From assembly GCF_022045235.1 (NCBI RefSeq), contig NW_027266319.1, forward strand, positions 26,598,001-26,662,000: DNA of 64,000 nt, given 5' to 3'. Positions 1 through 64,000 of the stretch are shown one piece after another. The notes under the pieces were generated by a model, which saw only the letters and a program-made list of their open reading frames with translations, was not told the DNA's origin and did no database searches. Both the position numbers and the translations under genes were made by a program. This stretch comes from Haliotis cracherodii. Its lineage: Eukaryota. Within the stretch, counting starts at the first letter, position 1; the number at the start of each line of letters is the position of its first letter.

Positions 1-1261
1 CCCAGCCGAATATCGACTATCAAATGGTCGGTCCCTTTGCCAACGCAGCCTCTCGCTTGATAATCTCTCATATTTGATGGTAAATGGCGTATTTTGAGTT
101 TCGTAAACCTAACAAAGGTGGGCTTAGCTTTTACACCTTTTTGTTGAAATCATGCATTGTCTTATGTAAATTGCAAAGTGTGACACATCAATAAAATATG
201 TTTTCCCTCTTTCACTCTGTATTACTGTAATCCTCGACTAGAGGGACATGACTTTGTTTTCTGTCTACACACTCTTCAAGCGGGTTCTCACCGAGGACAG
301 CTTTTAAGGTCGCGCAAGTCAACAGCAGATGATATGACATAAGCCCGAACGAAAACGTATGGAAACAAAACTTTGAACAGGTGGCGCTGTTCCTTGGAAC
401 CATCACCCTCTATAAAGGGTTTCAAGAGCTTCTGCTTCACCCTCATCTAAAGAGCATATGACTGAGCGCTCTTTAGCAAGAGTATGTTTGGATACGATGC
501 GCTGTAAAAAGATCTAATTCATTATCATGCTGCATGCACAAACAGTAAAGATATGATAAGTATTTGAATATTCAATGATGAAACAGTGTCCCAGAGTCGA
601 CTTCTGGGATAGTAGTGAGGGTAAATGAATGAGGAAAGGTATAACAGAAGGAACAGATGAATATAGGTGTAGATAAGAAAACGTTGTCTGAAAGTCTGGC
701 TGGGCATGGTCACAACAATGTACCTGACGCTCTCCTTGTGCACTAACTGTAGCTGCATACTGTTCACTGTGTCACTGTGTGGTCACGTACAACTCTAATG
801 CGAAAGTGCTGAGTTAACGTCAGTTTCCTTAACGAGCCATGACAATGAACGGCGTGTCACCGAAGTCACTCGGATGACATCGGCTTACGTAATTCCACTG
901 GAGTGATCCTGCCGCATAAGTACTTGCAACATGATAGCCGATGTTTTAACAACCGTTTATTACAAACTTAGTAGACATTAGGTCTATGATTTTATTCAAT
1001 GCAAAATTCAAACAGACACGCTTTGTTGATTTATAAAAGGGTCCAGATTGTCGCGAGTGTTGTGTCATCTGAAAGTCGCGTGAACAAAACTATTTCCAAT
1101 ATGGAATCCTCTCAGTGATGACCGAGATAAAATTGTTATGTTGGAGCCGAGTGTCACTTCAGTGTAAATCGAGTTATCTGCCCTTGTGTACTAAACTTCT
1201 GCGTCTTGTTGAAAATGGCATATCAGGTGCAGAGAAAGTAAGTTAATTTTCTTAGCCAAGC

Positions 1262-1689
1262 TCTTCTATGTCCCTCCTATTGACCAATCAGATTCCACCT
1301 CTCATATCTCTTGCATTTGTTGCTTCAAACAACATGGCGTCGCCCAGTGAAAACGAACTGATCGATAATCAAACTCTGTCTTGTGATAAAAGGGGTCCTA
1401 CTTCGCGAAGTGCATCAATCAGGTAGCACCTGGATTAAAAACATGAAAGGTTTGAGAAATAACTGTTGACGCCGAGTTGGCGGTACATATGCTATCGAAA
1501 TCCTGCAATCGAACCGAAATCTGCAGGGCAGTTTACGAACCGGATGTCGATTTCGTTACGCGATTTTGATTGGACTATGCATTGGACTCGTTAAGCCAGT
1601 CAAAAGATATCTCAGTAATTCCAGCCCAGTTCGGCAAGAGTGGATACTGGACTTTTACAGACAGTTAACTCCCTTGCCTCGGAAAGATA
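1262..1689. mobile_element. Partial copy of the MITE family that is complete at 8796-9338
   Basis: Collinear similarity to 8915-9338, ending in the same terminal sequence (cagttaactc...ctcggaaagat); left end missing. Confidence 0.75.
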
Positions 1690-2467
1690 GCTTGTGTATT
1701 GTCAATCTGCTCACACTGTCAACCACGAGTACATCTCCCGACCTGTCTCCCCACACGTACATCTGTTGCCATGACTACGCTAGGCGTTGATGACATTTAT
1801 TCACTCGCTGTCACTGAAAATAATCTCGGAACAAGCCTTCAGAAACAAAGTCATTTGTTGAAAGACTTCCCTGAGAACGCTATACATGGCCAGAAATAAA
1901 AACCGTATTGTCTCTCAAACAACGTCCGCATACACAAGTGCATTGCTTAAAGCGCATACAAGCCTCGCTGACACTGTATCCCTGCTGAAAACACCTGTTC
2001 GTAGTGGAGAGTGCATCATGATTTCCTGGGTGATCGAAAGTCATCCCCGGCAGATGTGGGCACTTTCTTTCGTTCCCGCGATGTGTTGTACGAATCAGGT
2101 AAGATTTACTGCAACCGCAAACTATACTGGGCATGGGTTTTTTCCAAGTAAATTCAAGAGACGGGCGGCACTGATGTATTGTTGCTGTCCGTCCCCGTGA
2201 TGTGTAGCATGTACATGGAGGTTAGGACGTTCGACGGGGCGGTTGGATCTCGTTTGAGAAGAGGATACCTAGAGGGAAGGTAAGTCTCGCATTATACTGA
2301 TGATAATGATGATGATGATTGCTGTTGGTTTGTGATTCCAGCATGGTGCATTTGGTTGATTTAAACAGACATATTGTATTGTCAAAAAGACAAATGGATG
2401 GGATTTCAAGGTGTGGACTTTTCATAGTCTCCGATGTAGACGCGTTTCCTTACAGCAACATTTATTA

Positions 2468-2648
2468 AGGTTCGCCCCGATTATGTTTCCAGGTTTGTCA
2501 GCACCATAGCCGTGCTCGTGAGTTTCACGTACGTGGTAAAATCCTGAGGCCTGCATCACTTTCTGCTTCCGTGCCACATCAAGCTGACACGCCGTGCCAT
2601 AACTGAACCACTGTTCAAAGCGGCGTCTCACTCACTCACTCACTCACT
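2468..2648 (+). mobile_element. 3' part of tRNA-derived SINE family D with (ACTC)n tail
   Basis: Reverse-complement match to 43198-43360 (cacgagcacgg.tatggtgctgaca...ggggcgaacc); ACTC tail. Confidence 0.7.
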
Positions 2649-2859
2649 GTGAGTTAAGATCTGGGTCCGTTCTACAAAACGACCTTAGCGTCTTTTTACT
2701 TTGGGCGAGAGGCCGATCACATGACCAAGAAACTGATGTCGTTAGCGCATGAACGAGCGTGTTGACGTCTATCGGTTTAACGGGACTGGTTGATAAATGA
2801 CATAAATACACTTTAATCTGGCATTCATTTGTGATTTGTGTTTTGATTTTGACCTATAT

Positions 2860-3650
2860 TATCACATTAGATCACTTCTCATCACATGCTGTCACATGGG
2901 AACCGCTTCTGATCACAAATTACCACATAAGATCACTCCTTATCACTTTTGATCACGTCATCACATAGGATCTCTTTTATCACATAGGATCACATCCGAT
3001 CCAGTAAGTTCGCATGTTTTTGTTTGTTTGTTTGTTTAACGCTACACAATAATCTAGCTATATGACGGCGGTCTGTAAATAATCGAGTCTGGACCAGACT
3101 ATCCAGTGATTGGCATCATGAACATCGATCAACCAAGTCAGCGAGCCTGACTATCTGATCCCGTTAGTCGTCATTTACGGTAATCATGGGATGCTGAAGA
3201 CCTATTCTACCCCGGATCTTCACGCGTCGGTTCGCATGTCATCACCTAAGATCACAAATCTCCAAAGATAACATATTATCTCCTAAAACCACTTATGATC
3301 GCATATTACATGTCTCCTAAAATCACATATATCCTGAGATCACATATGATTACACATCTCCTAAAATCACATATAATCTGATATCATCTCCTGAGATCCC
3401 ATGTGATCCCATATTATCCCATATGATCCCATATGATCATATATAATCTCATATAATATATATATATATATGATCCCATATCTCCTAATATCACATATCA
3501 TCACAAATCATCACATCTCCTAAGATAACATATGATCTCTTGAGATCACATATGATCGCATTTGATCCCATATCTCCTAATATCCCATATCATCTCCTTA
3601 TATCCCATATCATCACATATCTCCAAAAATCACATATGATCTCATATCAT
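2860..3650. repeat. Degenerate satellite of ~10-bp TCAC-anchored subunits (same family as 44310-45140), interrupted by a SINE
   Basis: Recurrent gatcacat / atcacatagga / tctcctaa motifs. Confidence 0.75.
3018..3228 (-). mobile_element. SINE family B, full length with target-site duplication (TSD)
   Basis: (AAAC)n tail; TSD gttcgcatgt at 3008-3017 and 3230-3239; shared body with 13118, 51683 and 52828 copies. Confidence 0.85.
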
Positions 3651-4650
3651 ATTCAAGTGTGAGAACGCGTGGAATAGCGACTGTTGTAAATGCTGTTACA
3701 CTTTGCTGGCTAAAGAAGTTAACATGTACATTCCAAAATGATCTTTTTTGAAACGGGGCTTCCGTCAATACCGCTATTTTTCCGCTGTATTTTCGTATAT
3801 AGTGTGTACTGTATCAAAGGAAATATTGTTGACATTTCAATTAATCAGAGGTGACAGTTAATTATTATTATGTTCATTAAATAAGGAATATAGTTCCAGG
3901 CTCCTGCTTCTATTTTATTAGCAACAATTAAGTCATTTATCTCCCGCTGAAGGCGCCGTGTTTGCCATGTCCAGCAGCTAGAACAAGTTGACGAGAAACC
4001 GGAAGTAGAAACACCTGTTGACCTTCACGATGTTTGTAAATTACACTTGAATGATTGAGTTGCATCCTTCGAATTTCATTGACGAATGTGGAGGAAAACG
4101 TATGACAGCATATACTCAACTCTTACTTCCAATTTAGTGGATGGGATAACATGAGTGGGATCAAAGGAGTAAGTAATGTATGCAAGTGTTGTTACTGTAA
4201 ATCCTCTACTGTAAATCCTCCACCTACTATATATATTCTGTACAATGTCCCTCGTGTCTCCCGTGTGCGAAATACGCTACAGTCGGAAAGCGCACGTTAA
4301 ATCTCCTATATCAGTCAGTCAGTCCCTCATTCGGTCCTGCTTGACAACGGAATAAGGATCTTTACCGTAACGTCGCTTTTTACAGTATTAAAGACGTTTT
4401 TATCCATAAATGTCTACTTTGCTTCATAAATATATTATTGTGCCCTCAAAGGTAGCCTCGGAATTTCGTTTTTATCAGATTTACACTCGCCCTCGGAGTT
4501 AAATCCTTCTTGAACAAGACACAAATATGTACAATGTTTACATTTTCTGTCAGTTTACAACCCAGGCTGCCTACATGCGGGTTTTACGCCCACCTCACAA
4601 CAGCACGTTTGAACTCAGTCACCTGCCCAGGCTGACACCACCCGTTTTGA

Positions 4651-5555
4651 CACTTGTGTTTCTCGGTGTACGTACCTATTCGTGTTTCCACCATCTGTCC
4701 ATCTACCAACGAACGAGTGGGTTCTTTTCACTGCACAGGGTGAATGTACTGTTCACATAGCAACACGGTGGCTGGACAGCACTTGTGTTTCTCGGTGTAC
4801 GTACATATTCGTGTTTCCACCATCTGTCCATCTACCAACGAACGAGTGGGTTCTTTTCACTGCACAGGCTGAATGTACTGTTCACATAGCAACACGGTGG
4901 CTGGACAGCACTTGTGTTTCTCGGTGTACGTACATATTCGTGTTTCCACCATCTGTCCATCTACCAACGAACGAGTGGGTTCTTTTCACTGCACAGGGTG
5001 AATGTACTGTTCACATAGCAACACGGTGGCTGGACAGCACTTGTGTTTCTCGGTGTACGTACATATTCGTGTTTCCACCATCTGTCCATCTACCAACGAA
5101 CGAGTGGTTTTTTTTCACTGCACAGGGTGAATGTACTGTTCACATAGCAACACGGTGGCTGGACAGCACTTGTGTTTCTCGGTGTACGTACATATTCGTG
5201 TTTCCACCATCTGTCCATCTACCAACGAACGAGTGGGTTCTTTTCACTGCACAGGCTGAATGTACTGTTCACATAGCAACACGGTGGCTGGACAGCACTT
5301 GTGTTTCTCGGTGTACGTACATATTCGTGTTTCCACCATCTGTCCATCTACCAACGAACGAGTGGGTTCTTTTCACTGCACAGGGTGAATGTACTGTTCA
5401 CATAGCAACACGGTGGCTGGACAGCACTTGTGTTTCTCGGTGTACATACATATTCGTGTTTCCACCATCTGTCCATCTACCAACGAACGAGTGGGTTCTT
5501 TTCACTGCACAGGGTGAATGTACTGTTCACATAACAACACGGTGGCTGGACAGCA
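4651..5555. repeat. 129-bp tandem repeat, 7 nearly identical copies
   Basis: 43-aa periodicity in ORF 4682-5587; units differ by 0-2 nt. Confidence 0.95.
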
Positions 5556-5855
5556 TGCGAATTATTAAACCTCAATTTTTTGTTTAAATTTATAAATCTA
5601 AAAGTCTTTTAAATGAGACATAACGTCTGTCCTGAGCCTACTCAAATAGCATTACTGTGTAAAATTACGATGACAAACTGGGGAGGTTTGAGTGGAGATC
5701 CATGTCTTCTGAAGCATTCGCCACATTTGATTCATCTGGGTACACCCAAAAGACAATATATGTTATGGATGACAACTTCTTTATTCTACTATGATGCGAC
5801 GTTTCGGTATTGACCCTTGCACCGTTGTCAAACCAGGGGCGTCTACTACAGCCGA

Positions 5856-6020
5856 GGTGCGGTCGGGTAGCCTAGTGGTTAAAGCGTTCGCTCGTCACGC
5901 CGAAGACCCGGGTTCGATTCCCGACATGGGTACAATGTGTGAAACCCATTTCTGGTGTCCCCCGCCGTGATATTGCTGGAATATTGCTAAAAGCGGCGTA
6001 AAACCATACTCACTCACTCA
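5856..6020 (+). mobile_element. tRNA-derived SINE family A, full length
   Basis: A box (tagcctagtgg), B box (ggttcgattcc), (ACTC)n tail, TSD ctactacagccga(gg) at 5843 and 6021. Confidence 0.92.
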
Positions 6021-6116
6021 CTACTACAGCCGAGGAAGGCGGTCATGGCCCGGATTTAAATCCCGATACATGTTGACTTGTATGGACCACGACGCCATCA
6101 GCACTGTTCAATCTTA

Positions 6117-6117
<1 letters not shown>

Positions 6118-6185
<68 letters not shown>
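6118..6185. repeat. (GT)n microsatellite
   Basis: Directly visible. Confidence 0.98.
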
Positions 6186-6186
<1 letters not shown>

Positions 6187-7379
6187 AACATACAAGGTTC
6201 GTCTGCAAGACAACGCCTTCATGGTCTTTTGGCTCTCTCCCTCTGCTCTGCGGTTAGTCGAGACACGTTCGTTGTTTTAAACGGTTTCGTGTGATAAGAG
6301 AGTACAATCCTGCTCATGTTTTATACCAGAATTTAAAAAGCGGAACTTTGTGCACATTTTGCAATGTGTAGTGATTAAATTCACTTTTCTCGCAAATCAC
6401 TTGAAGCACGTGCACATGTTCACAGGGAATAGGTAAGTTCCAGCTATGTGTTACCGACTGTTTTCGTGCTGTTTAGCAAATTTGTTGAAAACTGACGACC
6501 ATTGTTTATTTGGTTGCGTTTCTTTTGCCCCTCAGTTTATCAGCAACAAAAAATGTTAAGCTCAGTAAATCATTGCTATATATTTGAAAAGAAATCTGCT
6601 TGTTTATATGTTTAAAAAATATTGTAATGAGATTGTATAACATTTGTCCCAGCTGTTCATGTGCAAAAGTTTCATCTTATGTGTAGGGAATTGGATACCG
6701 AATAAGCCTGTCTTCTACCGTTGTCAGGCTAGAGTGAAGTAAAGGCCCTGTCATACTACAACGTTTCAGAGTAGCTTGCACCTACCGTGCAAAAAAAAGT
6801 TAGTACGCTGTCATACGTCGAGATTTCATCGAAAAAACAGGATTTTGGCGTATCCATAGCGTATAAATAACGACATCCCCGTATATGTAACGCATGTCTA
6901 ACGTATTAGTTGCATATCACTGACTTATACATAAATTATGACAGCGTATAAAAGCGTATTATCAGCGTGTGTCTGGCGTGTTCAACGAGCGCTTCAGACA
7001 ACGTCTATTTGGCAAGCGGGGTGTAGTATAGGTGAGGTGAAATGGGGTTTAACGTCGCGTCCAAGATTATTGTACTTATATAGCGACGTGCATATTGTTG
7101 ATTTATATGGTGATAACAGAAAGAAGCCAACTGTACATGTCGGGGTACGAATATAGTGTTGATAGGATTAATTACAGATGATTATAGCTGCAATGTTCTA
7201 TTGTTTTATGTTTCATTGTAGGCAGATGGGACGATGTATCTTTGATCTCTGTTGATTGAGGGCTTGTGTCGGTGGAATTGAACTGCTTCTGCTAGTTATC
7301 TTAACTGTTACTTACCAACTTTAAAAAATGCCAATCAAACATCGGTTTTCGCAAATCACCTCGCTCATGCACATATTGA

Positions 7380-7755
7380 AATTGTCAAACTCGTTTGAAA
7401 AAAATGTGATCACAGATCATTCTCATCAGATGTGGCACGTATCCCCCAAAAGTAGTTATATGATCGATGTATGGAGCTCGAATCTCACTCTAGATTCGGT
7501 AAAGAACACAGCGCCTCTTGTTTAATAGTTGACTCCCCATTATGTCGAACAATATTCTTGCAGTTCCAGCACTAGGTGTCTACATTTCACAACTTCTCAA
7601 GTAAAATCAAGCATGCTCTTTCAACCATGATTTCAAGGAACGTCATACGACTCTTGTCCAGAAGCTGTTTGATAAAGGCCACAACATCCAAGGCCTCAGT
7701 AAAGTTTCAAAACGTTTTATGGTAGATATGTGGAGAACCTTCCAAATTTGACATC
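7380..7755 (+). mobile_element. Degraded Penelope-like retroelement RT C-terminal fragment (mirror copy at ~35595-35970, - strand)
   Basis: Frameshifted translation VYISQLLK*NQACS...HDFKERHTTLVQKLFDKG...FKTFYGRY resembles the GVYISQLIRYARACS...KLLKQGY motif of Penelope-like elements. Confidence 0.55.
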
Positions 7756-8795
7756 AGTGACAAGAATGATGTCCGATGCAATTCCCTAATTTGACTTGTA
7801 CCAAAAGTTCCCCTGGTTTTTCAGGTGAACAATTGACTTGCCGTTGCATGTGTTTGTGACGGGTGCCACAGGTGGGGCAGGATACGCTCACCTTCTCGCC
7901 ATCACATGGTATCATCACTGTTTGATAGTGATTCATAAACACATGCTAATGGTACAGTCGGAATCGTACAGTCGACTCTGCTTTTGGCAGAGATTTCTTA
8001 TGAATATGGAAAAGGTCACTTTTGTTTTATTGTCTAACGCCGCACTCGGCAACATTCCAGACATATGACGACAGTCTGTTAATAATCCAGTGATTGATGT
8101 TGTGAGGAACGATCCACGCCGCCCTGGGGTCCAAGTCTTACCTGGAATCTTCACGCGGAAAAATATTTTCAGGCCAAACATTGTCACGTAGAACCCAATA
8201 TTAGGTTGTTGTTGTTTAACGCCGCACTCCAATATTCCAACTATACTGAATCGCAAAAGAAACGTCACCCCAAGTAACATTGCATGAAAAGTTGTCATTT
8301 AAATATCTCGGTAATTTTTGTCAAAGTTTAACATTACCTTGTCCGGAAAAATGAAATTTGATGATAAAAAAACAAAGCAGATGACAATAAAACCGATAGC
8401 CCAAACGCATCACGGCAACGGCCATGGTAACCTCCGTGCAAATTGAAATACACATGCGTTCCCCCATTTCTTGCCCTATAAAAATCCACCCAGATCGGAT
8501 AACATTCATTCGTTATTGAATTGCTACTCCATGCCAAGATTGACAAGAAATCAGCGACAACGAAACGAAGTTTTTAAAAGTAATTAATAATGTACAGATG
8601 GTTTCATTAAATTCAACATTGCATAAATATTCAAATCTCTGTCAGTATGATTCAAAATGTTTGTTTATTGTTCAGGGCGCCTTCTACATTTTCAAAGGCG
8701 TGGTTTACTTTCGGGTCAGGGATTTTCTACGTGTTGTGTTTCTCGCGGCCAGACCCCTCGCATCGCCGGCAGCACATGCACAGCAGGATGATGAA

Positions 8796-9338
8796 CATCT
8801 TCCCGAGGCAAGAGAGTTAACTGACTTTAAAAGTCCAGTTTCCACCCTTGCCGAACTAGGCTGGAATTCCTGGGCTCGATCGTAGCGCCACCAGTGGCTA
8901 TTGCGAGTGATGTCCTTTCTATGCCTCTCCGATTGACCAATCAGATTCAACCTCTCGTATCACATGCATTTGCTTCAAACAAAACGGTGGCGCCCAGTCG
9001 AGACGATCTGATTGATAATCAAGATCTATATTGTGATAAAACGAGTCTTACATCGCGAAGTGCATCAAATCACGTGAGCACCTTGACTAAATGCATGAAA
9101 AGATTTAGAAAATATCTGTTGACAACGGGTTAGCGGTGCACATGTTTTGCAAATCCTGCAGTCGACCGAAATCTGCATGACACTTTACGAACCGGATTTC
9201 GATTTCAGTGCGCGATTTTGATTGGACTATGCATAGACTCGTTAGTCCAGCCAAAGTGTAACTCCATAATACCAGCCTGGTTCGGCAAGGGTGGAAACTG
9301 GACCTTAATAGTCAGTTAACTCTTGTCTCGGGAAGATG
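8796..9338. mobile_element. 543-bp MITE with terminal inverted repeats (TIRs) and a 9-bp TSD (Mutator-like by TSD length)
   Basis: Ends CATCTTCCCGAG / CTCGGGAAGATG with ~70-bp imperfect TIRs; TSD gatga(t/g)gaa at 8787-8795 and 9339-9347; empty site in the intact gene near 33570. Confidence 0.9.
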
Positions 9339-9384
9339 GATGAGGAACTGCAGGGCGCACATCCCGATCAGGCAGCCGACCATA

Positions 9385-10290
9385 GTCCAGAACACGTCAT
9401 GCCGTACCACTGAAACACAGAACACGTCATGCCGTACCACTGAAACACAGAACACGTCACACTAGTACACAACTGACACACAGAACACGTCATACTGATT
9501 CACCGCTGAAACACAGAAAACGTCATACTGATACACCACTGAAACACAGAACACGTCACACTGGTGCACTACTGAAACACAGAACACGTCACACTAGTAC
9601 ACAACTGACACACAGAACACGTCATACTGATTCACCGCTGAAACATAGAACACGTCATACTGATACACCACTGAAACACAGAACACGTCATACTGATTCA
9701 CCGCTGAAACATATAACACGTCACACTGATGCGCTACTGCAACACAGAACACGTCATACTCATTCACCGCTGAAACACAGAACACGTCATACTGATACAC
9801 CACTGAAATACAGAACACGTCATACTGATACACCACTAAAACACAGAACACGTCATCCTAATACACCACTGAAACACAGAACACGTCATACTGATACACC
9901 ACTGAAACACAGAACACGCCATACTGATACACCACTGAAACACAGAACACGCCATACTGATACACCACTGACACACAGAACACGCCATACTGATACACCA
10001 CTTAAACACAGGACACGTCATACTGATACACCACTTAAACACAGAACACGTCATACTGATACGCCACTGAAACACAGGACACGTCATACTGATACACCAC
10101 TGAAACACAGAACACGTCATACTGATACACCACTGGAACACAGAACACGTCATACTGATACACCACTGAAACACAGAACACGTCATACTGATACATCACT
10201 GAAACACAGAACACGTCATACTGATACACAACTGAAATACAGAACACGCCATGCTGATGCCCACTTTAAATCATAACACGCCATGCTGGT
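9385..10290 (-). repeat. 33-bp minisatellite (~27 units), pseudogene copy of the intron 2 array
   Basis: Unit ctgaaacacagaacacgtcatactgatacacca is the reverse complement of the 31640-33525 unit. Confidence 0.95.
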
Positions 10291-10732
10291 TCCCCACTGA
10301 ATCTATCCCTGAATAATACGTAAAGGTTTGCTTCGCATACCAGAGCAGTACCGAAGGTCAAATTCGAGTTTAATAACAGCATATTTCAGAATTCGGGACA
10401 ATAATAAAGAATGTTCTCAAAAACTTTAAAAAATGAGTTTGTGCTTAGACACTGTGGAAGTTTGGACTTAAGGCAACATCAGGGCAAGAACTTCTTAGTC
10501 TTATGTTAAAAGTGAGCTGATTCATCTGGTAGGGACGTGATCTGAACTTACTTAGGTTGGATTTTGTCTTGTCTGCTTCATTGTTTTTGTCTGATCCACC
10601 TGTCTTTGGCTCATATATCACTTCCGGACCAAATCCCGAGCATCGAGGCCAGTTCTTTGGCTGAGCAGGGTGTTTGTTCTGAGCCTCGTTGATCATCATC
10701 GCCATCCCGTCAGCGTTGTGCATCTCAATGTG

Positions 10733-11580
10733 AAAACGTTAGCATCTATCAATAAACAGTTAAAGGACAAATAAAGTGCGTTTTACGTTCCCATCTGTAA
10801 CAAGATCTAATTTTCATTTCACTTGTGGTGATATCACATTGTAATATCTAAAAATACCAAGGATTGTGATTAAATGAGACATGGAAAAACTGTAATAAAG
10901 AACTTTGCAAATCAGCCAGCCAGACACGACAGGAGGAATGTCTTTTCAAGTTTTTAGCAATTTGTATGAAACACTGGTTGAAACTGCAATGTTTTCTTGA
11001 GCAGCAATGTGGAATGTATACAAATACAAAGCGATTAATACCCTGCAACACTAGGCATGCCATTTTGTTCCTTGGAGTCAGGAAAATACCTCTCATCTCG
11101 TTGTTAATGGCGGCATAGGGCTCAACTCATCTTTTGTAAATATGCACAGAGGCGTTTTCATTTTTTGTTTGTCTAATTCGAACACCAACAGCATATGATA
11201 GAATATGTTGTAAACAATTTATCTGGTCCCAAAAATATAATAATATCTTGTTTTTTTAAGGTGAAATAACTGGTCAATTTATATGTTGTTAATCATATTA
11301 TACAATCTACTTTTTCAAAAAGAAAGAATACTGACTTAATCCAAGAATGTATTATTAACAAATATGACGATAACTGGAGAAAAGATTTATGGGATGATTC
11401 TAATAATATCAATGGCAACGAGTTAGGGATTTGTCCACATTGTTTTAGTATCTATAATGTTCGCACTGTTGAAGATGAGAGGCACTTTTTAATGTCATGT
11501 CCTTTTTGTTCTGACTTAAAAGATGAACTTATCCACGGAATTATGTATCTAACATTTAACGACTGTTGAAAAAATTATTC
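10733..11580 (+). mobile_element. Degraded LINE ORF2 3' fragment (RTE-X-like)
   Basis: ICPHC...TVEDERHFLMSCPFCSDL C-terminal Cys/His motif; mirror of 24990-25836. Confidence 0.7.
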
Positions 11581-12971
11581 AACGTACATGCGACAATAAA
11601 TCGTCGTTAAAAATATAAGCGTAAGAGTTGTGTTGTTATATTCTTGAAAACACCCACTTTTATGGAACACTGAACCAGGGGCTCGTTACACAAAGTGATC
11701 TTAGCGCTACGAATATCATAACTCCCATATTTAATCATTAAGCGCTAATATAGCATTGGAGGAACTCGCGGAACACTCGCGGAACACTCGTCAATGTGTC
11801 CTCGGCTGCATCAACAATCTCATTAAAAGGTGATATTTATCTTTGATACGATAACTGCCTGCAGGAAGATATTACAAACCTTTTAACCCGACTTCATGTC
11901 GCTTCCACCTTGATTTGTAAATTTCGATTTTAACAAAACTACACCTATCACAAATATTACATCGGTTGTCCTCCCTTTTAGGTTTATGTCATCGCTATAT
12001 AACGTATCCCCCCCAAATATATCGTTGTCTTTCTTATTTTTATTCGGAACTGGTCGTTTATATTCGTTCTTGAGATACAAACAACAGATCTGCTCTGAAT
12101 GCTTCACTCTCGCTCGAACTGATAATTTTGAAGAATCGTCCCTGATTCACTGAAACTTTACCTGTCACACCTACGGTTGGTTTGTTATATTTTCACACTG
12201 AGAGAAAAAGATCTGATTTAAACGAGACTGCCTTCAGTGCAATTGTTGAGAGCGGGTGAACATTTACTCCTTCATTTAATAGCAGTATTCCAAACATAAC
12301 ATGGCGGGAACACTTGAAATGTTCTTCACACAGTGTACCCATGAGTGGAATCAAACCTGGTTACCAAGCTGTCGCACTAACCACTAGGCCAACCTACTGT
12401 CACAAGGATCTCCTAATATCATTGTTAACGTCATAATTCCCGTTTGCGCAATAGAGACTTTCAGTAAGGTTTGCTTCCATTGCTTTATGTGAGGTCAGCT
12501 TATACCCCCGCTCACTTACCCAAGCATCGGCCGCGAGTCAACTACCCGCAGTTTACAACAGTTCTACTGGGTGGAAAACATATTACATGGACTAGTATTG
12601 AGGTTGTACACAGATGGAATAAAACACCGACGCTCCCATGGTTTTACGACATGCGTGATATGTAATATCCACATGGGTTGAATATAAAGTTGTGTCACAG
12701 CGGACCAAACATACTCTGTCGCTCTACTTTAGTCCAATGTACACTACTCCGTGTTTTGAGGCGTGTGATGCGTGTTCTAAATGCTTAAATAAACAGATAC
12801 ACAATCGCCGTGTACGCCTGTTGACATAGCCCCTATTAACTGGGCTGTCAGAATGCAGGGCCCCGACAACGTCATTCACAGCCGAAGTACAACCTTGAAC
12901 TTGACAAACGTTCAAAGTCACTGGCGCATTCTGGGTCACCGCGCGTCACGTTCTCAACGTGTTCTGTAAGC

Positions 12972-13112
12972 CTTGTGGTTAATGTGTTCGCTCGTCACGC
13001 CGAATGACTGGATTCCATTCTCCACATGCGTACACTATGTGAAGCCCATTCAGGTGTCCCCGTCATGATATGGAGTATTGTTAAAAGCCGCATAAAATCA
13101 TACTCACTCACT
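12972..13112 (+). mobile_element. SINE family A, diverged
   Basis: tRNA-like head, same body as 5856-6020, ACTC tail. Confidence 0.8.
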
Positions 13113-13117
13113 TTACA

Positions 13118-13391
13118 TGTTTGTTTATTTGTTGTTTAACGCCGCACTCAGCAATATTCCAGCTATATGACGGCGGTCTGGAAATAGCCGAGTCTGGTCC
13201 AGACAATCTAGAGATTGATATCATGATATCGATCTACGCAATTGGGATACATTGTATGATTGACATGCATCAACCAAATCAGCGAGTCTGACCACCCGAT
13301 CCCGTTAGTCGCCTCGTACGACAAGTATGGTCGTTTTTACGTCAAGCATGGGTTGTTGAAGATCTATTCTACCCCGGATCTTCACGGGTCT
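13118..13391 (-). mobile_element. SINE family B
   Basis: Same body and same 5' start (gacccgtgaagatccgggg) as other B copies. Confidence 0.85.
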
Positions 13392-13934
13392 GGTGTTCAC
13401 GGGTCTGGTGTTCACGGGTCTGGTGTTCACGGGTTCACTTTACAGGTGCCTTATGTTGATGACAGAGGAGTTACATACTAGTGGGGGAGTGGCATCACTG
13501 GCACATTACAAACATATTTCTTCGGCTCAAACACGGCTCTATTTATATGATATTTTAGTGGTGGAATTAGGTACTCGGCGGTTTAGAGCTAATATTTGCA
13601 GATGATGATGTTTTCTCTCATAAATATATAAACTTGGTAGACTTCTGGCTAAAGAACCAGGTTTATTTGATACGTGAGAAGCCATTCCTCGTGTGCCAAC
13701 CGTAACATCGCTTGAATATTTCTAAGAGTTCATACCAAGCTCACTCACATTCCTCTCGAATATGCCAGTATATATTGCAACGTACAAACTAGTCATGTAT
13801 TTACATATTCATGTCCCACGCAACATGCTAATATCAACCTTTCAAAGGCAGTTATCTGGGAAACGTTGTCATAATAGGAAGAAATTCGTGATTAGCCTTG
13901 ACTCCAAACGAGCACTTCTTGATACCTGCTCGTA

Positions 13935-14038
13935 TCAGGTGGCCCAGTAGTCAAAGGTGCCGCAATTCACTTCGCAGAGTTGCGTCCCTTGGGCACGCCA
14001 GAAACCTATGATTGTGATTTCGGAACCCGGTTCGCATC
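13935..14038 (+). mobile_element. tRNA-derived head of SINE family D
   Basis: Matches the reverse complement of 43352-43455 and 53812-53912. Confidence 0.7.
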
Positions 14039-14284
14039 GATAATGTTTCCTGTTAAGGCGACTTTTAGGTACAGACCCTTATGAGGTTGTCAAGCAGCCG
14101 GTAATAGAATCTATACCGGAATTCATCCTTACAGTAAATAAAGAAGTTGTTATCCATAAATTGTCAGCTAAGTATAGGTCCACTCATTTTGGACCAGCAC
14201 TTTTGTCAATCACCTAAACATTACTTGCCCATATTAATGGGCCTGTTATGAGCAAACATAACCCTGATACTAGTACTATTCTCA

Positions 14285-16000
14285 GGTGAAATGTCTGGTG
14301 AACTCACGGGTGAAATGTCTGGTGAAAAGTCAGGTGAGATGTCTGGCGAAATGTCCGGTGAGATACATTAGGTGAAATATCCGGTGAGATGTCTGGTGAG
14401 GTATCCGGTGAGTTTTCTGAGGAGGTATTTGGTGAGATGTCTGGTGAAATGTCTGGTGAGATGTCTGGTGAGATGTCCGGTTAAATGTCTGGTGAGATGT
14501 CCGGTTAAATGTCTGGTGAAATGTCCGATGAAATGTCTGGTGAAATGTCCGGTTAAACGTCTGGTGAGATGTCCGGTTAAATGTCTGGTGAAATGTCCGG
14601 TGAGATGTCCAGTGAAATGTCCGGTGAAATGTCCGGTGAGATGTCTGGTGAAATGTCTGGTGAAATGTCCGGTGAAATGTCCGATGAGATGCCCGGTGAA
14701 ATGTCCGGTGAGATGTCTGGTGAAATGTCTGGTGAGATGTCCGGTGAGATGTCCTGTGAGTTGTCTGGTGAAATGTCTGGTGAAATGTACGGTGAGATGT
14801 CTGGTGAGATGTCCGGTTAAATGTCTGGTGAAATGTCCGATGAAATGTCTGGTGAAATGTCCGGTTAAATGTCCGGTGAGATGTCTGGTGAAATGTCTGG
14901 TGAAATGTCTGGTGAAATGTCTGGTGAAATGTCCGGTGAAATGTCCGGTGAGATGTCTGGTGAAATGTCTGGTGAAATGTCCGGTGAAATATCCGATGAG
15001 ATGCCCGGTGAAATGTCTGGTGAAATGTCCGGTGAGATGTCCGGTGAGATGTCCGGTGAAATGTCCGGTGAAATGTCCGGTGAGATGTCCGGTGAAATGT
15101 CCGGTGAGTTTTCTGGTGAAATGTACGGTGAGATGTCTGGTGAAATGTCCTGTGAGATGTCTGGTGAAATGTCCGCTGAAATGTCCGATGAGATGTCTGG
15201 TGAAATGTCTGGTGAAATGTCCGGTGAAATGTCCGATGAGATGTCCGGTGAGATGTCTGGTGAAATGTCTGGTGAAATGTCTGGTGAAATGTCTGGTGAG
15301 ATGTCTGGTGAGATGTCCGGTTAAATGTCTGGTGAGATGTCCGGTTAAATGTCTGGTGAAATGTCTGGTGAAATGTCCGGTTAAACGTCTGGTGAGATGT
15401 CCGGTTAAATGTCTGGTGAAATGTCCGGTGAGATGTCCAGTGAAATGTCCGGTGAAATGTCCGGTGAGATGTCTGGTGAAATGTCTGGTGAAATGTCTGG
15501 TGAAATGTCCGATGAGATGCCCGGTGAAATGTCCGGTGAGATGTCTGGTGAAATGTCTGGTGAAATGTCCGGTGAAATGTCCGGTGAGATGTCCGGTGAA
15601 ATGTCCGGTGAGATGTCTGGTGAAATGTACGGTGAGATGTCTGGTGAAATGTCCTGTGAGATGTCTGGTGAAATGTCCGCTGAAATGTCCGATGAGATGT
15701 TTGGTGAAATGTCTGGTGAAATGTCTGGTGAAATGTCCTATGAGATGTCCGTTGAGATGTCTGGTGAAATGTCTGGTGAAATGTCTGGTGAGATGTTTGA
15801 TGAGATGTCCGGTGAGATGTCCGGTGAAATGTTTGGTGAGATGTTTGATGAGATGTCCGCTGAGATGTCTGGTGAGATGTCCGGTGAGTTGTCTGGTGAG
15901 ATGTCCTGTGAGTTGTCTGGTGAAATGTCCAATGAGATGTCTGGTGAAATGTCCGGAGAGATGTCTGGTGAAATGTCTGGTGAAATGTCCGGTGAAATAT
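14285..16000. repeat. 12-bp minisatellite (GGTGARATGTCY)n, ~140 units, with internal block duplication
   Basis: Directly visible; the same variant series recurs at 14581 and 15409 (828 bp = 69 units). Confidence 0.97.
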
Positions 16001-16224
16001 GAGGTGACCTTATAGGGCGAAAATAGCGTTACGACTGTCGCAAGTCAATATGCAAGTGATTTTGTTATTATGACATTGATAGCGTCCAGAATGTGTTGAA
16101 AGGGTTCCCTTTCAGAAGCGATATATACTAAAACACTGTTTGTGGTCGTAGCACAAAGCTTGCGAAAGATACATTCATAGCTCTGGCGTTGCATTTAGAC
16201 ACAATAGTCGCTTTAAGTTGCGTA

Positions 16225-16490
16225 AAGGCGCTGAAGTTACGACAGTCGCAGCGCTGACATTGCGTTAAGACTCGGATGATACGACAGCAGTACCACCAAA
16301 GGTGCGTTCAGACACGAGAATTACGACAGTCGTGGCACTTAAACAGCGTTAAGACTCAGGAGATGCAACAGTCGTAGCACTTAAGCAGCGTTAAGACTCA
16401 GGAGATGCCACAGTCGTAGCACTGATGTTGTGGTAAAACACGGGAGTTACGACAGTCGTAGCACTGACGTTGCGTTAAGACACAGGAGAC
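16225..16490. repeat. Degenerate 42-bp tandem repeat (reverse complement of the 60890-61500 array)
   Basis: gagttacgacagtcgtagcact...gcgttaagac units. Confidence 0.75.
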
Positions 16491-16671
16491 GCAACAATGC
16501 TTATGTCGCAACAAGGAACAGTAGGCGTTCGAAGATTGTGTTACAATAACGGTAGCGATCTAAAACAGTGCTTAAGTGCAAATCGATAGTTATTAAACAA
16601 AGGCCATCGAGGAAAGAGATAGTCTATCAAGGCACTCTCTTTTAAATAACGATACTGCCTTCAGCGCAATT

Positions 16672-16682
16672 ATGTGTGTGTC

Positions 16683-16723
<41 letters not shown>
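16672..16723. repeat. (TG)n microsatellite
   Basis: Directly visible. Confidence 0.95.
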
Positions 16724-16725
<2 letters not shown>

Positions 16726-17989
16726 CTTTCTCTGCCTCCAGTATTCCAGGCAATATCCATATGGGGTGGTGGATTGATGGGTGCATTAAGTTTGATCAAA
16801 ACGGACCAGACAACCTCAATCGCTCTACTGCAGTCCCATGTACACTACTCCGTGTTTACACAATCGCCGTGTAAGCCTGTTGACATAACCTTATTAGCTA
16901 TGCCGTCAGAAAGCAGGGCCCCCACAACGTGCATTCGTAGCTCAAGAACAACCTTGAACTTGACAAAATGAGCAAAGTCACTGGTGCATTGTGGGTCACC
17001 GCGCATCACGTTCTCTGCGTGTAGACCTTGGTAGATGGAGAAAACTCACAAGAGCTGATGAATAGTATTATTTATTTAAATGAGAATTATTTGCTCTCTA
17101 TAGATCTCTACACATTCCCAAATATTATTGTAAGTTCCCCAATACCCATACATTTGGCAAGACTACTTTCCAGCAACAGCACTAAAAACCCTCAAAATTT
17201 ATGAAAACAAACCCTATATACTCAAGAATGAGTTGAAAAACCCTTCATCCTGATGTTAATATAAACGTGCAAAATATGTATACAATGTCTTAAATTGTTC
17301 TTTGTTTATTTATCTAATGTTAACTATATATTATAGTTTTGTACCACCGTGGGTGGATTTGAGTAAATAAATGAATCTGAAACTGTGTTCTGTAAGCCTG
17401 ATCTAACTTATAAACGGTGACAAAAAAGGATTATATTTTGTTGTTAAAACGAAACACAGCAATAAATCAATTTTCTACTTTGTTGTCAACACGCGACGCT
17501 GGATCATTAAATTTGCCAAGTAGTTTCAGTCACTATGTCCAGAGAGAAACTCACATAATTAGCAACACGCCGATGTCTATAAGCTATACACTGTTAAAGT
17601 ATAATTGTCGTGTAAACTTGTTGATATAGTCTCATAAACAGGGATGTTAGAATGTAGGGCACCTACAGCCTGCTTGCGCAGCTCAAAAGCAATTTTGAAC
17701 TTGACAACGCCGAACGCCAGATTAGAATATCAGAAAGCCCAAAAGCCGAACACCGATTCTGCCGTGAATGCAGTGAACCGTGAATGCATACCGTCTTACG
17801 ATATAAACGAGGCATACCTAAAAGCATTAGTAGGAATTCGTTTTATGATAAAAAAGATTTATACAGAAAGTGAGTGAGTGAGTGAGTGAGTTGGGTGGAG
17901 TTAACGGTGGTAACAATAATTTGTTCCAAGCACCTACGGTATTCGGTATTAACATCAACAGTTTAAATCATAAGTCCAAAGCACGAGAA

Positions 17990-18996
17990 TCTGATGGCAC
18001 ACAAGTTTAGTAGCGTGTATGGCCACCATGTGCGTTGACGACTGCTACACAACGCCTCCGCATGGACCTTGTGATGCTTGTGAACACATGATTGGGAAGA
18101 CAACGCCATTATGCTGCAAAATGGTGCCAAGATCTTGCAAATTCCTTGGTTGGTTCTGGAGAGTGCGCAGACTTCGGCCAAGAGTATCCCAGACGTGTTC
18201 GATGGGATGGAGGTCGGAAGACCTCGACGGCCAGTCCATGACTTTGACTCCCGCATTCTGAAGGAAATTCCTTGTCAAAATTGCTGTGTGGGTACTGGCA
18301 TTGTCATGTTGGAAGATTAAACCGGGTCCACGTGCTGCCATAAAAGGCAGAAGTTCTGGTCCCAGTACCTGGTCGCGGTAAGCAGCAGCGTTGAGGTTGC
18401 CACGGATGACAAGAAGCCTGGAACGTGCATTGCCACAGAAAGCACCCCACACCATGACACTTCCGCCTCGAAATATGTCAACTTCCTGTACACAACACTG
18501 GGCGTAATGTTCATGACGGCGCCTACACACCCTCGCCCTACCATCAGCAAATCGAAGTTTAAGTCGGGATTCATCACTAAAGACGATTTGATTCCAATTC
18601 CTCTGAGTCCATCGTAAGTGTCGCTGTGCCCACAATTGACGTTAAAGTCTGTGTAATTGAGTCAGAATCGGCCCGCAGTATGGCCGTCGTGCTTGAAGGT
18701 GAGCAGTTCTCAGACAGTTTCGAACAGTTTGCGCACTCAGTCTGTTAATGACTGCTAACAAGTATGGCTGAAAACACGTGCGGTATTATGGCCACGTGAC
18801 CAGTTGCACGTGAAAAACCACTTTTGCCACTATAGTGCTGTGCACATGATTTTGATCGATTCACCTGCAAAAAACGGGTGTTATCTGAAGACAATACGTG
18901 GCCATTACTGTTTAAATACACAATAAGGGCCCACAATGATAACTGGTCAAAATGTTAAAATTTTAGGATTGTGAACTTTTTAATTTAGTTCAGTAT
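17990..18996 (-). mobile_element. Tc1 (DD34E) transposon remnant
   Basis: ORF 18045-18635: IVFSDES, GGSVMVWG, FQHDNA-x-WPSRSSDLHPIEHVW with D-34-E spacing; TIR-like end tatactgaac at 18996; internal deletion. Confidence 0.9.
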
Positions 18997-19099
18997 ACAT
19001 TTATACGAGGAACCGTACAAGGTATTGAGCCAAAATGTTGTGGAGAGAAGACTTGCTGATTGTAGTCATCTCAGTTATCGGTATATAGGAAAAGCACAA

Positions 19100-19920
19100 G
19101 GTGAAGATCAGCTACCATCAATAACGCGAATGTCCCCCGTTGAAATCGATAGCTGCCTGCCATCTCATGCCATTGGAAGAGGCGAGTATGCGAATCATAT
19201 CCTGGGGAATGGTAGCCCACTCGGTCTGCAACGCAAAAGTCAACTGCTGCAACTGGGGTTGTGGTTGACGTCGGCGTAGCCGTCTATCCAATTCATCCCA
19301 CAGGTGCTCTATCGGGATCAAATCCGGGGATCTGGAGGGCCAGGGGAGAACATCACGTTGTTGTTGTGTAGACAGGCTCTTGTGATCCGTGCTGTATGTG
19401 GTCGAGCGTTGTCCTGCTGGAATACACCGTTGCCGTTGGCTGCAATTTGGAGGACGTGTAGTAGGAGAATTTTGTTGATGCATCATTGAGCCGTAAGATT
19501 GCCCTGGATATGGACCAAACCTATCCTGCCATGATGAGAGATCCACTTCATAACGCAGTATCCGGCGTAACATTTCCCCCGACGTCTGTAGACTCGTGCT
19601 CTTCCATCCCCTCGATGGAGGAGAAATCTTGATTCGTTGCTGAACCAGACATCTCTCCATCGCGATTGAGGTCACTGCCTGTGTTGAAGACACCAATGCA
19701 GTCGTTGTTGACAGTGGTGTCGACTCAATATGACACGTCGAAGAGGACGTCTTGCTCGTAGACCTGCTGCTCTTAAACGGTTCCGTACGGTCTGGTCGGA
19801 GATTCTGCGCAGTCCGGGTATTTTGGGTGCGGTTGAGGTGGCTGTGGTCGTTCTTTCACGTAGGTGGCGCAGTCGGATGTAGCCATCTTGGGCGGGGATA
19901 GTTAATCTTGGTCGTTACAC
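19100..19920 (-). mobile_element. Second Tc1 transposase remnant, frameshifted
   Basis: LPWPSRSPDLIPIEHLWDELDRR...WATIPQDMIRIL...GGHSRY; upstream TVRNRLRAAGLRARRP segment. Confidence 0.88.
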
Positions 19921-20076
19921 TGAAAACCCTGGCTACAGCTGATCGGGATTCACCTGACTTCAAGCGGCCTATGACGTTGATTTCTTTGCACTATTAATCT
20001 TGGCATGTTGTTAAACTGTCACTGTTCGATTGACGCAGATGCCAGGCATTTTAATACTGTTCATAGTGCTGCTGGA

Positions 20077-21421
20077 GTAAACTCCAGATTCCGACGCACA
20101 TAGTTCGTAACACACGACTGCCGTTTTTGAAACAGGTTATTACATGCTTAACAGATCAAAGTGTTCACTGTGTAGAGTTCAAGGGCTTGCTAGTTTTGTC
20201 AGTTTGCAATCGATTTCGAGGAGGGGTACGACAAGGATTGGCTTCTCACATTGTAAGAAAAAATGTGACACCAGTGGCCTAAAATCACGAGCAACGATCC
20301 ACGTCATCCGAGCACCCTGTACCGCAGTCAGTCATGCCGACCGCTTCTTGTTGTTATCGGCTCTTGCTAGGACCTCTGTCCAAAATTATCTCCGTTGATC
20401 GTGTGTTCGAATCCAAGGTTTACCATTATTCAAAACTGTCCTTGATGTGTACCAAAGTGATAAATGTGAACGATCTAAGTCTAGCTTTCCTATCGCATTA
20501 AGTCATCACACCGTTGGGTTAACGATTTATCCCATTCACTCAATCACAGTATTGCGTGACGATAGCACGCTTTAAGCACCAGACCAGCCCAGCACCATCT
20601 TAATGCCTGGTTTTAGCTGGTCGATGCTGGGAACGTAGACGACCCAGTCTTTCTCTATCGCGTGTTGTTTGTGGAGTTAATATTGTGTTACCGGCAAACC
20701 ACTGCTAACTGAACAAACTAAACAAACAAACTTATAACTTAGTAATAGTGACGTTAACTTATTTCATTAAATACAAACAAGTACATCGTTGGTTAAAAAT
20801 TAAACACCATGTGCCACTGAAACACATGTCGTACTCTTACCTGAAGACGTAACTCTCTGTGGATGCCTTCTTCTGAACCAGCGCCAGTTTCAAGAAACGG
20901 ACTGGAAACCTTTTCGATTTGAACAAAAATTAGCCAACACAAATTTCATGTTCTAAGAGTCCTTTTTCCAGTATTCATAGTTACGGTTTTCTAAGACTTG
21001 ACTGACTGCGGCTCAGGGTTCAGGGATGTTCACATTTATCACTTTGGTACACATCAAGGACAATTTTGAATAATAGTAAACCTTGGATTCGAACACACGA
21101 TCAACGGAGATAATTTTGGACAGAGGTCCTAGCAAGAGCCGATAACAATAAGAAGCGGCCGGCATGACTGACTGCGGTACAGGGTGCTCGGATGACGTGG
21201 ATCGTTGCTCGTGATTTTAGGCCACTGGTTTCACATTTTTCTTACAACGTGAGAAGTCTATCCTTGCTGTTCCCCTCCTCGAAATCGATTGCATATTGGT
21301 AAAACCAGCAACCCTTTGAACTCTACACAGTGAAATCTTTGCTCTGTTAAGCATGTAATAACCTGTTTCAAAAACGTCAGTCGTATGTTACGAACTATAT
21401 ACGGCGGAATCTGGCGTTAAC
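20077..21421. repeat. Centre of the palindrome: ~395-bp inverted arms (20077-20471, 21028-21421) with a 556-bp spacer
   Basis: Base-by-base reverse complementarity; inner half nearly perfect. Confidence 0.95.
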
Positions 21422-21855
21422 AGTTAATATCGCAGCTCCGTTGCTGCCTCAGATACTTTGTAGTTAGCGGAATAAACCGAGTGGATCCGAGTGCATGGTG
21501 ACGGATCTGGCGTGTTCAGTTATATATAACTTCATTGCCGCCATAAGTGCTTTAAGTTAGCGGAATAAGCCGAGTGGGTCCGATTGCAGGATGGCGGATC
21601 TGGAGTTAATATCATAACTCCATTTCTGCTTAAAGTTCTATGTAATTAGCGGAATAAACCGAGTGGATCCGAGTGCAGGGTGGTGGATCTGGCGTTTACA
21701 GTTAAAATCGCATCTCCATTGCTGCCTCAACTACCATGTAGTTCGCGGAATAAGCCGAGTGGATCCGAGTGCAGGGTGACGGATATGACGTGAACAGTAA
21801 ATATCGCAACTCCATTGCTGCCTCAACTACTATGTAGTTAGTGGAATAAGCCGCA
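21410..21855. repeat. ~95-bp diverged tandem repeat, ~5 units
   Basis: cggaataa.ccgagtggatccgagtgca motif recurring near 21468, 21561, 21650, 21747 and 21843. Confidence 0.85.
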
Positions 21856-22881
21856 TCGTGAGTAGACTCACTGAATGTAAGTTGAGAATCTCGGGATCTG
21901 TTTAAATTAATTGCATTTCTGTTTTTCATTTTTAGTATTTGTACTCTTTCTGAATAAATCGTTTATATCATAAAGCGTATTTCTACTAATGCATTTCGGT
22001 ATGCCTCGTTTATATCATAAAACGGTATGCATTCACGGCTAATCCTTCGATTTGGCGTTCGCGGTATCAACATCAGAATCGGTGTTCGGCTTTCGGGGAC
22101 TATCAGATATTCTAATCCGGCGTTCCCGGCCCACAGCCGTCAGAATGTATGCTCCCTGCAGTCATTGGTGCGTTGAGGCTCATTTGAAACATGTTTACGA
22201 CAAAATGTATATCAGCGTGTATTATCCTAAGAACATAAACGTGTTGAAGTAAGTGCTTTGGGCATTAAGAGAAATATGGATAAGATGTATAACATATTGA
22301 AATGGGGCGGTGGGGTATCCTAGTGGTTAAAGCGTTCGCTCGTCACGTCCTGTTCAAAAGACTATGTCAACAAGTTTTAACGACAATTGTATGTTTTACA
22401 GTGTATAGCAGCAACACGCAACGCGCGGTGACCCACAATGCACCAGTGACTTTGCTCATTTTGTCAAGTTCCAGGTTGTTCTTGAGCTATGAATGCACGT
22501 TGTGCATTCTGACCGCACAGTTATTGAGGCTATGTCAACAGGCTTATACGGCGATTGTGCATCTGTTTAATATTCAATTAAAGGGGCGCTGATCTACAGC
22601 AATTCCCCGGGACTGGCTGTTGCCTTTGTTATTGTTTTTCCCAGTGAGTACCCGGATGACATAGCAGAAATCTAGACTAGTTCGCGACCTGTGCTGCGCC
22701 ATTCGTAAGTGCATCTGTCGCTTTTATTGATAATGTAAGGGCGCATAGGCATTGATCAACAAACTGAAATATAGTTTAGTCTTGAAAATAATAACGACAT
22801 GTAGGTATCTTTGCAAAGGTAATGGTGACGCAGTGAATTGCGGCACCTTTGACTACTGGGCCACCTGATACGAGCCAGTAC

Positions 22882-23190
22882 CAATCACTGGATTGTCTGG
22901 TCCAGACTCGATTATTTACAGACCGCCATCATATAACTGGAATATTGCTGAGTGCGGCGTTAAACAATAAACAAACAAACAAACAAACAAGTGAACATCC
23001 GGGCTAGAATAGGTATTAAGCAACCCATCCTTGTCGTAAGAGGCGACTATCGGGATCGAGTGGTTAGGCTCGCTGCCTTGATTGCAGCATGTCAATGTAT
23101 CCCCATTGCGTATATCGATACTTATTATCTCAATACCTGGATCGTCTAGACTCGATTCGATTATTTACAGACCGCCGTCAAAAAACTAAA
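22882..23190 (+). mobile_element. Two adjacent SINE family B pieces (a 3' fragment and a near-full copy)
   Basis: gattgtctggtccagactcgattatttacagaccgcc body with AAAC tail; cttgtcgtaagaggcgact head. Confidence 0.8.
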
Positions 23191-23547
23191 AACACGTAAA
23201 TTGAGTGAGTGAGTATGGTTTCAAACGGCTTGTACAATATTCCATATCGTGGCGTGGATGTGGAATCCGATCATTCGGCGTGACGAGCGAACACATTAAT
23301 CACAAGCCTTACAGAACACGTTGAGAACGTGATGCACGGTGACCCAGAATGCACCAGTGACCTTGAACATTTTTACCAAGTTCAAGTTTGTGCTTGAGCT
23401 GTGAAAGCACGTTGTTGGGGCCCTGCATTCTGACAGCCTCCTTATTTGGGCTTCGTCAGGCGTAGACTGCGATGGTGTATCTGTTTATTTAAAGCATTAA
23501 GAACACGAATCACAAGCTTCAAAACACAACGTCGTGTACATTGGACT

Positions 23548-23706
23548 AGGGTGGTCGGTCAGCCTGGTGGTTAAACGTTCGCTCATCACGCCGAAAACCA
23601 GGGTTCGATTCCCGACATGGGTACATTGTGTGAAGCCCATTTCTGGTGTTCCGCCGTGATATTGCTGGAATATTGCTAAGAACGGCGTAAAATCAAACTC
23701 ACTCAC
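23548..23706 (+). mobile_element. SINE family A inserted after the inverted duplication
   Basis: TSD acatt(g/a)gacta; empty site at ~12728-12742 in the left arm. Confidence 0.88.
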
Positions 23707-24280
23707 ACATTAGACTAAAGTAGAGCGACAGAGTATGTTTGGTCCGCTGTGACACAACTTTATATTCAACCCATGTGGATATTACATCACACGCATGCGT
23801 AAAACCATGGGAGCGTCGGTGTTTTATTCCATCTGTGTACAACCTCAACACTAGTCCATGTAATATGTTTTCCATCGAGTAGAACTCTTGTAAACTGTGG
23901 ATAGTTATGGTAGTGAGATTTCTTTGTTTACCTCACATAAAGAAACGAAAGCAAACCTTACTGAAAGTCTCTAAACTTTAGGCAAACCGGAATTATGACG
24001 TTAACAATGATCTCAGGGGCTCCCAGGGACAGAGTGATGGCCTAGTGGTTAGTGCTTTCAGTTTTTTCATTTCATTTTAGTTTTTGATCTTTTCGTTTTG
24101 GTTTTGACATTTCCGTTTCAGACATCTTCGCTTTACATTTCAGCGACTCAATAGCTACTTGAATGTACATTTCCATGTTTTCGGTTGTTTTTATACATGA
24201 TTTATCACACATTTTTATGACAAATTGTGTTAATTAGCAAAAGGTTACGATAAAAAGTAAGTGAAACATCAAAATATTGA

Positions 24281-24522
24281 AAAACAGACTCCATGTCCCT
24301 TATGGGCCACTGTAAAAGAACAGACTCCATGTCCCTTATGGGCCACTGTAAAAAACAGACTCCATGTCCCTTATGGGCCACTGTAAAAATACAGACTCCA
24401 TGTCTCTTATGGGCCACTGTAAAAAACAGACTCCATGTCCCTTATGGGCCACTGTAAAAAAACAGACTCCATGTCCCTTATGGGCCACTGTAAAAAACAG
24501 ACTCCATGTCCCTTATGGGCCA
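24281..24522. repeat. ~37-bp tandem repeat, ~6.5 copies
   Basis: aaaaacagactccatgtcccttatgggccactgt units. Confidence 0.95.
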
Positions 24523-24989
24523 CCGTAGTTTACTGCTCAAATAGTGATGTAGACTTTGTCCGTGGTTATATTTGTACAGTCTTCTCCACCAGAAACCACG
24601 CCCCCTTCTATTTCATAGTGAATGAATACTGTCAATCAGGAATGTTTCGCAAGCATGGTTTATTTTGAGTACTCCGAAATATGGGAGTCCTACTCATGCA
24701 CCCCCAATGGTTTCTACTGAAGGTGAAGGTTCACTGACCTGAGCCGATCACGTACCACATGATGACGTAGCACATTTAAGAATGTGTATGATGATATGAA
24801 CTATATTGGGGCCGACCGATAGAATGTCTGTACAAACAACAAATCACGTTTCAAGATCACCCAAGAGTAGTTTGATGATGGTTAGATGACAACCTTGGGT
24901 AAAAACCAAAGTCACCAGGCATTTTACAAGAAAGTTTTCTTTCATACATGCATAACAATTCTCCAGATAAAATGTTTGATAAACTATCA

Positions 24990-26250
24990 TTCTGTAAAAT
25001 ATGAATTTACCTTTCATCCTCGTTAAGGTCGTTAAAAGTTAGGTACACAATTACGTGGATAAATTCATCTCTCCAGTCAGAACAAAAAGGAAAGGAAATT
25101 AAAAAATGCCTCTCATCTTCATCAGTGCGGACATTATAGATACTAAAACAATGTGGACAAATTCTTAACTTGTTGCCATTAATATTATTAGAATCATTCC
25201 ATAATTCTTTTCTCCAGTTATCGTCATGTTGGTTAATAATACATTCTTGAATTTATTCAGTCTTCTTTCTTTTTGAAAAAGTAGATTCTAAAATATGATT
25301 AACAACATACAAATTGACCATTTATTTCACCTTACAAAACCAAGATATTACTATATTGTTGGACCAGCTAAATTGTTTACAGCATTATTCTATCATATGC
25401 TGTTGGTGTTCGTACTAGACAAAAATTCTGAAAACGCTTGTGTGCATATTTACAATAGATGAGTCGAGCCCTATGCCGCCATTAACAACGAGAGTAGAGG
25501 TATTTTTACTCACTCCAAGGAACAAAATGGCATGCCTAGTATTGCAGGGTAGTAATCGCTTTGTATACACCCCACATTGCTGCTCTATAAAAGTTTCATG
25601 CAAATTGATAATAACCTGATAACACATTCCTCCTGTCGTGTCAAATCTCGTAAATATTGATGATAATGCAAGACTGTCTAAAATACTCATTTAATCATAA
25701 TCCTTGATATTTTTACATATTACATATTTGAATGTGATATCACCACAAGTGAAATGATAATTGGATCTTGTTACAGATGGGCACGTAAAATGCACTATAT
25801 TTGTCTTTTTCCTGTTTTTGATAGATGCTAACGTTTACACCATTCATTTAAAACGCTGAGCATGAATTGTAGCGACGCTTCATCAGGTTAAAATAGTGCA
25901 ATATCATCGACAAATAATAGCATTGACAGCATGACACCACCCATTTGATTACATCAGTTAAGTTTATTTGTATCAGCAACCAGACCGTTAATGTACATGG
26001 AGAATATAGGGATTTTATAGCATCAAGCAATTTACTTTTTAAGTCAAAGGCTTCGCAGTTTGAACAAGAGACAGAGTCGAAATGCTTTTTTAGAATCAAC
26101 AAAACTAACAATAGTTGACTTTTTTGTTTTTCTGTTCTGAATCAATGTCGATAAAACATATAGCACCCTTTCTCGTCAAACATGCTCAATTTGGCATATA
26201 TACTGTCGTCGTCAAATATCTCTACAAAATATGTTTCAGGAACAGTGTTT
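24990..26250 (-). mobile_element. Degraded LINE RT fragment (RTE-X-like)
   Basis: FVD.KKAFDSV-like motif near 26100 and C-terminal HF Cys motif near 25100; many stops and frameshifts. Confidence 0.65.
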
Positions 26251-27062
26251 GAGTGATTTTTAGATTTTATGTAAATGTGTTGATTTGATTTATTATATAA
26301 CCACGAGATGCAATCTGATATTTTCATCGGACAGTTTTTTAAAGGAACAAAATGGCTTATATTTCGGTGTCGTTTAATAACTACACACAATAAATGCATA
26401 ATGCAGAGATCATGAAATAGGTTTCGAATCACACAAATTTATCTGTATATAATAATTATAATAATCATGATAATGATAATAATAATAATAATGATAATAA
26501 TAATAAAAGGTTGTTTGTACCGAAATGGGAAAAAAACCCGATTCGTCCCAGAGCGAACGGTATCTGAGGTTGCAAGCTAAGTTACTTTATGTTATAAGTG
26601 TTAAGGTCGCAAGGTTAATGGTTAATCATGGTTTGATCTCAGTGACTTATTTGGTCGAAAAGTATCCACAAGATCGTATGACAAAAATGTGTGAATTTTC
26701 AGGGCTTCTAAATTCTCTGTAAGAGTTTTCTTTCAAAATTAAACGACCAGTTCCGAATGGAAAAAAAGACCGAGCCATAACATTGTTGAGGATATTATGA
26801 ATATCATGTCGTTTCAACATCCAAAAGGGAGTACCGTCCAGGGAAAATTTGTATTCTGCGTGTGCTTTCGTATTATAATCGGCATTTACGAATCGAGGTG
26901 GTAAAGAAATGCAGTGAGGTAGCAGTGTACATTGGAACAAAGTAGAGCAACTGAGGTTGTTTCCACAAAACTTAATGCACCCATACATTAACCCAGACGG
27001 TTATTTCCTCACACGCATGCCGGGTGGAACTGTTGTAAGCTGTGGGTAGTTTTTTTTATAAA

Positions 27063-27290
27063 GCTGGCATATGATTGGCTCCTACGCATCCTTCATTTAG
27101 ATTGGTCGGACAAATGTAGGGTATATCTTCAATAATGCACGTTTTAGAATTCACAAATGAAATACGTGACGACCGTGTTACCAAAGGTCACAACTGTTTG
27201 AGGTGAATGCTTTACGAAAACAACCGAGAGCGAGGTCGGAAACACCCGGATTCATAGCTATATAAGTTTACGTTCGAGTGAATTAGTCGA
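27063..27290 (+). promoter_or_regulatory. Predicted promoter of the multicopper oxidase gene
   Basis: Two ATTGG (reverse CCAAT) boxes near 27074 and 27101, TATATAAG at 27259-27266, initiator-like TTAGTC at 27283-27288; block conserved at 49920-49980 and 50835-50985. Confidence 0.6.
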
Positions 27291-27324
27291 TACCCGTTCA
27301 AGGTGTTTCTTGCCACAGGTCTGC

Positions 27325-27344
27325 ATGAGGCTAGCCTTGATTAG
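27325..27344 (+). CDS. Multicopper oxidase coding exon 1 (MRLALIR, phase-2 junction)
   Basis: ATG...ATTAG|GTAAGG donor; joins in frame to acceptor tttgcag|G-ATG at 29379; conserved with a synonymous change at 51030-51049. Confidence 0.7.
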
Positions 27345-27944
27345 GTAAGGCGTTATTCATATTTTATGACTCTCCACTTTATATTAAAATATCATGAAAC
27401 TATTATCACGGGTGTGACACGCTATGCATGTCTGTTAAATGTCTGAACTCTCAAAAGAGATTATATAAGTTGAAAAGATGCCCAATTTATACATGTCAAG
27501 TGTTGTTCGTGACCGTGTATAATTTTCTATTTCCTGTCGGCAAATGTCAGAGGACTCACTGCCAATTTCATCTCAGCGAAACTAAGCGGATTAAATTAGA
27601 CATAATCACTTTTAAATGTCAGCGTTCGTTACCGTGTACAGATCAGGTCTCCCCATGTTCAATCTAGCACCCCATGTAACGATGCAAGACTCACACGTTT
27701 AAATCTAATCACAGGTTCATCATGGGTATGTGGTCGGCATTTCGATTTGTCATAAATAGCTCTACACCTTAGACACTATTAAACAGAACCGACCAAATGT
27801 CAATTTTCCTAGTCACCATTAACTTAGCTTGGTTTACTCGTATGTTTTTATGTTAATATTGTACCATGTTCTTTGTAAGTCCTGGCCGTACAATGTAAAA
27901 TATCCCAAATTTAATGTGAAACACCTGAAAAATCGTTATTTTAC

Positions 27945-28560
27945 TTGACGTTTCACCTGACATTTCACTTCACGTTTCACCTTACATTTAACCTACCATT
28001 TCACCAGACATTTCACCCGAAATTTCGCAAGACTTTTCATCTGACATTTTACCAGACATTTTACCTGACATTTCACCTGATATTTCACCTGAAATTTCAC
28101 CCGAAATTTCGCAAGATTTTTCACCTGACTTTTCATATGACATTTCACCTGATATTTCACCTGACATTTTACATGAATTTTCTCCAGATATTTCACTTGA
28201 CGTTTAACCTTAAATTTCACCTGAAAATTCACCAGATATTTCACTTAACGATTCACCTAACAATTCACCAGATATTTCACCCGACATTTCAGCAGACATT
28301 TTACATGACATTTCCCAATATATTTCACCAGATTTTTTACCTGACATTTCACCAGACCTTCACCTAACATTTCACCAGATATTTCACCTAACAACTTCAC
28401 CAGACATTTCACTTGACATTTTACTTGAAATTTCACAAGTTATTTCAACTAACATTTCAGCAGACATTTCCCCAGAAGTTCTCCTGACATTTCACCTGAA
28501 ATTTCTCCAGACATTTCACCAGATATTTCACCTAACATTCCATCTGACATTTCACCATTA
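27945..28560. repeat. 12-bp minisatellite (AGACATTTCACC)n, degenerate, in intron 1
   Basis: Reverse complement of the 14285-16000 unit. Confidence 0.92.
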
Positions 28561-29378
28561 CTTGACATAGTCTGACATGTTATATTTCGTTTTAATTTGT
28601 GAAAAAGGATTTGAAAATCTTGGATCAGTTTTCATCCTAATTAAACCCCAGTACAGTATCAATCTTCAAATATTATCGACTTTAATTATGCCTGCGTCCA
28701 CAACACGGTGAATGGTCAAGAATCGTCCTGATCCTAATTCGAAACAGCTTCGACCAATACTATACGTTTCATTCTGATATGGATGGGAAGCCTAATGTGA
28801 TGCATGTTTTCCAAGACGTTTACCATGTTCATACCCACAAGCACAGGCATGGTGCTGACAAGCCAGTAACATGGAGAACCTCAGAATGAATCCTTAAACT
28901 CAGCTAATTACGGCACCTTAGGCGACTTGCCCTCTAACACTTCAAGCCAGACACTTGAATCCTACTATTAACAAGAACGTTTACAACTGAATCCACGTGA
29001 CGAACTTAGAGATTATCTCTCGCTAGCTGACATATTTTGCTATGAATATGCCGGATTTCTTTTGAACAGATACATATCGAATTAAGGGATAAATAGAAAA
29101 ATATACTCAAATATGTGATTTACTGGTATCTGTCTCCTGTGAAGACTGTCCTTCGTCCCCGCCAACGCTCGGGATTTTTCCGCAATTCCCTGTATGGTGC
29201 TGGCTACTCTTATATTGCCGTTTGTTATTGTTTACACCAGTCCATGGCAACTAGTGGATAACTGTATGAGAAAGACATGCATTGTCAAGTGTCTTTTTGT
29301 TTAACGTGAAATGTGTTTTATACTCGGTGTGTCTATTTTTAAGAGGTCTTGACTGGTATGGTCCCCGTTGTTTTGCAG

Positions 29379-31345
29379 GATGAGGTGTGTCCGAGCAGTC
29401 ACGTGTCTTCTGCTGTCAATCATTTCAGCGAGGGGCGTGGTTTCAGAATGCCTGATGACAGATGACGAGTGCGTATTTCACCTCACCATTAAACACCGCC
29501 TGACCATGATGAAAGACAACATGGCTGTTTTCCCTTCTGGTCGGAAATTGTATAAGTATGACGTCACTAACACGTCAGAAGCAACCCCTATGACACCGGA
29601 TGGAATAATCCAAGCCGACGGCTATGAGCCACAGCGCTTGGTCACAGTTGCTAACGGCACCATGCCTGGACCCGCCATTGTCGTCTATGAAGATCAAACG
29701 GTCATTGTCCATGTTAAAAATGAGCTTTATAACGAGGGCGTATCAATGCATTGGCACGGTCTTCATCAAAAAGGCACCCCGTTTATGGACGGAGTATCGT
29801 TCATTACCCAGTGTCCAATTCTTCCGGGTCAGTCGTTCACCTACAAGTTCAAGGCTAAACCCAAGGGCACCTTCTGGTATCATTCTCACAATGCCAATCA
29901 GAGGACCATGGGCCTTCAAGGTCCGCTGATTATCAAAGAGAAGAAAGCATCGACGATGGATGAAATGATAATGGTGCTACAAGACTGGAACCACGACGAC
30001 TCAACGACCGTGCACTTAAAGATGGATTTCGGTGGATTCGAGGAACGAAAACCTCTTAATACAACAGATGCTCTCGATGGCTCCCATTTCAGCCGGTATT
30101 TCATGACAAGTGGTCTTATCAACGGCAAGGGCCGTCTCTATGATAAGTTCGGGCGTCATAATGACGCACCGCTATCTATTTTCACAGTGAGACCAAATCA
30201 ACTGTACAGGTTCCGGGTCATCGCCGCTGGCCACCTCTACCCATTCCGGGTGTCCGTGCACGGTCACGAACTGACCATTGTGGCGTCCGACGGGTATGAC
30301 CTGCGTCCAGAAGTCGCAGAGTCCTTCATCATCAACCCTGGTGAGAGAATCGACTTCATCCTTAACACCACGAACGTAGTGGACAACTACTGGATTCGGG
30401 CACAGACTCTCGAGGAAGGTGTGGACCACAAAGCTGAAGCCATCCTCAGATACGAAGGAGCGCCTGATGCAGAACCAACTTCATTCAGGAGAACATGCTC
30501 GGAAGCTGATCCGTGTCGCGTCATCAACAGCCCTTTCACTTACTACCCAATAGTTAACACTGAAACAGTCAGGTTCGACCAACTCAAATCTTTGTCTAAT
30601 GATGACCCTGCTCCTCCGGTGACCTCTGGGAAGTTCAAAGAACACTTCCTCAACTTTGCTTTCCCCGGCTATACACATTACCCAGGTCAAGTCAATGGAC
30701 ATAAATTCAAGATGCCTCATGTCGCGGGTCTGACCCAAATGAATGAGATTGATACATCATGCGACAAAGTAGACTGCGGGTTTAACAAGACCTGTCACTG
30801 TACATACACCCTCAACCTTACGTACGGAGACACTGTTCAGATGGTCTTTCTCAACATGGGCAACGGGAAGGGTTGGTCTCATCCGATTCATCTCCACGGC
30901 CATTCCTTCTACGTGCTTAAGATGGGCTATGCCATACAAAATAGCTCCACTTATCAAATCGAAGGAAGTAACATGGACATAAGCTGTAACGGGGATCCTT
31001 TTTGTAATGCTCCTACATTTGAAAACTCATCGTGGACGGGGGATAACATACCTGGCCTGGAGCTGAAGAACCCACCGCGGAAGGATACCATTATAGTGCC
31101 AACTGGTGGTTATGTGGTTGTGAGAATCCGCGCTGACAACCCTGGGCTGTGGTTCATGCATTGCCACATTGAGATGCACAACGCTGACGGGATGGCGATG
31201 ATGATCAACGAGGCTCAGGACAAACATCCTGCTCCGCCAAAGAACTGGCCCCGATGCTCGGGATTTGGTCCGGAAGTGATATATGAGCCAAAGACAGATG
31301 GATCAGACAAAAACAATGAAGCAGACAAGACAAAATCCAACCTAA
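29379..31345 (+). CDS. Laccase-like multicopper oxidase, main exon (signal peptide plus three cupredoxin domains)
   Basis: Uninterrupted ORF with all four copper motifs: HWHG, WYHSH, HPIHLHGH, WFMHCHIEMHNADGM (Met as T1 axial ligand); signal peptide MRCVRAVTCLLLSIISARGVVS; donor CTAA|GTAAGT at 31346. Confidence 0.96.
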
Positions 31346-31639
31346 GTAAGTTCAGATCACGTCCCTACCAGATGAATCAGCTCACTTTTAACATAAGACT
31401 AAGAAGTTCTTGCCCTGATGTTGCCTTAAGTCCAAACTTCCACAGTGTCTAAGCACAAACTCATTTTTTAAAGTTTTTGAGAATATTGTTTATTATTGTC
31501 CCGAATTCTGAAATATGCTGTTATTAAACTAGAATTTGACCTTCGGTACTGCTCTGGTATGCGAAGCAAACCTTTACGTATTATTCAGGGATAGATTCAG
31601 TGGGGAACCAGCATGGCGTGTTATGATTTAAATTGAGCA

Positions 31640-33525
31640 TCAGCATATCGTGTTCTGTATTTCAGTGGTGTATCAGTATGACGTGTTCTGTGTTTCAGTG
31701 GTGTATCCGCGTGGCGTTTTCTGTGTTCCAGTGGTGTATCAGTATAACGTGTTCTGTGTTTCAGTGATGCAGTATGGCGTGTTCTGTATTTCAGTGATAC
31801 AGTATGACAAGTTCTGTGTTTCAGTGGTACAGTATGACGTGTTCTGTGTTTCAGTGGTGTATCAGTATGACGTATTCTGTGTTTCAGTGGTGTATCAGTA
31901 TGACGTGTTCTGTGTTGCAGTCGTGTAACAGCGTGGCGTTTTCGATGTTTCAGTGGTGTATCAGTATGACGTGTTCTGTGTTTCAGTGGTGTATCAGCGT
32001 GGCGTTTTCGATGTTTCAGTGGTGTATCAGTATGACGTGTTCTATGTTTCAGTGGTGTATCAGTATGACGTGTTCTGTGTTTCAGTGGTGTATCAGTATG
32101 ACGTATTCTGTGTTTCAGTGGTGTATCAGTATGACGTTTTCTGTGTTTCAGTGGTGTATCAGTATGACGTGTTCTGTGTTTCAGTGGTGTATCAGCGTGG
32201 CGTTTTCGATGTTTCAGTAGTGTATCAGTATGACGTGTTCTATGTTTCAGTGGTGTATCAGTATGACGTGTTCTGTGTTTCAGTGGTGTATCAGTATGAC
32301 GTATTCTGTGTTTCAGTGGTGTATCAGTATGACGTGTTCTGTGTTGCAGTCGTGTAACAGCGTGGCGTTTTCTGTGTTTCAGTGGTGTATCAGTATGACG
32401 TATTCTGTGTTTCAGTGGTGTATCAGTATGACGTGTTCTGTGTTGCAGTCGTGTAACAGCGTGGCGTTTTCGATGTTTCAGTGGTGTATCAGTATGACGT
32501 GTTCTGTGTTTCAGTGGTGTATCAGCGTGGCGTTTTCGATGTTTCAGTGATGTATCAGTATGACGTGTTCTATGTTTCAGTGGTGTATCAGTATGACGTG
32601 TTCTGTGTTTCAGTGGTGTATCAGTATGACGTATTCTGTGTTTCAGTGGTGTATCAGTATGACGTGTTCTGTGTTTCAGTGGTGTATCAGTATGACGTGT
32701 TCTGTGTTTCAGTGGTGTATCAGCGTGGCGTTTTCGATGTTTCAGTGGTGTATCAGTATGACGTGTTCTATGTTTCAGTGGTGTATCAGTATGACGTGTT
32801 CTGTGTTTCAGTGGTGTATCAGTATGACGTATTCTGTGTTTCAGTGGTGTATCAGTATGACGTGTTCTGTGTTTCAGTGGTGTATCAGCGAGGCGTTTTC
32901 TGTGTTTCAGTGGTGTATCAGTATGACGTGTTCTGTGTTGCAGTCGTGTAACAGTATGACGTGTTCTGTGTTTCAGTGGTGTATCAGTATGACGTGTTCT
33001 GTGTTTCAGTGGTGTATCAGTATGACGTGTTCTGTGTTTCTGTGGTGTATCAGTATGACGTGTTCTGTGTTTCAGTGGTGTATCAGTATGACGTGTTCTG
33101 TGTTGCAGTCGTGTAACAGTATGACGTGTTCTGTGTTTCAGTGGTGTATCAGTATGACGTGTTCTGTGTTTCAGTCGTGTAACAGTATGACGTGTTTGAG
33201 TTTCAGTGGTGTATCAGTCAGACGTGTTCTGTGTTTCAGTGATGTATCAGTATGACGTATTCTATGTTTCAGTGGTGTATCAGTATGACGTGTTCTGTGT
33301 TTCAGTGGTGTATCAGTATGACGTGTTCTGTGTTTCAGTGGTGTATCAGTATGACGTGTTCTGTGTTTCAGCGGTGAATCAGTATGACGTGTTCTGTGTT
33401 TCAGTGGTGTATCAGTATGACGTGTTCTGTGTTTCAGTGGTGTATCAGTATGACGTGTTCTGTGTTTCTGTGGTGTATCAACATGTCATATTCTATGTTT
33501 CAGTGGTACAGCATGACGTGTTCTG
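31640..33525 (+). repeat. 33-bp minisatellite (~56 units) filling intron 2; each unit is a splice acceptor plus the exon 3 start
   Basis: Unit tggtgtatcagtatgacgtgttctgtgtttcag compared with the real junction ttctatgtttcag|tggtacagcatgacgtgttctgg; 528-bp (16-unit) block repeated at 31921 and 32449. Confidence 0.96.
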
Positions 33526-33709
33526 GACTGTGGTTGGCTGCCTGATCGGGGTGTGCGCCCTGCAGTTCCTCATCCTGCTGTGCATGTGCTGCCGGCGATG
33601 CGAGGGGTCGGGCCGGGAGAAATACAGCATGGACAACACCCCTGACCCCAAAGTAAACCACGCCTTTGATAATATAGAGGGCGACCTGAACAGTAAACAA
33701 AAATTTTGA
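33504..33709 (+). CDS. Multicopper oxidase terminal exon: transmembrane helix and cytoplasmic tail
   Basis: Phase-1 junction A|TG gives MVQHDVFWTVVGCLIGVCALQFLILLCMCCRRCEG...NHAFDN...QKF*; hydrophobic span followed by Cys cluster and RR; total spliced CDS 2193 nt = 730 aa. Confidence 0.85.
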
Positions 33710-34084
33710 TTCATATTGACAGAGATTTGAATATTTATGCAATGTTGAATTTAATGAAACCATCTGTACATTATTAATTAATTTTAAAAACTTTTTAAGA
33801 AATCATTGACGAATCAACGACATTATCATATTGGTCAGTCGGGAGTTAATCAAGGACCAGTACTGTGCATGGAGGCTAAATGTCACTGGTGTGGCGGCAT
33901 TGGCTGTGTGAAAACCTGCAATTAGTTTGTTGATTGGGATCAGTTGATCAAAGATTTGATGTAAGTGGCCATTTCCTTCCGTATTATTGCAATTATTTTT
34001 AATATTCGAATGTAATATTAATTGTTGTTGACTCTAGCTACATGCAGTAAAACTGCTGCTCTAAGGAGGGTCCACATAAACTTA

Positions 34085-34172
34085 AGGGGCATTCACACAG
34101 TACAACTAGTTGTATACAATTTGTTGCATGCAACAAATTGTATACAACTAGTTGTACCGTGTGAATGCCCCT
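34085..34172. mobile_element. 88-bp fully palindromic MITE (PIF/Harbinger-like)
   Basis: AGGGGCATTCACAC...GTGTGAATGCCCCT, one mismatch, no loop, TTA on both sides. Confidence 0.8.
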
Positions 34173-34906
34173 TTAGATGGAAAACTCCAACATTCTGCCA
34201 CTTGAATCTCTATCACACGATGTGCGTACTGTAAAATTGGTCAAGCCGTGTTCACGTGTCTGGAATAGTGGAGTGAGTCATTGCAGTAGAACAGAAGACG
34301 AGCGTGTGGATCAATCAATCCATCGTCAGTACTTCACGGTATACACTTGATCATGAGCCAATACACATACGGCCTGGTTCTTGAGAGAGGGATACCTGAG
34401 TGTGGCCAATCGGCGCTCAGATTACACCGGCATTATTATATTGTGCCGCAGTCATCTACTCCACACATTGTTTCAATATCAGGCTATGGTAGGGCTCGCT
34501 CACAGTTCGTGCACGGAGTATCGCTCAATTGACTTTTGTGAGTTATACAAGACCACGTTTCACGAGCTGACTCAATACAGACACGCGCATTGCAGTCGTG
34601 TGTATTCACGGCTGATGGAGTTCTGACTTCCTTGGTCCTTGTGCACTTTGTATATTTACCTGTATAAAAATCACTTATTTTTTTATAAAACCATTTTACA
34701 GAACACATGATTCCTGTTTGTGATTTACCCAAGGAAGACATTAACTGTTGTTATGGCAACGCCCTTATATTATCTCGACTATGTGCTTCAGTGGTTAGCC
34801 CGATGCTCCACTGTAACTTGTTTGTACGAAGGGAACGGATGGCAGAGTTGTGTCCCTTGTATGCGAATAGTTGCGCCCTTTAGCTTGATGGGTCACTAAA
34901 CATTGG

Positions 34907-35160
34907 GACCAGTAAAGATCCGGGTTAGAATTGGCCTTCAGCAACTCATGCTTGCCGTAAAAAGCGACTATGCTTGTCGTAAGAGGCGACTAAGGGGGGT
35001 CGGGGGCTCAGGCTCGCTGACTTCGCTGATGCATGTCATCGTATCCCAATGCGTGGATCGATGCTCATGGTGTCAGTCACTGGATTGTCGGGTCCAGAGT
35101 CCAGACCGCCGCCGTCATATAGCTGGAATATTGCTGAGTGTGACGTAAACAACAACAACC
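34907..35160 (+). mobile_element. SINE family B
   Basis: Head gaccagtaaagatccggg..., duplicated atgcttg..gcgact module, AAC tail. Confidence 0.8.
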
Positions 35161-36334
35161 TAACATTGGGTTCTACGTGACAATGTTTGGCCTGAAAGTA
35201 TTTTCCGCGTGATGATTCAAGGTAAGTCTTGGACCCCAGGACGGCGTGGATCGTTCCTCACAACATCAATCACTGGATTATTAACAGACTGTCGTCATAT
35301 ATCAGGAATGTTGCCGAGTGCGGCGTTAGACAATTAAACAAAAGTGACATTTTCCATATTCAAAAGAAATCTCTGCCAAAAGCAGAGTCGACTGTACAAT
35401 TTCGACTATATCATGAGCATGTGTTTATGAATCACTATCAAACAGTGATGATACCAGGAGCGGGCGAGAAGGTGAGTGTATCCGGCACCCGTCACAAACA
35501 CATACAACGGCAAGTCAATTGTTTACCTGAAAAACCACGGGAACATTTGGTACAAGTCAAATTAGGGAATTGCATCGGACATCATTCTTGTCACTGATGT
35601 CAAATTTGGAAGGTTCTCGACATATCTACCATAAAACGTTTTGAAACTTAACTGAGGCCTTGGATGTTGTAACCTTTATCAAACAGCTTTTGGACAAGAG
35701 TCGTATGACGTTCCTTGAAATCTTGGTTGAAAGAGCATGCTCGATTTTACTTGAAAAGTTGTGAAATGTAGACACCAAGTGCTGGAACTGCAAGAATGTT
35801 GTTCGACATAATGGGGAGTCAACTATTAAACAAGAGGCGCTGTGTTCTTTATCGAATCTAGAGTGAGATTCGAGCTCCATACATCGATCCTATAACTACT
35901 TTTAGGGGATACGTGCAACATTTGATGCGACCGATCTGTGATCACAGTTTTTTCAAACGAGTTTGACAATTTCAATATGTCCATGAGAGAGGTGGTTTGC
36001 GAAAACCGCTGTTTGATTGGCATTTTTTAAAGTTGGTAAGTAACAGTTAAGATAACTAGCAGAAGCAGTTCAATTCCACCGGCACAAGTCCTCAATCAAC
36101 AAGGATTCATCGTCCCATCTGCCTACAATGAAACATAAAACAATAGAACATTGCAGCTATAATCATCTCTAATTAATCCCATCAACACTATATTCGTACC
36201 CCGACATGTACAGTTGGCTTCTTTCTGTTGTCACCATATAAATCAACAATATCCTTTGACGTTGTTAATCCCTTTCATGCATACCCTTATGCTGTTTTTG
36301 TTCATCCTTATTAGATGTATATAAGTCTATACTG

Positions 36335-36670
36335 TGGTCCGCCTACGTGGTCTAGTGGTAGAGCGTCCGCCCGGAGAGCGGTCCGGCGTCCGGGGTCGAT
36401 CCCGGGCTGCGTCATACCAAAAGACGTAAAAAGATGATACTTGTTGTTACCCTGTCTGGCGCTCGGCATTAAGGGGCTAAAAAGGACTGGTTGTATCGGA
36501 GTCAGTATACTATGTCTGAGTGGGGTATTTATGTCAAACTGCGGCATGGTATCTCAGTGTGCTAGCACATCGACATCTGTCCGGACAAGCAGCCATACAC
36601 ACACATACTTATGCACACGTGCATACACGTCGATATATAAGTGCAATAATCTTGGACGCGACGTTAAACC
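36335..36670 (+). mobile_element. tRNA-derived SINE family C with a Meta-like central domain
   Basis: A and B boxes followed by gtcataccaaaagacg...gatacttg...cctgtctggcgctcggca; only its 3' end survives in the left arm (~7030-7090). Confidence 0.7.
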
Positions 36671-36759
36671 CCATTTCACCTCACCTATACTACACCCCGC
36701 TTGACAAATAGACGTTGTCTGAAGCGCTCGTAAAACATCACGAACTCTCTCTCGCTTAT

Positions 36760-37319
36760 GACCCTGTCACACTACAACGTAAAGCAGTAATGTATGGCGA
36801 CGTATGAAAAGTTTTGACAAGACGCCGGCAACGCTGAAACACGCTATGGATAAGTTAGGTGTAAGTTGCATACGTTAAAGGCACGCTGGTATACGTTGTA
36901 GTACGCCGAGGCTTAAAAACATTTTTGTGCATGCACAAAATATTCGGTGTATGGGAACGAATAGAGGTATGAATTATACGCTTGGCACGCTCGACATTTA
37001 CATGTTACCCATACGGTCCGTATTAGGCACCTTTCCCATACGCTGAGCGCGCTAGTCATACGTTACTCATACGCTGGGCATACGCTGGCCATACGTTGAA
37101 CACGCCAGACACACGCGGGCAATACACTTTTATACGCTTATCATAATTTATGTATAAGTCAACTAATACGTTAGACATGCGTTGCATATATGGTGGACTC
37201 GTTATGTATACGCTATGGATACGCCAAAATCATACGAAAGCTCGACGTATTACTGCATACTAACTGTCTTTTGCACGGTAGGTGCACGCTACTCTGAAAC
37301 GTTGTATTATGACAGGGCC
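36760..37319. mobile_element. MITE with TIRs ccctgtca(c/t)actacaacgt
   Basis: Inverted ends at 36762 and 37317; partly deleted mirror copy at 6744-6985. Confidence 0.65.
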
Positions 37320-37836
37320 TTTACTTCACTCTAGCCTGACAACGGTATAAGAATAAGTTTATTCGGTATCCAATTCCATACACACAAGATGAAACTTTTG
37401 CACATGAACAGGTGGGACAAATGTTATGCTATCTCAATACAATATTTTAAAACATATAAACAAGCAAATTTCTTTTGAAATATACAGCAGTACTTTACTG
37501 AGCTAAATATTTTGTGTTGTTGATAAGCTGAGGGGCAAAAGAAACGCAACCAAATAAATAATGGTAATCGGTTTTCAACAAATTTGCCAAATAGCACGAA
37601 AACAGTTGGTAACACATAGCTAGAATGCAGCTTTCCTATTCCCCGTATACATGTGCACGTGCTTCACGTGATTTGCGTGAAAAGTGAATTTAATCACTAA
37701 AAATTGCAAAATGTGCACAGAGTCACCCGTTTGAAATTCTGGTATAAAACATCAGCAGGATTGTACTCTCACATCACACGAAACCGTTTAAAACAACGAA
37801 GTGCCTCGACTAACCGCAGAGCAGAGGGAGAGAGCC

Positions 37837-38910
37837 ATCGGTATGTTGCAAATGGGAGCGACGCAGGAGCACGTTGCCAGGATCATGGGCTGCTTCAATT
37901 GCACCATCGCCAGACTTGTCACACGTCACAGACAAACTGACAGTACTAGACAGGCCGGGGAGTGAAAGACCCTAGGTCACGATTCCACAGGAAGACCGGT
38001 ATTTACGGGTGCTTCATCTAAGGTCCAGATTCCTAACTGTGACGTCATCATCCGCAAACAGCCTTGGACATCCAGTCAGCAGAAGGACCGTTGCTAGACG
38101 ACACCGCCTGTATGGTCTCCGTGCATATCGACCTTTCAAGGGTATGACGTTAACGTTTCTACACCGACGTCACAGATTGAGATGGGACAGGACTGTACAG
38201 CAGTGGCAGCAGAGACTTTGGCGAAGAGTGCTCTTCAGCGACGAGAGTAGCTGCCATCTCTTCAAGTCTGATGGACGGGTTCGAATCTACTAACTACGTG
38301 GAGAACGGACGGCACGTTGTTGCGTCCAAGAAGTGGAGCCTTATGGAGGTGGTAGTGTCATGGTCCGGGTGGAATCTGCGGGGGCCAGAAGACAGATCTG
38401 GTCATCATCAACGGAAATATCACTGCACGTCGTTACATTGATGAGGTTTTGCGTCTGTGTTACTGCCTTTCCTGCAACGACACCCACGGACGCTGTTCAG
38501 CAGGACAGCGCCTTTCTGAACGCCAACAACGTCAACGTATTACAGTAGCCTGCCAGATCACCGGACCTATCGCCCACAGAGCACCTCTGGAACCAACTTG
38601 GACGCAGGATTCGGAAAAGTCAACAGGCGCCATTGACGAGGGATGTCTTGGCAATTGCCCTACAGGAAGAGTGGCGTGGGATCCCTAATCAGGATTTAAG
38701 GAGACTCGTGTACTCAGTTCGACGTCGTATTTAGGCCTGCATCGTTGCTGGAGAGGGGCACATCCGGTACTGAGCCATGTGTGTAGCATGGCTCTTTAAA
38801 ATACATCGACGTCGATTCTACGGGTGTGATCGAATACTGGACAGTGCACCCAGCATGAAAAACGTGTCTGCAGAACTTTAAGTACATGTTTTTTTTGCTC
38901 GGGATAGATA
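37837..38910 (+). mobile_element. Tc1 transposon remnant, heavily frameshifted
   Basis: WRRVLFSDES...DGRVRIY, YGGGSVMV, PARSPDLSPTEHLWNQL, GEGHIRY*. Confidence 0.88.
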
Positions 38911-40091
38911 CATGTAATAATAGCTTGGAATGTTTCTTTGTTTGTTGTTTAACGCCGCACTCAGCAATATTCCAGCTATATGACCGCGGTAGCTTGGGAT
39001 GTAAAGCTTTCTGTTTTCCATATAAAATGCACTAAAAGGAAATGGTATTCATCTCAAATTATACACATAAAAAAGCACATTATGTCATGGTAATCTTGGC
39101 TATGTTTCTCCTCACCCCTTTCGTTTCACTAAATAATTCATTTCGTACGATAATCCTTTACACATTTCATGCACCGGTTCATTAAAGCTGCTCGGTCTGA
39201 GAATATACGGGTGCTACTTAACCGCGCCATGCTGCTTTAATGGGTCTGTGTTTCTGCTGGCGACGCTCGAGTTTCATCACAGCAGCATTTATCTATGCTG
39301 AGTCAACTACAAGAGAAACGTTTGGTCCGAGACATTAAAATGATGTTCATATGGCAGTGAAACACGTCAATGAGTTTCACAGTCGCGCCGACTGCAGGAG
39401 CAAACCATACCGATCACGTGACCCACACGGCAGCCATGGTGACAAAGCCAAGCAAGACAAATATCATGCTCTTGGTATATTCCGTGTGACAAATTCTTAT
39501 TTTGATGTTCATTAATATCAAAGGTTGAAATCATATTTTAAAGATCTTTGGGCCAAGAAGAAAGATTATGAAAATAGTATAACAGATAAATGAAGACCCG
39601 TGGAAGATACTGAAGAATTTGAGGAAGTCTAAAACTACATACAACACTTCAGCAAAGGTTGGCTTGAGTTCCTTTTGGAAACTTGTTGAACAGCTTGGAC
39701 AGAATGATACCACAATGGATGACACGGTGAAAGAATCATAAAGCCCCTATTACATTACAAGAGGTAACTAAGTCAATTAAAGTTTGGCAAGTGTGGGTTC
39801 GAATCCCGGACGGGACTCAACCCCAAAAAGTACGAGAATCTGTACTTTTCTAAGAAAGTGTTATCCCAAATATAACATTTGTTACATTTGACCACTTTCT
39901 AAATGGCATTGCGTGTTCATAATTAAAGTTTTGAAAAAAGAAGAAATCGCTAGTCTTTGGTGGCATCACAGCAAAAGTACTTTGCCATTCTGTTGATGGT
40001 ATTGCTCTGGTCCTTTTACGTCTTTTCAATTAATGTTTTTGATTCTGGAAATTACCCTGAGGAGTAATTTATATGCCCGCTTCTTAAGCCA

Positions 40092-40143
40092 GGCTAAGCT
40101 AAGCTAAGCTAAGCTAAGCTAAGCTAAGCTAAGCTAAGATAAG
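40092..40143. repeat. (GCTAA)n microsatellite
   Basis: Directly visible. Confidence 0.9.
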
Positions 40144-40300
40144 ATTATCCCAAGGGAAATTCACATTTTACAGTTAATTATCACTTAGATATGAGAAAAA
40201 AAGAAACTATATGATATTTAGATATGTACATAAGAAAATAAGACACTTTCTAATACAAAATCGGGTAAAACATGTACAGAACTGAACGTTATAACAGTGA

Positions 40301-40713
40301 CGAACTAGGCTGGAATTTCTGGGCTCGATCGTAGCGCCACCAGTGGCTAATACGAGTAATGTCCCATCTATGTTCCTCCTATTGACCAATCAGATTCCAT
40401 TTATCATATCACTTGCATTGTTCAAACAAAACAGCGGCACCTTTTCAAGACAATCTGCTCGATTGTCAAGATTTGTTTTGTAATAAAACGGGTCTTACTC
40501 CGCGAAGCGTACATCACATCACGTGATCATGAGCACCTAGATTAAAAACATGAAAACAATTGCAAAACGTCTGAAGACGCCCAGTCGGCGGTACACATGT
40601 TATGCAAATCCTGCAGCCGACCGAAATCGCACGTTGAAATGCATGTTGTTTACGAACCGGATGTCTAGATCGTTGGCGATTTTCATTGGACTATGCATAG
40701 ACTCGTTAGTCCA
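40301..40713. mobile_element. Internal part of the 8796-9338 MITE family
   Basis: Collinear with 8853-9250; both termini missing. Confidence 0.8.
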
Positions 40714-40715
40714 GG

Positions 40716-41400
40716 ATGCTTCATGTGATAAATGGGGACTTTCTCTCAACATCCATAAATCTCACATTGTCGTTTTACAGAACGGAGGATATTTACGTAA
40801 TTATGAAAACTTGCATTTCAAAGGGCCACATATTAAAGTAGTGTATTATTACAAATATCCAGGACTAGTGCTGACACCAAAATCCGTATGGACTCGCGCA
40901 ACAACAGCATTAGCACAGCAAACATAAATGTTTATCTTACGATCTACAAACTTCATCATATATGTGGTGGGTTACCAATTAACGTTGCAGCAATTCTATT
41001 TGACAGCTATACTGATATACGGAGCCGATATTTGGTGATTTCGAAACCAAGTTGAAAGAGTCCACACAAAATATTTTAAGAAATTCATGTATCTACCAAA
41101 ATCTGCATGTAATGTTGCTGTTCTTGGGGCTTGTAGGAGGAATTCTGTTTTTGTTACTCATGTTGTTAAATGTATAACTTACTGCACTAAACGTCTCTAA
41201 ATGGACAATAGGCTTCCCCAAAAAACTATTTAATGCTACCTGGACTTGACAGTGGAAATCGTACCTCATGGATTACATACGTCAAAGAGATTCTTTCACA
41301 TAAGGATTTGGTTATGCATGGATTATGAAGTATGTTGGAAACATTTTTATCAGAAATATATCGATAATGACAATTACCAATGGGAAATAAATATTAAAGG
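40716..41400 (+). mobile_element. Degraded LINE RT C-terminal fragment (RTE-X-like)
   Basis: CDKWGLSLNIHKSHIVV..NGG...YKYPG, YGADIW, ERVHTK motifs. Confidence 0.7.
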
Positions 41401-41854
41401 GCAAGTAAAGGCTACTTTGACGATTTTACTTTTGGCCATTCCTAATCATAAATGCTTGAAATTTCAGAAACGGAAATAGCGTAAAACAGACGATAAAAAA
41501 CGACAGGCGAAATCCTGCCCCAATGAAAATTTCGACCACTGAGGGAATTCCCCTTTGTGGGGTTAAAACGGGTTCCCGGTGTTTGTCGCGCTGCCGACAA
41601 CGCCCAGTCTGTTTGCTTCTGCCTAGGATTTTCTGATACATTACATTTTTTCTGTCTGTTCATCCATTTTTTGACAACTTATGTCACCTTACTAACAACA
41701 CTGAAGATGCTTTCAGTTGTTTAGTCAGGGGATTAATCCCAGACGGGCATTTATTGTGTGGAAAAGGGCCGAGGGTAACTGGTTTATACCCCAAGCAGTA
41801 TGTTCCCTTTGACTGTCTGTTTTCTGCCTTCAAAGTTGTTTATTGTCACACCAA

Positions 41855-42065
41855 TACATTAAATGGGTCTGAAATATGGAGATACGAAAATTCCGATATA
41901 ATTGAGAAACTACATCTTAGGTTTTTAAAGTTAGCAATTGGATTTAGTTATTCCACTCCTAATTTCATGGTTTACGGTGAGTGTGGTAGAATGCCTCTTC
42001 GTATTAAAGTCTTCAAAAGAATGATACATTTCTGGCATAAAACAGTAACTAGTATAACAAAACAT
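41855..42065 (+). mobile_element. LINE ORF2 fragment
   Basis: NGSEIW...IEKLHLRFLK...STPNFMVYGECGRMPL. Confidence 0.75.
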
Positions 42066-42074
42066 CCCAAGCGT

Positions 42075-43790
42075 TAGTAGAAGTCAGACGTATAGCGTCT
42101 TGTTGATTTGGTCTAAAGTGGAACACATTGGTTTTACCTAAGTTGACGGTAAGTCTCCATCTCCGGGCCCAGCTATGCAGGACATCAAGTAGTTGTTGTA
42201 GTATATTGGCGTCGGGCGCCAGCAGAATGACATCATCAGCATATAAGAGTACCGCTATGATGATGTCTATTTCAAGGCCACAGTTGCTAGTTCTATCGCT
42301 ACAACGTTGACATATAAGGCAAACAGTGTCGGAGAGAGTACGCTTCCTTGTTTGACCCCTGATCTTACATGGAACATGTCCGTTTCAAATTCGTTGACTT
42401 TAACAGAGCACCTGACATCCTGTCGTAAAGTGACTGGATTGCCTGGAGTATGTTCCCTGTTATGCCGTAATCCATCAATTTGTACCGGTTATTGACGAGA
42501 CTGTAAAGTGTATAAACATGTTGAAGCAGGATCGGTTGACTCCTTATACCATCCAGAAAGGCATCATCAAAGTCTCCTGCAGAATCAGAGTTACTGTACA
42601 GGTGTGTGTAGCCATTCTGCCACCTTTTTAATTACATCGTCCCGCTCCCTACTGACTGACCCGTCTTCAAACACGGTTTCCATCGGAATAAATGTCTTCC
42701 TATTGTTACCCGTTCCCACTTCACCAATTTCTCTCCAGAAGTCTTTCCCGCTCATTCTGTCTTTTCTTTCTTGCTGATATCGGTGTTTAGCTCTTCTCAG
42801 ACTTCTGTCGAACGTTCTGTGAGCTGTGCAGAATTCACTTTTCAAGGTTGATTTAACAGAAGTAGGACCTTTAAACTTTAACCAAACTCTTTCCTTACAG
42901 CTAACTGAATCAAACAATACCTGCATGGATTCATTCCAGAATGACTTTGCCTTGCATCGCCTTGCTTTCCGACCGTATGGACCTTGGTACACAACCCTAC
43001 TTGGAAGTTTTATCATCCATTTCCGCCACCAGGAGCTCTGTAAACGCCGTATATGCAGTATCAACATCATCGTTGTGGGGGGCATGTTCCATCATGTCAG
43101 TTGCGTTGGAGTCTTTATTGAAGGTACTGGCACCATTGAAGAAGTCCTCTAGTATGGATCTTGTATCATGTCGAGTCTCTGTGGTTACGTCGTTATGAGT
43201 GAGTGAGTGGGTAACAGTATTCCAGTCATATCGCGGCGTGTCAGCTTCATGTGGGAGGAAAGCCAGAAGTGATGCAGGTCTCAGACGTTTACCACTTCGG
43301 TGAAACCCACGAGCACGGGTATGGTGCTGACATACCTAGAAACATAATTGGGGCGAACCGGGATTCGAACCCACAATCATAGGTTTCTTGCGTGTCCAAG
43401 GGACGCAACTCTGCACAGCGAATCGCGGCGCCTTAGACGACTGGGCCACCCGTGCCCCCCTACGTCGTTATGGATCTGAACTGCATCAATTTCAGCTTCA
43501 ATCTTGACAAACCACTCACGCACACTGTGATCTGGCATTTTAGTACTGGCTTGGATATTGAACTCACTTACTAAACAGGAGAGGAGATGGACTTTAAAGT
43601 CAGAGCAGAACATCAGTTGCTCATTGTCCACAACAGACTTCCCGCGATACGAGACGTGTGTATAATATTGTGTCCCAATTCTTCCATTTAATATGCACAT
43701 GTTCGCTGTAGCTAGAAAGTCAATCAGGAGATCACGATGTCCGTTCTCCACTTCATCAATGACGTCACGTGGAGTGACGTGGTCAACATC
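42075..43790 (-). mobile_element. Degraded LINE ORF2 (endonuclease end, linker, RT), internally deleted
   Basis: LIDFL..NMCILNGR...GKSVVD...PDH; GVKQGSVLSPTLFALYVN; LLYADDVILLA. Confidence 0.85.
43198..43460 (-). mobile_element. SINE family D, full length, nested in the LINE
   Basis: TSD tacgtcgttatg at 43186-43197 and 43461-43472; tRNA-like head with B box ggttcgaatcc; ACTC tail. Confidence 0.88.
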
Positions 43791-44197
43791 TGAAATTAAG
43801 TCCGAGCATTAAAATCCCCAAACAGGTAAGTATGGCCGAGATTCTGGTGGGCACAGATTTGACTGTAGAGCCCAAGCATGGACTTTTCCGCGCCACATGG
43901 CCGTGTTGATTCGGAAGGGGGTATGTAACACACACAGACACAGAACACACAAGACGAAGATTTAGATTCAAGCTTCAGCCATAAAAATCTTCCTTAAATA
44001 TCAGCCAATAAAAACAGTTGTTTAAGCACGTGTCGGAAAGCGCACGTGAAAACCCAAACTTATTAAGTAAGTTGTCACGGCTGCGGTGCTATAGCTTTAG
44101 GCCACGCCTATAAATTGTTTTGTTTTGGAAGACAATGACGGAGCGTGTGATTTCAGCACTTTTACTTGGATATTCAAATTTGTTTTATACAATGTTA

Positions 44198-44200
<3 letters not shown>

Positions 44201-44239
<39 letters not shown>
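44201..44239. repeat. (CT)n microsatellite
   Basis: Directly visible. Confidence 0.97.
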
Positions 44240-44240
<1 letters not shown>

Positions 44241-44309
44241 AAAATTTACTAAATGTGTCTTGGAAATTTGATATTCGCAACAAAGTCGGAATCAACTTTA
44301 TTTGTTCTG

Positions 44310-45140
44310 ATCGCATGCCTTCACGTAGGATCACTTCTGATTACATAAGATCACTTCTGATCACATACCATCACATATGATCACTTCCTATCACCTAGGA
44401 TCACTTCTGATCATATACCATCACATAGGATCACTTCCTATCACCTAGGATCACTTCTGATCACATACCATCACATAGGATCACTTCTGATCACATACCA
44501 TCACGTAGGATCACTTCTGATCACATATCATCACATAGGATCACTTCTGATCACATCTCATCACGTAGGATCACTTCTGATCACATACCATCACATTGGA
44601 TCACTTCTGATCACATAGGATCACTTCTGATCACATACCATCACATAGGATCACTTCTGATCACATACCATCACGTAGGATCACTTCTGATCACATATCA
44701 TCACATAGGATCACCTCTGATCACATATCATCACATAGGATCACTTCTGATCTCATGTCATCACGTAGGATCACTTCTGATCACATACCATCACGTAGGA
44801 TCACTTCTGATCACATATCATCACATAGGATCACCTCTGATCACATATCATCACATAGGATCACTTCCGATCACATGTCATCACGTAGGATCACTTCTGA
44901 TCTCATGTCATCACGTATGATCACTTCTGATCACATACCATCACATTGGATCACTTCTGATCACATGCCATCACGTAAGATCAGCTATGATCACATGCAA
45001 TCCCCAAAGATCACATATAATCACATATCCTTATCTATTATCAAATATAGTTACATATCTCCTAAGATCACACATCATCTGCTAAGATCACATATGATCA
45101 AATGTCATCTAAGGTCACATGTGATCCAATCTAATCACCT
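44310..45140. repeat. 30-bp minisatellite of three 10-bp subunits, decaying at its 3' end
   Basis: tcacatagga-tcacttctga-tcacatacca units. Confidence 0.95.
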
Positions 45141-46189
45141 AACATTTTTTAATGTCCGCCCTACCCTCGAGAAACGGGGCTCGTTGAATCGATCCATTTT
45201 TACATAATGACCTACAGTTGCATTAGCTTTGGTTTTTGTGCACGCACGTTCAGAAAGGCCGGTGAATTTCTATCTCACAATTATCTGCAACAACAATAGG
45301 GTGACGTCAACCTAATGGTTTAATCATCGCAATGTCGAAGATTCGTTGTTGGACTATGGCGCCTCTGGGCGTCACCTCGGAATCCCATGCATGACTTGAA
45401 TACGACATGGGACACACTGTGCACGACACCCGCAGCTGGACAACCGTAGGCATTAAGGGGGCTGAGTCTGAATTTATTTTTGTCCCAGAATTGTTTTTAA
45501 AAAAGTAATTATGCTTTAATTCAGGCTGTTCGAAAAAATGAACGTGTCTGCTACAAGAATCACATTGTTTGACAGAATCACATGTTTTACAATGTTATAT
45601 ACATAAGCAAAGTTGGTGGACTTGACACCGAGATATATTCCATTACAAATTATCATTACTTACGAAAGTTTGGCTTATTGAAAAAAGCCTTGTGGTCATT
45701 TATTGAGATGTGATCTACCACGACCGTATGCTGAAGTTTGCAGATATCGAGCCAAAACCTGGTTATGGCAAGAATTTGACATGGAATTGGAGTTAACCGT
45801 GCTCCAAATGGTAAACGAAACTCTCAGTCAAGCAAATGTCGCTGCAAAGTCTTTTGGGCAGAAAACCAGTTCATTTTTTCCTTCATAACTCATCTATGAA
45901 TATTTGTTCTGAATTAAGATGGTTTGACTTTAAAGTTATACATATAGAGAATATCACCCAAGTGTCTTTTGATATCAAATATATCAACACGAGTTGAAAA
46001 AAGTGGAAAACTTCCGAGGCTTTAACAACATCATTCTTTCAACTTTTTCAATTTGTAGACAGTAATTAGCAGTGTCTTCAGTGGTCTGCAAAGCATTGTG
46101 ATGTAGTTTCATTGCAGCAATATCTACAGTGTAGATATCGCTTGATCTCATACAAGAGATATCTCCTGTGGGAGCCAGTTTTGGATGAT

Positions 46190-46750
46190 AAAATATTTTA
46201 AGTACTAACTATTATTTATTTAAAATTGAATATGTTGAATCGCCAGTTTGTTCATAATGTAATGAACCATCTGAAACAATTACTCATGTATTATGTAATT
46301 GTCACTATGCTGATGATATATGGACGAAACTCTCAGATTGGCTTTGAAACTATACAGAAGGCAGAGATAATTTTAGTAATGAACACATACTGTTTGGATT
46401 TGAAGAGAAGAATAACAATTCACTCAGTGCAGTAATTATGGTAACAAAAATCTGTGCTGTACACATTTAAAAGAAACAAGTCAAACCAATCTTTTTACTC
46501 AATTAAAAAAAATACTTCGATATTATGAAATTACAAATTGTATTGCTTAGTATAAATGTAATTTTGCAAGTTTCCATGGCTTCTGGTCTTCTCTACATGT
46601 ATTATTTAGAAACTCTGTATAACTATGATATCAGATCTGTCTGTGCTGCAAACATGCCAATAATGTCACAATAAATCCATGCTCACTCTATGAATGATAT
46701 TGAATTGAACAATTTGATGGAAAATGGAATAAATAATTAAAAGAAAAAAA
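46190..46750 (+). mobile_element. L1/Tx1-like LINE 3' end remnant
   Basis: C..C...ETITHVLCNC...IW zinc-finger-like remnant, then AATAAA and an A-rich tail near 46730-46750. Confidence 0.55.
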
Positions 46751-47325
46751 TCAATTAAGAACTATTAACTTTTAATCGTTCAAATTGTTTTGCATTGTAT
46801 TCATAAGAGCCTAGTGGTTAAAGCGGTTTGCTCGTCACCCCGAAGACCTGGGTTCTCTATAAACTATACTCACGCACTCATAAAATTGGAACAGAGGCCA
46901 TGAAATCTATTTTACCTGATGCGCGGTGACCCATAACGCTCAAGTGAGGTTGCATATATAAATGTACAGGTAAATTGAAGGTTGCGCTTGAGCTATGAAT
47001 GCACGCTATGGGGGCCCACATTCTGTCAGCCCTGTTTATGATGCTATCTCAACAGGCGTATATAACGATTGTGTATCTGTTTAATTAAAGTACAGAGTTC
47101 ATGTAGTACGACCTTCAAATGTTCACTGACCTAAAGTAGAGCAGCAGAGGTTGTTGGCGCTGCTTTGACACAACTTTATATTCAGAGCAGAACCGAACTT
47201 TGTTTACACCCATTCAGGGATACTCGGCATGTGATATTACCTTTCACGCATGCCATAAAACAATGGGCGTGTCGGTGTTTTTCAGTCCGTGTCCAACCGC
47301 AATACTCCGGCTTAGAAGAAGAAAC

Positions 47326-47447
47326 CACGCCGAAGACCCGGGATCGATTCCCGACATGGGTACAATGTGTGAAGCCCATTCCTGGTGTCCCCGGCCGTGA
47401 TATTGCTGGAATATTGCTGAAAGCGGCGTAAAACCATACTCACTCAC
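47326..47447 (+). mobile_element. 5'-truncated SINE family A
   Basis: TSD tagaagaagaaac at 47313-47325 and 47448-47460. Confidence 0.9.
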
Positions 47448-47449
47448 TA

Positions 47450-48800
47450 GAAGAAGAAACGACCCACCATGGATTCCAGTGAAAAGGTTTGGAAACAGTT
47501 GTGGTCTACCCCCGGCATCTGCAACCTCGAGGAACCAGGGGTAGAGGATTACAATAGTAGTGTATATGACAAAATAAAGTCACCATTGTGTTTCATACAT
47601 CCGATTGCCTTAAAATGGTAATTAAAAACTCCAAATCTAATACGGCGCAAGGGCCTGATGGTATTCGAAACTGGTTTTGGAAACTGTTTCCATGTGTCCA
47701 AACACCATTACTTCACTGTTTAAAATCTCTGGAGGATGCAGGGGATGTTCCGCCTTGGTTGTGTAAAGGTCCTACAAAACGTCTTCCGAAGAATGGTGAT
47801 TTGACGGACCCTAAAAACTTCACTTGTCTGAATACACAGTACAAAATATCAACAGGGTATCTTACAGATCTTGTATCATTATACTGCGCTTCCAATGACA
47901 TTATTTTCATGGAGCCAGAAAGGGATGTTGGGGTTGCAAGGATCAACTGCTAGTTCAGAAAATGAACCTTGAAGAGGCTAAAACTTACCACCGTGTTGGA
48001 TAGACTACAGAAACGTGTATGATTCTGTACCTAACGAATGGATTTTGAAGTCAGTGGAATATATTGACTTTTCCGAGCGACTACTTTTTAACTCAACTCT
48101 TTAATGAATTGCTGGTCAACTCAACTTGAGACGTATTCGCACTGGCAGGTGGTGACTTCGGAACCCATTTCTATTAGAAGAGGTTTATTGCAGGGTAAAT
48201 CGTTTTGTCCTTTGCTTTTCTGTTTGTCACTAAATCCTTTAAGTGTTTTGCTTAGCGCAGAGGAAGGTTATCATCCTTGACCTCCTCAGCACAGATCCCC
48301 AACACCCCTCACTCATCAACTTTACATGGATGACCTTGAACTTATTGCCAATGGAGGATCCCCATTCAAACAACAGATTCTCCTTGTCGAGTCCTTTTCT
48401 AATGATATAGGCATGTCCTTCGGACTCGACAAACGCAACATTCTTCATATGAAAAGTGGCAAGGTAGAAGAGGGAGGATCAGTTGAGGAGGGAGTTATTG
48501 ATTATCTCGTGGGAGGCCAGGCCTACACGTACTTAGGGATGCAAATTAGGGACAAATTCCAGAATGCCCATATCAAGAAAAAACTTCAGGCAGAGTACAA
48601 ATGAAGACTTAAGAAAATCTGGAGTTCCGAGCTGAAAGCTCGCAATAATGAGTGTGTGAGTTAAAGTCTAGTGTCACAGGGTGGAAACTGGACTTATAGT
48701 CTGTCAACTCCCTTGCCACGGAAGATGCAAAACGGAGAGAACCACTAGGTTTATGTTCACTGATCAGATGTCGCAAATGTGGGCAGGCGTTGTCGTCGAT
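47450..48800 (+). mobile_element. Degraded RT of an R4/Dong-like non-LTR retrotransposon
   Basis: AQGPDGIRNWFWK, LPKNGDLTDPKNF.TCLNTQYK, GCKDQLL, IDY..VYDSVP, RGLLQG..CPLLFCLSLNPL, HQLYMDDL, FSNDIGMSFGLDK, YTYLG. Confidence 0.82.
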
Positions 48801-50834
48801 ACAGTTTGGGGCGAGAAGCAGAATTTTCACTATAGCCTGCATTCATAGCTCAAACGCAACCTTCAATTTACCTGTACATTTATATATGCAACGTCACTTG
48901 AGCGTTATGGGTAACCGCGCCTCAGGTAAAATAGGCAGCTTGTGGGTGGTTGTGAGGACAGGCGAAATGTGGTCTGTGCGGCGAGTACGAGCGGCATCCA
49001 ACACTGTAAACCATGTACTAGTATTTAGATTCCAAACACAAAGCTAAACACGTTCCTTGTCCCACTATTTGGACATGTTTAGGTCTAAACATGTTTAGGA
49101 TTGTGTTTTAGGGTTCTAAATTTGGGGAAAACTTGTATATCCACCTTGAAATTAAGTGTAGGTACTTCGAAAGAAAGGGCGCTTTCTGTTTTTTTTTAGC
49201 ATTTCAGGGGGATACAGTAATGACGTGTGTGTGTGTTTGGGTAGGTGGGTTGGGGCGGGGGAGGTAAAAGCTACCTGTAGTCTTATGAATGTATTAACAA
49301 TTTCGGGAGGGGGTAACTGTAAACGGTTAAGGGCCTAGCGTATTAATCAGATAAGCTTTCATTGTAAGCTTCCTATATCAGAGAAATACCATTAGGCATG
49401 CAGCAGTAACCCATTTAAGAACACCTAAATTTCAAACCTTGGCGGGATACGAAGCTGCAATCTCTTGTTTTGTAGCCTTTCACGCTAACTCCAGCGCCAC
49501 GGTGAGTGTTGTCCCAACAAGGGTTAATTTCCAAGTCACCATTCATCGTGATTTGTGTATTTGTACGTTTACGTTTGTTGTAAGTTCTGGTGATATACTA
49601 GTATGTGTTATGCAAGTGCCTGTGAATCACCATGCGCATCTAATTTCAATGTATATTATACGTACATCTTAACCGTATTTTACTTATAGCATAAATGATA
49701 TGCACGTTTTTGAATAGGTTTAAATGTTAAACGTGTTTAAATTGTAAACAGATTAAAACGTGTTTTGATTTTAAACATGTTTAGATTATGGGGATGTTGT
49801 GTTTAGGTGGTGTTAGGCTATGAGGCGATAACTCATTTCATGTGTTTAGACTCTATAAGTGTTTAAATAGAAAACACGAGTTGACTCATGGCAAGCCAAA
49901 TGGAGCCTAATCCTTTTAGAAGCTGACATATGATTGGCTACCCTGTATCCTTCAATTAGATTGGAGGGCCAAATGTTAGAGGCTGTCAGAACTTCACTCA
50001 GAGAAGTATCCTAAGATTATTTAGCCTGATCGTATGCACACACAAATATTTCTGTACAAACGAAATGCTGGATGTTCGACTCATTCATTCAGAGAAGTAA
50101 AACACATTGTATATACCTTGAAAAGAGTGACTGTCTCACAAATATCACAAGCAACCCACAGCGCCTACAATGAAGGACAGCACTCGTGCAGTCTTGTGTC
50201 TGTACTTGTTGAAATATGTCACAAAGCCCTACCATCAAGCTTCACGTCTATCACACCCGACCACAGTTAGTGTACACAGAGGCCTTGAACACTGTGCAAA
50301 AATATATGTTTTTCAATCGGATGAGACTCCAAAAATATAGAGGCAGCCTTAGAACATCGTTTCAATAAGACTAGTCCTGAAGACTAGTAAAAACCTAATC
50401 TCGCGTATCCGCACAGTTTGAAGCTAGTCCTTGAACAGCAGCATTGAAGCACTGAAAACTGGTTTGGAAATATAACCCTCAAGTACTACGACTCAAAGAG
50501 GAATACCACCATCAGATTTTCACCTGTCCTCAGCATAATTAACCAGTCTCGGGCTTGTGGACTAGAGTGAATATCGATGGCTTTAGATGTTGTATTTATT
50601 CCCTTTGGAAAGTTGATTTTGTGGGATATTCTACTTGCATATCTGCCCCACCTTGATCTTGAACTGTTCCCTGAGAAGAGTAAATATGTAAAATGCGTCA
50701 TTCATAACAAGTTTGAGGAGGGGAGCGGGGTCGCCTTGTCGTTGGCTTCCTCGGACATATTGTTCCTTAGCCAATTCAAGCACACAACAATAATATCCTA
50801 CCAGTCAACTGCGAGCATTATATAGCTTCCCTTA

Positions 50835-51029
50835 TGCGCGTCTTAAAATTCACAACTGAAATACGTCATTGCCGTGTCACCAAAGGTCACTCCTGTATGA
50901 GCTGACTGGTTTCCGACAACGACCGAGGGCGAAATCGGAACCACCCGGACTCTAAGCTTGCATAAGTTCCGTGTGAATCAGTCGGTAAACAGCTATACCC
51001 GTTCAAGGTGTTTCTTGCAACAGGTCTGC
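50835..51029 (+). promoter_or_regulatory. Paralogous promoter and 5' UTR of a second multicopper oxidase copy
   Basis: Direct match to 27135-27324; initiator TCAGTC at 50978; TATA box degenerated to TTGCATAAG. Confidence 0.55.
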
Positions 51030-51049
51030 ATGAGGCTAGCCTTGATAAG
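51030..51049 (+). CDS. Exon 1 (MRLALIR) of a second multicopper oxidase paralog whose main exon would lie beyond the window
   Basis: ATGAGGCTAGCCTTGATAAG|GTAAGG; intron homology continues 51050-51540 and resumes at 63415-63990. Confidence 0.6.
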
Positions 51050-51682
51050 GTAAGGCGTTGTTCTTAATTTATAACTCTCTACGTTATATTTTTTTAAAAA
51101 TCATGAAACTATTATCACGGGTGTGACACGCTATTCATGTCTGTTAAATATCTGAACTCTCAATAGAGATTATATGTGTTGAAAAAGATGCCCCTTTTAG
51201 ACATGTCAAGTTGTGTTGCTCGGGACGGTGTGTGTGTTGTACGATTTCCTGTCGGCAAATGTCAGACGACTCACTGCCAATTTCATCTAAGCGAGACTAA
51301 GCGGATTAAATTACACCAAAAAATTTTTAAATGTCAGCGTTCGTTACCGTGTACAGATCAGGTCTCCTTATGCTCAATCTAGCACCCCATATAACGATGC
51401 ACGATGCAAGACCCCTCACCGTGAATCACACGTTTAAATCTAATCACAAGTCCATCATTGGTATGTGGTCAACATTTCGATTTGTCATAAATAGCTCCAC
51501 ACCTTAGACACTATTGAACAGAACCGATCAAATGTCAAACATTTTCGACGAAATTGTCGTTCTTCGTAAGAAAATAAATCTTTATAGCTTAACACTCATT
51601 ACCGCATGATATCTGCCTGTTTGTCTGTATTTTAGGTGGTTAATTTTCGTGTTTAGTTGTATAAGCGTTCATCGCCGTGTCT

Positions 51683-51951
51683 GTTGGTTTGTTTGTTTGT
51701 TGTTTTGCGCCGCACTCAGCAATATTCCAGCTATATGACGGCGGTCTGTAAATAATCGAGTCTGGACCAGACAGTCCAGTGATAAATATCATGAGCATCG
51801 ATCCACGTGATTGGGATCGATGATATGCTTCAACCAAGTCAGCTAGCCTGACCACCCGATCCCGTTAGTCGCATCTTAAGACAAGCATAGTCGCCTTTTA
51901 CGGCAAGCATGGGTAGCTGAAGGTCTATTCTACCCCGGATCTTCACGGGTC
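51683..51951 (-). mobile_element. SINE family B, full length
   Basis: AAAC tail; TSD-like tcgcc(g/a)tgtct flanks. Confidence 0.88.
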
Positions 51952-52827
51952 GCCATGTCTATAATGACCCAATTGTTGAGCGCGAGGTGGACTGGCTCCC
52001 ATTGTTCCTACTGACAGTAGTTTCGGGTGTGAATGGATCTGTTCCTGTTTTGTTCTTATCCCTGTGTGGTTTAAAGAAATGTCTAAAATATTAACATCTT
52101 ATAAGTTATTCATAATGTATATAACTACTAAAAAATATGGAGTGAAGAAATGGGCTGTTTTAAGTTTCCAAAAAAAAGGTGGGATATGTTATCGGACATT
52201 TAATAGTCGTGTACTCTACGCCCATTATGATTTGAGTCTATAGACCCCTCAGCCTTTTCATCGTAACCAACCAAGTTTCTGCCGAGGTTGACGCTCTTTG
52301 TATCTATTGTAAGAGGGTCTGCCTGACGGGTATGATAGTGACTGGGTTACAAAAACACATTCTGCTGCGCCCGCTGTGCATAGGGACAGGCGATATACTA
52401 GGTCACAATATCCAATGACCGTATAACCCGATTCGCTCTGCTTCTTCCGAGTCGATCTGAACTCGGTCTGTCCGCACAATAGCCGTGATATCTGGTTTCA
52501 CCAAACTTATAAACGTCTGAGACTTCCATCATGTCGGACTTTCCTCCCACATCCGACGCTTCGATTTAAGTGAAACACTTCTTAAAGCGGCGCCAAACCA
52601 AAGTAACTCACTCACTCTGATATCACGCAGGAAAGGCGGTGGTGCTGTTGTCTGGGAGACTGTATGGGGACATTTTACCTTTGCAGTGGTTTTGTAAACG
52701 CCATAGCACGTTAGTGGTATTACAATTGAATTAGCATTGCGGCAATGTGATGAGTCATTCCATTTGTGTCGTGTCTCTTGTATTATGTAGAGACTAGCCT
52801 ACTCGTTCAAGCTACAAGGAATCACGG

Positions 52828-53095
52828 TTGGTTGGTTGGTTTGCTGTTTAACGTCGCACTCAGAAATATTCCAGCTATATGACGGCGGTCTGTAAATAAT
52901 CGAGTCTGGACCAGACAATCCAGTGATTGATATCATGAGCATCGATCCACGCAATTGGGGTCGATAATATGTATCAACCAAGTCAGCGAGCCTGACCACC
53001 CGATCCCGTTAGTCGCCTTTTACGACAAGCATAGTCGCCTTTTACGGCAAGCATGGGTTGCTGAAGACCCATTCTACCCCGGAATTATCACGGGT
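52828..53095 (-). mobile_element. SINE family B, full length
   Basis: TSD aggaatcacgg at 52817-52827 and 53096-53106. Confidence 0.9.
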
Positions 53096-53469
53096 AGGAA
53101 TCACGGACTACGTGTGAGCCCCGAGCGTTGCGGACGGACTTTCAACATTAACCCACGAGGGACGGATGATTCGTAAAATGTTCCGTAATCCCTGAGGAGG
53201 TTTGTCTATTCATTCAATATACCTACAGCCTTTTTTATTGGGAAATTAAAAAAGGTGGATTTAGCTCAGTCGGTCTATTCCTGGAACGTCACACAGACTG
53301 TGACCAACGGTTGACGTCATCTTTACATATTGTTGATATGACGTCACGTATATACGTGGGATTCTTCTCAAACAATGAAAACAATTAAACAATTGGTGTG
53401 AATAATCCAATGAGCATGAATAAGAAGTTATGCTCATAATCACTATTGCACCGATATCCTTGGCCCTGA

Positions 53470-53619
53470 GGGACGGTGGGGTCGCTTAAGGCTAATGCGT
53501 TCACACGTCACGTCGAAAGCCTGGGTTCGATTCCCCATATGGGTACAATGAGTGAAGCCCATGTATGGTGTACCCTTTGATATTGCTTTAAGCGGTGTAA
53601 AACCATACTCACTCACTCC
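53470..53619 (+). mobile_element. SINE family A, diverged
   Basis: B box, family body, ACTC tail, flanking tggccctg repeats. Confidence 0.8.
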
Positions 53620-53789
53620 ATGGCCCTGTGTAAAATATTCGACATTATTTATAAGAACTTGTTCTAATTTCTATAATATTGATAGTAAAGGGCGACATTA
53701 ACGTTGACGATGCTTAACTCGGGTCATCGACAATAGCGAGGGATATGTAGTGATGAATCGTTACAACCCTATCGCCCAGCGATTCTCGC

Positions 53790-53915
53790 TTACAAACCTA
53801 CAAATATAAGCGGGCGAACGGGATTTGAACCCGTAATCATCGGTCTCTGGCGTACATAAGGCACGTAACTCTGCACAGCGAGTTGCGGCACCTTAGTCGA
53901 CTGGGCCACCCATGT
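53790..53915 (-). mobile_element. SINE family D head
   Basis: Direct match to 43340-43455. Confidence 0.7.
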
Positions 53916-54458
53916 TTCCTCTAGCGTTTGATACGGGCAGGTACCAAAAAGTGCTCGTTTGGATTTTGCTCAGAGTCATTCGCGAATTCCTTCCTGTTAG
54001 GACAATGTAGTCTAAATAACTGCCTTTGAAAGGTTGATCACGTGATATGACAATGTACATACATGATATTCGAGATATACCCTATATTCGAGAGTAATGT
54101 GACTGAGCTTGGTATTAGCCGCCGTAAGCAATATTCAAGTTGTGCTACGGTTGGAACGGCAAGAAGTGGCCTCTAACGCATCGAATCAAAACGCGTTAAG
54201 TTCCCACGACCTTGGATGACCTACTTATTGGACGGTAGGGGATGTGAATATGTATGCAACACTTCGGAAGTACTTGTGTAGGGCGAGATCCTACAAGGCA
54301 AGAGAACATCTCACACATTCTGTTGGTTTGTGTAGCGTCATTTCGCTTGTTTAGAGTTCAAATACATGTGGACGGATACAGTTAAGTACACTTTCAATGT
54401 CGCATGTTATAACATTCCCATAAGATACCACATTTGTATATATGGAAAATCTCAGCCA

Positions 54459-54635
54459 AGTGTCTTTTGATATCAAATATATTTACACGAGTCGATACAA
54501 GTTTTAAGCCTTTATCGACGAGTGTTGATATATTTGATATCAAAAGACACAAGGGTGAGATTTTATTTATCATCCAGCATCTTTCTTCCAACTTTTTCAG
54601 TTTGTAGACAGTAATAAGCAGTGTCTTAAGTGTAA
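54459..54635. mobile_element. Hairpin-containing interspersed repeat (second copy ~45950-46085)
   Basis: gtgtcttttgatatcaaatatat...atatatttgatatcaaaagacac inverted pair at 54460-54550. Confidence 0.6.
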
Positions 54636-55311
54636 AAGGTACTGCTAACAGCATGTGTAGCAGAGCCTTTAGTGATGTCATTTGATTGTGACGTCAAGGT
54701 AACAATGACGTCACAATTGTCTGCAAAGCAAAACTCTAAACCGTCGACTACTTATTTCCACCACTACAATATCCTAAAAATAGACCCGTATTTAAGCCGA
54801 GGAAATATGTTTGTAATGTGCCAGTTATGCCAGTCCCCGATTAGTATGTAATTTCAATTCCATTGTCAGCAACATGAGCCTAAACAGAGCTCCAGATAAC
54901 TCTTTGACCAATTGAGTTTTTACTCTAGGGTTTCGATTTTAATTGGGTTATTACATTTTTCATTTGGGTAACCAATATTTTTTCACTTATCTATTTATCA
55001 CTCCATTAGGTTTTTTGCTAAAATAAGTGAACATTTTAAGATTAAAAAAAAATGAAATATATATACTGTTCTCAATATATATGGTTGGCTCGGAAAGTAA
55101 ATTAGCTCGTAATTGTGTCTCGGAACTTAACTCCTTTGTACGCATGCTGAAAAAGCTTCATTTATGCGTGCTATTTTCATACATGTGACTTTTTTCATTT
55201 AATGCATGCGTTTCTGTACGCAAGCTAATTGACAGTAATTGGGTTTTGAATATTTTTGAGGTATTTTACGCAAACACGCTGCTTATCTGTAGCTCTGAAT
55301 ATAAAACGAGA

Positions 55312-55469
55312 GTGGGTGAGTGTTGTTTTACACGGCTTTTCGAAAAAAACTCCCTATCACGACAGGGGACATCAGAAATGGGTTTCACACTTTGTGTCCG
55401 TGTAGGGAATCGAATCCGGTCCCTCGGTGTGACGAGCGAACACTTTAACCACTAGGCTACCCATCGCCC
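55312..55469 (-). mobile_element. SINE family A, diverged
   Basis: Reverse complement of family consensus. Confidence 0.78.
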
Positions 55470-55877
55470 TAGACAAACAAGAGAATCATTTTATGTCCGT
55501 AGTCTTTTGCCGCGTATTCAGCCTATCTGAGTGTGAAGCCTTCACGCCGTAAGAACAATAGGAAATGTGTATCTCTATTTCACGTTTATTCACCATAATG
55601 TACCTTTATTCTGTTGCAGATGTTATGTTTTGACTCAGATATGCATGACCAACCACGTTGTCATAATCTGCTTCTTTCGTTCCCCTTGTGTGCAGTAATC
55701 ATAAATATGATTATTTCTGATAATTGTAATGTAATCATGGCTTAATAAATCTAAATTTGAGATACATACTTCACAGATTCTTCATTTTTTAATATCCAAC
55801 GTATTTAAAATGATTTCCCCACAGGCACGTTATTAAAAGATTCCCTCGGTCAATGTTTGCCATATATAAAATATACT

Positions 55878-56051
55878 GTGAGTGAGTGAGTGAGTGAGTA
55901 TGGTTTTAAACCGCTTTTAGCAATATTCCAGCAATATCACGACGGGGGACACCAGAAATGGGCTTCACACATTGTACCCATGTCGGGAAGCGAACCCGGG
56001 TCTTCGGCGTGACGAGCGAACGCTTTGACCACGAGGCTACCCGACCGCCCC
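55878..56051 (-). mobile_element. SINE family A, full length
   Basis: (GAGT)n then reverse complement of body and tRNA head. Confidence 0.9.
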
Positions 56052-58469
56052 GAATACGGACTGCGTTTCCACAAACTACTACTTTTCGTTCCTCGTATAT
56101 AACATTATGATAATGCTACACTCTGTGCTGCTGTGTATGTTGTTTATACATAAGTTGGATGCAGCGCTCGTGGAATAGCTGTTGGATTTAATCGTCGGAA
56201 ACAACCGTATCTATAAAAATAGGAAAAAATGCTCTAATAGCATGAATATTTAAGTCAGCTGTTGCTGTAACCTTTTTTCAACAAGGTTTCCAGTCAAGTC
56301 TCTTGTTACCAATCGAAGGTAGCGCTGATTCAGAAGATGGCATTCACAAAGTGCCACGTCTTGAGGCCAGGTTTTGTATGAAGACGAGATGTTCTTCAGC
56401 TACATCTGATTAAATTCTATAATGTTTATATTCTAAACGTGTTTAGATCATGGGAATGTTGTGTTCAAGTGGTGTTTTAGGCTGTGAGACGATAATTCAC
56501 TTCAAGTGTTTAGACATCAAACGAGTTTAGATAATATTCACCCAATGTGTAATACTATTCTATTTAGGACTTAAACACATCCCTGGACATGTTTAGATCT
56601 AAGATGTCTTGTATGTGTTTACATTGTAAACTTGGTTTATTGCCGTGTTTAAAAGTAAACAATAATCCTTCTTGTAAATCCTTTAAATAATACTCACCCA
56701 ATGTGTAATACTATTCTATTTAGGACTTAAACACATTCCTTAAACACAGCTATAAACTTGGTTTATTGCCGTGTTTCGTTTTAAAAGCAAACTATAATCC
56801 TTCTTTTTCACCATTCGAAAGTCAGATCGTCGTGTCCCCACAATGTACCAGTGCCGTTGTACTTGAGCTATGAATGCATGCTGTAGGGCCTTTACATTTC
56901 GACAGTCCTGTTTCTGAGGCCATGTCAACAGGCTTATACGGCGATTGTGTACCTGTTTTTTTTAAAAAGCATGTATAAACACACACGAGGCACAAGCTTC
57001 AATCACGGAGTAGTGTACATTGTAGGGCGACTGAGGTTTGACACAATTGTAAATCCCCCCTATATGAATATTACCTCACACGCATGTCGTAAATCTATGA
57101 GCGCGTCGGTGTTTTATTCCTTCTGTGTACAACCTCAATACTAGTCCATGTAATATGTTTTCCACCCAGTAGAACTGTTGTAAACTGCGGGTAGTTGACT
57201 CGTGGCCGATGCTTAGGTGAGTGAGCGGAGGTATAAGTTATGGTAGTTTAAAACTTTGACAATGTGATTTCTGTTTACCTCAGAAAGCAACGAAAGCAAA
57301 CCTTACTGAAAGTTTCTATTTGGCAAACGGGAATTATGACGTTAACAATGATATTAGGAGATCCTTGTGACAGTAGGTTGGCCTAGTGGTTAGTGCGACA
57401 GCCGGGTAACCAGGTTTGATTCCACTCATGGGTACACAGTGTGAAGAACATTTCAAGTGTTCCCGCCATGTTATGTCTGGAATGCTGCTATTAAATGGGC
57501 GAGTAAAGGCCCACCCACTCACAACAATTGCACTGAAGGTAGTCTCGTTAAAATCAGATCTTTTCCTCTCTGTCAAGGGATGTAACAAACCATCCAAAGC
57601 TCGCGTCAGGTAAATGCTCAGCCAGTCAGCCAATCAGCGACGATTCTTCAAAATTCTCAGTACGCGCGAGAGTGAAGCATTCAGAGCAGCATATCTGTTT
57701 TCTGTATCTCGAAAATGAACATAACGAGCAGTTCCGAATAAAAATAAGAACGACAGCACTTTTACAGTTTTCTTTACATTTTATGTTGTCAAGACATCAA
57801 CGCCCAAAAGGAAGGACCGTGGAAGGAATATTTGTGATTTCTGTGGTTTTTGTCTTTTGTTAAAATAGAAATGCACTAATCGAGGTTGGAAAGGAATGAA
57901 GGTGGTGTAGAAGGTTTGTAATATCTTTCCGCAGATAGTTATCGTATCGGAGTAAATGAGATTGCTGATGCAGGGACGGACACATTGACGAGTGTTCGCA
58001 TCTCTCTCGAACAATACGTAAATATGTGTCATCATTTCTGAGATAATTGTTCACGTTTGAATAAATCTTCCGCAATATCCGGATGGGTTGTGCGTCTTGG
58101 TTGACGTGAGGGAAGTCATATGCTCATAAGACTACGTGTTTACCATTAGGAAGTTTACGGGGAAGGGGCAGTACATATGCTGTCGGAGTGGTAGTAGAAG
58201 ACCAACATATAGTCTCTGAAATGAACATATTTGACAGACATAAACAGTTGTTAATTATGAAATGCAATAAAAAGGAGCCCAGATACTACAGTAATCGAGA
58301 CTTGCCAAATATTATAGACTTGCATGGGTTGTATGTGATATATTTGTTTCGGGGTCTTTATGACAGCCTATGGTAGTACCAGAAGTTGCAGTTTATTGGG
58401 GAAAAGAAATGAATAGCATATATACGGTTGTATATTGGTGAAATACCCATAGTAAAAGAAGTATTGTAA

Positions 58470-58850
58470 TATTTGTAGTAGGAGTTGTAGTAGTAGGGGT
58501 GGTGGTGAGTTAGTGAAATGGGGTCAACGTCGTAGTGGTAGTTGTAGTAGTCGTAGTGGTAGCTGTTATATGGTAGTGGTAGCAGCAGTAGTAATGGTGA
58601 AGGTGGCGGTGGTGGTACAAGTTGTAGTGGTGGTGGTGGTGGTGGTGGTGGTGGCGGTGGTAGTAGTAGCCGTCGTGGTGGTGGCGGCGGTAGTAGTAGT
58701 TGCAGTCGTGGTGGTAGCGGCGGTGGTGTTAGTAATAGTCGTAGTTTTAGTCGTGGCTATGGCGGCGGCCGTGGTAGTGGTAGTTGCAGTCGTGTTTTTG
58801 GCGGCGTTGGTAGTAGTTGTAGTGGAAGTGGTGGTTGCGGTGGCGTTAAC
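58470..58850. repeat. Degenerate (GTR/GCG)n trinucleotide low-complexity tract (Thr/Ala-rich on - strand)
   Basis: Directly visible. Confidence 0.85.
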
Positions 58851-60512
58851 TAAACGATGTAAATGTTCATTATAGCTGCGATGTCAGGGTAGACCCTGGT
58901 CGATGCAGTTGGATCCGTGAAATTCGAGACATTGACCGCGTCCATGTAACCCAGTTCGTGATATTGAAAGCCATCTATAGTAATTAAAACGAGGCTGTTG
59001 GTTGGATCTCGAAAGACAATCTCGGTCATTCTACACATTGAACTGTTGATCCCACACATTATTGATGGCTGACACGTACCTGCGATATTCCAGCGTTTTC
59101 GAGATATTAGATATAGCTGCTCAATAGACCAACTTCCTTTGTACCATATCTACCGAGTTGTGATAAACAGCGTCGTTTAGTTGACAAGGATGCAATTTAA
59201 TCATATGAGCTATTATTAATGGATATATGTTAAGCTGGTCATTGGAAGGGGTTAAGTCAACTCGTGTCATTCCGCGACAAGCCGAATTCTTCTTGCAGGT
59301 TACGGAAAGGGGCGAGTGGTGACGAATAGGGAATCTGCGAGGGTTGTTTATGCTTACAACTCATTTTCCAGATCATCCAAAATGTCCAGTGAACGATTAT
59401 CATTGGTAAACTCCGAGGACAATTATATTTTTTCATAATTTGCGGGGCACAAAGATTTGTTAAAAAAAAACACTGGTCGCTCAACAGAACCGCCCAACCA
59501 CGAACACTTACCCACTCCACTGGGTGCTTGTATTTTCTTTCCAAACAACTTCAGTTGAGAATGCGATCTTCTGCACATAATTCCGCAGTCCAGTGCCCTT
59601 CAGAGTATTACCATATTTCCTCTATAGACGCATGGTATAAAATACATGCCGGCTTGAAAAATTGACGCCGGGTCATACGCCCTGTCCACAAAATAGAAGC
59701 CGGTCCTCTATTATACTCTAGGTCTCCTATGAAGACCCGATCCAGCTTACAAAAGTAATGCTTTCTGTCTAACTTACGGCATGTAATATTGCCGGTATCT
59801 CCATGTGTCTTTGGAAACAGCATGTCAACGTACACAGTTTGGGGGATGAGTGAGCTGCCAATGATCCACGATTCAGCATTAAACAGAATGGATGCCGGGT
59901 CAACGTCTTGCGCGAAATAATAGAGCGTCTTATAGATAAGATACGGTATGTTTCAAGTGGTCTACCTGAGAATCCCATGAAAGGTGTAGCCTTTTTCAGA
60001 GGTCTGTGTCTATAGGCGGAGCTTTATGTATCAAGTGAGCTACTTTAGTGGCTCTTCAGACGTGTTGCCTTCTTAAGGCATCGTCTTCACTGTCTCCGCC
60101 ATCGCGATGGAGTTGTAAAGCTCGGCCCCTACCCCGGTACAAGATCAAGTAGCTCTTTTTACCGTTTTTTGTGCGTTTTTTTATTGTTCAACGCCGCAAT
60201 CAACGCAATGGCCCTGATAACATAATATGCAACACCCAACGCCGTCGGGGTACGTTGGCACTTCGGCATTCTGGTTAGAAATTTGGACACCCTACTTACT
60301 TGAACCTGAAGACCTAGCTATGCGCTCTTATACTGCATATATATAGCCTGGGAAAAAACCCCGCAAAAGTAGTAAAATCGTAAATATATTGAAATTAGCG
60401 TTGCCGACATCCATACAAACTTAATACAAAAATTGAATTGGTCATTTCTGCATGGATTGGGATTGATTTGTGTGGAAAGAATTATGTACTGTAGACATTT
60501 CGTGAAAAGATG

Positions 60513-60692
60513 GAGGGTGGTCGGGTAGCCTAGTGGTTAAAGCGTTCGCTCGTCACGGCGAAGACCCGGGTTCGATTCCCCACATGGGTGCAATGTTTGA
60601 AGCCCATTTCTGGTGTTCCCCGCCGTGATATGGCTGGAATATTGCTAAAAGCGGCGTAAAACCACACTCACTCACTCACTCACTCACTCACT
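60513..60692 (+). mobile_element. SINE family A, full length
   Basis: A and B boxes, long ACTC tail, tgaaa.gatgga flanks. Confidence 0.9.
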
Positions 60693-60889
60693 GAAATGAT
60701 GGAAAAATCGCAAAAACACAACCACGTGAGAGCCTGGCACTGGAACACACCAACATGACATGCACGTGCAACGTCACTTGTTTGGCTATAAAAAACAACG
60801 TTGGGTTTCATTTGCATTCCATCACATCAAATGAACAGCGAAAACATAAATCTTGTCCCCTGTTCCGACATTAGTACTGTTGCATCTCC

Positions 60890-61500
60890 CGTGTCTAAAC
60901 GCATCCTTAGTGCTACGACTGCCATTACTCACGTGTCTTAACGCATCCTTAGTGCTACGACTGCCATAACTCACGTGTCTAAACGCTTCCTTAGTGCTAC
61001 GACTGCCATAACTCACGTGTCTAAACGCATCCTTAGTGCTACGACTGCCATAACTCACGTGTCTAAACGCATCCTTAGTGCTACGCATGCCATAACTCAC
61101 GTGTCTTAACGCATCCTTAGTGCTACAACTGTCGTAACTCACGTGTCTTAACGCATCCTTAGTGCTACGACTGCCATAACTCACGTGTCTTAATGCAACC
61201 TTAGTACTACAACTGTCGTAACTCACGTGTCTAAACGCATCCTTAGTGCTACGACTGTCATAACTCACGTGTCTAAACGCTTCCTTAGTGCTACGACTGC
61301 CATAACTCACGTGTCTTAACGCATCCTTAGTGCTACGACTGCCATAACTCACGTGTCTTAACATACCGTTAGTGTTACGACTGCCGTATCTCCTGCGTCT
61401 TAATGCAACCTCAGTGCTACGACTGTCGTAGCTGCAGTGTCTTAATGCAACTTTAGCGTTACGAATGTTGTAGCCCTCATGTCTTAACGCAACCTTAAAC
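60890..61500. repeat. 42-bp tandem repeat, ~14 units; further units at 62290-62425
   Basis: ctcacgtgtcttaacgcatccttagtgctacgactgccataa; 14-aa periodicity in ORF 60822-61364. Confidence 0.95.
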
Positions 61501-62167
61501 CATGGCTCCTTTGTCTTAGACTGTGGTCTAACTAACTGAATTGTTAGTTAATCACCACTTGGCAAAGACGGAACTTCTTTTTCCCCATCATTTATTCTTG
61601 ATGATAGAACAATTTGTCGCCGCACGGGAGTATAACGAATGTAGTCTTCTGCCATGGCAACAAGGGAAACATTGTGTGAAATTAACAACTAAATATTTAC
61701 TTACATCAGAATTAATTGCTTATCATTATGAACTGAGAAAGACGTTTTATGCATTTTTATACAGCATGTTACTCTATGCATTCTAGTATTTGGTAGTGTT
61801 TGGTAACTTTTCGTTCAACGAAACGAACACATAGAAAAGAAATTACTATTATCTTCATCAGGGCTACGTTTGCTCATAATAGGCATATCAACATGGGAAC
61901 GTAAGATTTAGGTGATTAATAAATGTGCTCGAGTTGGTCCAAAATGAATGGCATACTTGCCCCGGGATATGCATTTCATAAGGCGAATCGGCAAAGTGCA
62001 GGTGCACGTGTGAAAGGCTCGGGGGCACAGATTTCACGTGCATCACGCAGGGCCGACTCACACAGTATTCTCACAGTTGAGCATAGAGTTCCTGAATATC
62101 TTTCAAAATACCTTGAACATAACAAAGTTTCTAAGCATTTTAGGTGCTATACATGTTGGACATGGTT

Positions 62168-62289
62168 TAAGTATATTAGACCACTCGGACCCAAGTGTCT
62201 AATCGTTGAAATGGTTGATTAAACCACGAGGCGCGCATAACCATTTCAACGATCAGACATTAGGTCCTAGTGGTCTAACCTATACTTAG
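62168..62289. mobile_element. ~120-bp hairpin, MITE-like
   Basis: taagtata..ttagaccact...cgttgaaatggtt / aaccatttcaacg...agtggtctaa..tatactta. Confidence 0.65.
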
Positions 62290-63414
62290 TGTCACGACTG
62301 TCGTAACTCACGTGTCTTAATGCACCCTTTGTGCTACGACTGTCGTAACTCACGTGTTTTTTTATGCAATTTTAGTGCTACGACGTTCGTGACTCCTGTG
62401 TCTTAATGCAACGTCAGTGCTACGAGTAAATCAGTCTTTTATTGTATCGCATTTCTGAAACCGTCCAACACATATACACAGCCTGAGCGCTATCAATGTC
62501 GTAAAAACAAAATTAATTGCATAAAGACTTGCAACACTGTGGTCGCCCAACAACTTCTCTCAGCCCTACGCCAGACCGACAACTTGCGTAATGTCGTGAG
62601 CTGCACTTATTCTCCCCCTCTCATGAGACAGGCGTTCTATTTTCAAGCATATTTGAAAAGAATTTGAACACTTGAAACATTATTTGATTTGTCTCTACAG
62701 CGTTTCCAGCATTCAATAAACTGGAAGGTTTGATACCGACTGTGAAAATATAAAAAAGTAAGCTTGAATACCCTCCATTGACACGATATGAGTAATTGAT
62801 TTCTAACTACACCTAAATGCCGAGGGTGGACAAAATGCATTTACAAAACGATCTGATATCAAGTCTTGCATAAAATGAACTTCAAATGTCTTTATGCGGG
62901 GTATTAGGAGTGTACCAACACAACATAACCATGCAGTGTCCCACGCCCCAGTTTGTATGGGGAACGTGCACGACACAACGCAAGCTGGGAGTGAGATATG
63001 TCGGGTGGCAGATCATTGTTAAGTTGAATCTGTGCATACAACTTTTCGACAGGCCGTAATATTTGAAAGCAGAAACTAACTCCGTTTAATTCATTGTGAA
63101 TTGAATATTGTAAATCTGGAATAATTTACGAGCATGTTTTTTTTACGTTCAAGGAAAACTGACACACATTTAAAACAGTTTCATGTCGCTGATATATTTG
63201 CTTTCCAAAAGGAACTGTGAGACATATAATTTGATAACTGAATGAATAAATAAAAACCGTAATCAAGTAATTGTCATTATTGGTACAGCATGCAATGCTA
63301 CGAAGGCAGTTTCTATCATGATGATACAATATGTCACTCAAGACGATGGTTTTGTAACTGGGCCAATAGCCTATGTTACGTGACAATTTAACACATTTGA
63401 GAATAAGTATTCCT

Positions 63415-63780
63415 TTTACCTGACATTTCACCTGACATTTTACCTGACATCTCACCTGACATTTTACCTGACATTTCACCAGACATCTCACCGGACTTTT
63501 AACCTGACATTTAACATGGCAATTCATCAGATAATTCACCAGACATTTCACCAGATATTTCACCTGACATTTCACCAGACATTTTACTAGACATCTCACC
63601 TGACATTTTACCTGACATTTCACCAGACATTTCACCCGACATTTCACCTGACATTTTACATGACAATTCACCAGATAATTCCTCCAACATTTCAACAGAC
63701 ATTTCACCTGGCATTTCACCAGACATTTCACCGAACATTTCACCGGACATTTCATCGGACATTTCATCGGACATTTCACC
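63415..63780. repeat. 12-bp minisatellite at the position paralogous to 27945-28560
   Basis: Same unit, followed by the same unique flank (ccattacttgacatagtctg...) as 28555-28760. Confidence 0.93.
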
Positions 63781-64000
63781 ATTACTTGACATAGTCTGGC
63801 ATGTTTAATTTCGTTCTAATTTGAAAGAAAGATTTTTAAAACCTGGTGTCATTTTTCATCCCAATTAAACCCCAGAACAATATTAATCTTCAAATATTAT
63901 CGACTTTAATTTTGCCTGACTTCCACAACACGGTGAATGCTCACGAATCGTACTCATCCCACTTGTATGTGACGCAGCTTCGAACAATACTAGTGAGTGA

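What the first reader, a model, noticed from the sequence alone, without database searches (positions are those of the whole stretch)
6231..37836. A ~31.6-kb fossil palindrome centred near 20,750 contains the gene and its inverted pseudogene
Seen: at least seven separate reverse-complement matches are strictly nested and in order around one centre, from 20471/21028 out to 6231/37836. Arm differences are explained by later events, for example two Tc1 remnants only on the left, a SINE with TSD only on the right (empty site at ~12735) and a MITE only on the left. Inference: a fold-back duplication made a head-to-head gene pair, and one member then decayed.
Basis: seen in the sequence. Interest (0 to 1): 0.78.

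Follow-up and report, generated by a model that had tools for sequence, protein, structure and literature searches.

The report
Decayed palindrome around a laccase gene
A 31.6-kb stretch of what appears to be an abalone chromosome is a real but old mirror-image duplication in which one arm keeps an intact membrane-anchored laccase gene and the other keeps only the gene's tail end; this is an ordinary kind of gene-family rearrangement.

Summary
A self-comparison gives 13 strictly nested reverse-complement blocks, 6230-20471 against 37837-21028, around a 556-bp single-copy spacer (20472-21027). Substitution identity is 91.2% over 4890 non-tandem columns. The innermost, outermost and several middle blocks occur nowhere else in the 1.18-Gb assembly.

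The right arm carries an intact multicopper-oxidase (laccase) ORF (29368-31452). It is followed by an intron holding a 33-bp minisatellite and by a transmembrane exon. The left arm keeps only the last 96 codons of that ORF. A clean 5324-bp deletion with 3 bp of microhomology removed the rest. Its transmembrane exon is split by a MITE and carries a stop.

Arm-specific MITE, SINE and Tc1 insertions check out, two of them with target-site duplications. Short-read contigs from two studies of the species and from two related species labels cover the centre.

A single-step inverted duplication is the most economical origin, but this is inferred, not shown. One 431-bp tract is 98% identical, which suggests arm-to-arm gene conversion.

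The locus is a laccase cluster with further paralogs. It is a new member of a known kind, of modest interest.

The parts
6230..20471 (.). Left arm of the inverted duplication (14,242 bp)
   Evidence: 13 nested inverted blocks; sharp outer end at 6230 and sharp inner end at 20471.
20472..21027 (.). Single-copy spacer (556 bp) between the arms
   Evidence: the arms match up to ...GTGAAC and then part; no other copy in the assembly; contigs of 4 runs cover it.
21028..37837 (.). Right arm of the inverted duplication (16,810 bp)
20077..20471 (.). Innermost left block, 92.9% identical to 21421-21028 and unique to this locus
21028..21421 (.). Innermost right block, partner of 20077-20471
   Evidence: a 403-nt contig of organism B covers 21028-21427.
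29368..31452 (+). Intact 694-codon multicopper-oxidase (laccase) ORF of the right arm. The coding exon probably ends at a GTAAGT donor near 31344.
   Evidence: ORF; the motifs HWHG, HSH, HPIHLHGH and HCHIEMH can be read in it. Cu-oxidase_3, Cu-oxidase and Cu-oxidase_2 at E 9e-43 to 3e-28; 96% identical to Haliotis rufescens laccase-5-like; donor.
31649..33525 (+). 33-bp minisatellite (57 copies) inside the intron of the right-arm gene
   Evidence: it lies between the donor and the transmembrane exon of the annotated H. rufescens homologue.
33500..33709 (+). Last exon of the right-arm gene: transmembrane segment and cytoplasmic tail, stop at 33709 (start approximate)
   Evidence: compared with the C-terminus of P0001.
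25841..31164 (+). 5324 bp of the right arm (upstream region plus the first 599 codons) that is missing from the left arm
   Evidence: the left blocks abut at 10730-10732; junction with the 3-bp microhomology CAC.
10445..10732 (-). Left-arm gene relic: the last 96 codons of the laccase ORF, open, 98.3% identical to the right copy
9388..10301 (-). Left-arm copy of the intron minisatellite (28 copies)
8568..8796 (-). Left-arm remnant of the transmembrane exon and its downstream flank. It is cut at 8796 by the MITE and has an in-frame stop.
8796..9338 (.). MITE found only in the left arm, with a 9-bp target-site duplication and ~73-bp terminal inverted repeats
   Evidence: 95-96% identical copies, 23008 first-look candidates, 40 scored; the right arm has the empty site.
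17901..20075 (-). Two Tc1/mariner-like remnants found only in the left arm
   Evidence: DDE_3 in ORFs 18045-18635 and 19118-19696; 94-95% identical copies genome-wide.
23549..23706 (.). SINE found only in the right arm, with an 11-bp target-site duplication
   Evidence: empty site in the left arm at about 12730-12740.
22577..22834 (.). High-copy element found only in the right arm
   Evidence: 3623 first-look candidates, 84-89% identity.
21415..21853 (.). 96-bp tandem repeat found only in the right arm
14282..16489 (+). 12-bp minisatellite (144 copies) plus 42-bp repeats in the left arm. They are not at the position of the right-arm copy (27938-28556). They are collinear with the stretch upstream of the next paralog (63781-60886).
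10302..10732 (.). 431-bp tract with only 8 arm-to-arm differences: candidate gene-conversion tract
   Evidence: K2P 0.019 against 0.05-0.17 in the other blocks. Fisher p = 1e-9.

Best explanation
This is an old inverted segmental duplication, a palindrome with a short unique spacer, inside a cluster of laccase genes in what appears to be an abalone genome.

A segment of roughly 15-17 kb was copied in reverse orientation 556 bp from the original. It held one membrane-anchored laccase gene, its upstream region and the relics of an older unit. That gave two head-to-head genes.

The most economical origin is a single replication or repair event, such as fold-back priming or two template switches. 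This step is inferred.

The arms then diverged to about 9% and picked up their own events. In the left arm one 5.3-kb deletion with 3-bp microhomology removed the promoter side and 599 of 694 codons. A MITE split the last exon, and Tc1 elements inserted. In the right arm a SINE and other elements inserted, and about 3 kb of inner sequence was lost.

The right-arm gene stayed intact. A 431-bp tract at the 3' end of the gene was probably homogenised later by arm-to-arm gene conversion.

Shown: the structure, the uniqueness of the blocks, the lesions and the insertions. Inferred: the mechanism, the order of events and the conversion.
For: Structure:
- There are 13 nested blocks with sharp inner and outer ends. 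The chain scores 6133, against 86 for the reversal control.
- The central pair and spacer are unique in the 1.18-Gb assembly. The outer blocks and block 10733-11563 hit only the other arm.
- An old repeat at 35351-35815 is shared by both arms at 93-95%, but is only 80-84% like its other copies. It was therefore duplicated with the arm.

Gene:
- The right-arm ORF has three cupredoxin domains and is 96% identical to an annotated Haliotis rufescens laccase. That protein's C-terminus matches the separate transmembrane exon.
- The left arm holds codons 599-694 only, then the intron minisatellite and a broken last exon.
- The deletion junction shows CAC microhomology.

Later events: target-site duplications and empty sites were found for the MITE and the SINE. 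The Tc1 remnants are 94-95% like many genomic copies.

Kinship: in every shared segment the left copy is nearest to the right copy. In the last 288 nt, L-R is 98.3% and L-T is 89.2%. In the transmembrane region the figures are 91% against 87%.

Not an artefact:
- The arms differ by 9% and by many indels.
- A 712-nt contig of run X1 spans 20394-21105, across both spacer junctions, with 5 differences.
- Contigs of X2 (same species label, another study) and of X10 (organism B) cover 20442-21057. One of X15 (organism C) covers 20375-21017.

Conversion: there are 8 differences in 431 nt against 420 in 4459 nt, p = 1e-9. 251 nt of this tract are intronic and differ at only 3 sites.
Against: - No long read or long contig spans an arm. 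All four runs laid were short contigs, the longest on the centre being 712 nt. X1 may be the very sample the assembly came from.
- The contigs of X2 and X10 reach only 30 letters into each arm, one short of the tool's 31-letter rule for bridging.
- A classical fold-back after a chromosome break gives a terminal duplication with a deletion (passages of PMC3907307). This one is interstitial, at 26.6 Mb of a 70-Mb contig, with a sharp outer end on both arms, so a second junction is needed.
- Inverted microhomology at the spacer ends cannot be judged after about 7% divergence.
- The 12-bp and 42-bp repeat block of the left arm is out of place relative to the right arm. My account of it, as ancestral and lost from the right arm, is a reconstruction.
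- The ~165-bp internal repeat gives only weak support for positional orthology. Between-arm pairs are 0.86 against 0.80-0.81 within arms, but one cross pair is 0.87.
- Blocks 17712-17870 and 13118-13392 belong to repeat families.
Confidence: 0.75

Rival explanations
1. There were two steps, not one. A tandem (direct) duplication of the laccase unit, like the one that made the neighbouring direct copy, was followed by an inversion of one copy. The inversion could have come from recombination between inverted transposon copies.
For: The cluster does hold direct duplicates (right-arm copy and the copy at 64778-66841) and another inverted copy at 79514-81496, so both kinds of rearrangement have happened here. 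The region is full of MITE, SINE and Tc1 copies in both orientations.
Against: To leave arms that are symmetrical down to a 556-bp spacer with base-sharp inner ends, the inversion breakpoints would have to fall almost exactly at the unit borders. No transposon copies sit at the inner or outer arm ends. The Tc1 next to the left inner block is a young insertion, 94-95% like its relatives, against 91% between the arms.
Confidence: 0.12
2. The structure is composite. Only the outer 7 kb per arm (6230-13330 against 37837-23025) is one duplication. The 395-bp central inverted pair and the small inner blocks are separate events or repeat copies that happen to be collinear.
For: The inner blocks are short (56-180 nt). 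Two of them belong to low- or high-copy families. Between 13330 and 20077 only 4 of the 13 blocks (443 aligned nt) link the arms.
Against: The central pair is unique in the genome, and its divergence (K2P 0.075) lies within the range of the outer blocks (0.05-0.17). All inner blocks keep order and orientation. The arm-length differences in the inner part are accounted for by the Tc1 remnants, the tandem arrays and a high-copy element.
Confidence: 0.08
3. It is an assembly artefact, for example two diverged haplotypes of one locus joined head to head, or a chimeric fold-back read.
For: Run X2, under the same species label, differs from the assembly by 15 substitutions and 7 gap letters in 609 nt of the spacer. 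Haplotypes in this species are therefore quite diverged. No long-read evidence could be obtained.
Against: The arms differ by 9%, a 5.3-kb deletion and several transposons. That is far from the near-identity a fold-back read artefact gives. There are no N gaps. Contigs with arm sequence on both sides of the spacer occur in X1 (78 nt each side). With 30 nt each side they occur in X2 and in another species label, X10.
Confidence: 0.04

Closest known systems
Gene-bearing palindromes of mammalian sex chromosomes (for example the human Y palindromes)
   Same: Two inverted arms carry genes around a short unique spacer, and there is evidence of arm-to-arm gene conversion: here one 431-bp tract at 98% against a 91% background. 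That conversion maintains such palindromes is stated in the abstract of PMC6790999, which I saw only in the listing. The rest is recalled.
   Different: Those arms are kept nearly identical over their whole length and both gene copies work (recalled). Here the arms are 91% identical and riddled with arm-specific insertions and deletions, and one gene copy is reduced to a fragment. This is a palindrome that is no longer maintained.
Inverted duplications with a normal-copy spacer formed by fold-back (Hermetz et al. 2014, PMC3907307; passages read)
   Same: An inverted copy is separated from the original by a short non-duplicated spacer. The paper reports spacers of 766-70,466 bp, median 3,428 bp; here the spacer is 556 bp. 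The boundaries are sharp.
   Different: The human cases are megabase-sized, terminal and joined to deletions or translocations after a dicentric stage. This one is about 15 kb and interstitial, and it has a second sharp junction at the outer end. The short inverted microhomology that defines the fold-back junction cannot be assessed here.
Unprocessed (duplicated) pseudogenes in tandem gene-family clusters
   Same: The left copy keeps intron sequence (the minisatellite) and flanks, so it arose by DNA duplication and not by retroposition. It carries disabling lesions.
   Different: It is in inverted orientation and was truncated by one large deletion rather than by scattered point lesions. Its remaining 96 codons are still open.
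Molluscan laccase / multicopper-oxidase gene family
   Same: The right-arm ORF has the three cupredoxin domains. It is 96% identical to an annotated Haliotis rufescens laccase and 50-60% identical to laccases of many molluscs.
   Different: Nothing unusual was seen in the protein itself. No enzyme activity or expression was tested.

Membership tests
Genomic palindrome / inverted segmental duplication with spacer | Two arms in reverse-complement orientation that are collinear along their length | tested here: met
   13 nested blocks. Chain score 6133 against 86 for the reversal control.
Genomic palindrome / inverted segmental duplication with spacer | The arm sequence is locus-specific, not copies of a dispersed repeat | tested here: met
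   The central pair plus spacer has 1 first-look candidate, itself. The outer blocks and 10733-11563 hit only the other arm among the 40 candidates scored per search. Exceptions: 13118-13392 and 17712-17870.
Genomic palindrome / inverted segmental duplication with spacer | A short non-duplicated spacer with sharp arm boundaries | tested here: met
   556 bp, 20472-21027. The arms are identical for the last 32 nt and then part. The spacer is unique.
Fold-back-type inverted duplication (as in PMC3907307) | [quoted passage not shown] | tested here: inconclusive
   The ends of the spacer show no clear inverted match. A possible 3-nt ATC lies beyond a 1-nt indel. After about 7% divergence the original junction cannot be read.
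Fold-back-type inverted duplication (as in PMC3907307) | Terminal position with an adjacent deletion, translocation or ring after a dicentric stage | tested here: not met
   The locus is interstitial, at 26.6 Mb of a 70.4-Mb contig, and both arms have a sharp outer end.
Maintained (sex-chromosome-type) palindrome | Near-identity of the arms along their length through ongoing gene conversion | tested here: not met
   91.2% identity over 4890 columns. Only 10302-10732 reaches 98.1%.
Fold-back or MITE-like transposable element (for the central pair) | Many dispersed copies of the inverted-repeat unit in the genome | tested here: not met
   No other copy in the 1.18-Gb assembly.
Multicopper oxidase (laccase), right-arm gene | Three cupredoxin domains in the order Cu-oxidase_3, Cu-oxidase, Cu-oxidase_2 | tested here: met
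   Pfam E-values 9e-43, 3.2e-28 and 3.2e-37, all far above the curated cut-offs.
Multicopper oxidase (laccase), right-arm gene | The four histidine-rich copper-binding motifs (HxH, HxH, HxxHxH, HCHxxxHxxxxM; motif list recalled) | tested here: met
   HWHG, HSH, HPIHLHGH and HCHIEMHNADGM can be read in the translation.
Multicopper oxidase (laccase), right-arm gene | Oxidase activity and expression | not testable with these tools
Unprocessed pseudogene, left-arm copy | Homology that includes intron and flanks of the parent gene, plus disabling lesions | tested here: met
   The intron minisatellite and flanks are kept. 599 of 694 codons are deleted, a MITE sits in the last exon, and there is an in-frame stop.

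The most novel reading that the evidence does not exclude
Gene-bearing inverted duplications may be a recurrent way in which this abalone genome expands and then prunes gene families. Their arms may go on exchanging sequence long after one copy is dead. Here a truncated pseudogene arm and a working laccase gene still share a recently homogenised 3' exon and intron tract, so the dead arm could act as a donor of variation for the live gene, including its intronic minisatellite. Other first-stage notes list several more gene-bearing palindromes in the same genome (unchecked).
Probability: 0.25. Interest if true: 0.45.

Novelty: new member of a known kind. Interest (0 to 1): 0.3.

Why it matters
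It documents, base by base, one step in the turnover of a mollusc laccase cluster. An inverted duplication was followed by the loss of one copy through a single microhomology-mediated deletion. Dated transposon insertions and a likely conversion tract serve as internal markers.

For annotation, the left arm should be marked as a pseudogene fragment, and the right-arm gene as a two-part coding gene with a minisatellite intron.

For genome biology it is a useful but unsurprising example. Palindromes with spacers, arm-to-arm conversion and duplicated pseudogenes are all well known. My two paper searches turned up no description of such a structure in abalone or other molluscs. The searches were 'laccase, abalone, Haliotis' (35 papers hold all three terms, 15 listed) and 'inverted duplication, palindrome, mollusc' (241 papers hold at least two terms, 15 listed). 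I read titles and abstract starts only.

Tried and rejected
- Synteny with related genomes. I asked look-up of encoding contigs for the loci of the Haliotis rufescens and H. rubra homologues (P0001, P0002). Instead I used the one sequencing-run run and the one read-laying run, which gave short contigs of two other species labels over the centre.
- Long reads across the centre. None were on offer. All runs laid were Logan contigs of at most a few hundred letters on this stretch, so continuity over whole arms remains untested.
- Transposon presence or absence in other species. The Tc1 stretch is too repetitive for contigs to tell (depth up to 10^5 and above).
- A coincidence I considered and dropped. 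I thought the end of the near-identical stretch between the right-arm gene and the next direct copy might coincide with the left-arm deletion junction (CDS position 1798). The list of differing sites shows identity running on to position 1945, and the drop after 2006 is intronic.
- MAFFT alignments of the transmembrane-exon flank and of the upstream 'C' region (segments 2 and 3). They included non-homologous ends and their percentages are not used. For those regions I rely on the BLAST blocks.
- Rows dropped from the identity figure. It leaves out the minisatellite part of block 9406-10732 and the 56-nt block 13919-13974. It also trims the SINE-like tail of block 12730-13330.
- The internal ~165-bp repeat as a marker of positional orthology. 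The signal was only weak.
- The search of earlier findings with four words found nothing. With 'palindrome' alone it listed unchecked notes elsewhere in the genome.
- Supplements of PMC3907307 (its junction sequences) were not opened. They might refine what counts as fold-back microhomology.
- Spliced model. Each was read and compared on its own.

Full report
**Observation.** BLASTN of the 64-kb window against its own reverse complement gives many inverted matches. Chaining them for strictly nested order yields 13 blocks, from 6230/37837 in to 20471/21028. They hold 6281 aligned nucleotides at a mean BLAST identity of 87%.

- The arms are 14,242 bp (6230-20471) and 16,810 bp (21028-37837). The spacer between them is 556 bp.
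- Both the inner and the outer ends are sharp. At the centre the two arms are identical for their last 32 nt and then part. At the outer ends homology starts abruptly at 6230 and 37837.
- Control: the window against its plain reversal gives a best chain of one block, score 86. The observed chain scores 6133 in 13 blocks outside tandem arrays.
- Removing all pairs inside the feature leaves a best chain of 7 blocks, score 1913, and part of that is real paralogy with the next gene copy.
- There is no N in the window or in 70 kb of flanks.

**Uniqueness of the blocks.** The window is G000:C56:26598001-26662000 in a 1.18-Gb assembly of 80 contigs.

- The central pair plus spacer (20085-21410) has a single first-look candidate in the whole assembly, itself. 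Its only matches are arm to arm at 93%.
- The outer left arm 6230-8245 and block 10733-11563 hit only the right arm among the 40 candidates scored in each search. Those searches score only the best 40 of thousands of candidates, so weak extra copies cannot be excluded.
- Not everything is unique. 13118-13392 is a high-copy SINE-like element. 17712-17870 has up to three other copies. A ~165-bp unit occurs twice in each arm and twice more nearby.
- An old repeat at 35351-35815 lies inside a shared block. The arms agree there at 93-95%, but its other genomic copies are only 80-84% alike. It was therefore duplicated with the arm and did not insert twice.

**The gene.** The right arm holds a 694-codon open frame at 29368-31452 on the plus strand.

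- It has the three multicopper-oxidase domains, at Pfam E-values from 9e-43 to 3e-28. The four histidine motifs can be read in the translation.
- Its best database relatives are a Haliotis rufescens 'laccase-5-like' protein (96% identity, 730 aa), a H. rubra laccase (81%) and many molluscan laccases at 50-60%. I therefore take the genome for an abalone. The species is not determined.
- The C-terminus of the H. rufescens protein does not follow the ORF to its stop. It continues into a transmembrane segment and tail that the window encodes separately, ending at 33709.
- The gene thus has a GTAAGT donor near 31344, an intron that holds the 33-bp minisatellite (31649-33525, 57 copies) and a last exon from about 33500.
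- I read the two exons separately and did not join them.

**The left-arm copy.** It lies on the minus strand, so the pair is head to head.

- It keeps only codons 599-694 of the ORF (10445-10732, still open), the minisatellite (9388-10301, 28 copies) and the last exon.
- The left blocks ending at 10732 and starting at 10730 abut, while their right-arm partners are 5324 bp apart (25841-31164). The junction shows a 3-bp microhomology, CAC.
- The sequence on both sides of the gap is present in the left arm, and three other paralogs have the full gene. This is therefore a deletion in the left arm.
- The last exon is split by a 543-bp MITE and has an in-frame stop.

**Arm-specific events.**

- The MITE (8796-9338) has a 9-bp target-site duplication, and the right arm shows the empty site. 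Its relatives are 95-96% identical and very numerous.
- The right-arm SINE (23549-23706) has an 11-bp duplication and an empty site in the left arm.
- The left-only stretch 17901-20075 is made of two Tc1-like remnants. Two ORFs there carry DDE_3, and many genomic copies are 94-95% identical. There is no clean empty site here, because the right arm has a 96-bp tandem array in the corresponding gap.
- Further right-only pieces are a high-copy element at 22577-22834, a SINE-like element at 34907-35165, and most of an element at 36339-36687. The last ~65 bp of that element are present in the left arm too, so there the left arm may have lost sequence.

**What does not fit simple insertion.**

- A 12-bp minisatellite with adjacent 42-bp repeats lies at 14282-16489 in the left arm, on the centre side of the shared upstream blocks. 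The right-arm 12-bp array (27938-28556) lies on the gene side.
- The left block is collinear with, and more like, the stretch upstream of the next paralog (63781-60886).
- Left 11782-14013 matches that paralog's upstream region (57997-53835) where the right arm has little or nothing.
- My reconstruction is that the ancestral arm had both arrays, the inner one being the relic of an older unit, and that the right arm later lost about 3 kb. This is inference.

**The cluster.** A six-frame search of the assembly finds several more copies.

- An intact direct copy lies just beyond the window end (window coordinates 64778-66841, 96% amino-acid identity).
- An intact inverted copy lies at 79514-81496 (75%).
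- A more distant copy lies just upstream of the window (45%, one piece with stops).
- Three dispersed intact genes on the same contig are 44-46% identical.
- In every segment the left relic shares with others, it is nearest to the right-arm copy. In the last 288 nt the figures are 98.3% to the right copy and 89.2% to the direct copy. In the transmembrane region they are 91% against 87%. The palindrome is therefore the youngest duplication of this set.

**Divergence and conversion.**

- Re-aligning 12 non-tandem blocks gives 91.2% substitution identity over 4890 columns, with K2P between 0.05 and 0.17 per block. The rows dropped are listed under Tried and rejected.
- The exception is 10302-10732, with 8 differences in 431 nt and K2P 0.019. 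The contrast is significant (Fisher p = 1e-9).
- 251 nt of the tract are intronic and differ at only 3 sites, so selection on the protein does not explain it.
- Five of the eight differences are changes private to the left copy, all inside the exon part. This fits a dead copy.
- Arm-to-arm gene conversion after the deletion is the simplest reading. It agrees with another first-stage note on this window (s1-841774).

**Reads.** One runs search and one lay call were available. All runs laid were short contigs.

- In X1 (same species label, possibly the source sample) a 712-nt contig covers 20394-21105 with 5 differences. That is 78 nt of each arm and the whole spacer.
- In X2 (same label, another study) a 609-nt contig covers 20442-21057 with 15 differences and 7 gap letters.
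- In X10 (organism B) a 611-nt contig covers the same span with 29 differences and 21 gap letters. A 403-nt contig covers the right inner block.
- In X15 (organism C) a contig covers 20375-21017 with 38 differences and 22 gap letters.
I take that ending for what a 31-letter word graph does at an inverted repeat (my inference).
- The centre therefore exists outside this assembly, and probably in two related species. That agrees with arm divergence at the centre (7.5%) being larger than the between-species differences (about 5-6%).
- Whole-arm continuity is not tested.

**Mechanism.**

- A short unique spacer between inverted copies is the hallmark reported for inverted duplications formed by fold-back. 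The paper gives spacers of 766-70,466 bp and short inverted microhomology at the junction (PMC3907307, passages read).
- Those cases are terminal. Here the structure is interstitial with a second sharp junction, so two template switches at a replication fork, or a fold-back followed by a second repair, fit better.
- I cannot tell these apart, nor say which arm is the original.
- A tandem duplication followed by an inversion is possible but needs coincident breakpoints.

**Comparison and verdict.**

- It works like the known gene-bearing palindromes but fails the test of maintained near-identity. It is a palindrome in decay.
- The central pair is not a fold-back transposon.
- The protein is an ordinary molluscan laccase.
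- Other first-stage notes report more gene-bearing palindromes in this genome. I did not check them.
- Two paper searches found no description of such a structure in abalone or other molluscs: 15 papers listed in each, titles and abstract starts only.
- I rate it a new member of a known kind, with modest interest.

Noticed in passing
window 29368-31452 and L004 (window coordinates 64778-66841): The right-arm laccase and the next direct copy are 96.7% identical over 2085 nt, with no difference at all between CDS positions 1486 and 1945. Their flanks are only 72-87% alike. Gene conversion between the direct paralogs is likely.
   Followed up: partly
L004-L005 (window coordinates 64778-66841 plus strand, 79514-81496 minus strand): The direct copy and a 75%-identical copy form a convergent, tail-to-tail pair. 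Each has its own 33-bp minisatellite (66920-69021; 78158-78903).
   Followed up: no
window 8796-9338: A 543-bp MITE with ~73-bp terminal inverted repeats and a 9-bp target-site duplication. It has at least 23008 first-look candidates in the genome, and the 40 scored are 94-96% identical. This is a young and very abundant family.
   Followed up: partly
window 14282-16007, 27938-28556, 63414-63781: A 12-bp minisatellite (unit about GGTGAAATGTCN; 144, 52 and 31 copies) lies 0.8-1 kb upstream of both intact laccase ORFs, and once more in the left arm.
   Followed up: partly
window 4651-5555: A 129-bp tandem repeat, 7 copies at 98% identity, just outside the left arm.
   Followed up: no
window 34081-34176: A 96-bp stretch that matches its own reverse complement at 96%. 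It is a small hairpin-like element in right-arm-only sequence.
   Followed up: no
window 20442-21057: A run under the same species label (X2) differs from the assembly by 15 substitutions and 7 gap letters in 609 nt. This is about 2.5% polymorphism in unique non-coding DNA.
   Followed up: no
L003 (window coordinates about -6025 to -446): Another multicopper-oxidase copy lies just upstream of the window, 44-45% identical. It is in two pieces, one of which has three stops. It may be a gene with an intron or a second pseudogene.
   Followed up: no
window 27122-27803 and 50821-51538: An 82% direct match lies far upstream of both intact copies but at very different distances from their ORFs (1.6 kb against 13 kb). 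This bears on another first-stage note about a long first intron.
   Followed up: no

What the first reader, a model, noticed from the sequence alone, without database searches (positions are those of the whole stretch)
33449..33503. The repeat unit just before the true acceptor has lost both AGs, forming an AG-free zone
Seen: typical units carry two AGs (TATCAG and TTTCAG), but here they read TTTCTG and TATCAA, leaving 53 nt with no AG before the acceptor at 33502-33503. In the pseudogene copy the equivalent units (~9385-9445) keep their AGs. Known: 3' splice sites generally need an AG-free stretch after the branch point. Inference: this marks 33504 as the preferred acceptor among many decoys. 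It could be selected edits or ancestral intron sequence from which the array grew.
Basis: partly seen in the sequence, partly recalled or inferred. Interest (0 to 1): 0.7.

Follow-up and report, generated by a model that had tools for sequence, protein, structure and literature searches.

The report
Fossil acceptor edge in laccase minisatellite
An abalone laccase gene has about 57 tandem copies of its own splice signal in one intron, and the AG-free stretch next to the real signal is likely an old leftover repeat unit rather than what picks the splice site, because a sister gene carries the same stretch one unit further upstream and its transcripts still join at the last signal.

Summary
The 53-nt AG-free run (33449-33501) is real and sits at the acceptor more often than unit shuffling gives (245 of 192,998). 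It ends a 57-unit minisatellite built from the intron-end/exon-start junction of an abalone membrane-anchored laccase: a 'mirage', known from amphioxus and noted by this scan in several other genes of this genome. The claim that the run marks the preferred acceptor is contradicted by paralogs. Copy 2, 35 kb downstream, has the same run followed by one extra unit, and a spliced contig carrying copy-2 letters joins the last AG, not the AG after the run. Copy 3 has the same variant unit type 600-720 nt upstream of its acceptor and keeps both AGs in its last unit. AG positions are not depleted in the arrays. The pseudogene's last unit lacks the inner AG. The run is likely an old edge unit that escaped homogenisation; exon-side definition likely picks the last AG. 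It may still serve a branch point at 33453 in this copy (untested; no transcript of this copy was seen). Low interest.

The parts
27325..27344 (+). Short first coding exon of laccase copy 1 (inferred; MRLALI plus two bases, then GT)
   Evidence: matches the N-terminus of homologs P0001/P0125
29379..31345 (+). Large coding exon of a three-domain multicopper oxidase (laccase-like), copy 1
   Evidence: Pfam Cu-oxidase_3, Cu-oxidase, Cu-oxidase_2; 0 mismatches to P0123; spliced contigs end at 31345
31346..33503 (+). Phase-1 intron, 2158 nt, GT..AG
31634..33525 (+). Minisatellite ('mirage') of 57 units, mostly 33 nt, each = exon-start-like part + branch-point-like TGAC + pyrimidine/GT tract + CAG; runs into the first ~22 nt of the exon; 54 decoy unit-end AGs upstream of the last one
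33449..33501 (+). The 53-nt AG-free run (the finding)
33449..33454 (+). Branch-point-like TATGAC (A at 33453, -51) at the 5' end of the run; candidate only
   Evidence: sequence; not mapped
33465..33470 (+). Unit end TTTCTG (decoy AG lost)
   Evidence: same change in copy 2 unit 62 and in unit 33010-33042
33471..33503 (+). Last unit, an old variant type (four shared changes incl. loss of the inner AG and of the branch-point-like A), ending in the acceptor AG 33502-33503
   Evidence: same type in copy 2 (one unit upstream of its acceptor) and three times at the 5' edge of copy 3's array
33504..33709 (+). Last coding exon: predicted transmembrane helix, Cys cluster, short tail, stop
   Evidence: translation; identical to the end of P0123; no Pfam hit
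8655..10732 (-). Truncated pseudogene copy: last 60 codons of the large exon, intron with 27-unit array, last exon split by a ~540-nt insertion and carrying a stop
9410..9441 (-). Pseudogene last unit (30 nt, inner AG absent) and the decoy AG before it
51030..51049 (+). Short first coding exon of paralog copy 2 (inferred); its large exon, array and last exon lie just beyond the window (L013)

Best explanation
The AG-free run is a pair of diverged edge units of a splice-junction minisatellite in an abalone laccase intron, likely an old intron end that escaped repeat homogenisation, and the spliceosome likely picks the last AG because it borders the full exon, not because of this run. Shown: the array unit is a copy of the intron-end/exon-start junction; the last unit is a variant type shared with two paralogs, where it lies 30 nt and 600-720 nt upstream of the last AG; spliced contigs of four organisms enter the exon at the last AG. 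Inferred: junction-spanning duplications (helped by the 8-nt likeness between exon +15..+22 and the unit's -16..-9) add units on either side of the old end, so the working acceptor moves downstream and the old AG-poor end is stranded; cross-exon definition (exonic enhancers plus the downstream donor or 3'-end signals) favours the AG nearest the intact exon, since decoys carry only 14-22 nt of exon.
For: Copy 2 (true paralog: 44 differences in 1989 nt of exon, unlike flanks) has the same two-unit run, then an AG, then a 30-nt unit, then the exon. The X1 junction contig carries copy 2's private letter at 31313 and its 30-nt loose end equals copy 2's exon start (L013:5000-5029), not the unit after the run; X2 (same organism code) holds 297 nt identical to copy 2's exon end and UTR, and its exon cover begins at about L013:5000 (20 of 25 nt of that bin). 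41 of 61 copy-2 decoys share 16 or more upstream nt with the used acceptor, three share 22. AG-free run before the last AG: 53, 28, 28, 20 nt in copies 1, 2, pseudogene, 3. The variant unit type occurs 5 times in 124 kb: once each in copies 1 and 2, three times at copy 3's 5' edge inside AG-free runs of 91 and 47 nt far from its acceptor. 163 of 168 unit rows keep the end AG; AG positions change less than others (mean 4.0 vs 8.2 units per position in 137 33-nt units). Junction contigs in 4 of 4 runs enter the full exon. Database models of all three intact copies use the last AG. Literature: mirage boundaries escape homogenisation and mirages do not disturb splicing (PMC3087553 passages); exon-centric proximity with long introns in human (PMC9225289 passages).
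Against: The run sits exactly at this copy's acceptor more often than chance (p 0.001-0.02). Old units have lost AGs by four separate changes among 14 (p 0.08). The last unit here lacks the usual branch-point-like A, so the -51 site may be used and would need the run. No transcript of copy 1 itself was seen. The X1 individual could carry a copy-2 allele without the extra unit. Contigs drop rare isoforms. In human data the exon-centric effect at 3' sites only weakens an upstream preference overall (PMC9225289 passages); no mollusc test exists in what I read. Exon definition itself was not tested here.
Confidence: 0.65

Rival explanations
1. In this copy the run is a working AG-exclusion zone kept by selection: the last unit lost its own branch-point-like A, so the branch point at 33453 (-51) would be used and scanning would reach 33502 only because both AGs between were lost.
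For: The candidate A lies at the 5' end of the run, as described for distant branch points (PMC1431707 passages); position of the run is non-random; the pair is kept in copies 1 and 2; 4 of 14 changes in old units hit AGs (p 0.08).
Against: It would explain why that AG is reached, not why 54 decoys are skipped, since each decoy is AG-free from its own -18 A to its AG. In copy 2 the same run points to an AG that the junction contig does not use. Other A candidates lie at -16, -23, -24. 53 nt is far below the 100-150 nt cut-offs used for distant branch points in PMC1431707.
Confidence: 0.2
2. Decoys are used at some level and the array tunes the protein: near decoys would add 10-11 hydrophobic residues per unit between enzyme and membrane helix, far decoys would stop early and give a soluble enzyme.
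For: Units are 33 or 30 nt and in frame; 8 of 54 decoys in copy 1, 3 of 61 in copy 2 and 18 of 18 in copy 3 are open to the membrane exon; both AG losses are synonymous in that frame.
Against: 4 of 4 junction contigs and all 13 Haliotis database proteins examined use the last AG; arrays of copies 1 and 2 carry many in-frame stops and one frameshift; the other changes in the last unit are non-synonymous.
Confidence: 0.08
3. Decoys are actively silenced (UG-binding proteins or RNA structure) or their products are degraded, so only the last AG is seen.
For: Units are UG-rich; many far decoys lead to early stops. Repression by UG-binding proteins is recalled, not tested.
Against: The used acceptor of copy 2 has the same UG-rich tract as its decoys; the region folds no better than shuffles (z +1.93); decay cannot remove the in-frame decoy products.
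Confidence: 0.07

Closest known systems
Amphioxus 'mirage' minisatellites (Adh3, globins BflGb6/BflGb9, troponin C, PGBD5); PMC3087553 and PMC3902484, passages read; the original Adh3 paper was not seen
   Same: Tandem copies of intron 3' end plus exon 5' start (as BflGb6); many units keep splice signals; normal splicing; copy number differs between copies; boundary units escape homogenisation.
   Different: Gastropod; 20-63 units of 30/33 nt in four paralogs; units in frame with the exon; paralogs place the same old AG-poor unit at 0, 1 and about 20 units from the last AG.
Human F7 intron 7 37-bp VNTR (PMC1557585, abstract and outline read)
   Same: Identical pseudo-sites from a VNTR spanning an exon boundary stay silent; the site bordering the real exon wins.
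   Different: Donor side, with a tested scanning model; here acceptor side, mechanism untested.
AG exclusion zones and distant branch points (PMC1431707, passages read)
   Same: AG-free run before an acceptor with a candidate branch point at its 5' end.
   Different: 53 nt is short of the 100-150 nt classes; no long pyrimidine tract; the run does not predict the used AG in copy 2.
Variable internal tandem repeats at exon-intron boundaries in human segmental duplications (PMC2812944, passages read)
   Same: Repeat number differs between recent paralogs at an exon boundary.
   Different: There many cases have transcripts that keep repeats; none was seen here.

Membership tests
Mirage minisatellite | Tandem units span an intron-exon boundary of the host gene | tested here: met
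   Unit = exon-start-like 14-17 nt + last 16 nt of intron; array runs into the exon
Mirage minisatellite | Many units keep splice signals | tested here: met
   163 of 168 unit rows keep the end AG
Mirage minisatellite | Normal splicing at the authentic site | tested here: met
   4 of 4 junction contigs enter the full exon; for copy 1 itself only a database model
Mirage minisatellite | Length instability and diverged boundary units | tested here: inconclusive
   57, 63, 27, 20 units in four paralogs and diverged edges; alleles and somatic variation not testable
AG exclusion zone with distant branch point | No AG between the 3' splice site and an upstream branch point | tested here: met
   53 nt free of AG; candidate A at 33453
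AG exclusion zone with distant branch point | Branch point mapped near the 5' end of the zone | not testable with these tools
   needs lariat sequencing
AG exclusion zone with distant branch point | First AG after the zone is the one used | tested here: not met
   Not met in copy 2 (the individual's allele is assumed to match the assembly); unseen for copy 1
AG exclusion zone with distant branch point | Unusually long zone (100 nt or more in PMC1431707) | tested here: not met
   53 nt
Laccase-like multicopper oxidase | Three cupredoxin domains | tested here: met
   PF07732, PF00394, PF07731; 96% to P0001

The most novel reading that the evidence does not exclude
An acceptor ratchet: junction-spanning duplications keep handing the working 3' splice site to the newest, exon-adjacent unit, stranding older AG-purged acceptors at graded distances (0, 30 and 600-720 nt in three paralogs) and swapping repeat-unit variants into the first codons of the membrane exon (VQH, VQY, VRH, VYQH in Haliotis paralogs mirror unit types); in copy 3 the whole array stays open in frame as a latent, length-variable stalk.
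Probability: 0.15. Interest if true: 0.5.

Novelty: new member of a known kind. Interest (0 to 1): 0.2.

Why it matters
As a claim about selected AG removal it fails its main test, and mirage arrays are known and common in this genome. What remains is a tidy natural series: four paralogs with the same old AG-poor unit at different distances from the exon, and dozens of decoys identical to the used acceptor. It is a ready minigene set for asking whether position next to the exon or local signals choose a 3' splice site in a mollusc, the acceptor-side counterpart of the F7 VNTR work.

Tried and rejected
No RNA holder listed on record: all runs used are 'RNA?' guesses or '?'; I treat junction contigs as spliced because they join the two exons. 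One search was swamped by a high-copy repeat in copy 2's 3' region (L013:5430-5600), so joints and loose ends at the acceptor were not shown; X2 had no cover at L013:4945-4994 and X16 none before 4995, which is only absence of cover. X19/X21 piled many contigs on the units (depth up to 2086 and 768 against about 5-30 on the exon), including the variant type in X19 (22.8 of 49.9 depth at 4947), but their place in the intron could not be told, so the ortholog test of the last unit failed. No contig with copy-1 letters was laid, which is no evidence of silence. Metagenome scan for a 22-nt exon motif: 0 matches. Haplotype-duplication artefact for copies 1/2 rejected: flanks unlike. RNA structure masking not supported. 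Recursive splicing rejected: units have no AG-GT, and re-splicing at the GT two bases in would leave two extra bases, which the junctions lack. General purge of decoy AGs rejected. Three distant laccase paralogs showed no related last exon or array within 10 kb. Paper searches listed nothing on this abalone array; searches gave background. Nearby earlier notes: none.

Full report
Setting. The window is G000:C56:26598001-26662000. The finding lies in an intron of a three-domain multicopper oxidase, 96% identical to P0001, named laccase-5-like of Haliotis rufescens by its source; database protein P0123, labelled Haliotis cracherodii, equals the window's large exon with 0 mismatches and continues with the exon at 33504. 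The large exon ends at 31345, the intron is 2158 nt, and the last coding exon (33504-33709) encodes a predicted membrane helix and tail.

Observation. AGs lie at 33447-48 and 33502-03 with 53 nt between. This is the longest AG-free run of the intron. The array has 57 units; 2 lack the inner AG and 2 the end AG. Shuffling unit order gives such a run before the last AG in 245 of 192,998 valid shuffles; conditioning on the 1 and 6 changes in the last two units gives about 0.02. So the placement is more than random unit order, less striking once edge divergence is allowed for. The statement on the pseudogene is half right: the decoy AG is kept, the inner AG of the last unit is absent, run 28 nt.

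What the array is. Each unit is exon-start-like sequence followed by a TGAC motif (A at -18), a pyrimidine/GT tract and CAG, that is a copy of the junction; exon +15..+22 equals the first 8 nt of the unit's last 16, a likely seed for slippage (inferred). This matches the amphioxus 'mirages' (PMC3087553 passages; PMC3902484 passage). Every consensus decoy is already AG-free from its -18 A to its AG; the inner AG lies upstream of that A. An AG-free run therefore cannot by itself tell the real site from decoys.

Paralogs. A DNA search of the genome gave 72 matches, all in four loci within 70 kb (counts are lower bounds): this gene (copy 1), the pseudogene, copy 2 (+, 35 kb downstream, 44 differences in 1989 nt, unlike flanks) and copy 3 (-, 79% in the large exon). 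Copy 2 has the same two-unit AG-free run, closed by an AG, then one more 30-nt unit, then the exon. Copy 3 keeps both AGs in its last unit (run 20 nt), and carries the same variant unit type three times at the 5' edge of its array, within AG-free runs of 91 and 47 nt closing 622 and 573 nt before its last AG. The variant type is defined by four shared changes, one being the inner AG loss, so that loss is older than, and not tied to, the present acceptor. Across arrays 163 of 168 unit rows keep the end AG (one copy-2 row is a microsatellite edge), and in 137 33-nt units (31 rows of other length or over 9 differences dropped) AG positions changed in 4.0 units on average against 8.2 for other positions: no general purge.

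Transcripts. Four runs guessed to be RNA, from four organism codes, each gave a contig that ends at the donor (31345; 31339 in X10) and continues into the full membrane exon. X1 shows copy 2's letter at 10 of the 12 copy-1/copy-2 differences in the stretch laid; nine of these are shared with the other organisms, but the one at 31313 is private to copy 2 and lies on the junction contig, whose 30-nt loose end equals L013:5000-5029 and differs from copy 1's exon start at two places. X2 holds 297 nt identical to copy 2's exon end and UTR, and its exon cover starts at about L013:5000. If that individual's allele matches the assembly, the AG directly after the AG-free run is skipped, along with 60 other decoys, 41 of 61 sharing 16 or more upstream nt with the used site. 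Limits: contigs drop rare forms; no contig with copy-1 letters was laid; the intron ends of the other organisms were not recovered. Database models of copies 1, 2 and 3 (P0123, P0125, P0128) and ten other Haliotis proteins all enter at the last AG; these are models, not direct evidence.

How it likely works. The run is an old intron end at the array boundary; boundary units escaping homogenisation is described for mirages. New junction-spanning units were added upstream (copies 1, 2) or downstream (one in copy 2, about twenty in copy 3), and the AG bordering the intact exon is used. Cross-exon definition is the most likely selector (inferred): decoys carry only 14-22 nt of exon, and in human data splice sites closest across the exon are favoured with long introns, although at 3' sites the effect only weakens an overall upstream preference (PMC9225289 passages). 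The donor-side analog F7 also uses the site bordering the real exon (abstract). Confidence 0.65.

In copy 1 the last unit has lost the -18 A, a TGAC with A at 33453 sits at the 5' end of the run, as for distant branch points (PMC1431707 passages), and old units lost AGs by 4 of 14 distinct changes (p 0.08, hand count). The run may thus be needed in this copy to reach 33502 (0.2), without being what excludes decoys. Structure masking is unsupported (z +1.93). Decoys are in frame: 8 of 54, 3 of 61 and 18 of 18 are open to the membrane exon in copies 1, 2, 3; no use was seen.

Novelty. Searches listed no paper on this array; the class is known, and earlier unchecked notes of this scan report several such arrays in this genome and others, found after I had reached the mirage reading. 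Supplements were not read. Verdict: real feature, ordinary class, main inference contradicted; interest 0.2.

Noticed in passing
window 33515-33624 vs copy 3 (L014): The membrane exon is 106 of 110 nt identical between copies 1 and 3 although their large exons are 79% alike: likely gene conversion or exon exchange near the array.
   Followed up: partly
first codons of the membrane exon, P0001-P0004 and P0121-P0129: Exon starts vary (VRH, VQH, VQY, VYQH, VYHH, DLF for DVF) in the same ways as array units; VRHDVF and VQYDVF occur in 4 and 10 units.
   Followed up: partly
L014, copy 3 array: All 18 decoys are in frame and open to the membrane exon, with no stop over about 600 nt.
   Followed up: partly
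33469 and 33481: Both AG losses are synonymous in the exon's frame (Ser, Gln); other changes in that unit are not, so probably chance.
   Followed up: partly
L013 about 6570 (70570 in extended window numbering): Model P0125 of copy 2 splices from a weak donor inside the membrane exon to a further exon with another tail; X2's contig reads through to the normal stop.
   Followed up: partly
27938-28556, 63414-63780, 14282-16007: A 12-nt satellite lies upstream of the large exon in copies 1 and 2 and, inverted, beyond the pseudogene.
   Followed up: no
L013:5430-5600: Very high-copy SINE-like repeat just after copy 2's stop, covered by X2's transcript contig up to 5455.
   Followed up: no
34081-34176: 96-nt near-perfect palindrome after the last exon.
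   Followed up: no
18045-18641 (-), 19118-19855 (-), 37976-38688 (+): Frames that resemble Tc1/mariner transposase fragments (resemblance recalled, not tested).
   Followed up: no
L017, about 450-5900 nt before the window start: A further, 44% identical laccase paralog in the same cluster.
   Followed up: no

Follow-up and report, generated by a model that had tools for sequence, protein, structure and literature searches.

A putative laccase gene of Haliotis cracherodii carries, at the end of its last intron, a long tandem array in which the 3' splice junction of that intron is repeated dozens of times. This raises the question of whether the repeated acceptors give rise to different proteins or whether the array is simply removed with the rest of the intron. 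A first-pass annotation of the locus had proposed that acceptor choice tunes the length of the stalk or switches the enzyme between membrane-anchored and secreted forms, with an inert intronic repeat as the fallback. We addressed this question in a window of 64,000 nucleotides (C56:26598001-26662000), the whole stretch of DNA analyzed here; positions without a prefix refer to this window, and C56 coordinates lie on the same contig. The evidence favors the fallback. With a probability of about 0.85, the array is a mirage-type minisatellite, in which a piece of the 3' splice junction was amplified in the last intron of the laccase gene, the array is removed whole, and the copy attached to the exon is the one detectably used.

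The host gene and the array in its last intron

We characterized the host gene from its open frame and its domains. The open frame at 29368-31452 encodes three cupredoxin domains, Cu-oxidase_3 (PF07732, 7e-43), Cu-oxidase (PF00394, 3e-28) and Cu-oxidase_2 (PF07731, 2e-37), all with Pfam E-values far past the cut-offs, and its translation contains the copper-binding histidine motifs HWHG, WYHSH, HPIHLHGH and HCHIEMH. Together, the domains and motifs point to a laccase-like multicopper oxidase, and, judging from its sequence, the host gene is a membrane-anchored enzyme of this type. The term phenoloxidase, used in the first-pass annotation, holds in a loose sense only, the enzyme being a laccase-type multicopper oxidase. 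The closest public proteins are Haliotis laccases, and their 90%-identity cluster includes NCBI XP_071082505.1 (Haliotis cracherodii, 723 aa), whose printed N- and C-termini fit a join of 31345 to 33504 exactly (...KTKSNL-M-VQHDVFWTVVGC...KQKF).

The big coding exon (29377..31345, forward strand), delimited by the open frame, the Pfam matches and the match to XP_071082505.1, encodes a signal peptide and the three cupredoxin domains and ends in phase 1. Its last base, 31345, is followed by the donor (CTAA|GTAAGT), which together with the unique 5' part of the last intron occupies 31346..31648 on the same strand. The coding part of the last exon (33504..33709, forward strand), defined by translation and by the C-terminus of XP_071082505.1, comprises a juxtamembrane segment VQHDVFW, the hydrophobic transmembrane helix TVVGCLIGVCALQFLILLCMCC and a short, basic cytosolic tail that ends at the TGA at 33707-33709. 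The 3' UTR extends to at least about 34031, with one contig spanning 33680-34031. Further downstream, a short stretch at 34083-34175 contains a 14-bp palindromic repeat (TACAACTAGTTGTA) and showed high depth in all four sequencing runs. Its contigs continue beyond the stretch into unrelated sequence, and it is probably a repeat element that is both dispersed and transcribed.

Between the unique part of the intron and the last exon, Tandem Repeats Finder identified a minisatellite of 33 bp x 57.3 at 31649..33525 on the forward strand (88% matches, score 2921), in agreement with the roughly 56-copy acceptor array that had been described before the transmembrane exon. In register, the unit reads TGGTGTATCAGTATGACGTG-TTCTGTGTTTCAG, in which 20 nt similar to the beginning of the last exon precede a 13-nt polypyrimidine tract ending in CAG. 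The earlier description of an acceptor fused to a variant of the first codons of the last exon was thus confirmed, with TTCTGTGTTTCAG as the intron-end part and the remaining ~20 nt as the exon-like part. Each unit also contains a branch-like UGAC motif positioned 18 nt before the AG. The final array unit is TTCTATGTTTCAG|TGGTACAGCATGACGTG, so the array closes on the genuine junction TTCTATGTTTCAG|TGGTACAGCATGACGTGTTCTGGACT, and this unit takes in the genuine acceptor as well as the opening codons of the last exon (TTTCAG|TGGTACAGCATGACGTGTTCTGG). The unit therefore holds both intron and exon sequence, and its end copy is the genuine junction, as shown by XP_071082505.1 and by the spliced contigs described below.

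Including the genuine site, the array contains 57 acceptor anchors, of which 55 keep the AG. Spacing is regular, with unit lengths of 33 nt (51 times) and 30 nt (three times) and one 1-nt deletion near 33195. There is also a higher-order period of 528 bp (16 units), with a self-identity of 95.2% at a 16-unit shift versus about 91% at other shifts. Degenerate, old-looking units (…ATCAACATGTCAT…) occur at the array edges. At the 3' edge, the sequence of the boundary unit or units (33449..33503, forward strand) shows the changes CAG to CTG and ATCAG to ATCAA, leaving 53 nt (33449-33501) without any AG before the AG of the genuine acceptor (33502-33503). The same degenerate boundary unit lies near the 3' end of the array of a paralogue, referred to below as paralogue 2.

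Copies of the array in the laccase cluster and other repeats

To place the array in its genomic context, we compared it with the neighboring laccase genes. The 33-bp array was found at four places, in the gene described above (gene 1), in two intact paralogues and in a broken inverted fragment, each time at the same position in the gene. Paralogue 2 (C56:26662778-26664754), just outside the window, shares 96% protein identity with gene 1 and has an array of 33-bp units with 63 anchors at C56:26664955-26667021. Paralogue 3 (C56:26677538-26679496, reverse strand; 76% protein identity) carries a 30-bp version of the unit, TGGTACAGTATGACGTGTTCTGTGTTTCAG, in about 20 copies at C56:26676158-26676910. 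The fragment (8652..10735, reverse strand) is a pseudogene detected by tblastn (95% identity over aa 600-659, 61% over the tail) that keeps the last 60 codons of the big exon, an identical donor and an intron start 97.6% identical to that of the intact gene. Tandem repeat analysis placed its 33-bp array, with 26-28 copies, at 9388-10301 on the reverse strand. The transmembrane exon of the pseudogene carries a TAG and is interrupted by some 540 bp of inserted sequence, bounded by terminal inverted repeats of roughly 28 bp and read from the sequence at approximately 8796..9338 (reverse strand). This insertion, with the ends CATCTTCCCGAG.CAAGAG..TAACTGAC, looks like a MITE-type element.

The four arrays thus have copy numbers of 57, 63, about 20 and 26, with AG-bearing anchors numbering 55/57 in gene 1, 61/63 in paralogue 2, 18/23 in paralogue 3 and 26/26 in the pseudogene. 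Because the array is present at the same place in two intact paralogues and the fragment, it must be older than the local gene duplication. It is an old array with fast turnover, whose copy number and unit type have been altered since the duplications.

Several further features of the cluster were observed. At the intron start of paralogue 2 (L013 2843-2925), the unique 5' part has been replaced by a (TG)n/(TGCG)n microsatellite, and the introns of gene 1 and paralogue 2 are about 71% alike at their 5' part versus 97.8% identity between the big exons. Arrays of a 12-bp unit (GGTGAAATGTCT and its complement) adjoin each laccase copy, at window positions 14282-16007, 27938-28556 and 63414-63780; the duplicated segment therefore seems to be [12-bp array]-[laccase]-[33-bp array]. 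These 12-bp arrays yield long spurious open frames, such as that at 14372-16015 (547 aa). Another array, at 4651-5555, lies downstream of a further laccase paralogue that ends near window position -400; it consists of a 129-bp unit x 7, 98% identical, with one frame fully open (301 aa) and an acceptor-like TTCTTTTCACTGCACAG|G. We considered it as a second junction repeat of that upstream laccase and rejected it, as no exon link was found.

We also asked whether the acceptor unit could derive from a dispersed repeat family. This was rejected, as the distant matches in the genome (67-72% identity) proved to be different minisatellites with periods of 8, 10, 13, 20, 31 and 33 bp, sharing only GTATCAG-like words with the laccase unit. 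The 33-bp unit is therefore specific to the four arrays of the laccase cluster and was not borrowed from elsewhere. A second acceptor minisatellite was found in an unrelated gene on C34, at about 16.08 Mb, where CTGTGTTTCAG|TG units form an array of 31 bp x 40 that abuts an apparent exon. This array (units TGTGTCTGTGTTTCAG|TGTTGTGTGACACTG) spans about 16081921-16083131 on the reverse strand (L017, G000:C34:16080500-16084500) and ends at an apparent exon of 125 nt. Like the laccase array, it is a splice-acceptor array abutting an exon, but the gene is unrelated and the unit sequence is different. In addition, a 33-bp x 34 array at L021 (G000:C12:28941559-28942662) has a unit with an acceptor-like TATTCTGTGTATCAG, with no adjoining exon recognized.

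Acceptor use and the reading frame of the decoys

To determine which acceptors are used, we mapped assembled contigs from four runs of four organisms on 33167-34200, a segment that takes in the final 11 units as well as the exon and 3' UTR. After the end of the big exon, TGGTACAGCATGAC marks a genuine junction and TGGTGTATCAGTATGAC a decoy junction. In run X1, a 428-nt contig contained 323 nt ending in ...AAATCCAACCTAA (that is, ...GACAAAATCCAACCTAA(C)) joined at 33505. In run X4, two contigs ending in ...ATCCATCCTAA (...AAATCCATCCTAA and ...GAATCCATCCTAA(C)) were joined at 33504 and 33505, respectively. The C variant in these contigs matches paralogue 2 (CAG|CGGTACAG). As these contigs represent spliced molecules, both runs hold RNA, and all three spliced contigs used the exon-adjacent acceptor. 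Neither a decoy junction nor a loose contig end at a decoy within 33167-33503 was present among the contigs listed for the four runs. Because contigs drop rare variants, these data show that the genuine junction is present and do not show that other junctions are absent. The first-pass annotation had suggested following junctions from the donor at 31345; at the level of contigs, and for decoys within 33167-33503, those of two runs lead to 33504/33505.

The repeat itself appeared in the runs only as short contigs of 43-108 nt lying wholly inside the array, including 63-nt contigs of the consensus unit. At k = 31, a cyclic repeat of 33 bp would give contigs of 63 nt. The consensus-unit contigs (60-63 nt) of X1 and X4 had a depth of 5-16 versus 124-145 for the exon. 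Since each 31-mer of the repeat contigs is present about 37 times in the gene cluster, depth per copy is about 0.1% of that of the exon, as would be expected from traces of DNA or of unspliced RNA. As a loose upper bound, transcripts with a perfect unit amount to about 5% (X1) and 12% (X4) of exon depth.

Public protein models gave the same picture. All 13 models of the clade, from H. cracherodii, H. rufescens, H. rubra and H. asinina, use the exon-adjacent acceptor and open the last exon with x-V-(Y)-Q/R/H-(H/Y)-D-V/L-F-W. None of the 13 contains repeat units, and a search of the C-terminal 114 aa of XP_071082505.1 against a collection of 5.8 billion proteins returned only the same four clusters. 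Masking of the decoys by RNA structure was not supported, as the last eight units fold no better than shuffled sequence (z = 0.36).

We next considered the reading frames that the decoys would open, listing each unit-register AG and translating from the donor base. The list comprised 55 decoys plus the genuine site. The donor is in phase 1, and every CAG|TG joined to it would, as had been noted, yield A|TG, a Met codon. Translation also bore out the claim that eight decoy acceptors (33207, 33240, 33273, 33306, 33339, 33372, 33405 and 33438, forward strand) have a frame open into the transmembrane exon; they read to the TGA at 33707-33709 and would lengthen the protein by as much as 99 aa of VVYQYDVFCVS units. 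Decoys upstream of 33207 all run into units with a TAT to TAA change, as had also been noted, with stops ending at 31928, 32357, 32456, 32951, 33116 and 33182. The TAA is carried by 6 of the 56 units, giving a probability of about 0.36 for nine consecutive stop-free units, and the stop-free run beside the exon therefore fits chance.

The variants of the unit show little sign of coding constraint. In gene 1 and the pseudogene, 14, 12 and 12 distinct types were found at codon positions 1, 2 and 3, comprising 25 nonsynonymous, nine synonymous and four stop changes, with no third-position or synonymous excess; by our own judgement, this looks neutral, roughly as for unconstrained change. In paralogue 2, only the last three to four acceptors read through, so that the open run of gene 1 is not conserved there. 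In paralogue 3, all 20 units are open and in frame with the exon, which we estimate to be compatible with chance at p of roughly 0.4, assuming a dozen or so independent variants and a stop in roughly 7% of single changes.

The unit length most likely explains both why the decoys are frame-compatible and why each unit has 11 codons. The paralogues differ at the exon start by a one-codon indel, MVQHD versus MVYQHD, and the unit lengths of 30 and 33 mirror this indel, suggesting exchange between the exon start and the array, as opposed to selection on translated repeats. That the array might be a translated part of the exon was ruled out by its TAA units and 1-nt deletion, together with the evidence from spliced contigs and protein models. 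For gene annotation, the open frames within the array are traps.

A splice-junction minisatellite and its counterparts

These results bear on several explanations of the array. One is the functional ladder of alternative 3' splice sites put forward in the first-pass annotation, in which in-frame decoys would lengthen a Tyr/Cys-rich stalk and upstream ones would give secreted, truncated forms. Its appeal lies in the polypyrimidine tract and AG kept in 55 of 57 units, each with the UGAC motif 18 nt upstream, in the eight decoys that read through to the transmembrane exon, in unit lengths that are multiples of three and in the fully open array of paralogue 3 (20/20 units). However, decoy junctions within 33167-33503 occurred in none of the spliced contigs, which come from two organisms, the 13 public protein models show none at all, and the depth of repeat k-mers resembles background. 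The unit variants, with scattered stops and no third-position or synonymous excess, also argue against coding constraint, and the open run is at chance level and was not kept in the 96% paralogue. The proposed control of stalk length or anchoring by acceptor choice is thus not borne out, and we regard such a ladder as highly unlikely.

The array might instead act in cis without being translated, its U2AF or branch-site decoys slowing splicing or pausing transcription so that copy number tunes laccase output. Its retention in three intact paralogues, with protein identities as low as 76%, would fit such a role, and by way of analogy intronic VNTRs can reportedly affect splicing, as in ABCA7 (PMC5954066). 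Yet copy number varies threefold among the paralogues, and a dead gene fragment still carries the same kind of array, as neutral persistence would predict; a role in cis is accordingly very improbable in our assessment. Long, near-identical arrays are also hard to assemble, which makes the exact copy number uncertain and could prompt the view that the array, or its length, arose from a mis-assembled shorter repeat. Against this, the array was assembled at four places with differing variants and flanks, and the 63-nt contig, which needs at least two adjacent perfect units, was recovered in four of four independent runs of four organisms; this contig is the sole record of the array beyond H. cracherodii. 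An assembly artefact is extremely improbable.

Under the preferred reading, that of a mirage-type minisatellite, tandem amplification of a 33-bp piece across the 3' splice junction of the last intron produced the roughly 57 copies. Along with the polypyrimidine tract and the AG, this piece includes a possible branch site and about 20 nt from the beginning of the exon. The amplification probably occurred through slippage and unequal exchange. After gene duplication, copy number changed and homogenization proceeded separately in each gene copy. The array acts as intron, with only the copy contiguous with the complete exon detectably serving as acceptor. Decoys near-identical to the genuine site lie as close as 66 nt upstream. 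The genuine site is most likely favored because it alone, of all the copies, leads into a complete exon body, with terminal-exon definition and exonic enhancers as the means. The loss of AG in the boundary units just upstream may aid the genuine site in genes 1 and 2. Because paralogue 3 has no AG-free zone, the exon body is the candidate that could apply more generally.

The term 'mirage' was reportedly coined by Canestro in 2002. It denotes tandem repeats across exon-intron boundaries, described in amphioxus in Adh3, the globins BflGb6 and BflGb9, TnC and PGBD5 (PMC3087553, PMC3902484). In these amphioxus genes, many copies retain AG/GT, regular splicing is reported to be undisturbed, and the repeats evolve in concert while boundary units escape homogenization (PMC3087553, PMC3902484). 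The laccase array likewise spans an exon-intron boundary, repeats splice signals and has degenerate units at its edges. Its unit combines the 3' end of an intron with the 5' part of the next exon, as does the duplicated piece in BflGb6 (PMC3087553, PMC3902484). Unlike the amphioxus cases, it occurs in a mollusc, has 57-63 copies versus 3-6 in the globins, consists of a short (33 bp), frame-preserving unit and was inherited through a local gene-family expansion.

Comparable arrays that multiply the donor site are known in human genes, namely the 37-bp VNTR in intron 7 of F7, the 12-nt minisatellite of IFI6 (6-16) and a VNTR at an exon/intron border of CBS (PMC1557585). In F7 the exon-adjacent site alone is used, whereas IFI6 and CBS also use the two pseudo-sites nearest to the genuine one (PMC1557585). 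In all three, the first unit spans the splice junction and identical pseudo-sites come after the genuine site. The laccase array likewise has an end unit across the splice junction and near-identical pseudo-sites next to the genuine site; as in F7, the copy attached to the exon wins. The laccase array differs in multiplying the 3' splice site where the human arrays multiply the 5' splice site, and, unlike in IFI6 and CBS, pseudo-site use was not seen in the contigs over 33167-33503 or in the protein models. It is a large, paralogue-shared case of an already described repeat type, with no demonstrated isoform switch.

A more speculative reading, to which we give little weight, is that low-level use of the in-frame decoys at 33207-33438 occurs in a particular tissue, at a particular stage or under stress; a broader version is that abalone genomes have a mutational bias toward amplifying 3' splice junctions. 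If the former were true, the catalytic domains of some laccase isoforms would be separated from the membrane anchor by one to nine additional Tyr/Cys-rich units of 11 residues each, and turnover of the array would alter the available isoform repertoire. If the latter were true, abalone genomes would be a natural test bed for how the spliceosome chooses among dozens of identical sites.

As it stands, the array is a tolerated intronic repeat that leaves laccase function unaltered. It nevertheless provides a natural experiment, with about 55 near-identical 3' splice modules upstream of the one used and three expressed paralogues that differ in copy number, and in this it mirrors the human F7 intron-7 model for 5' splice-site choice. 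Considered alongside further arrays of this kind in the genome, it suggests that abalone commonly carry splice-junction minisatellites, which would then extend beyond lancelets, and it is relevant to ideas on intron gain through junction duplication.
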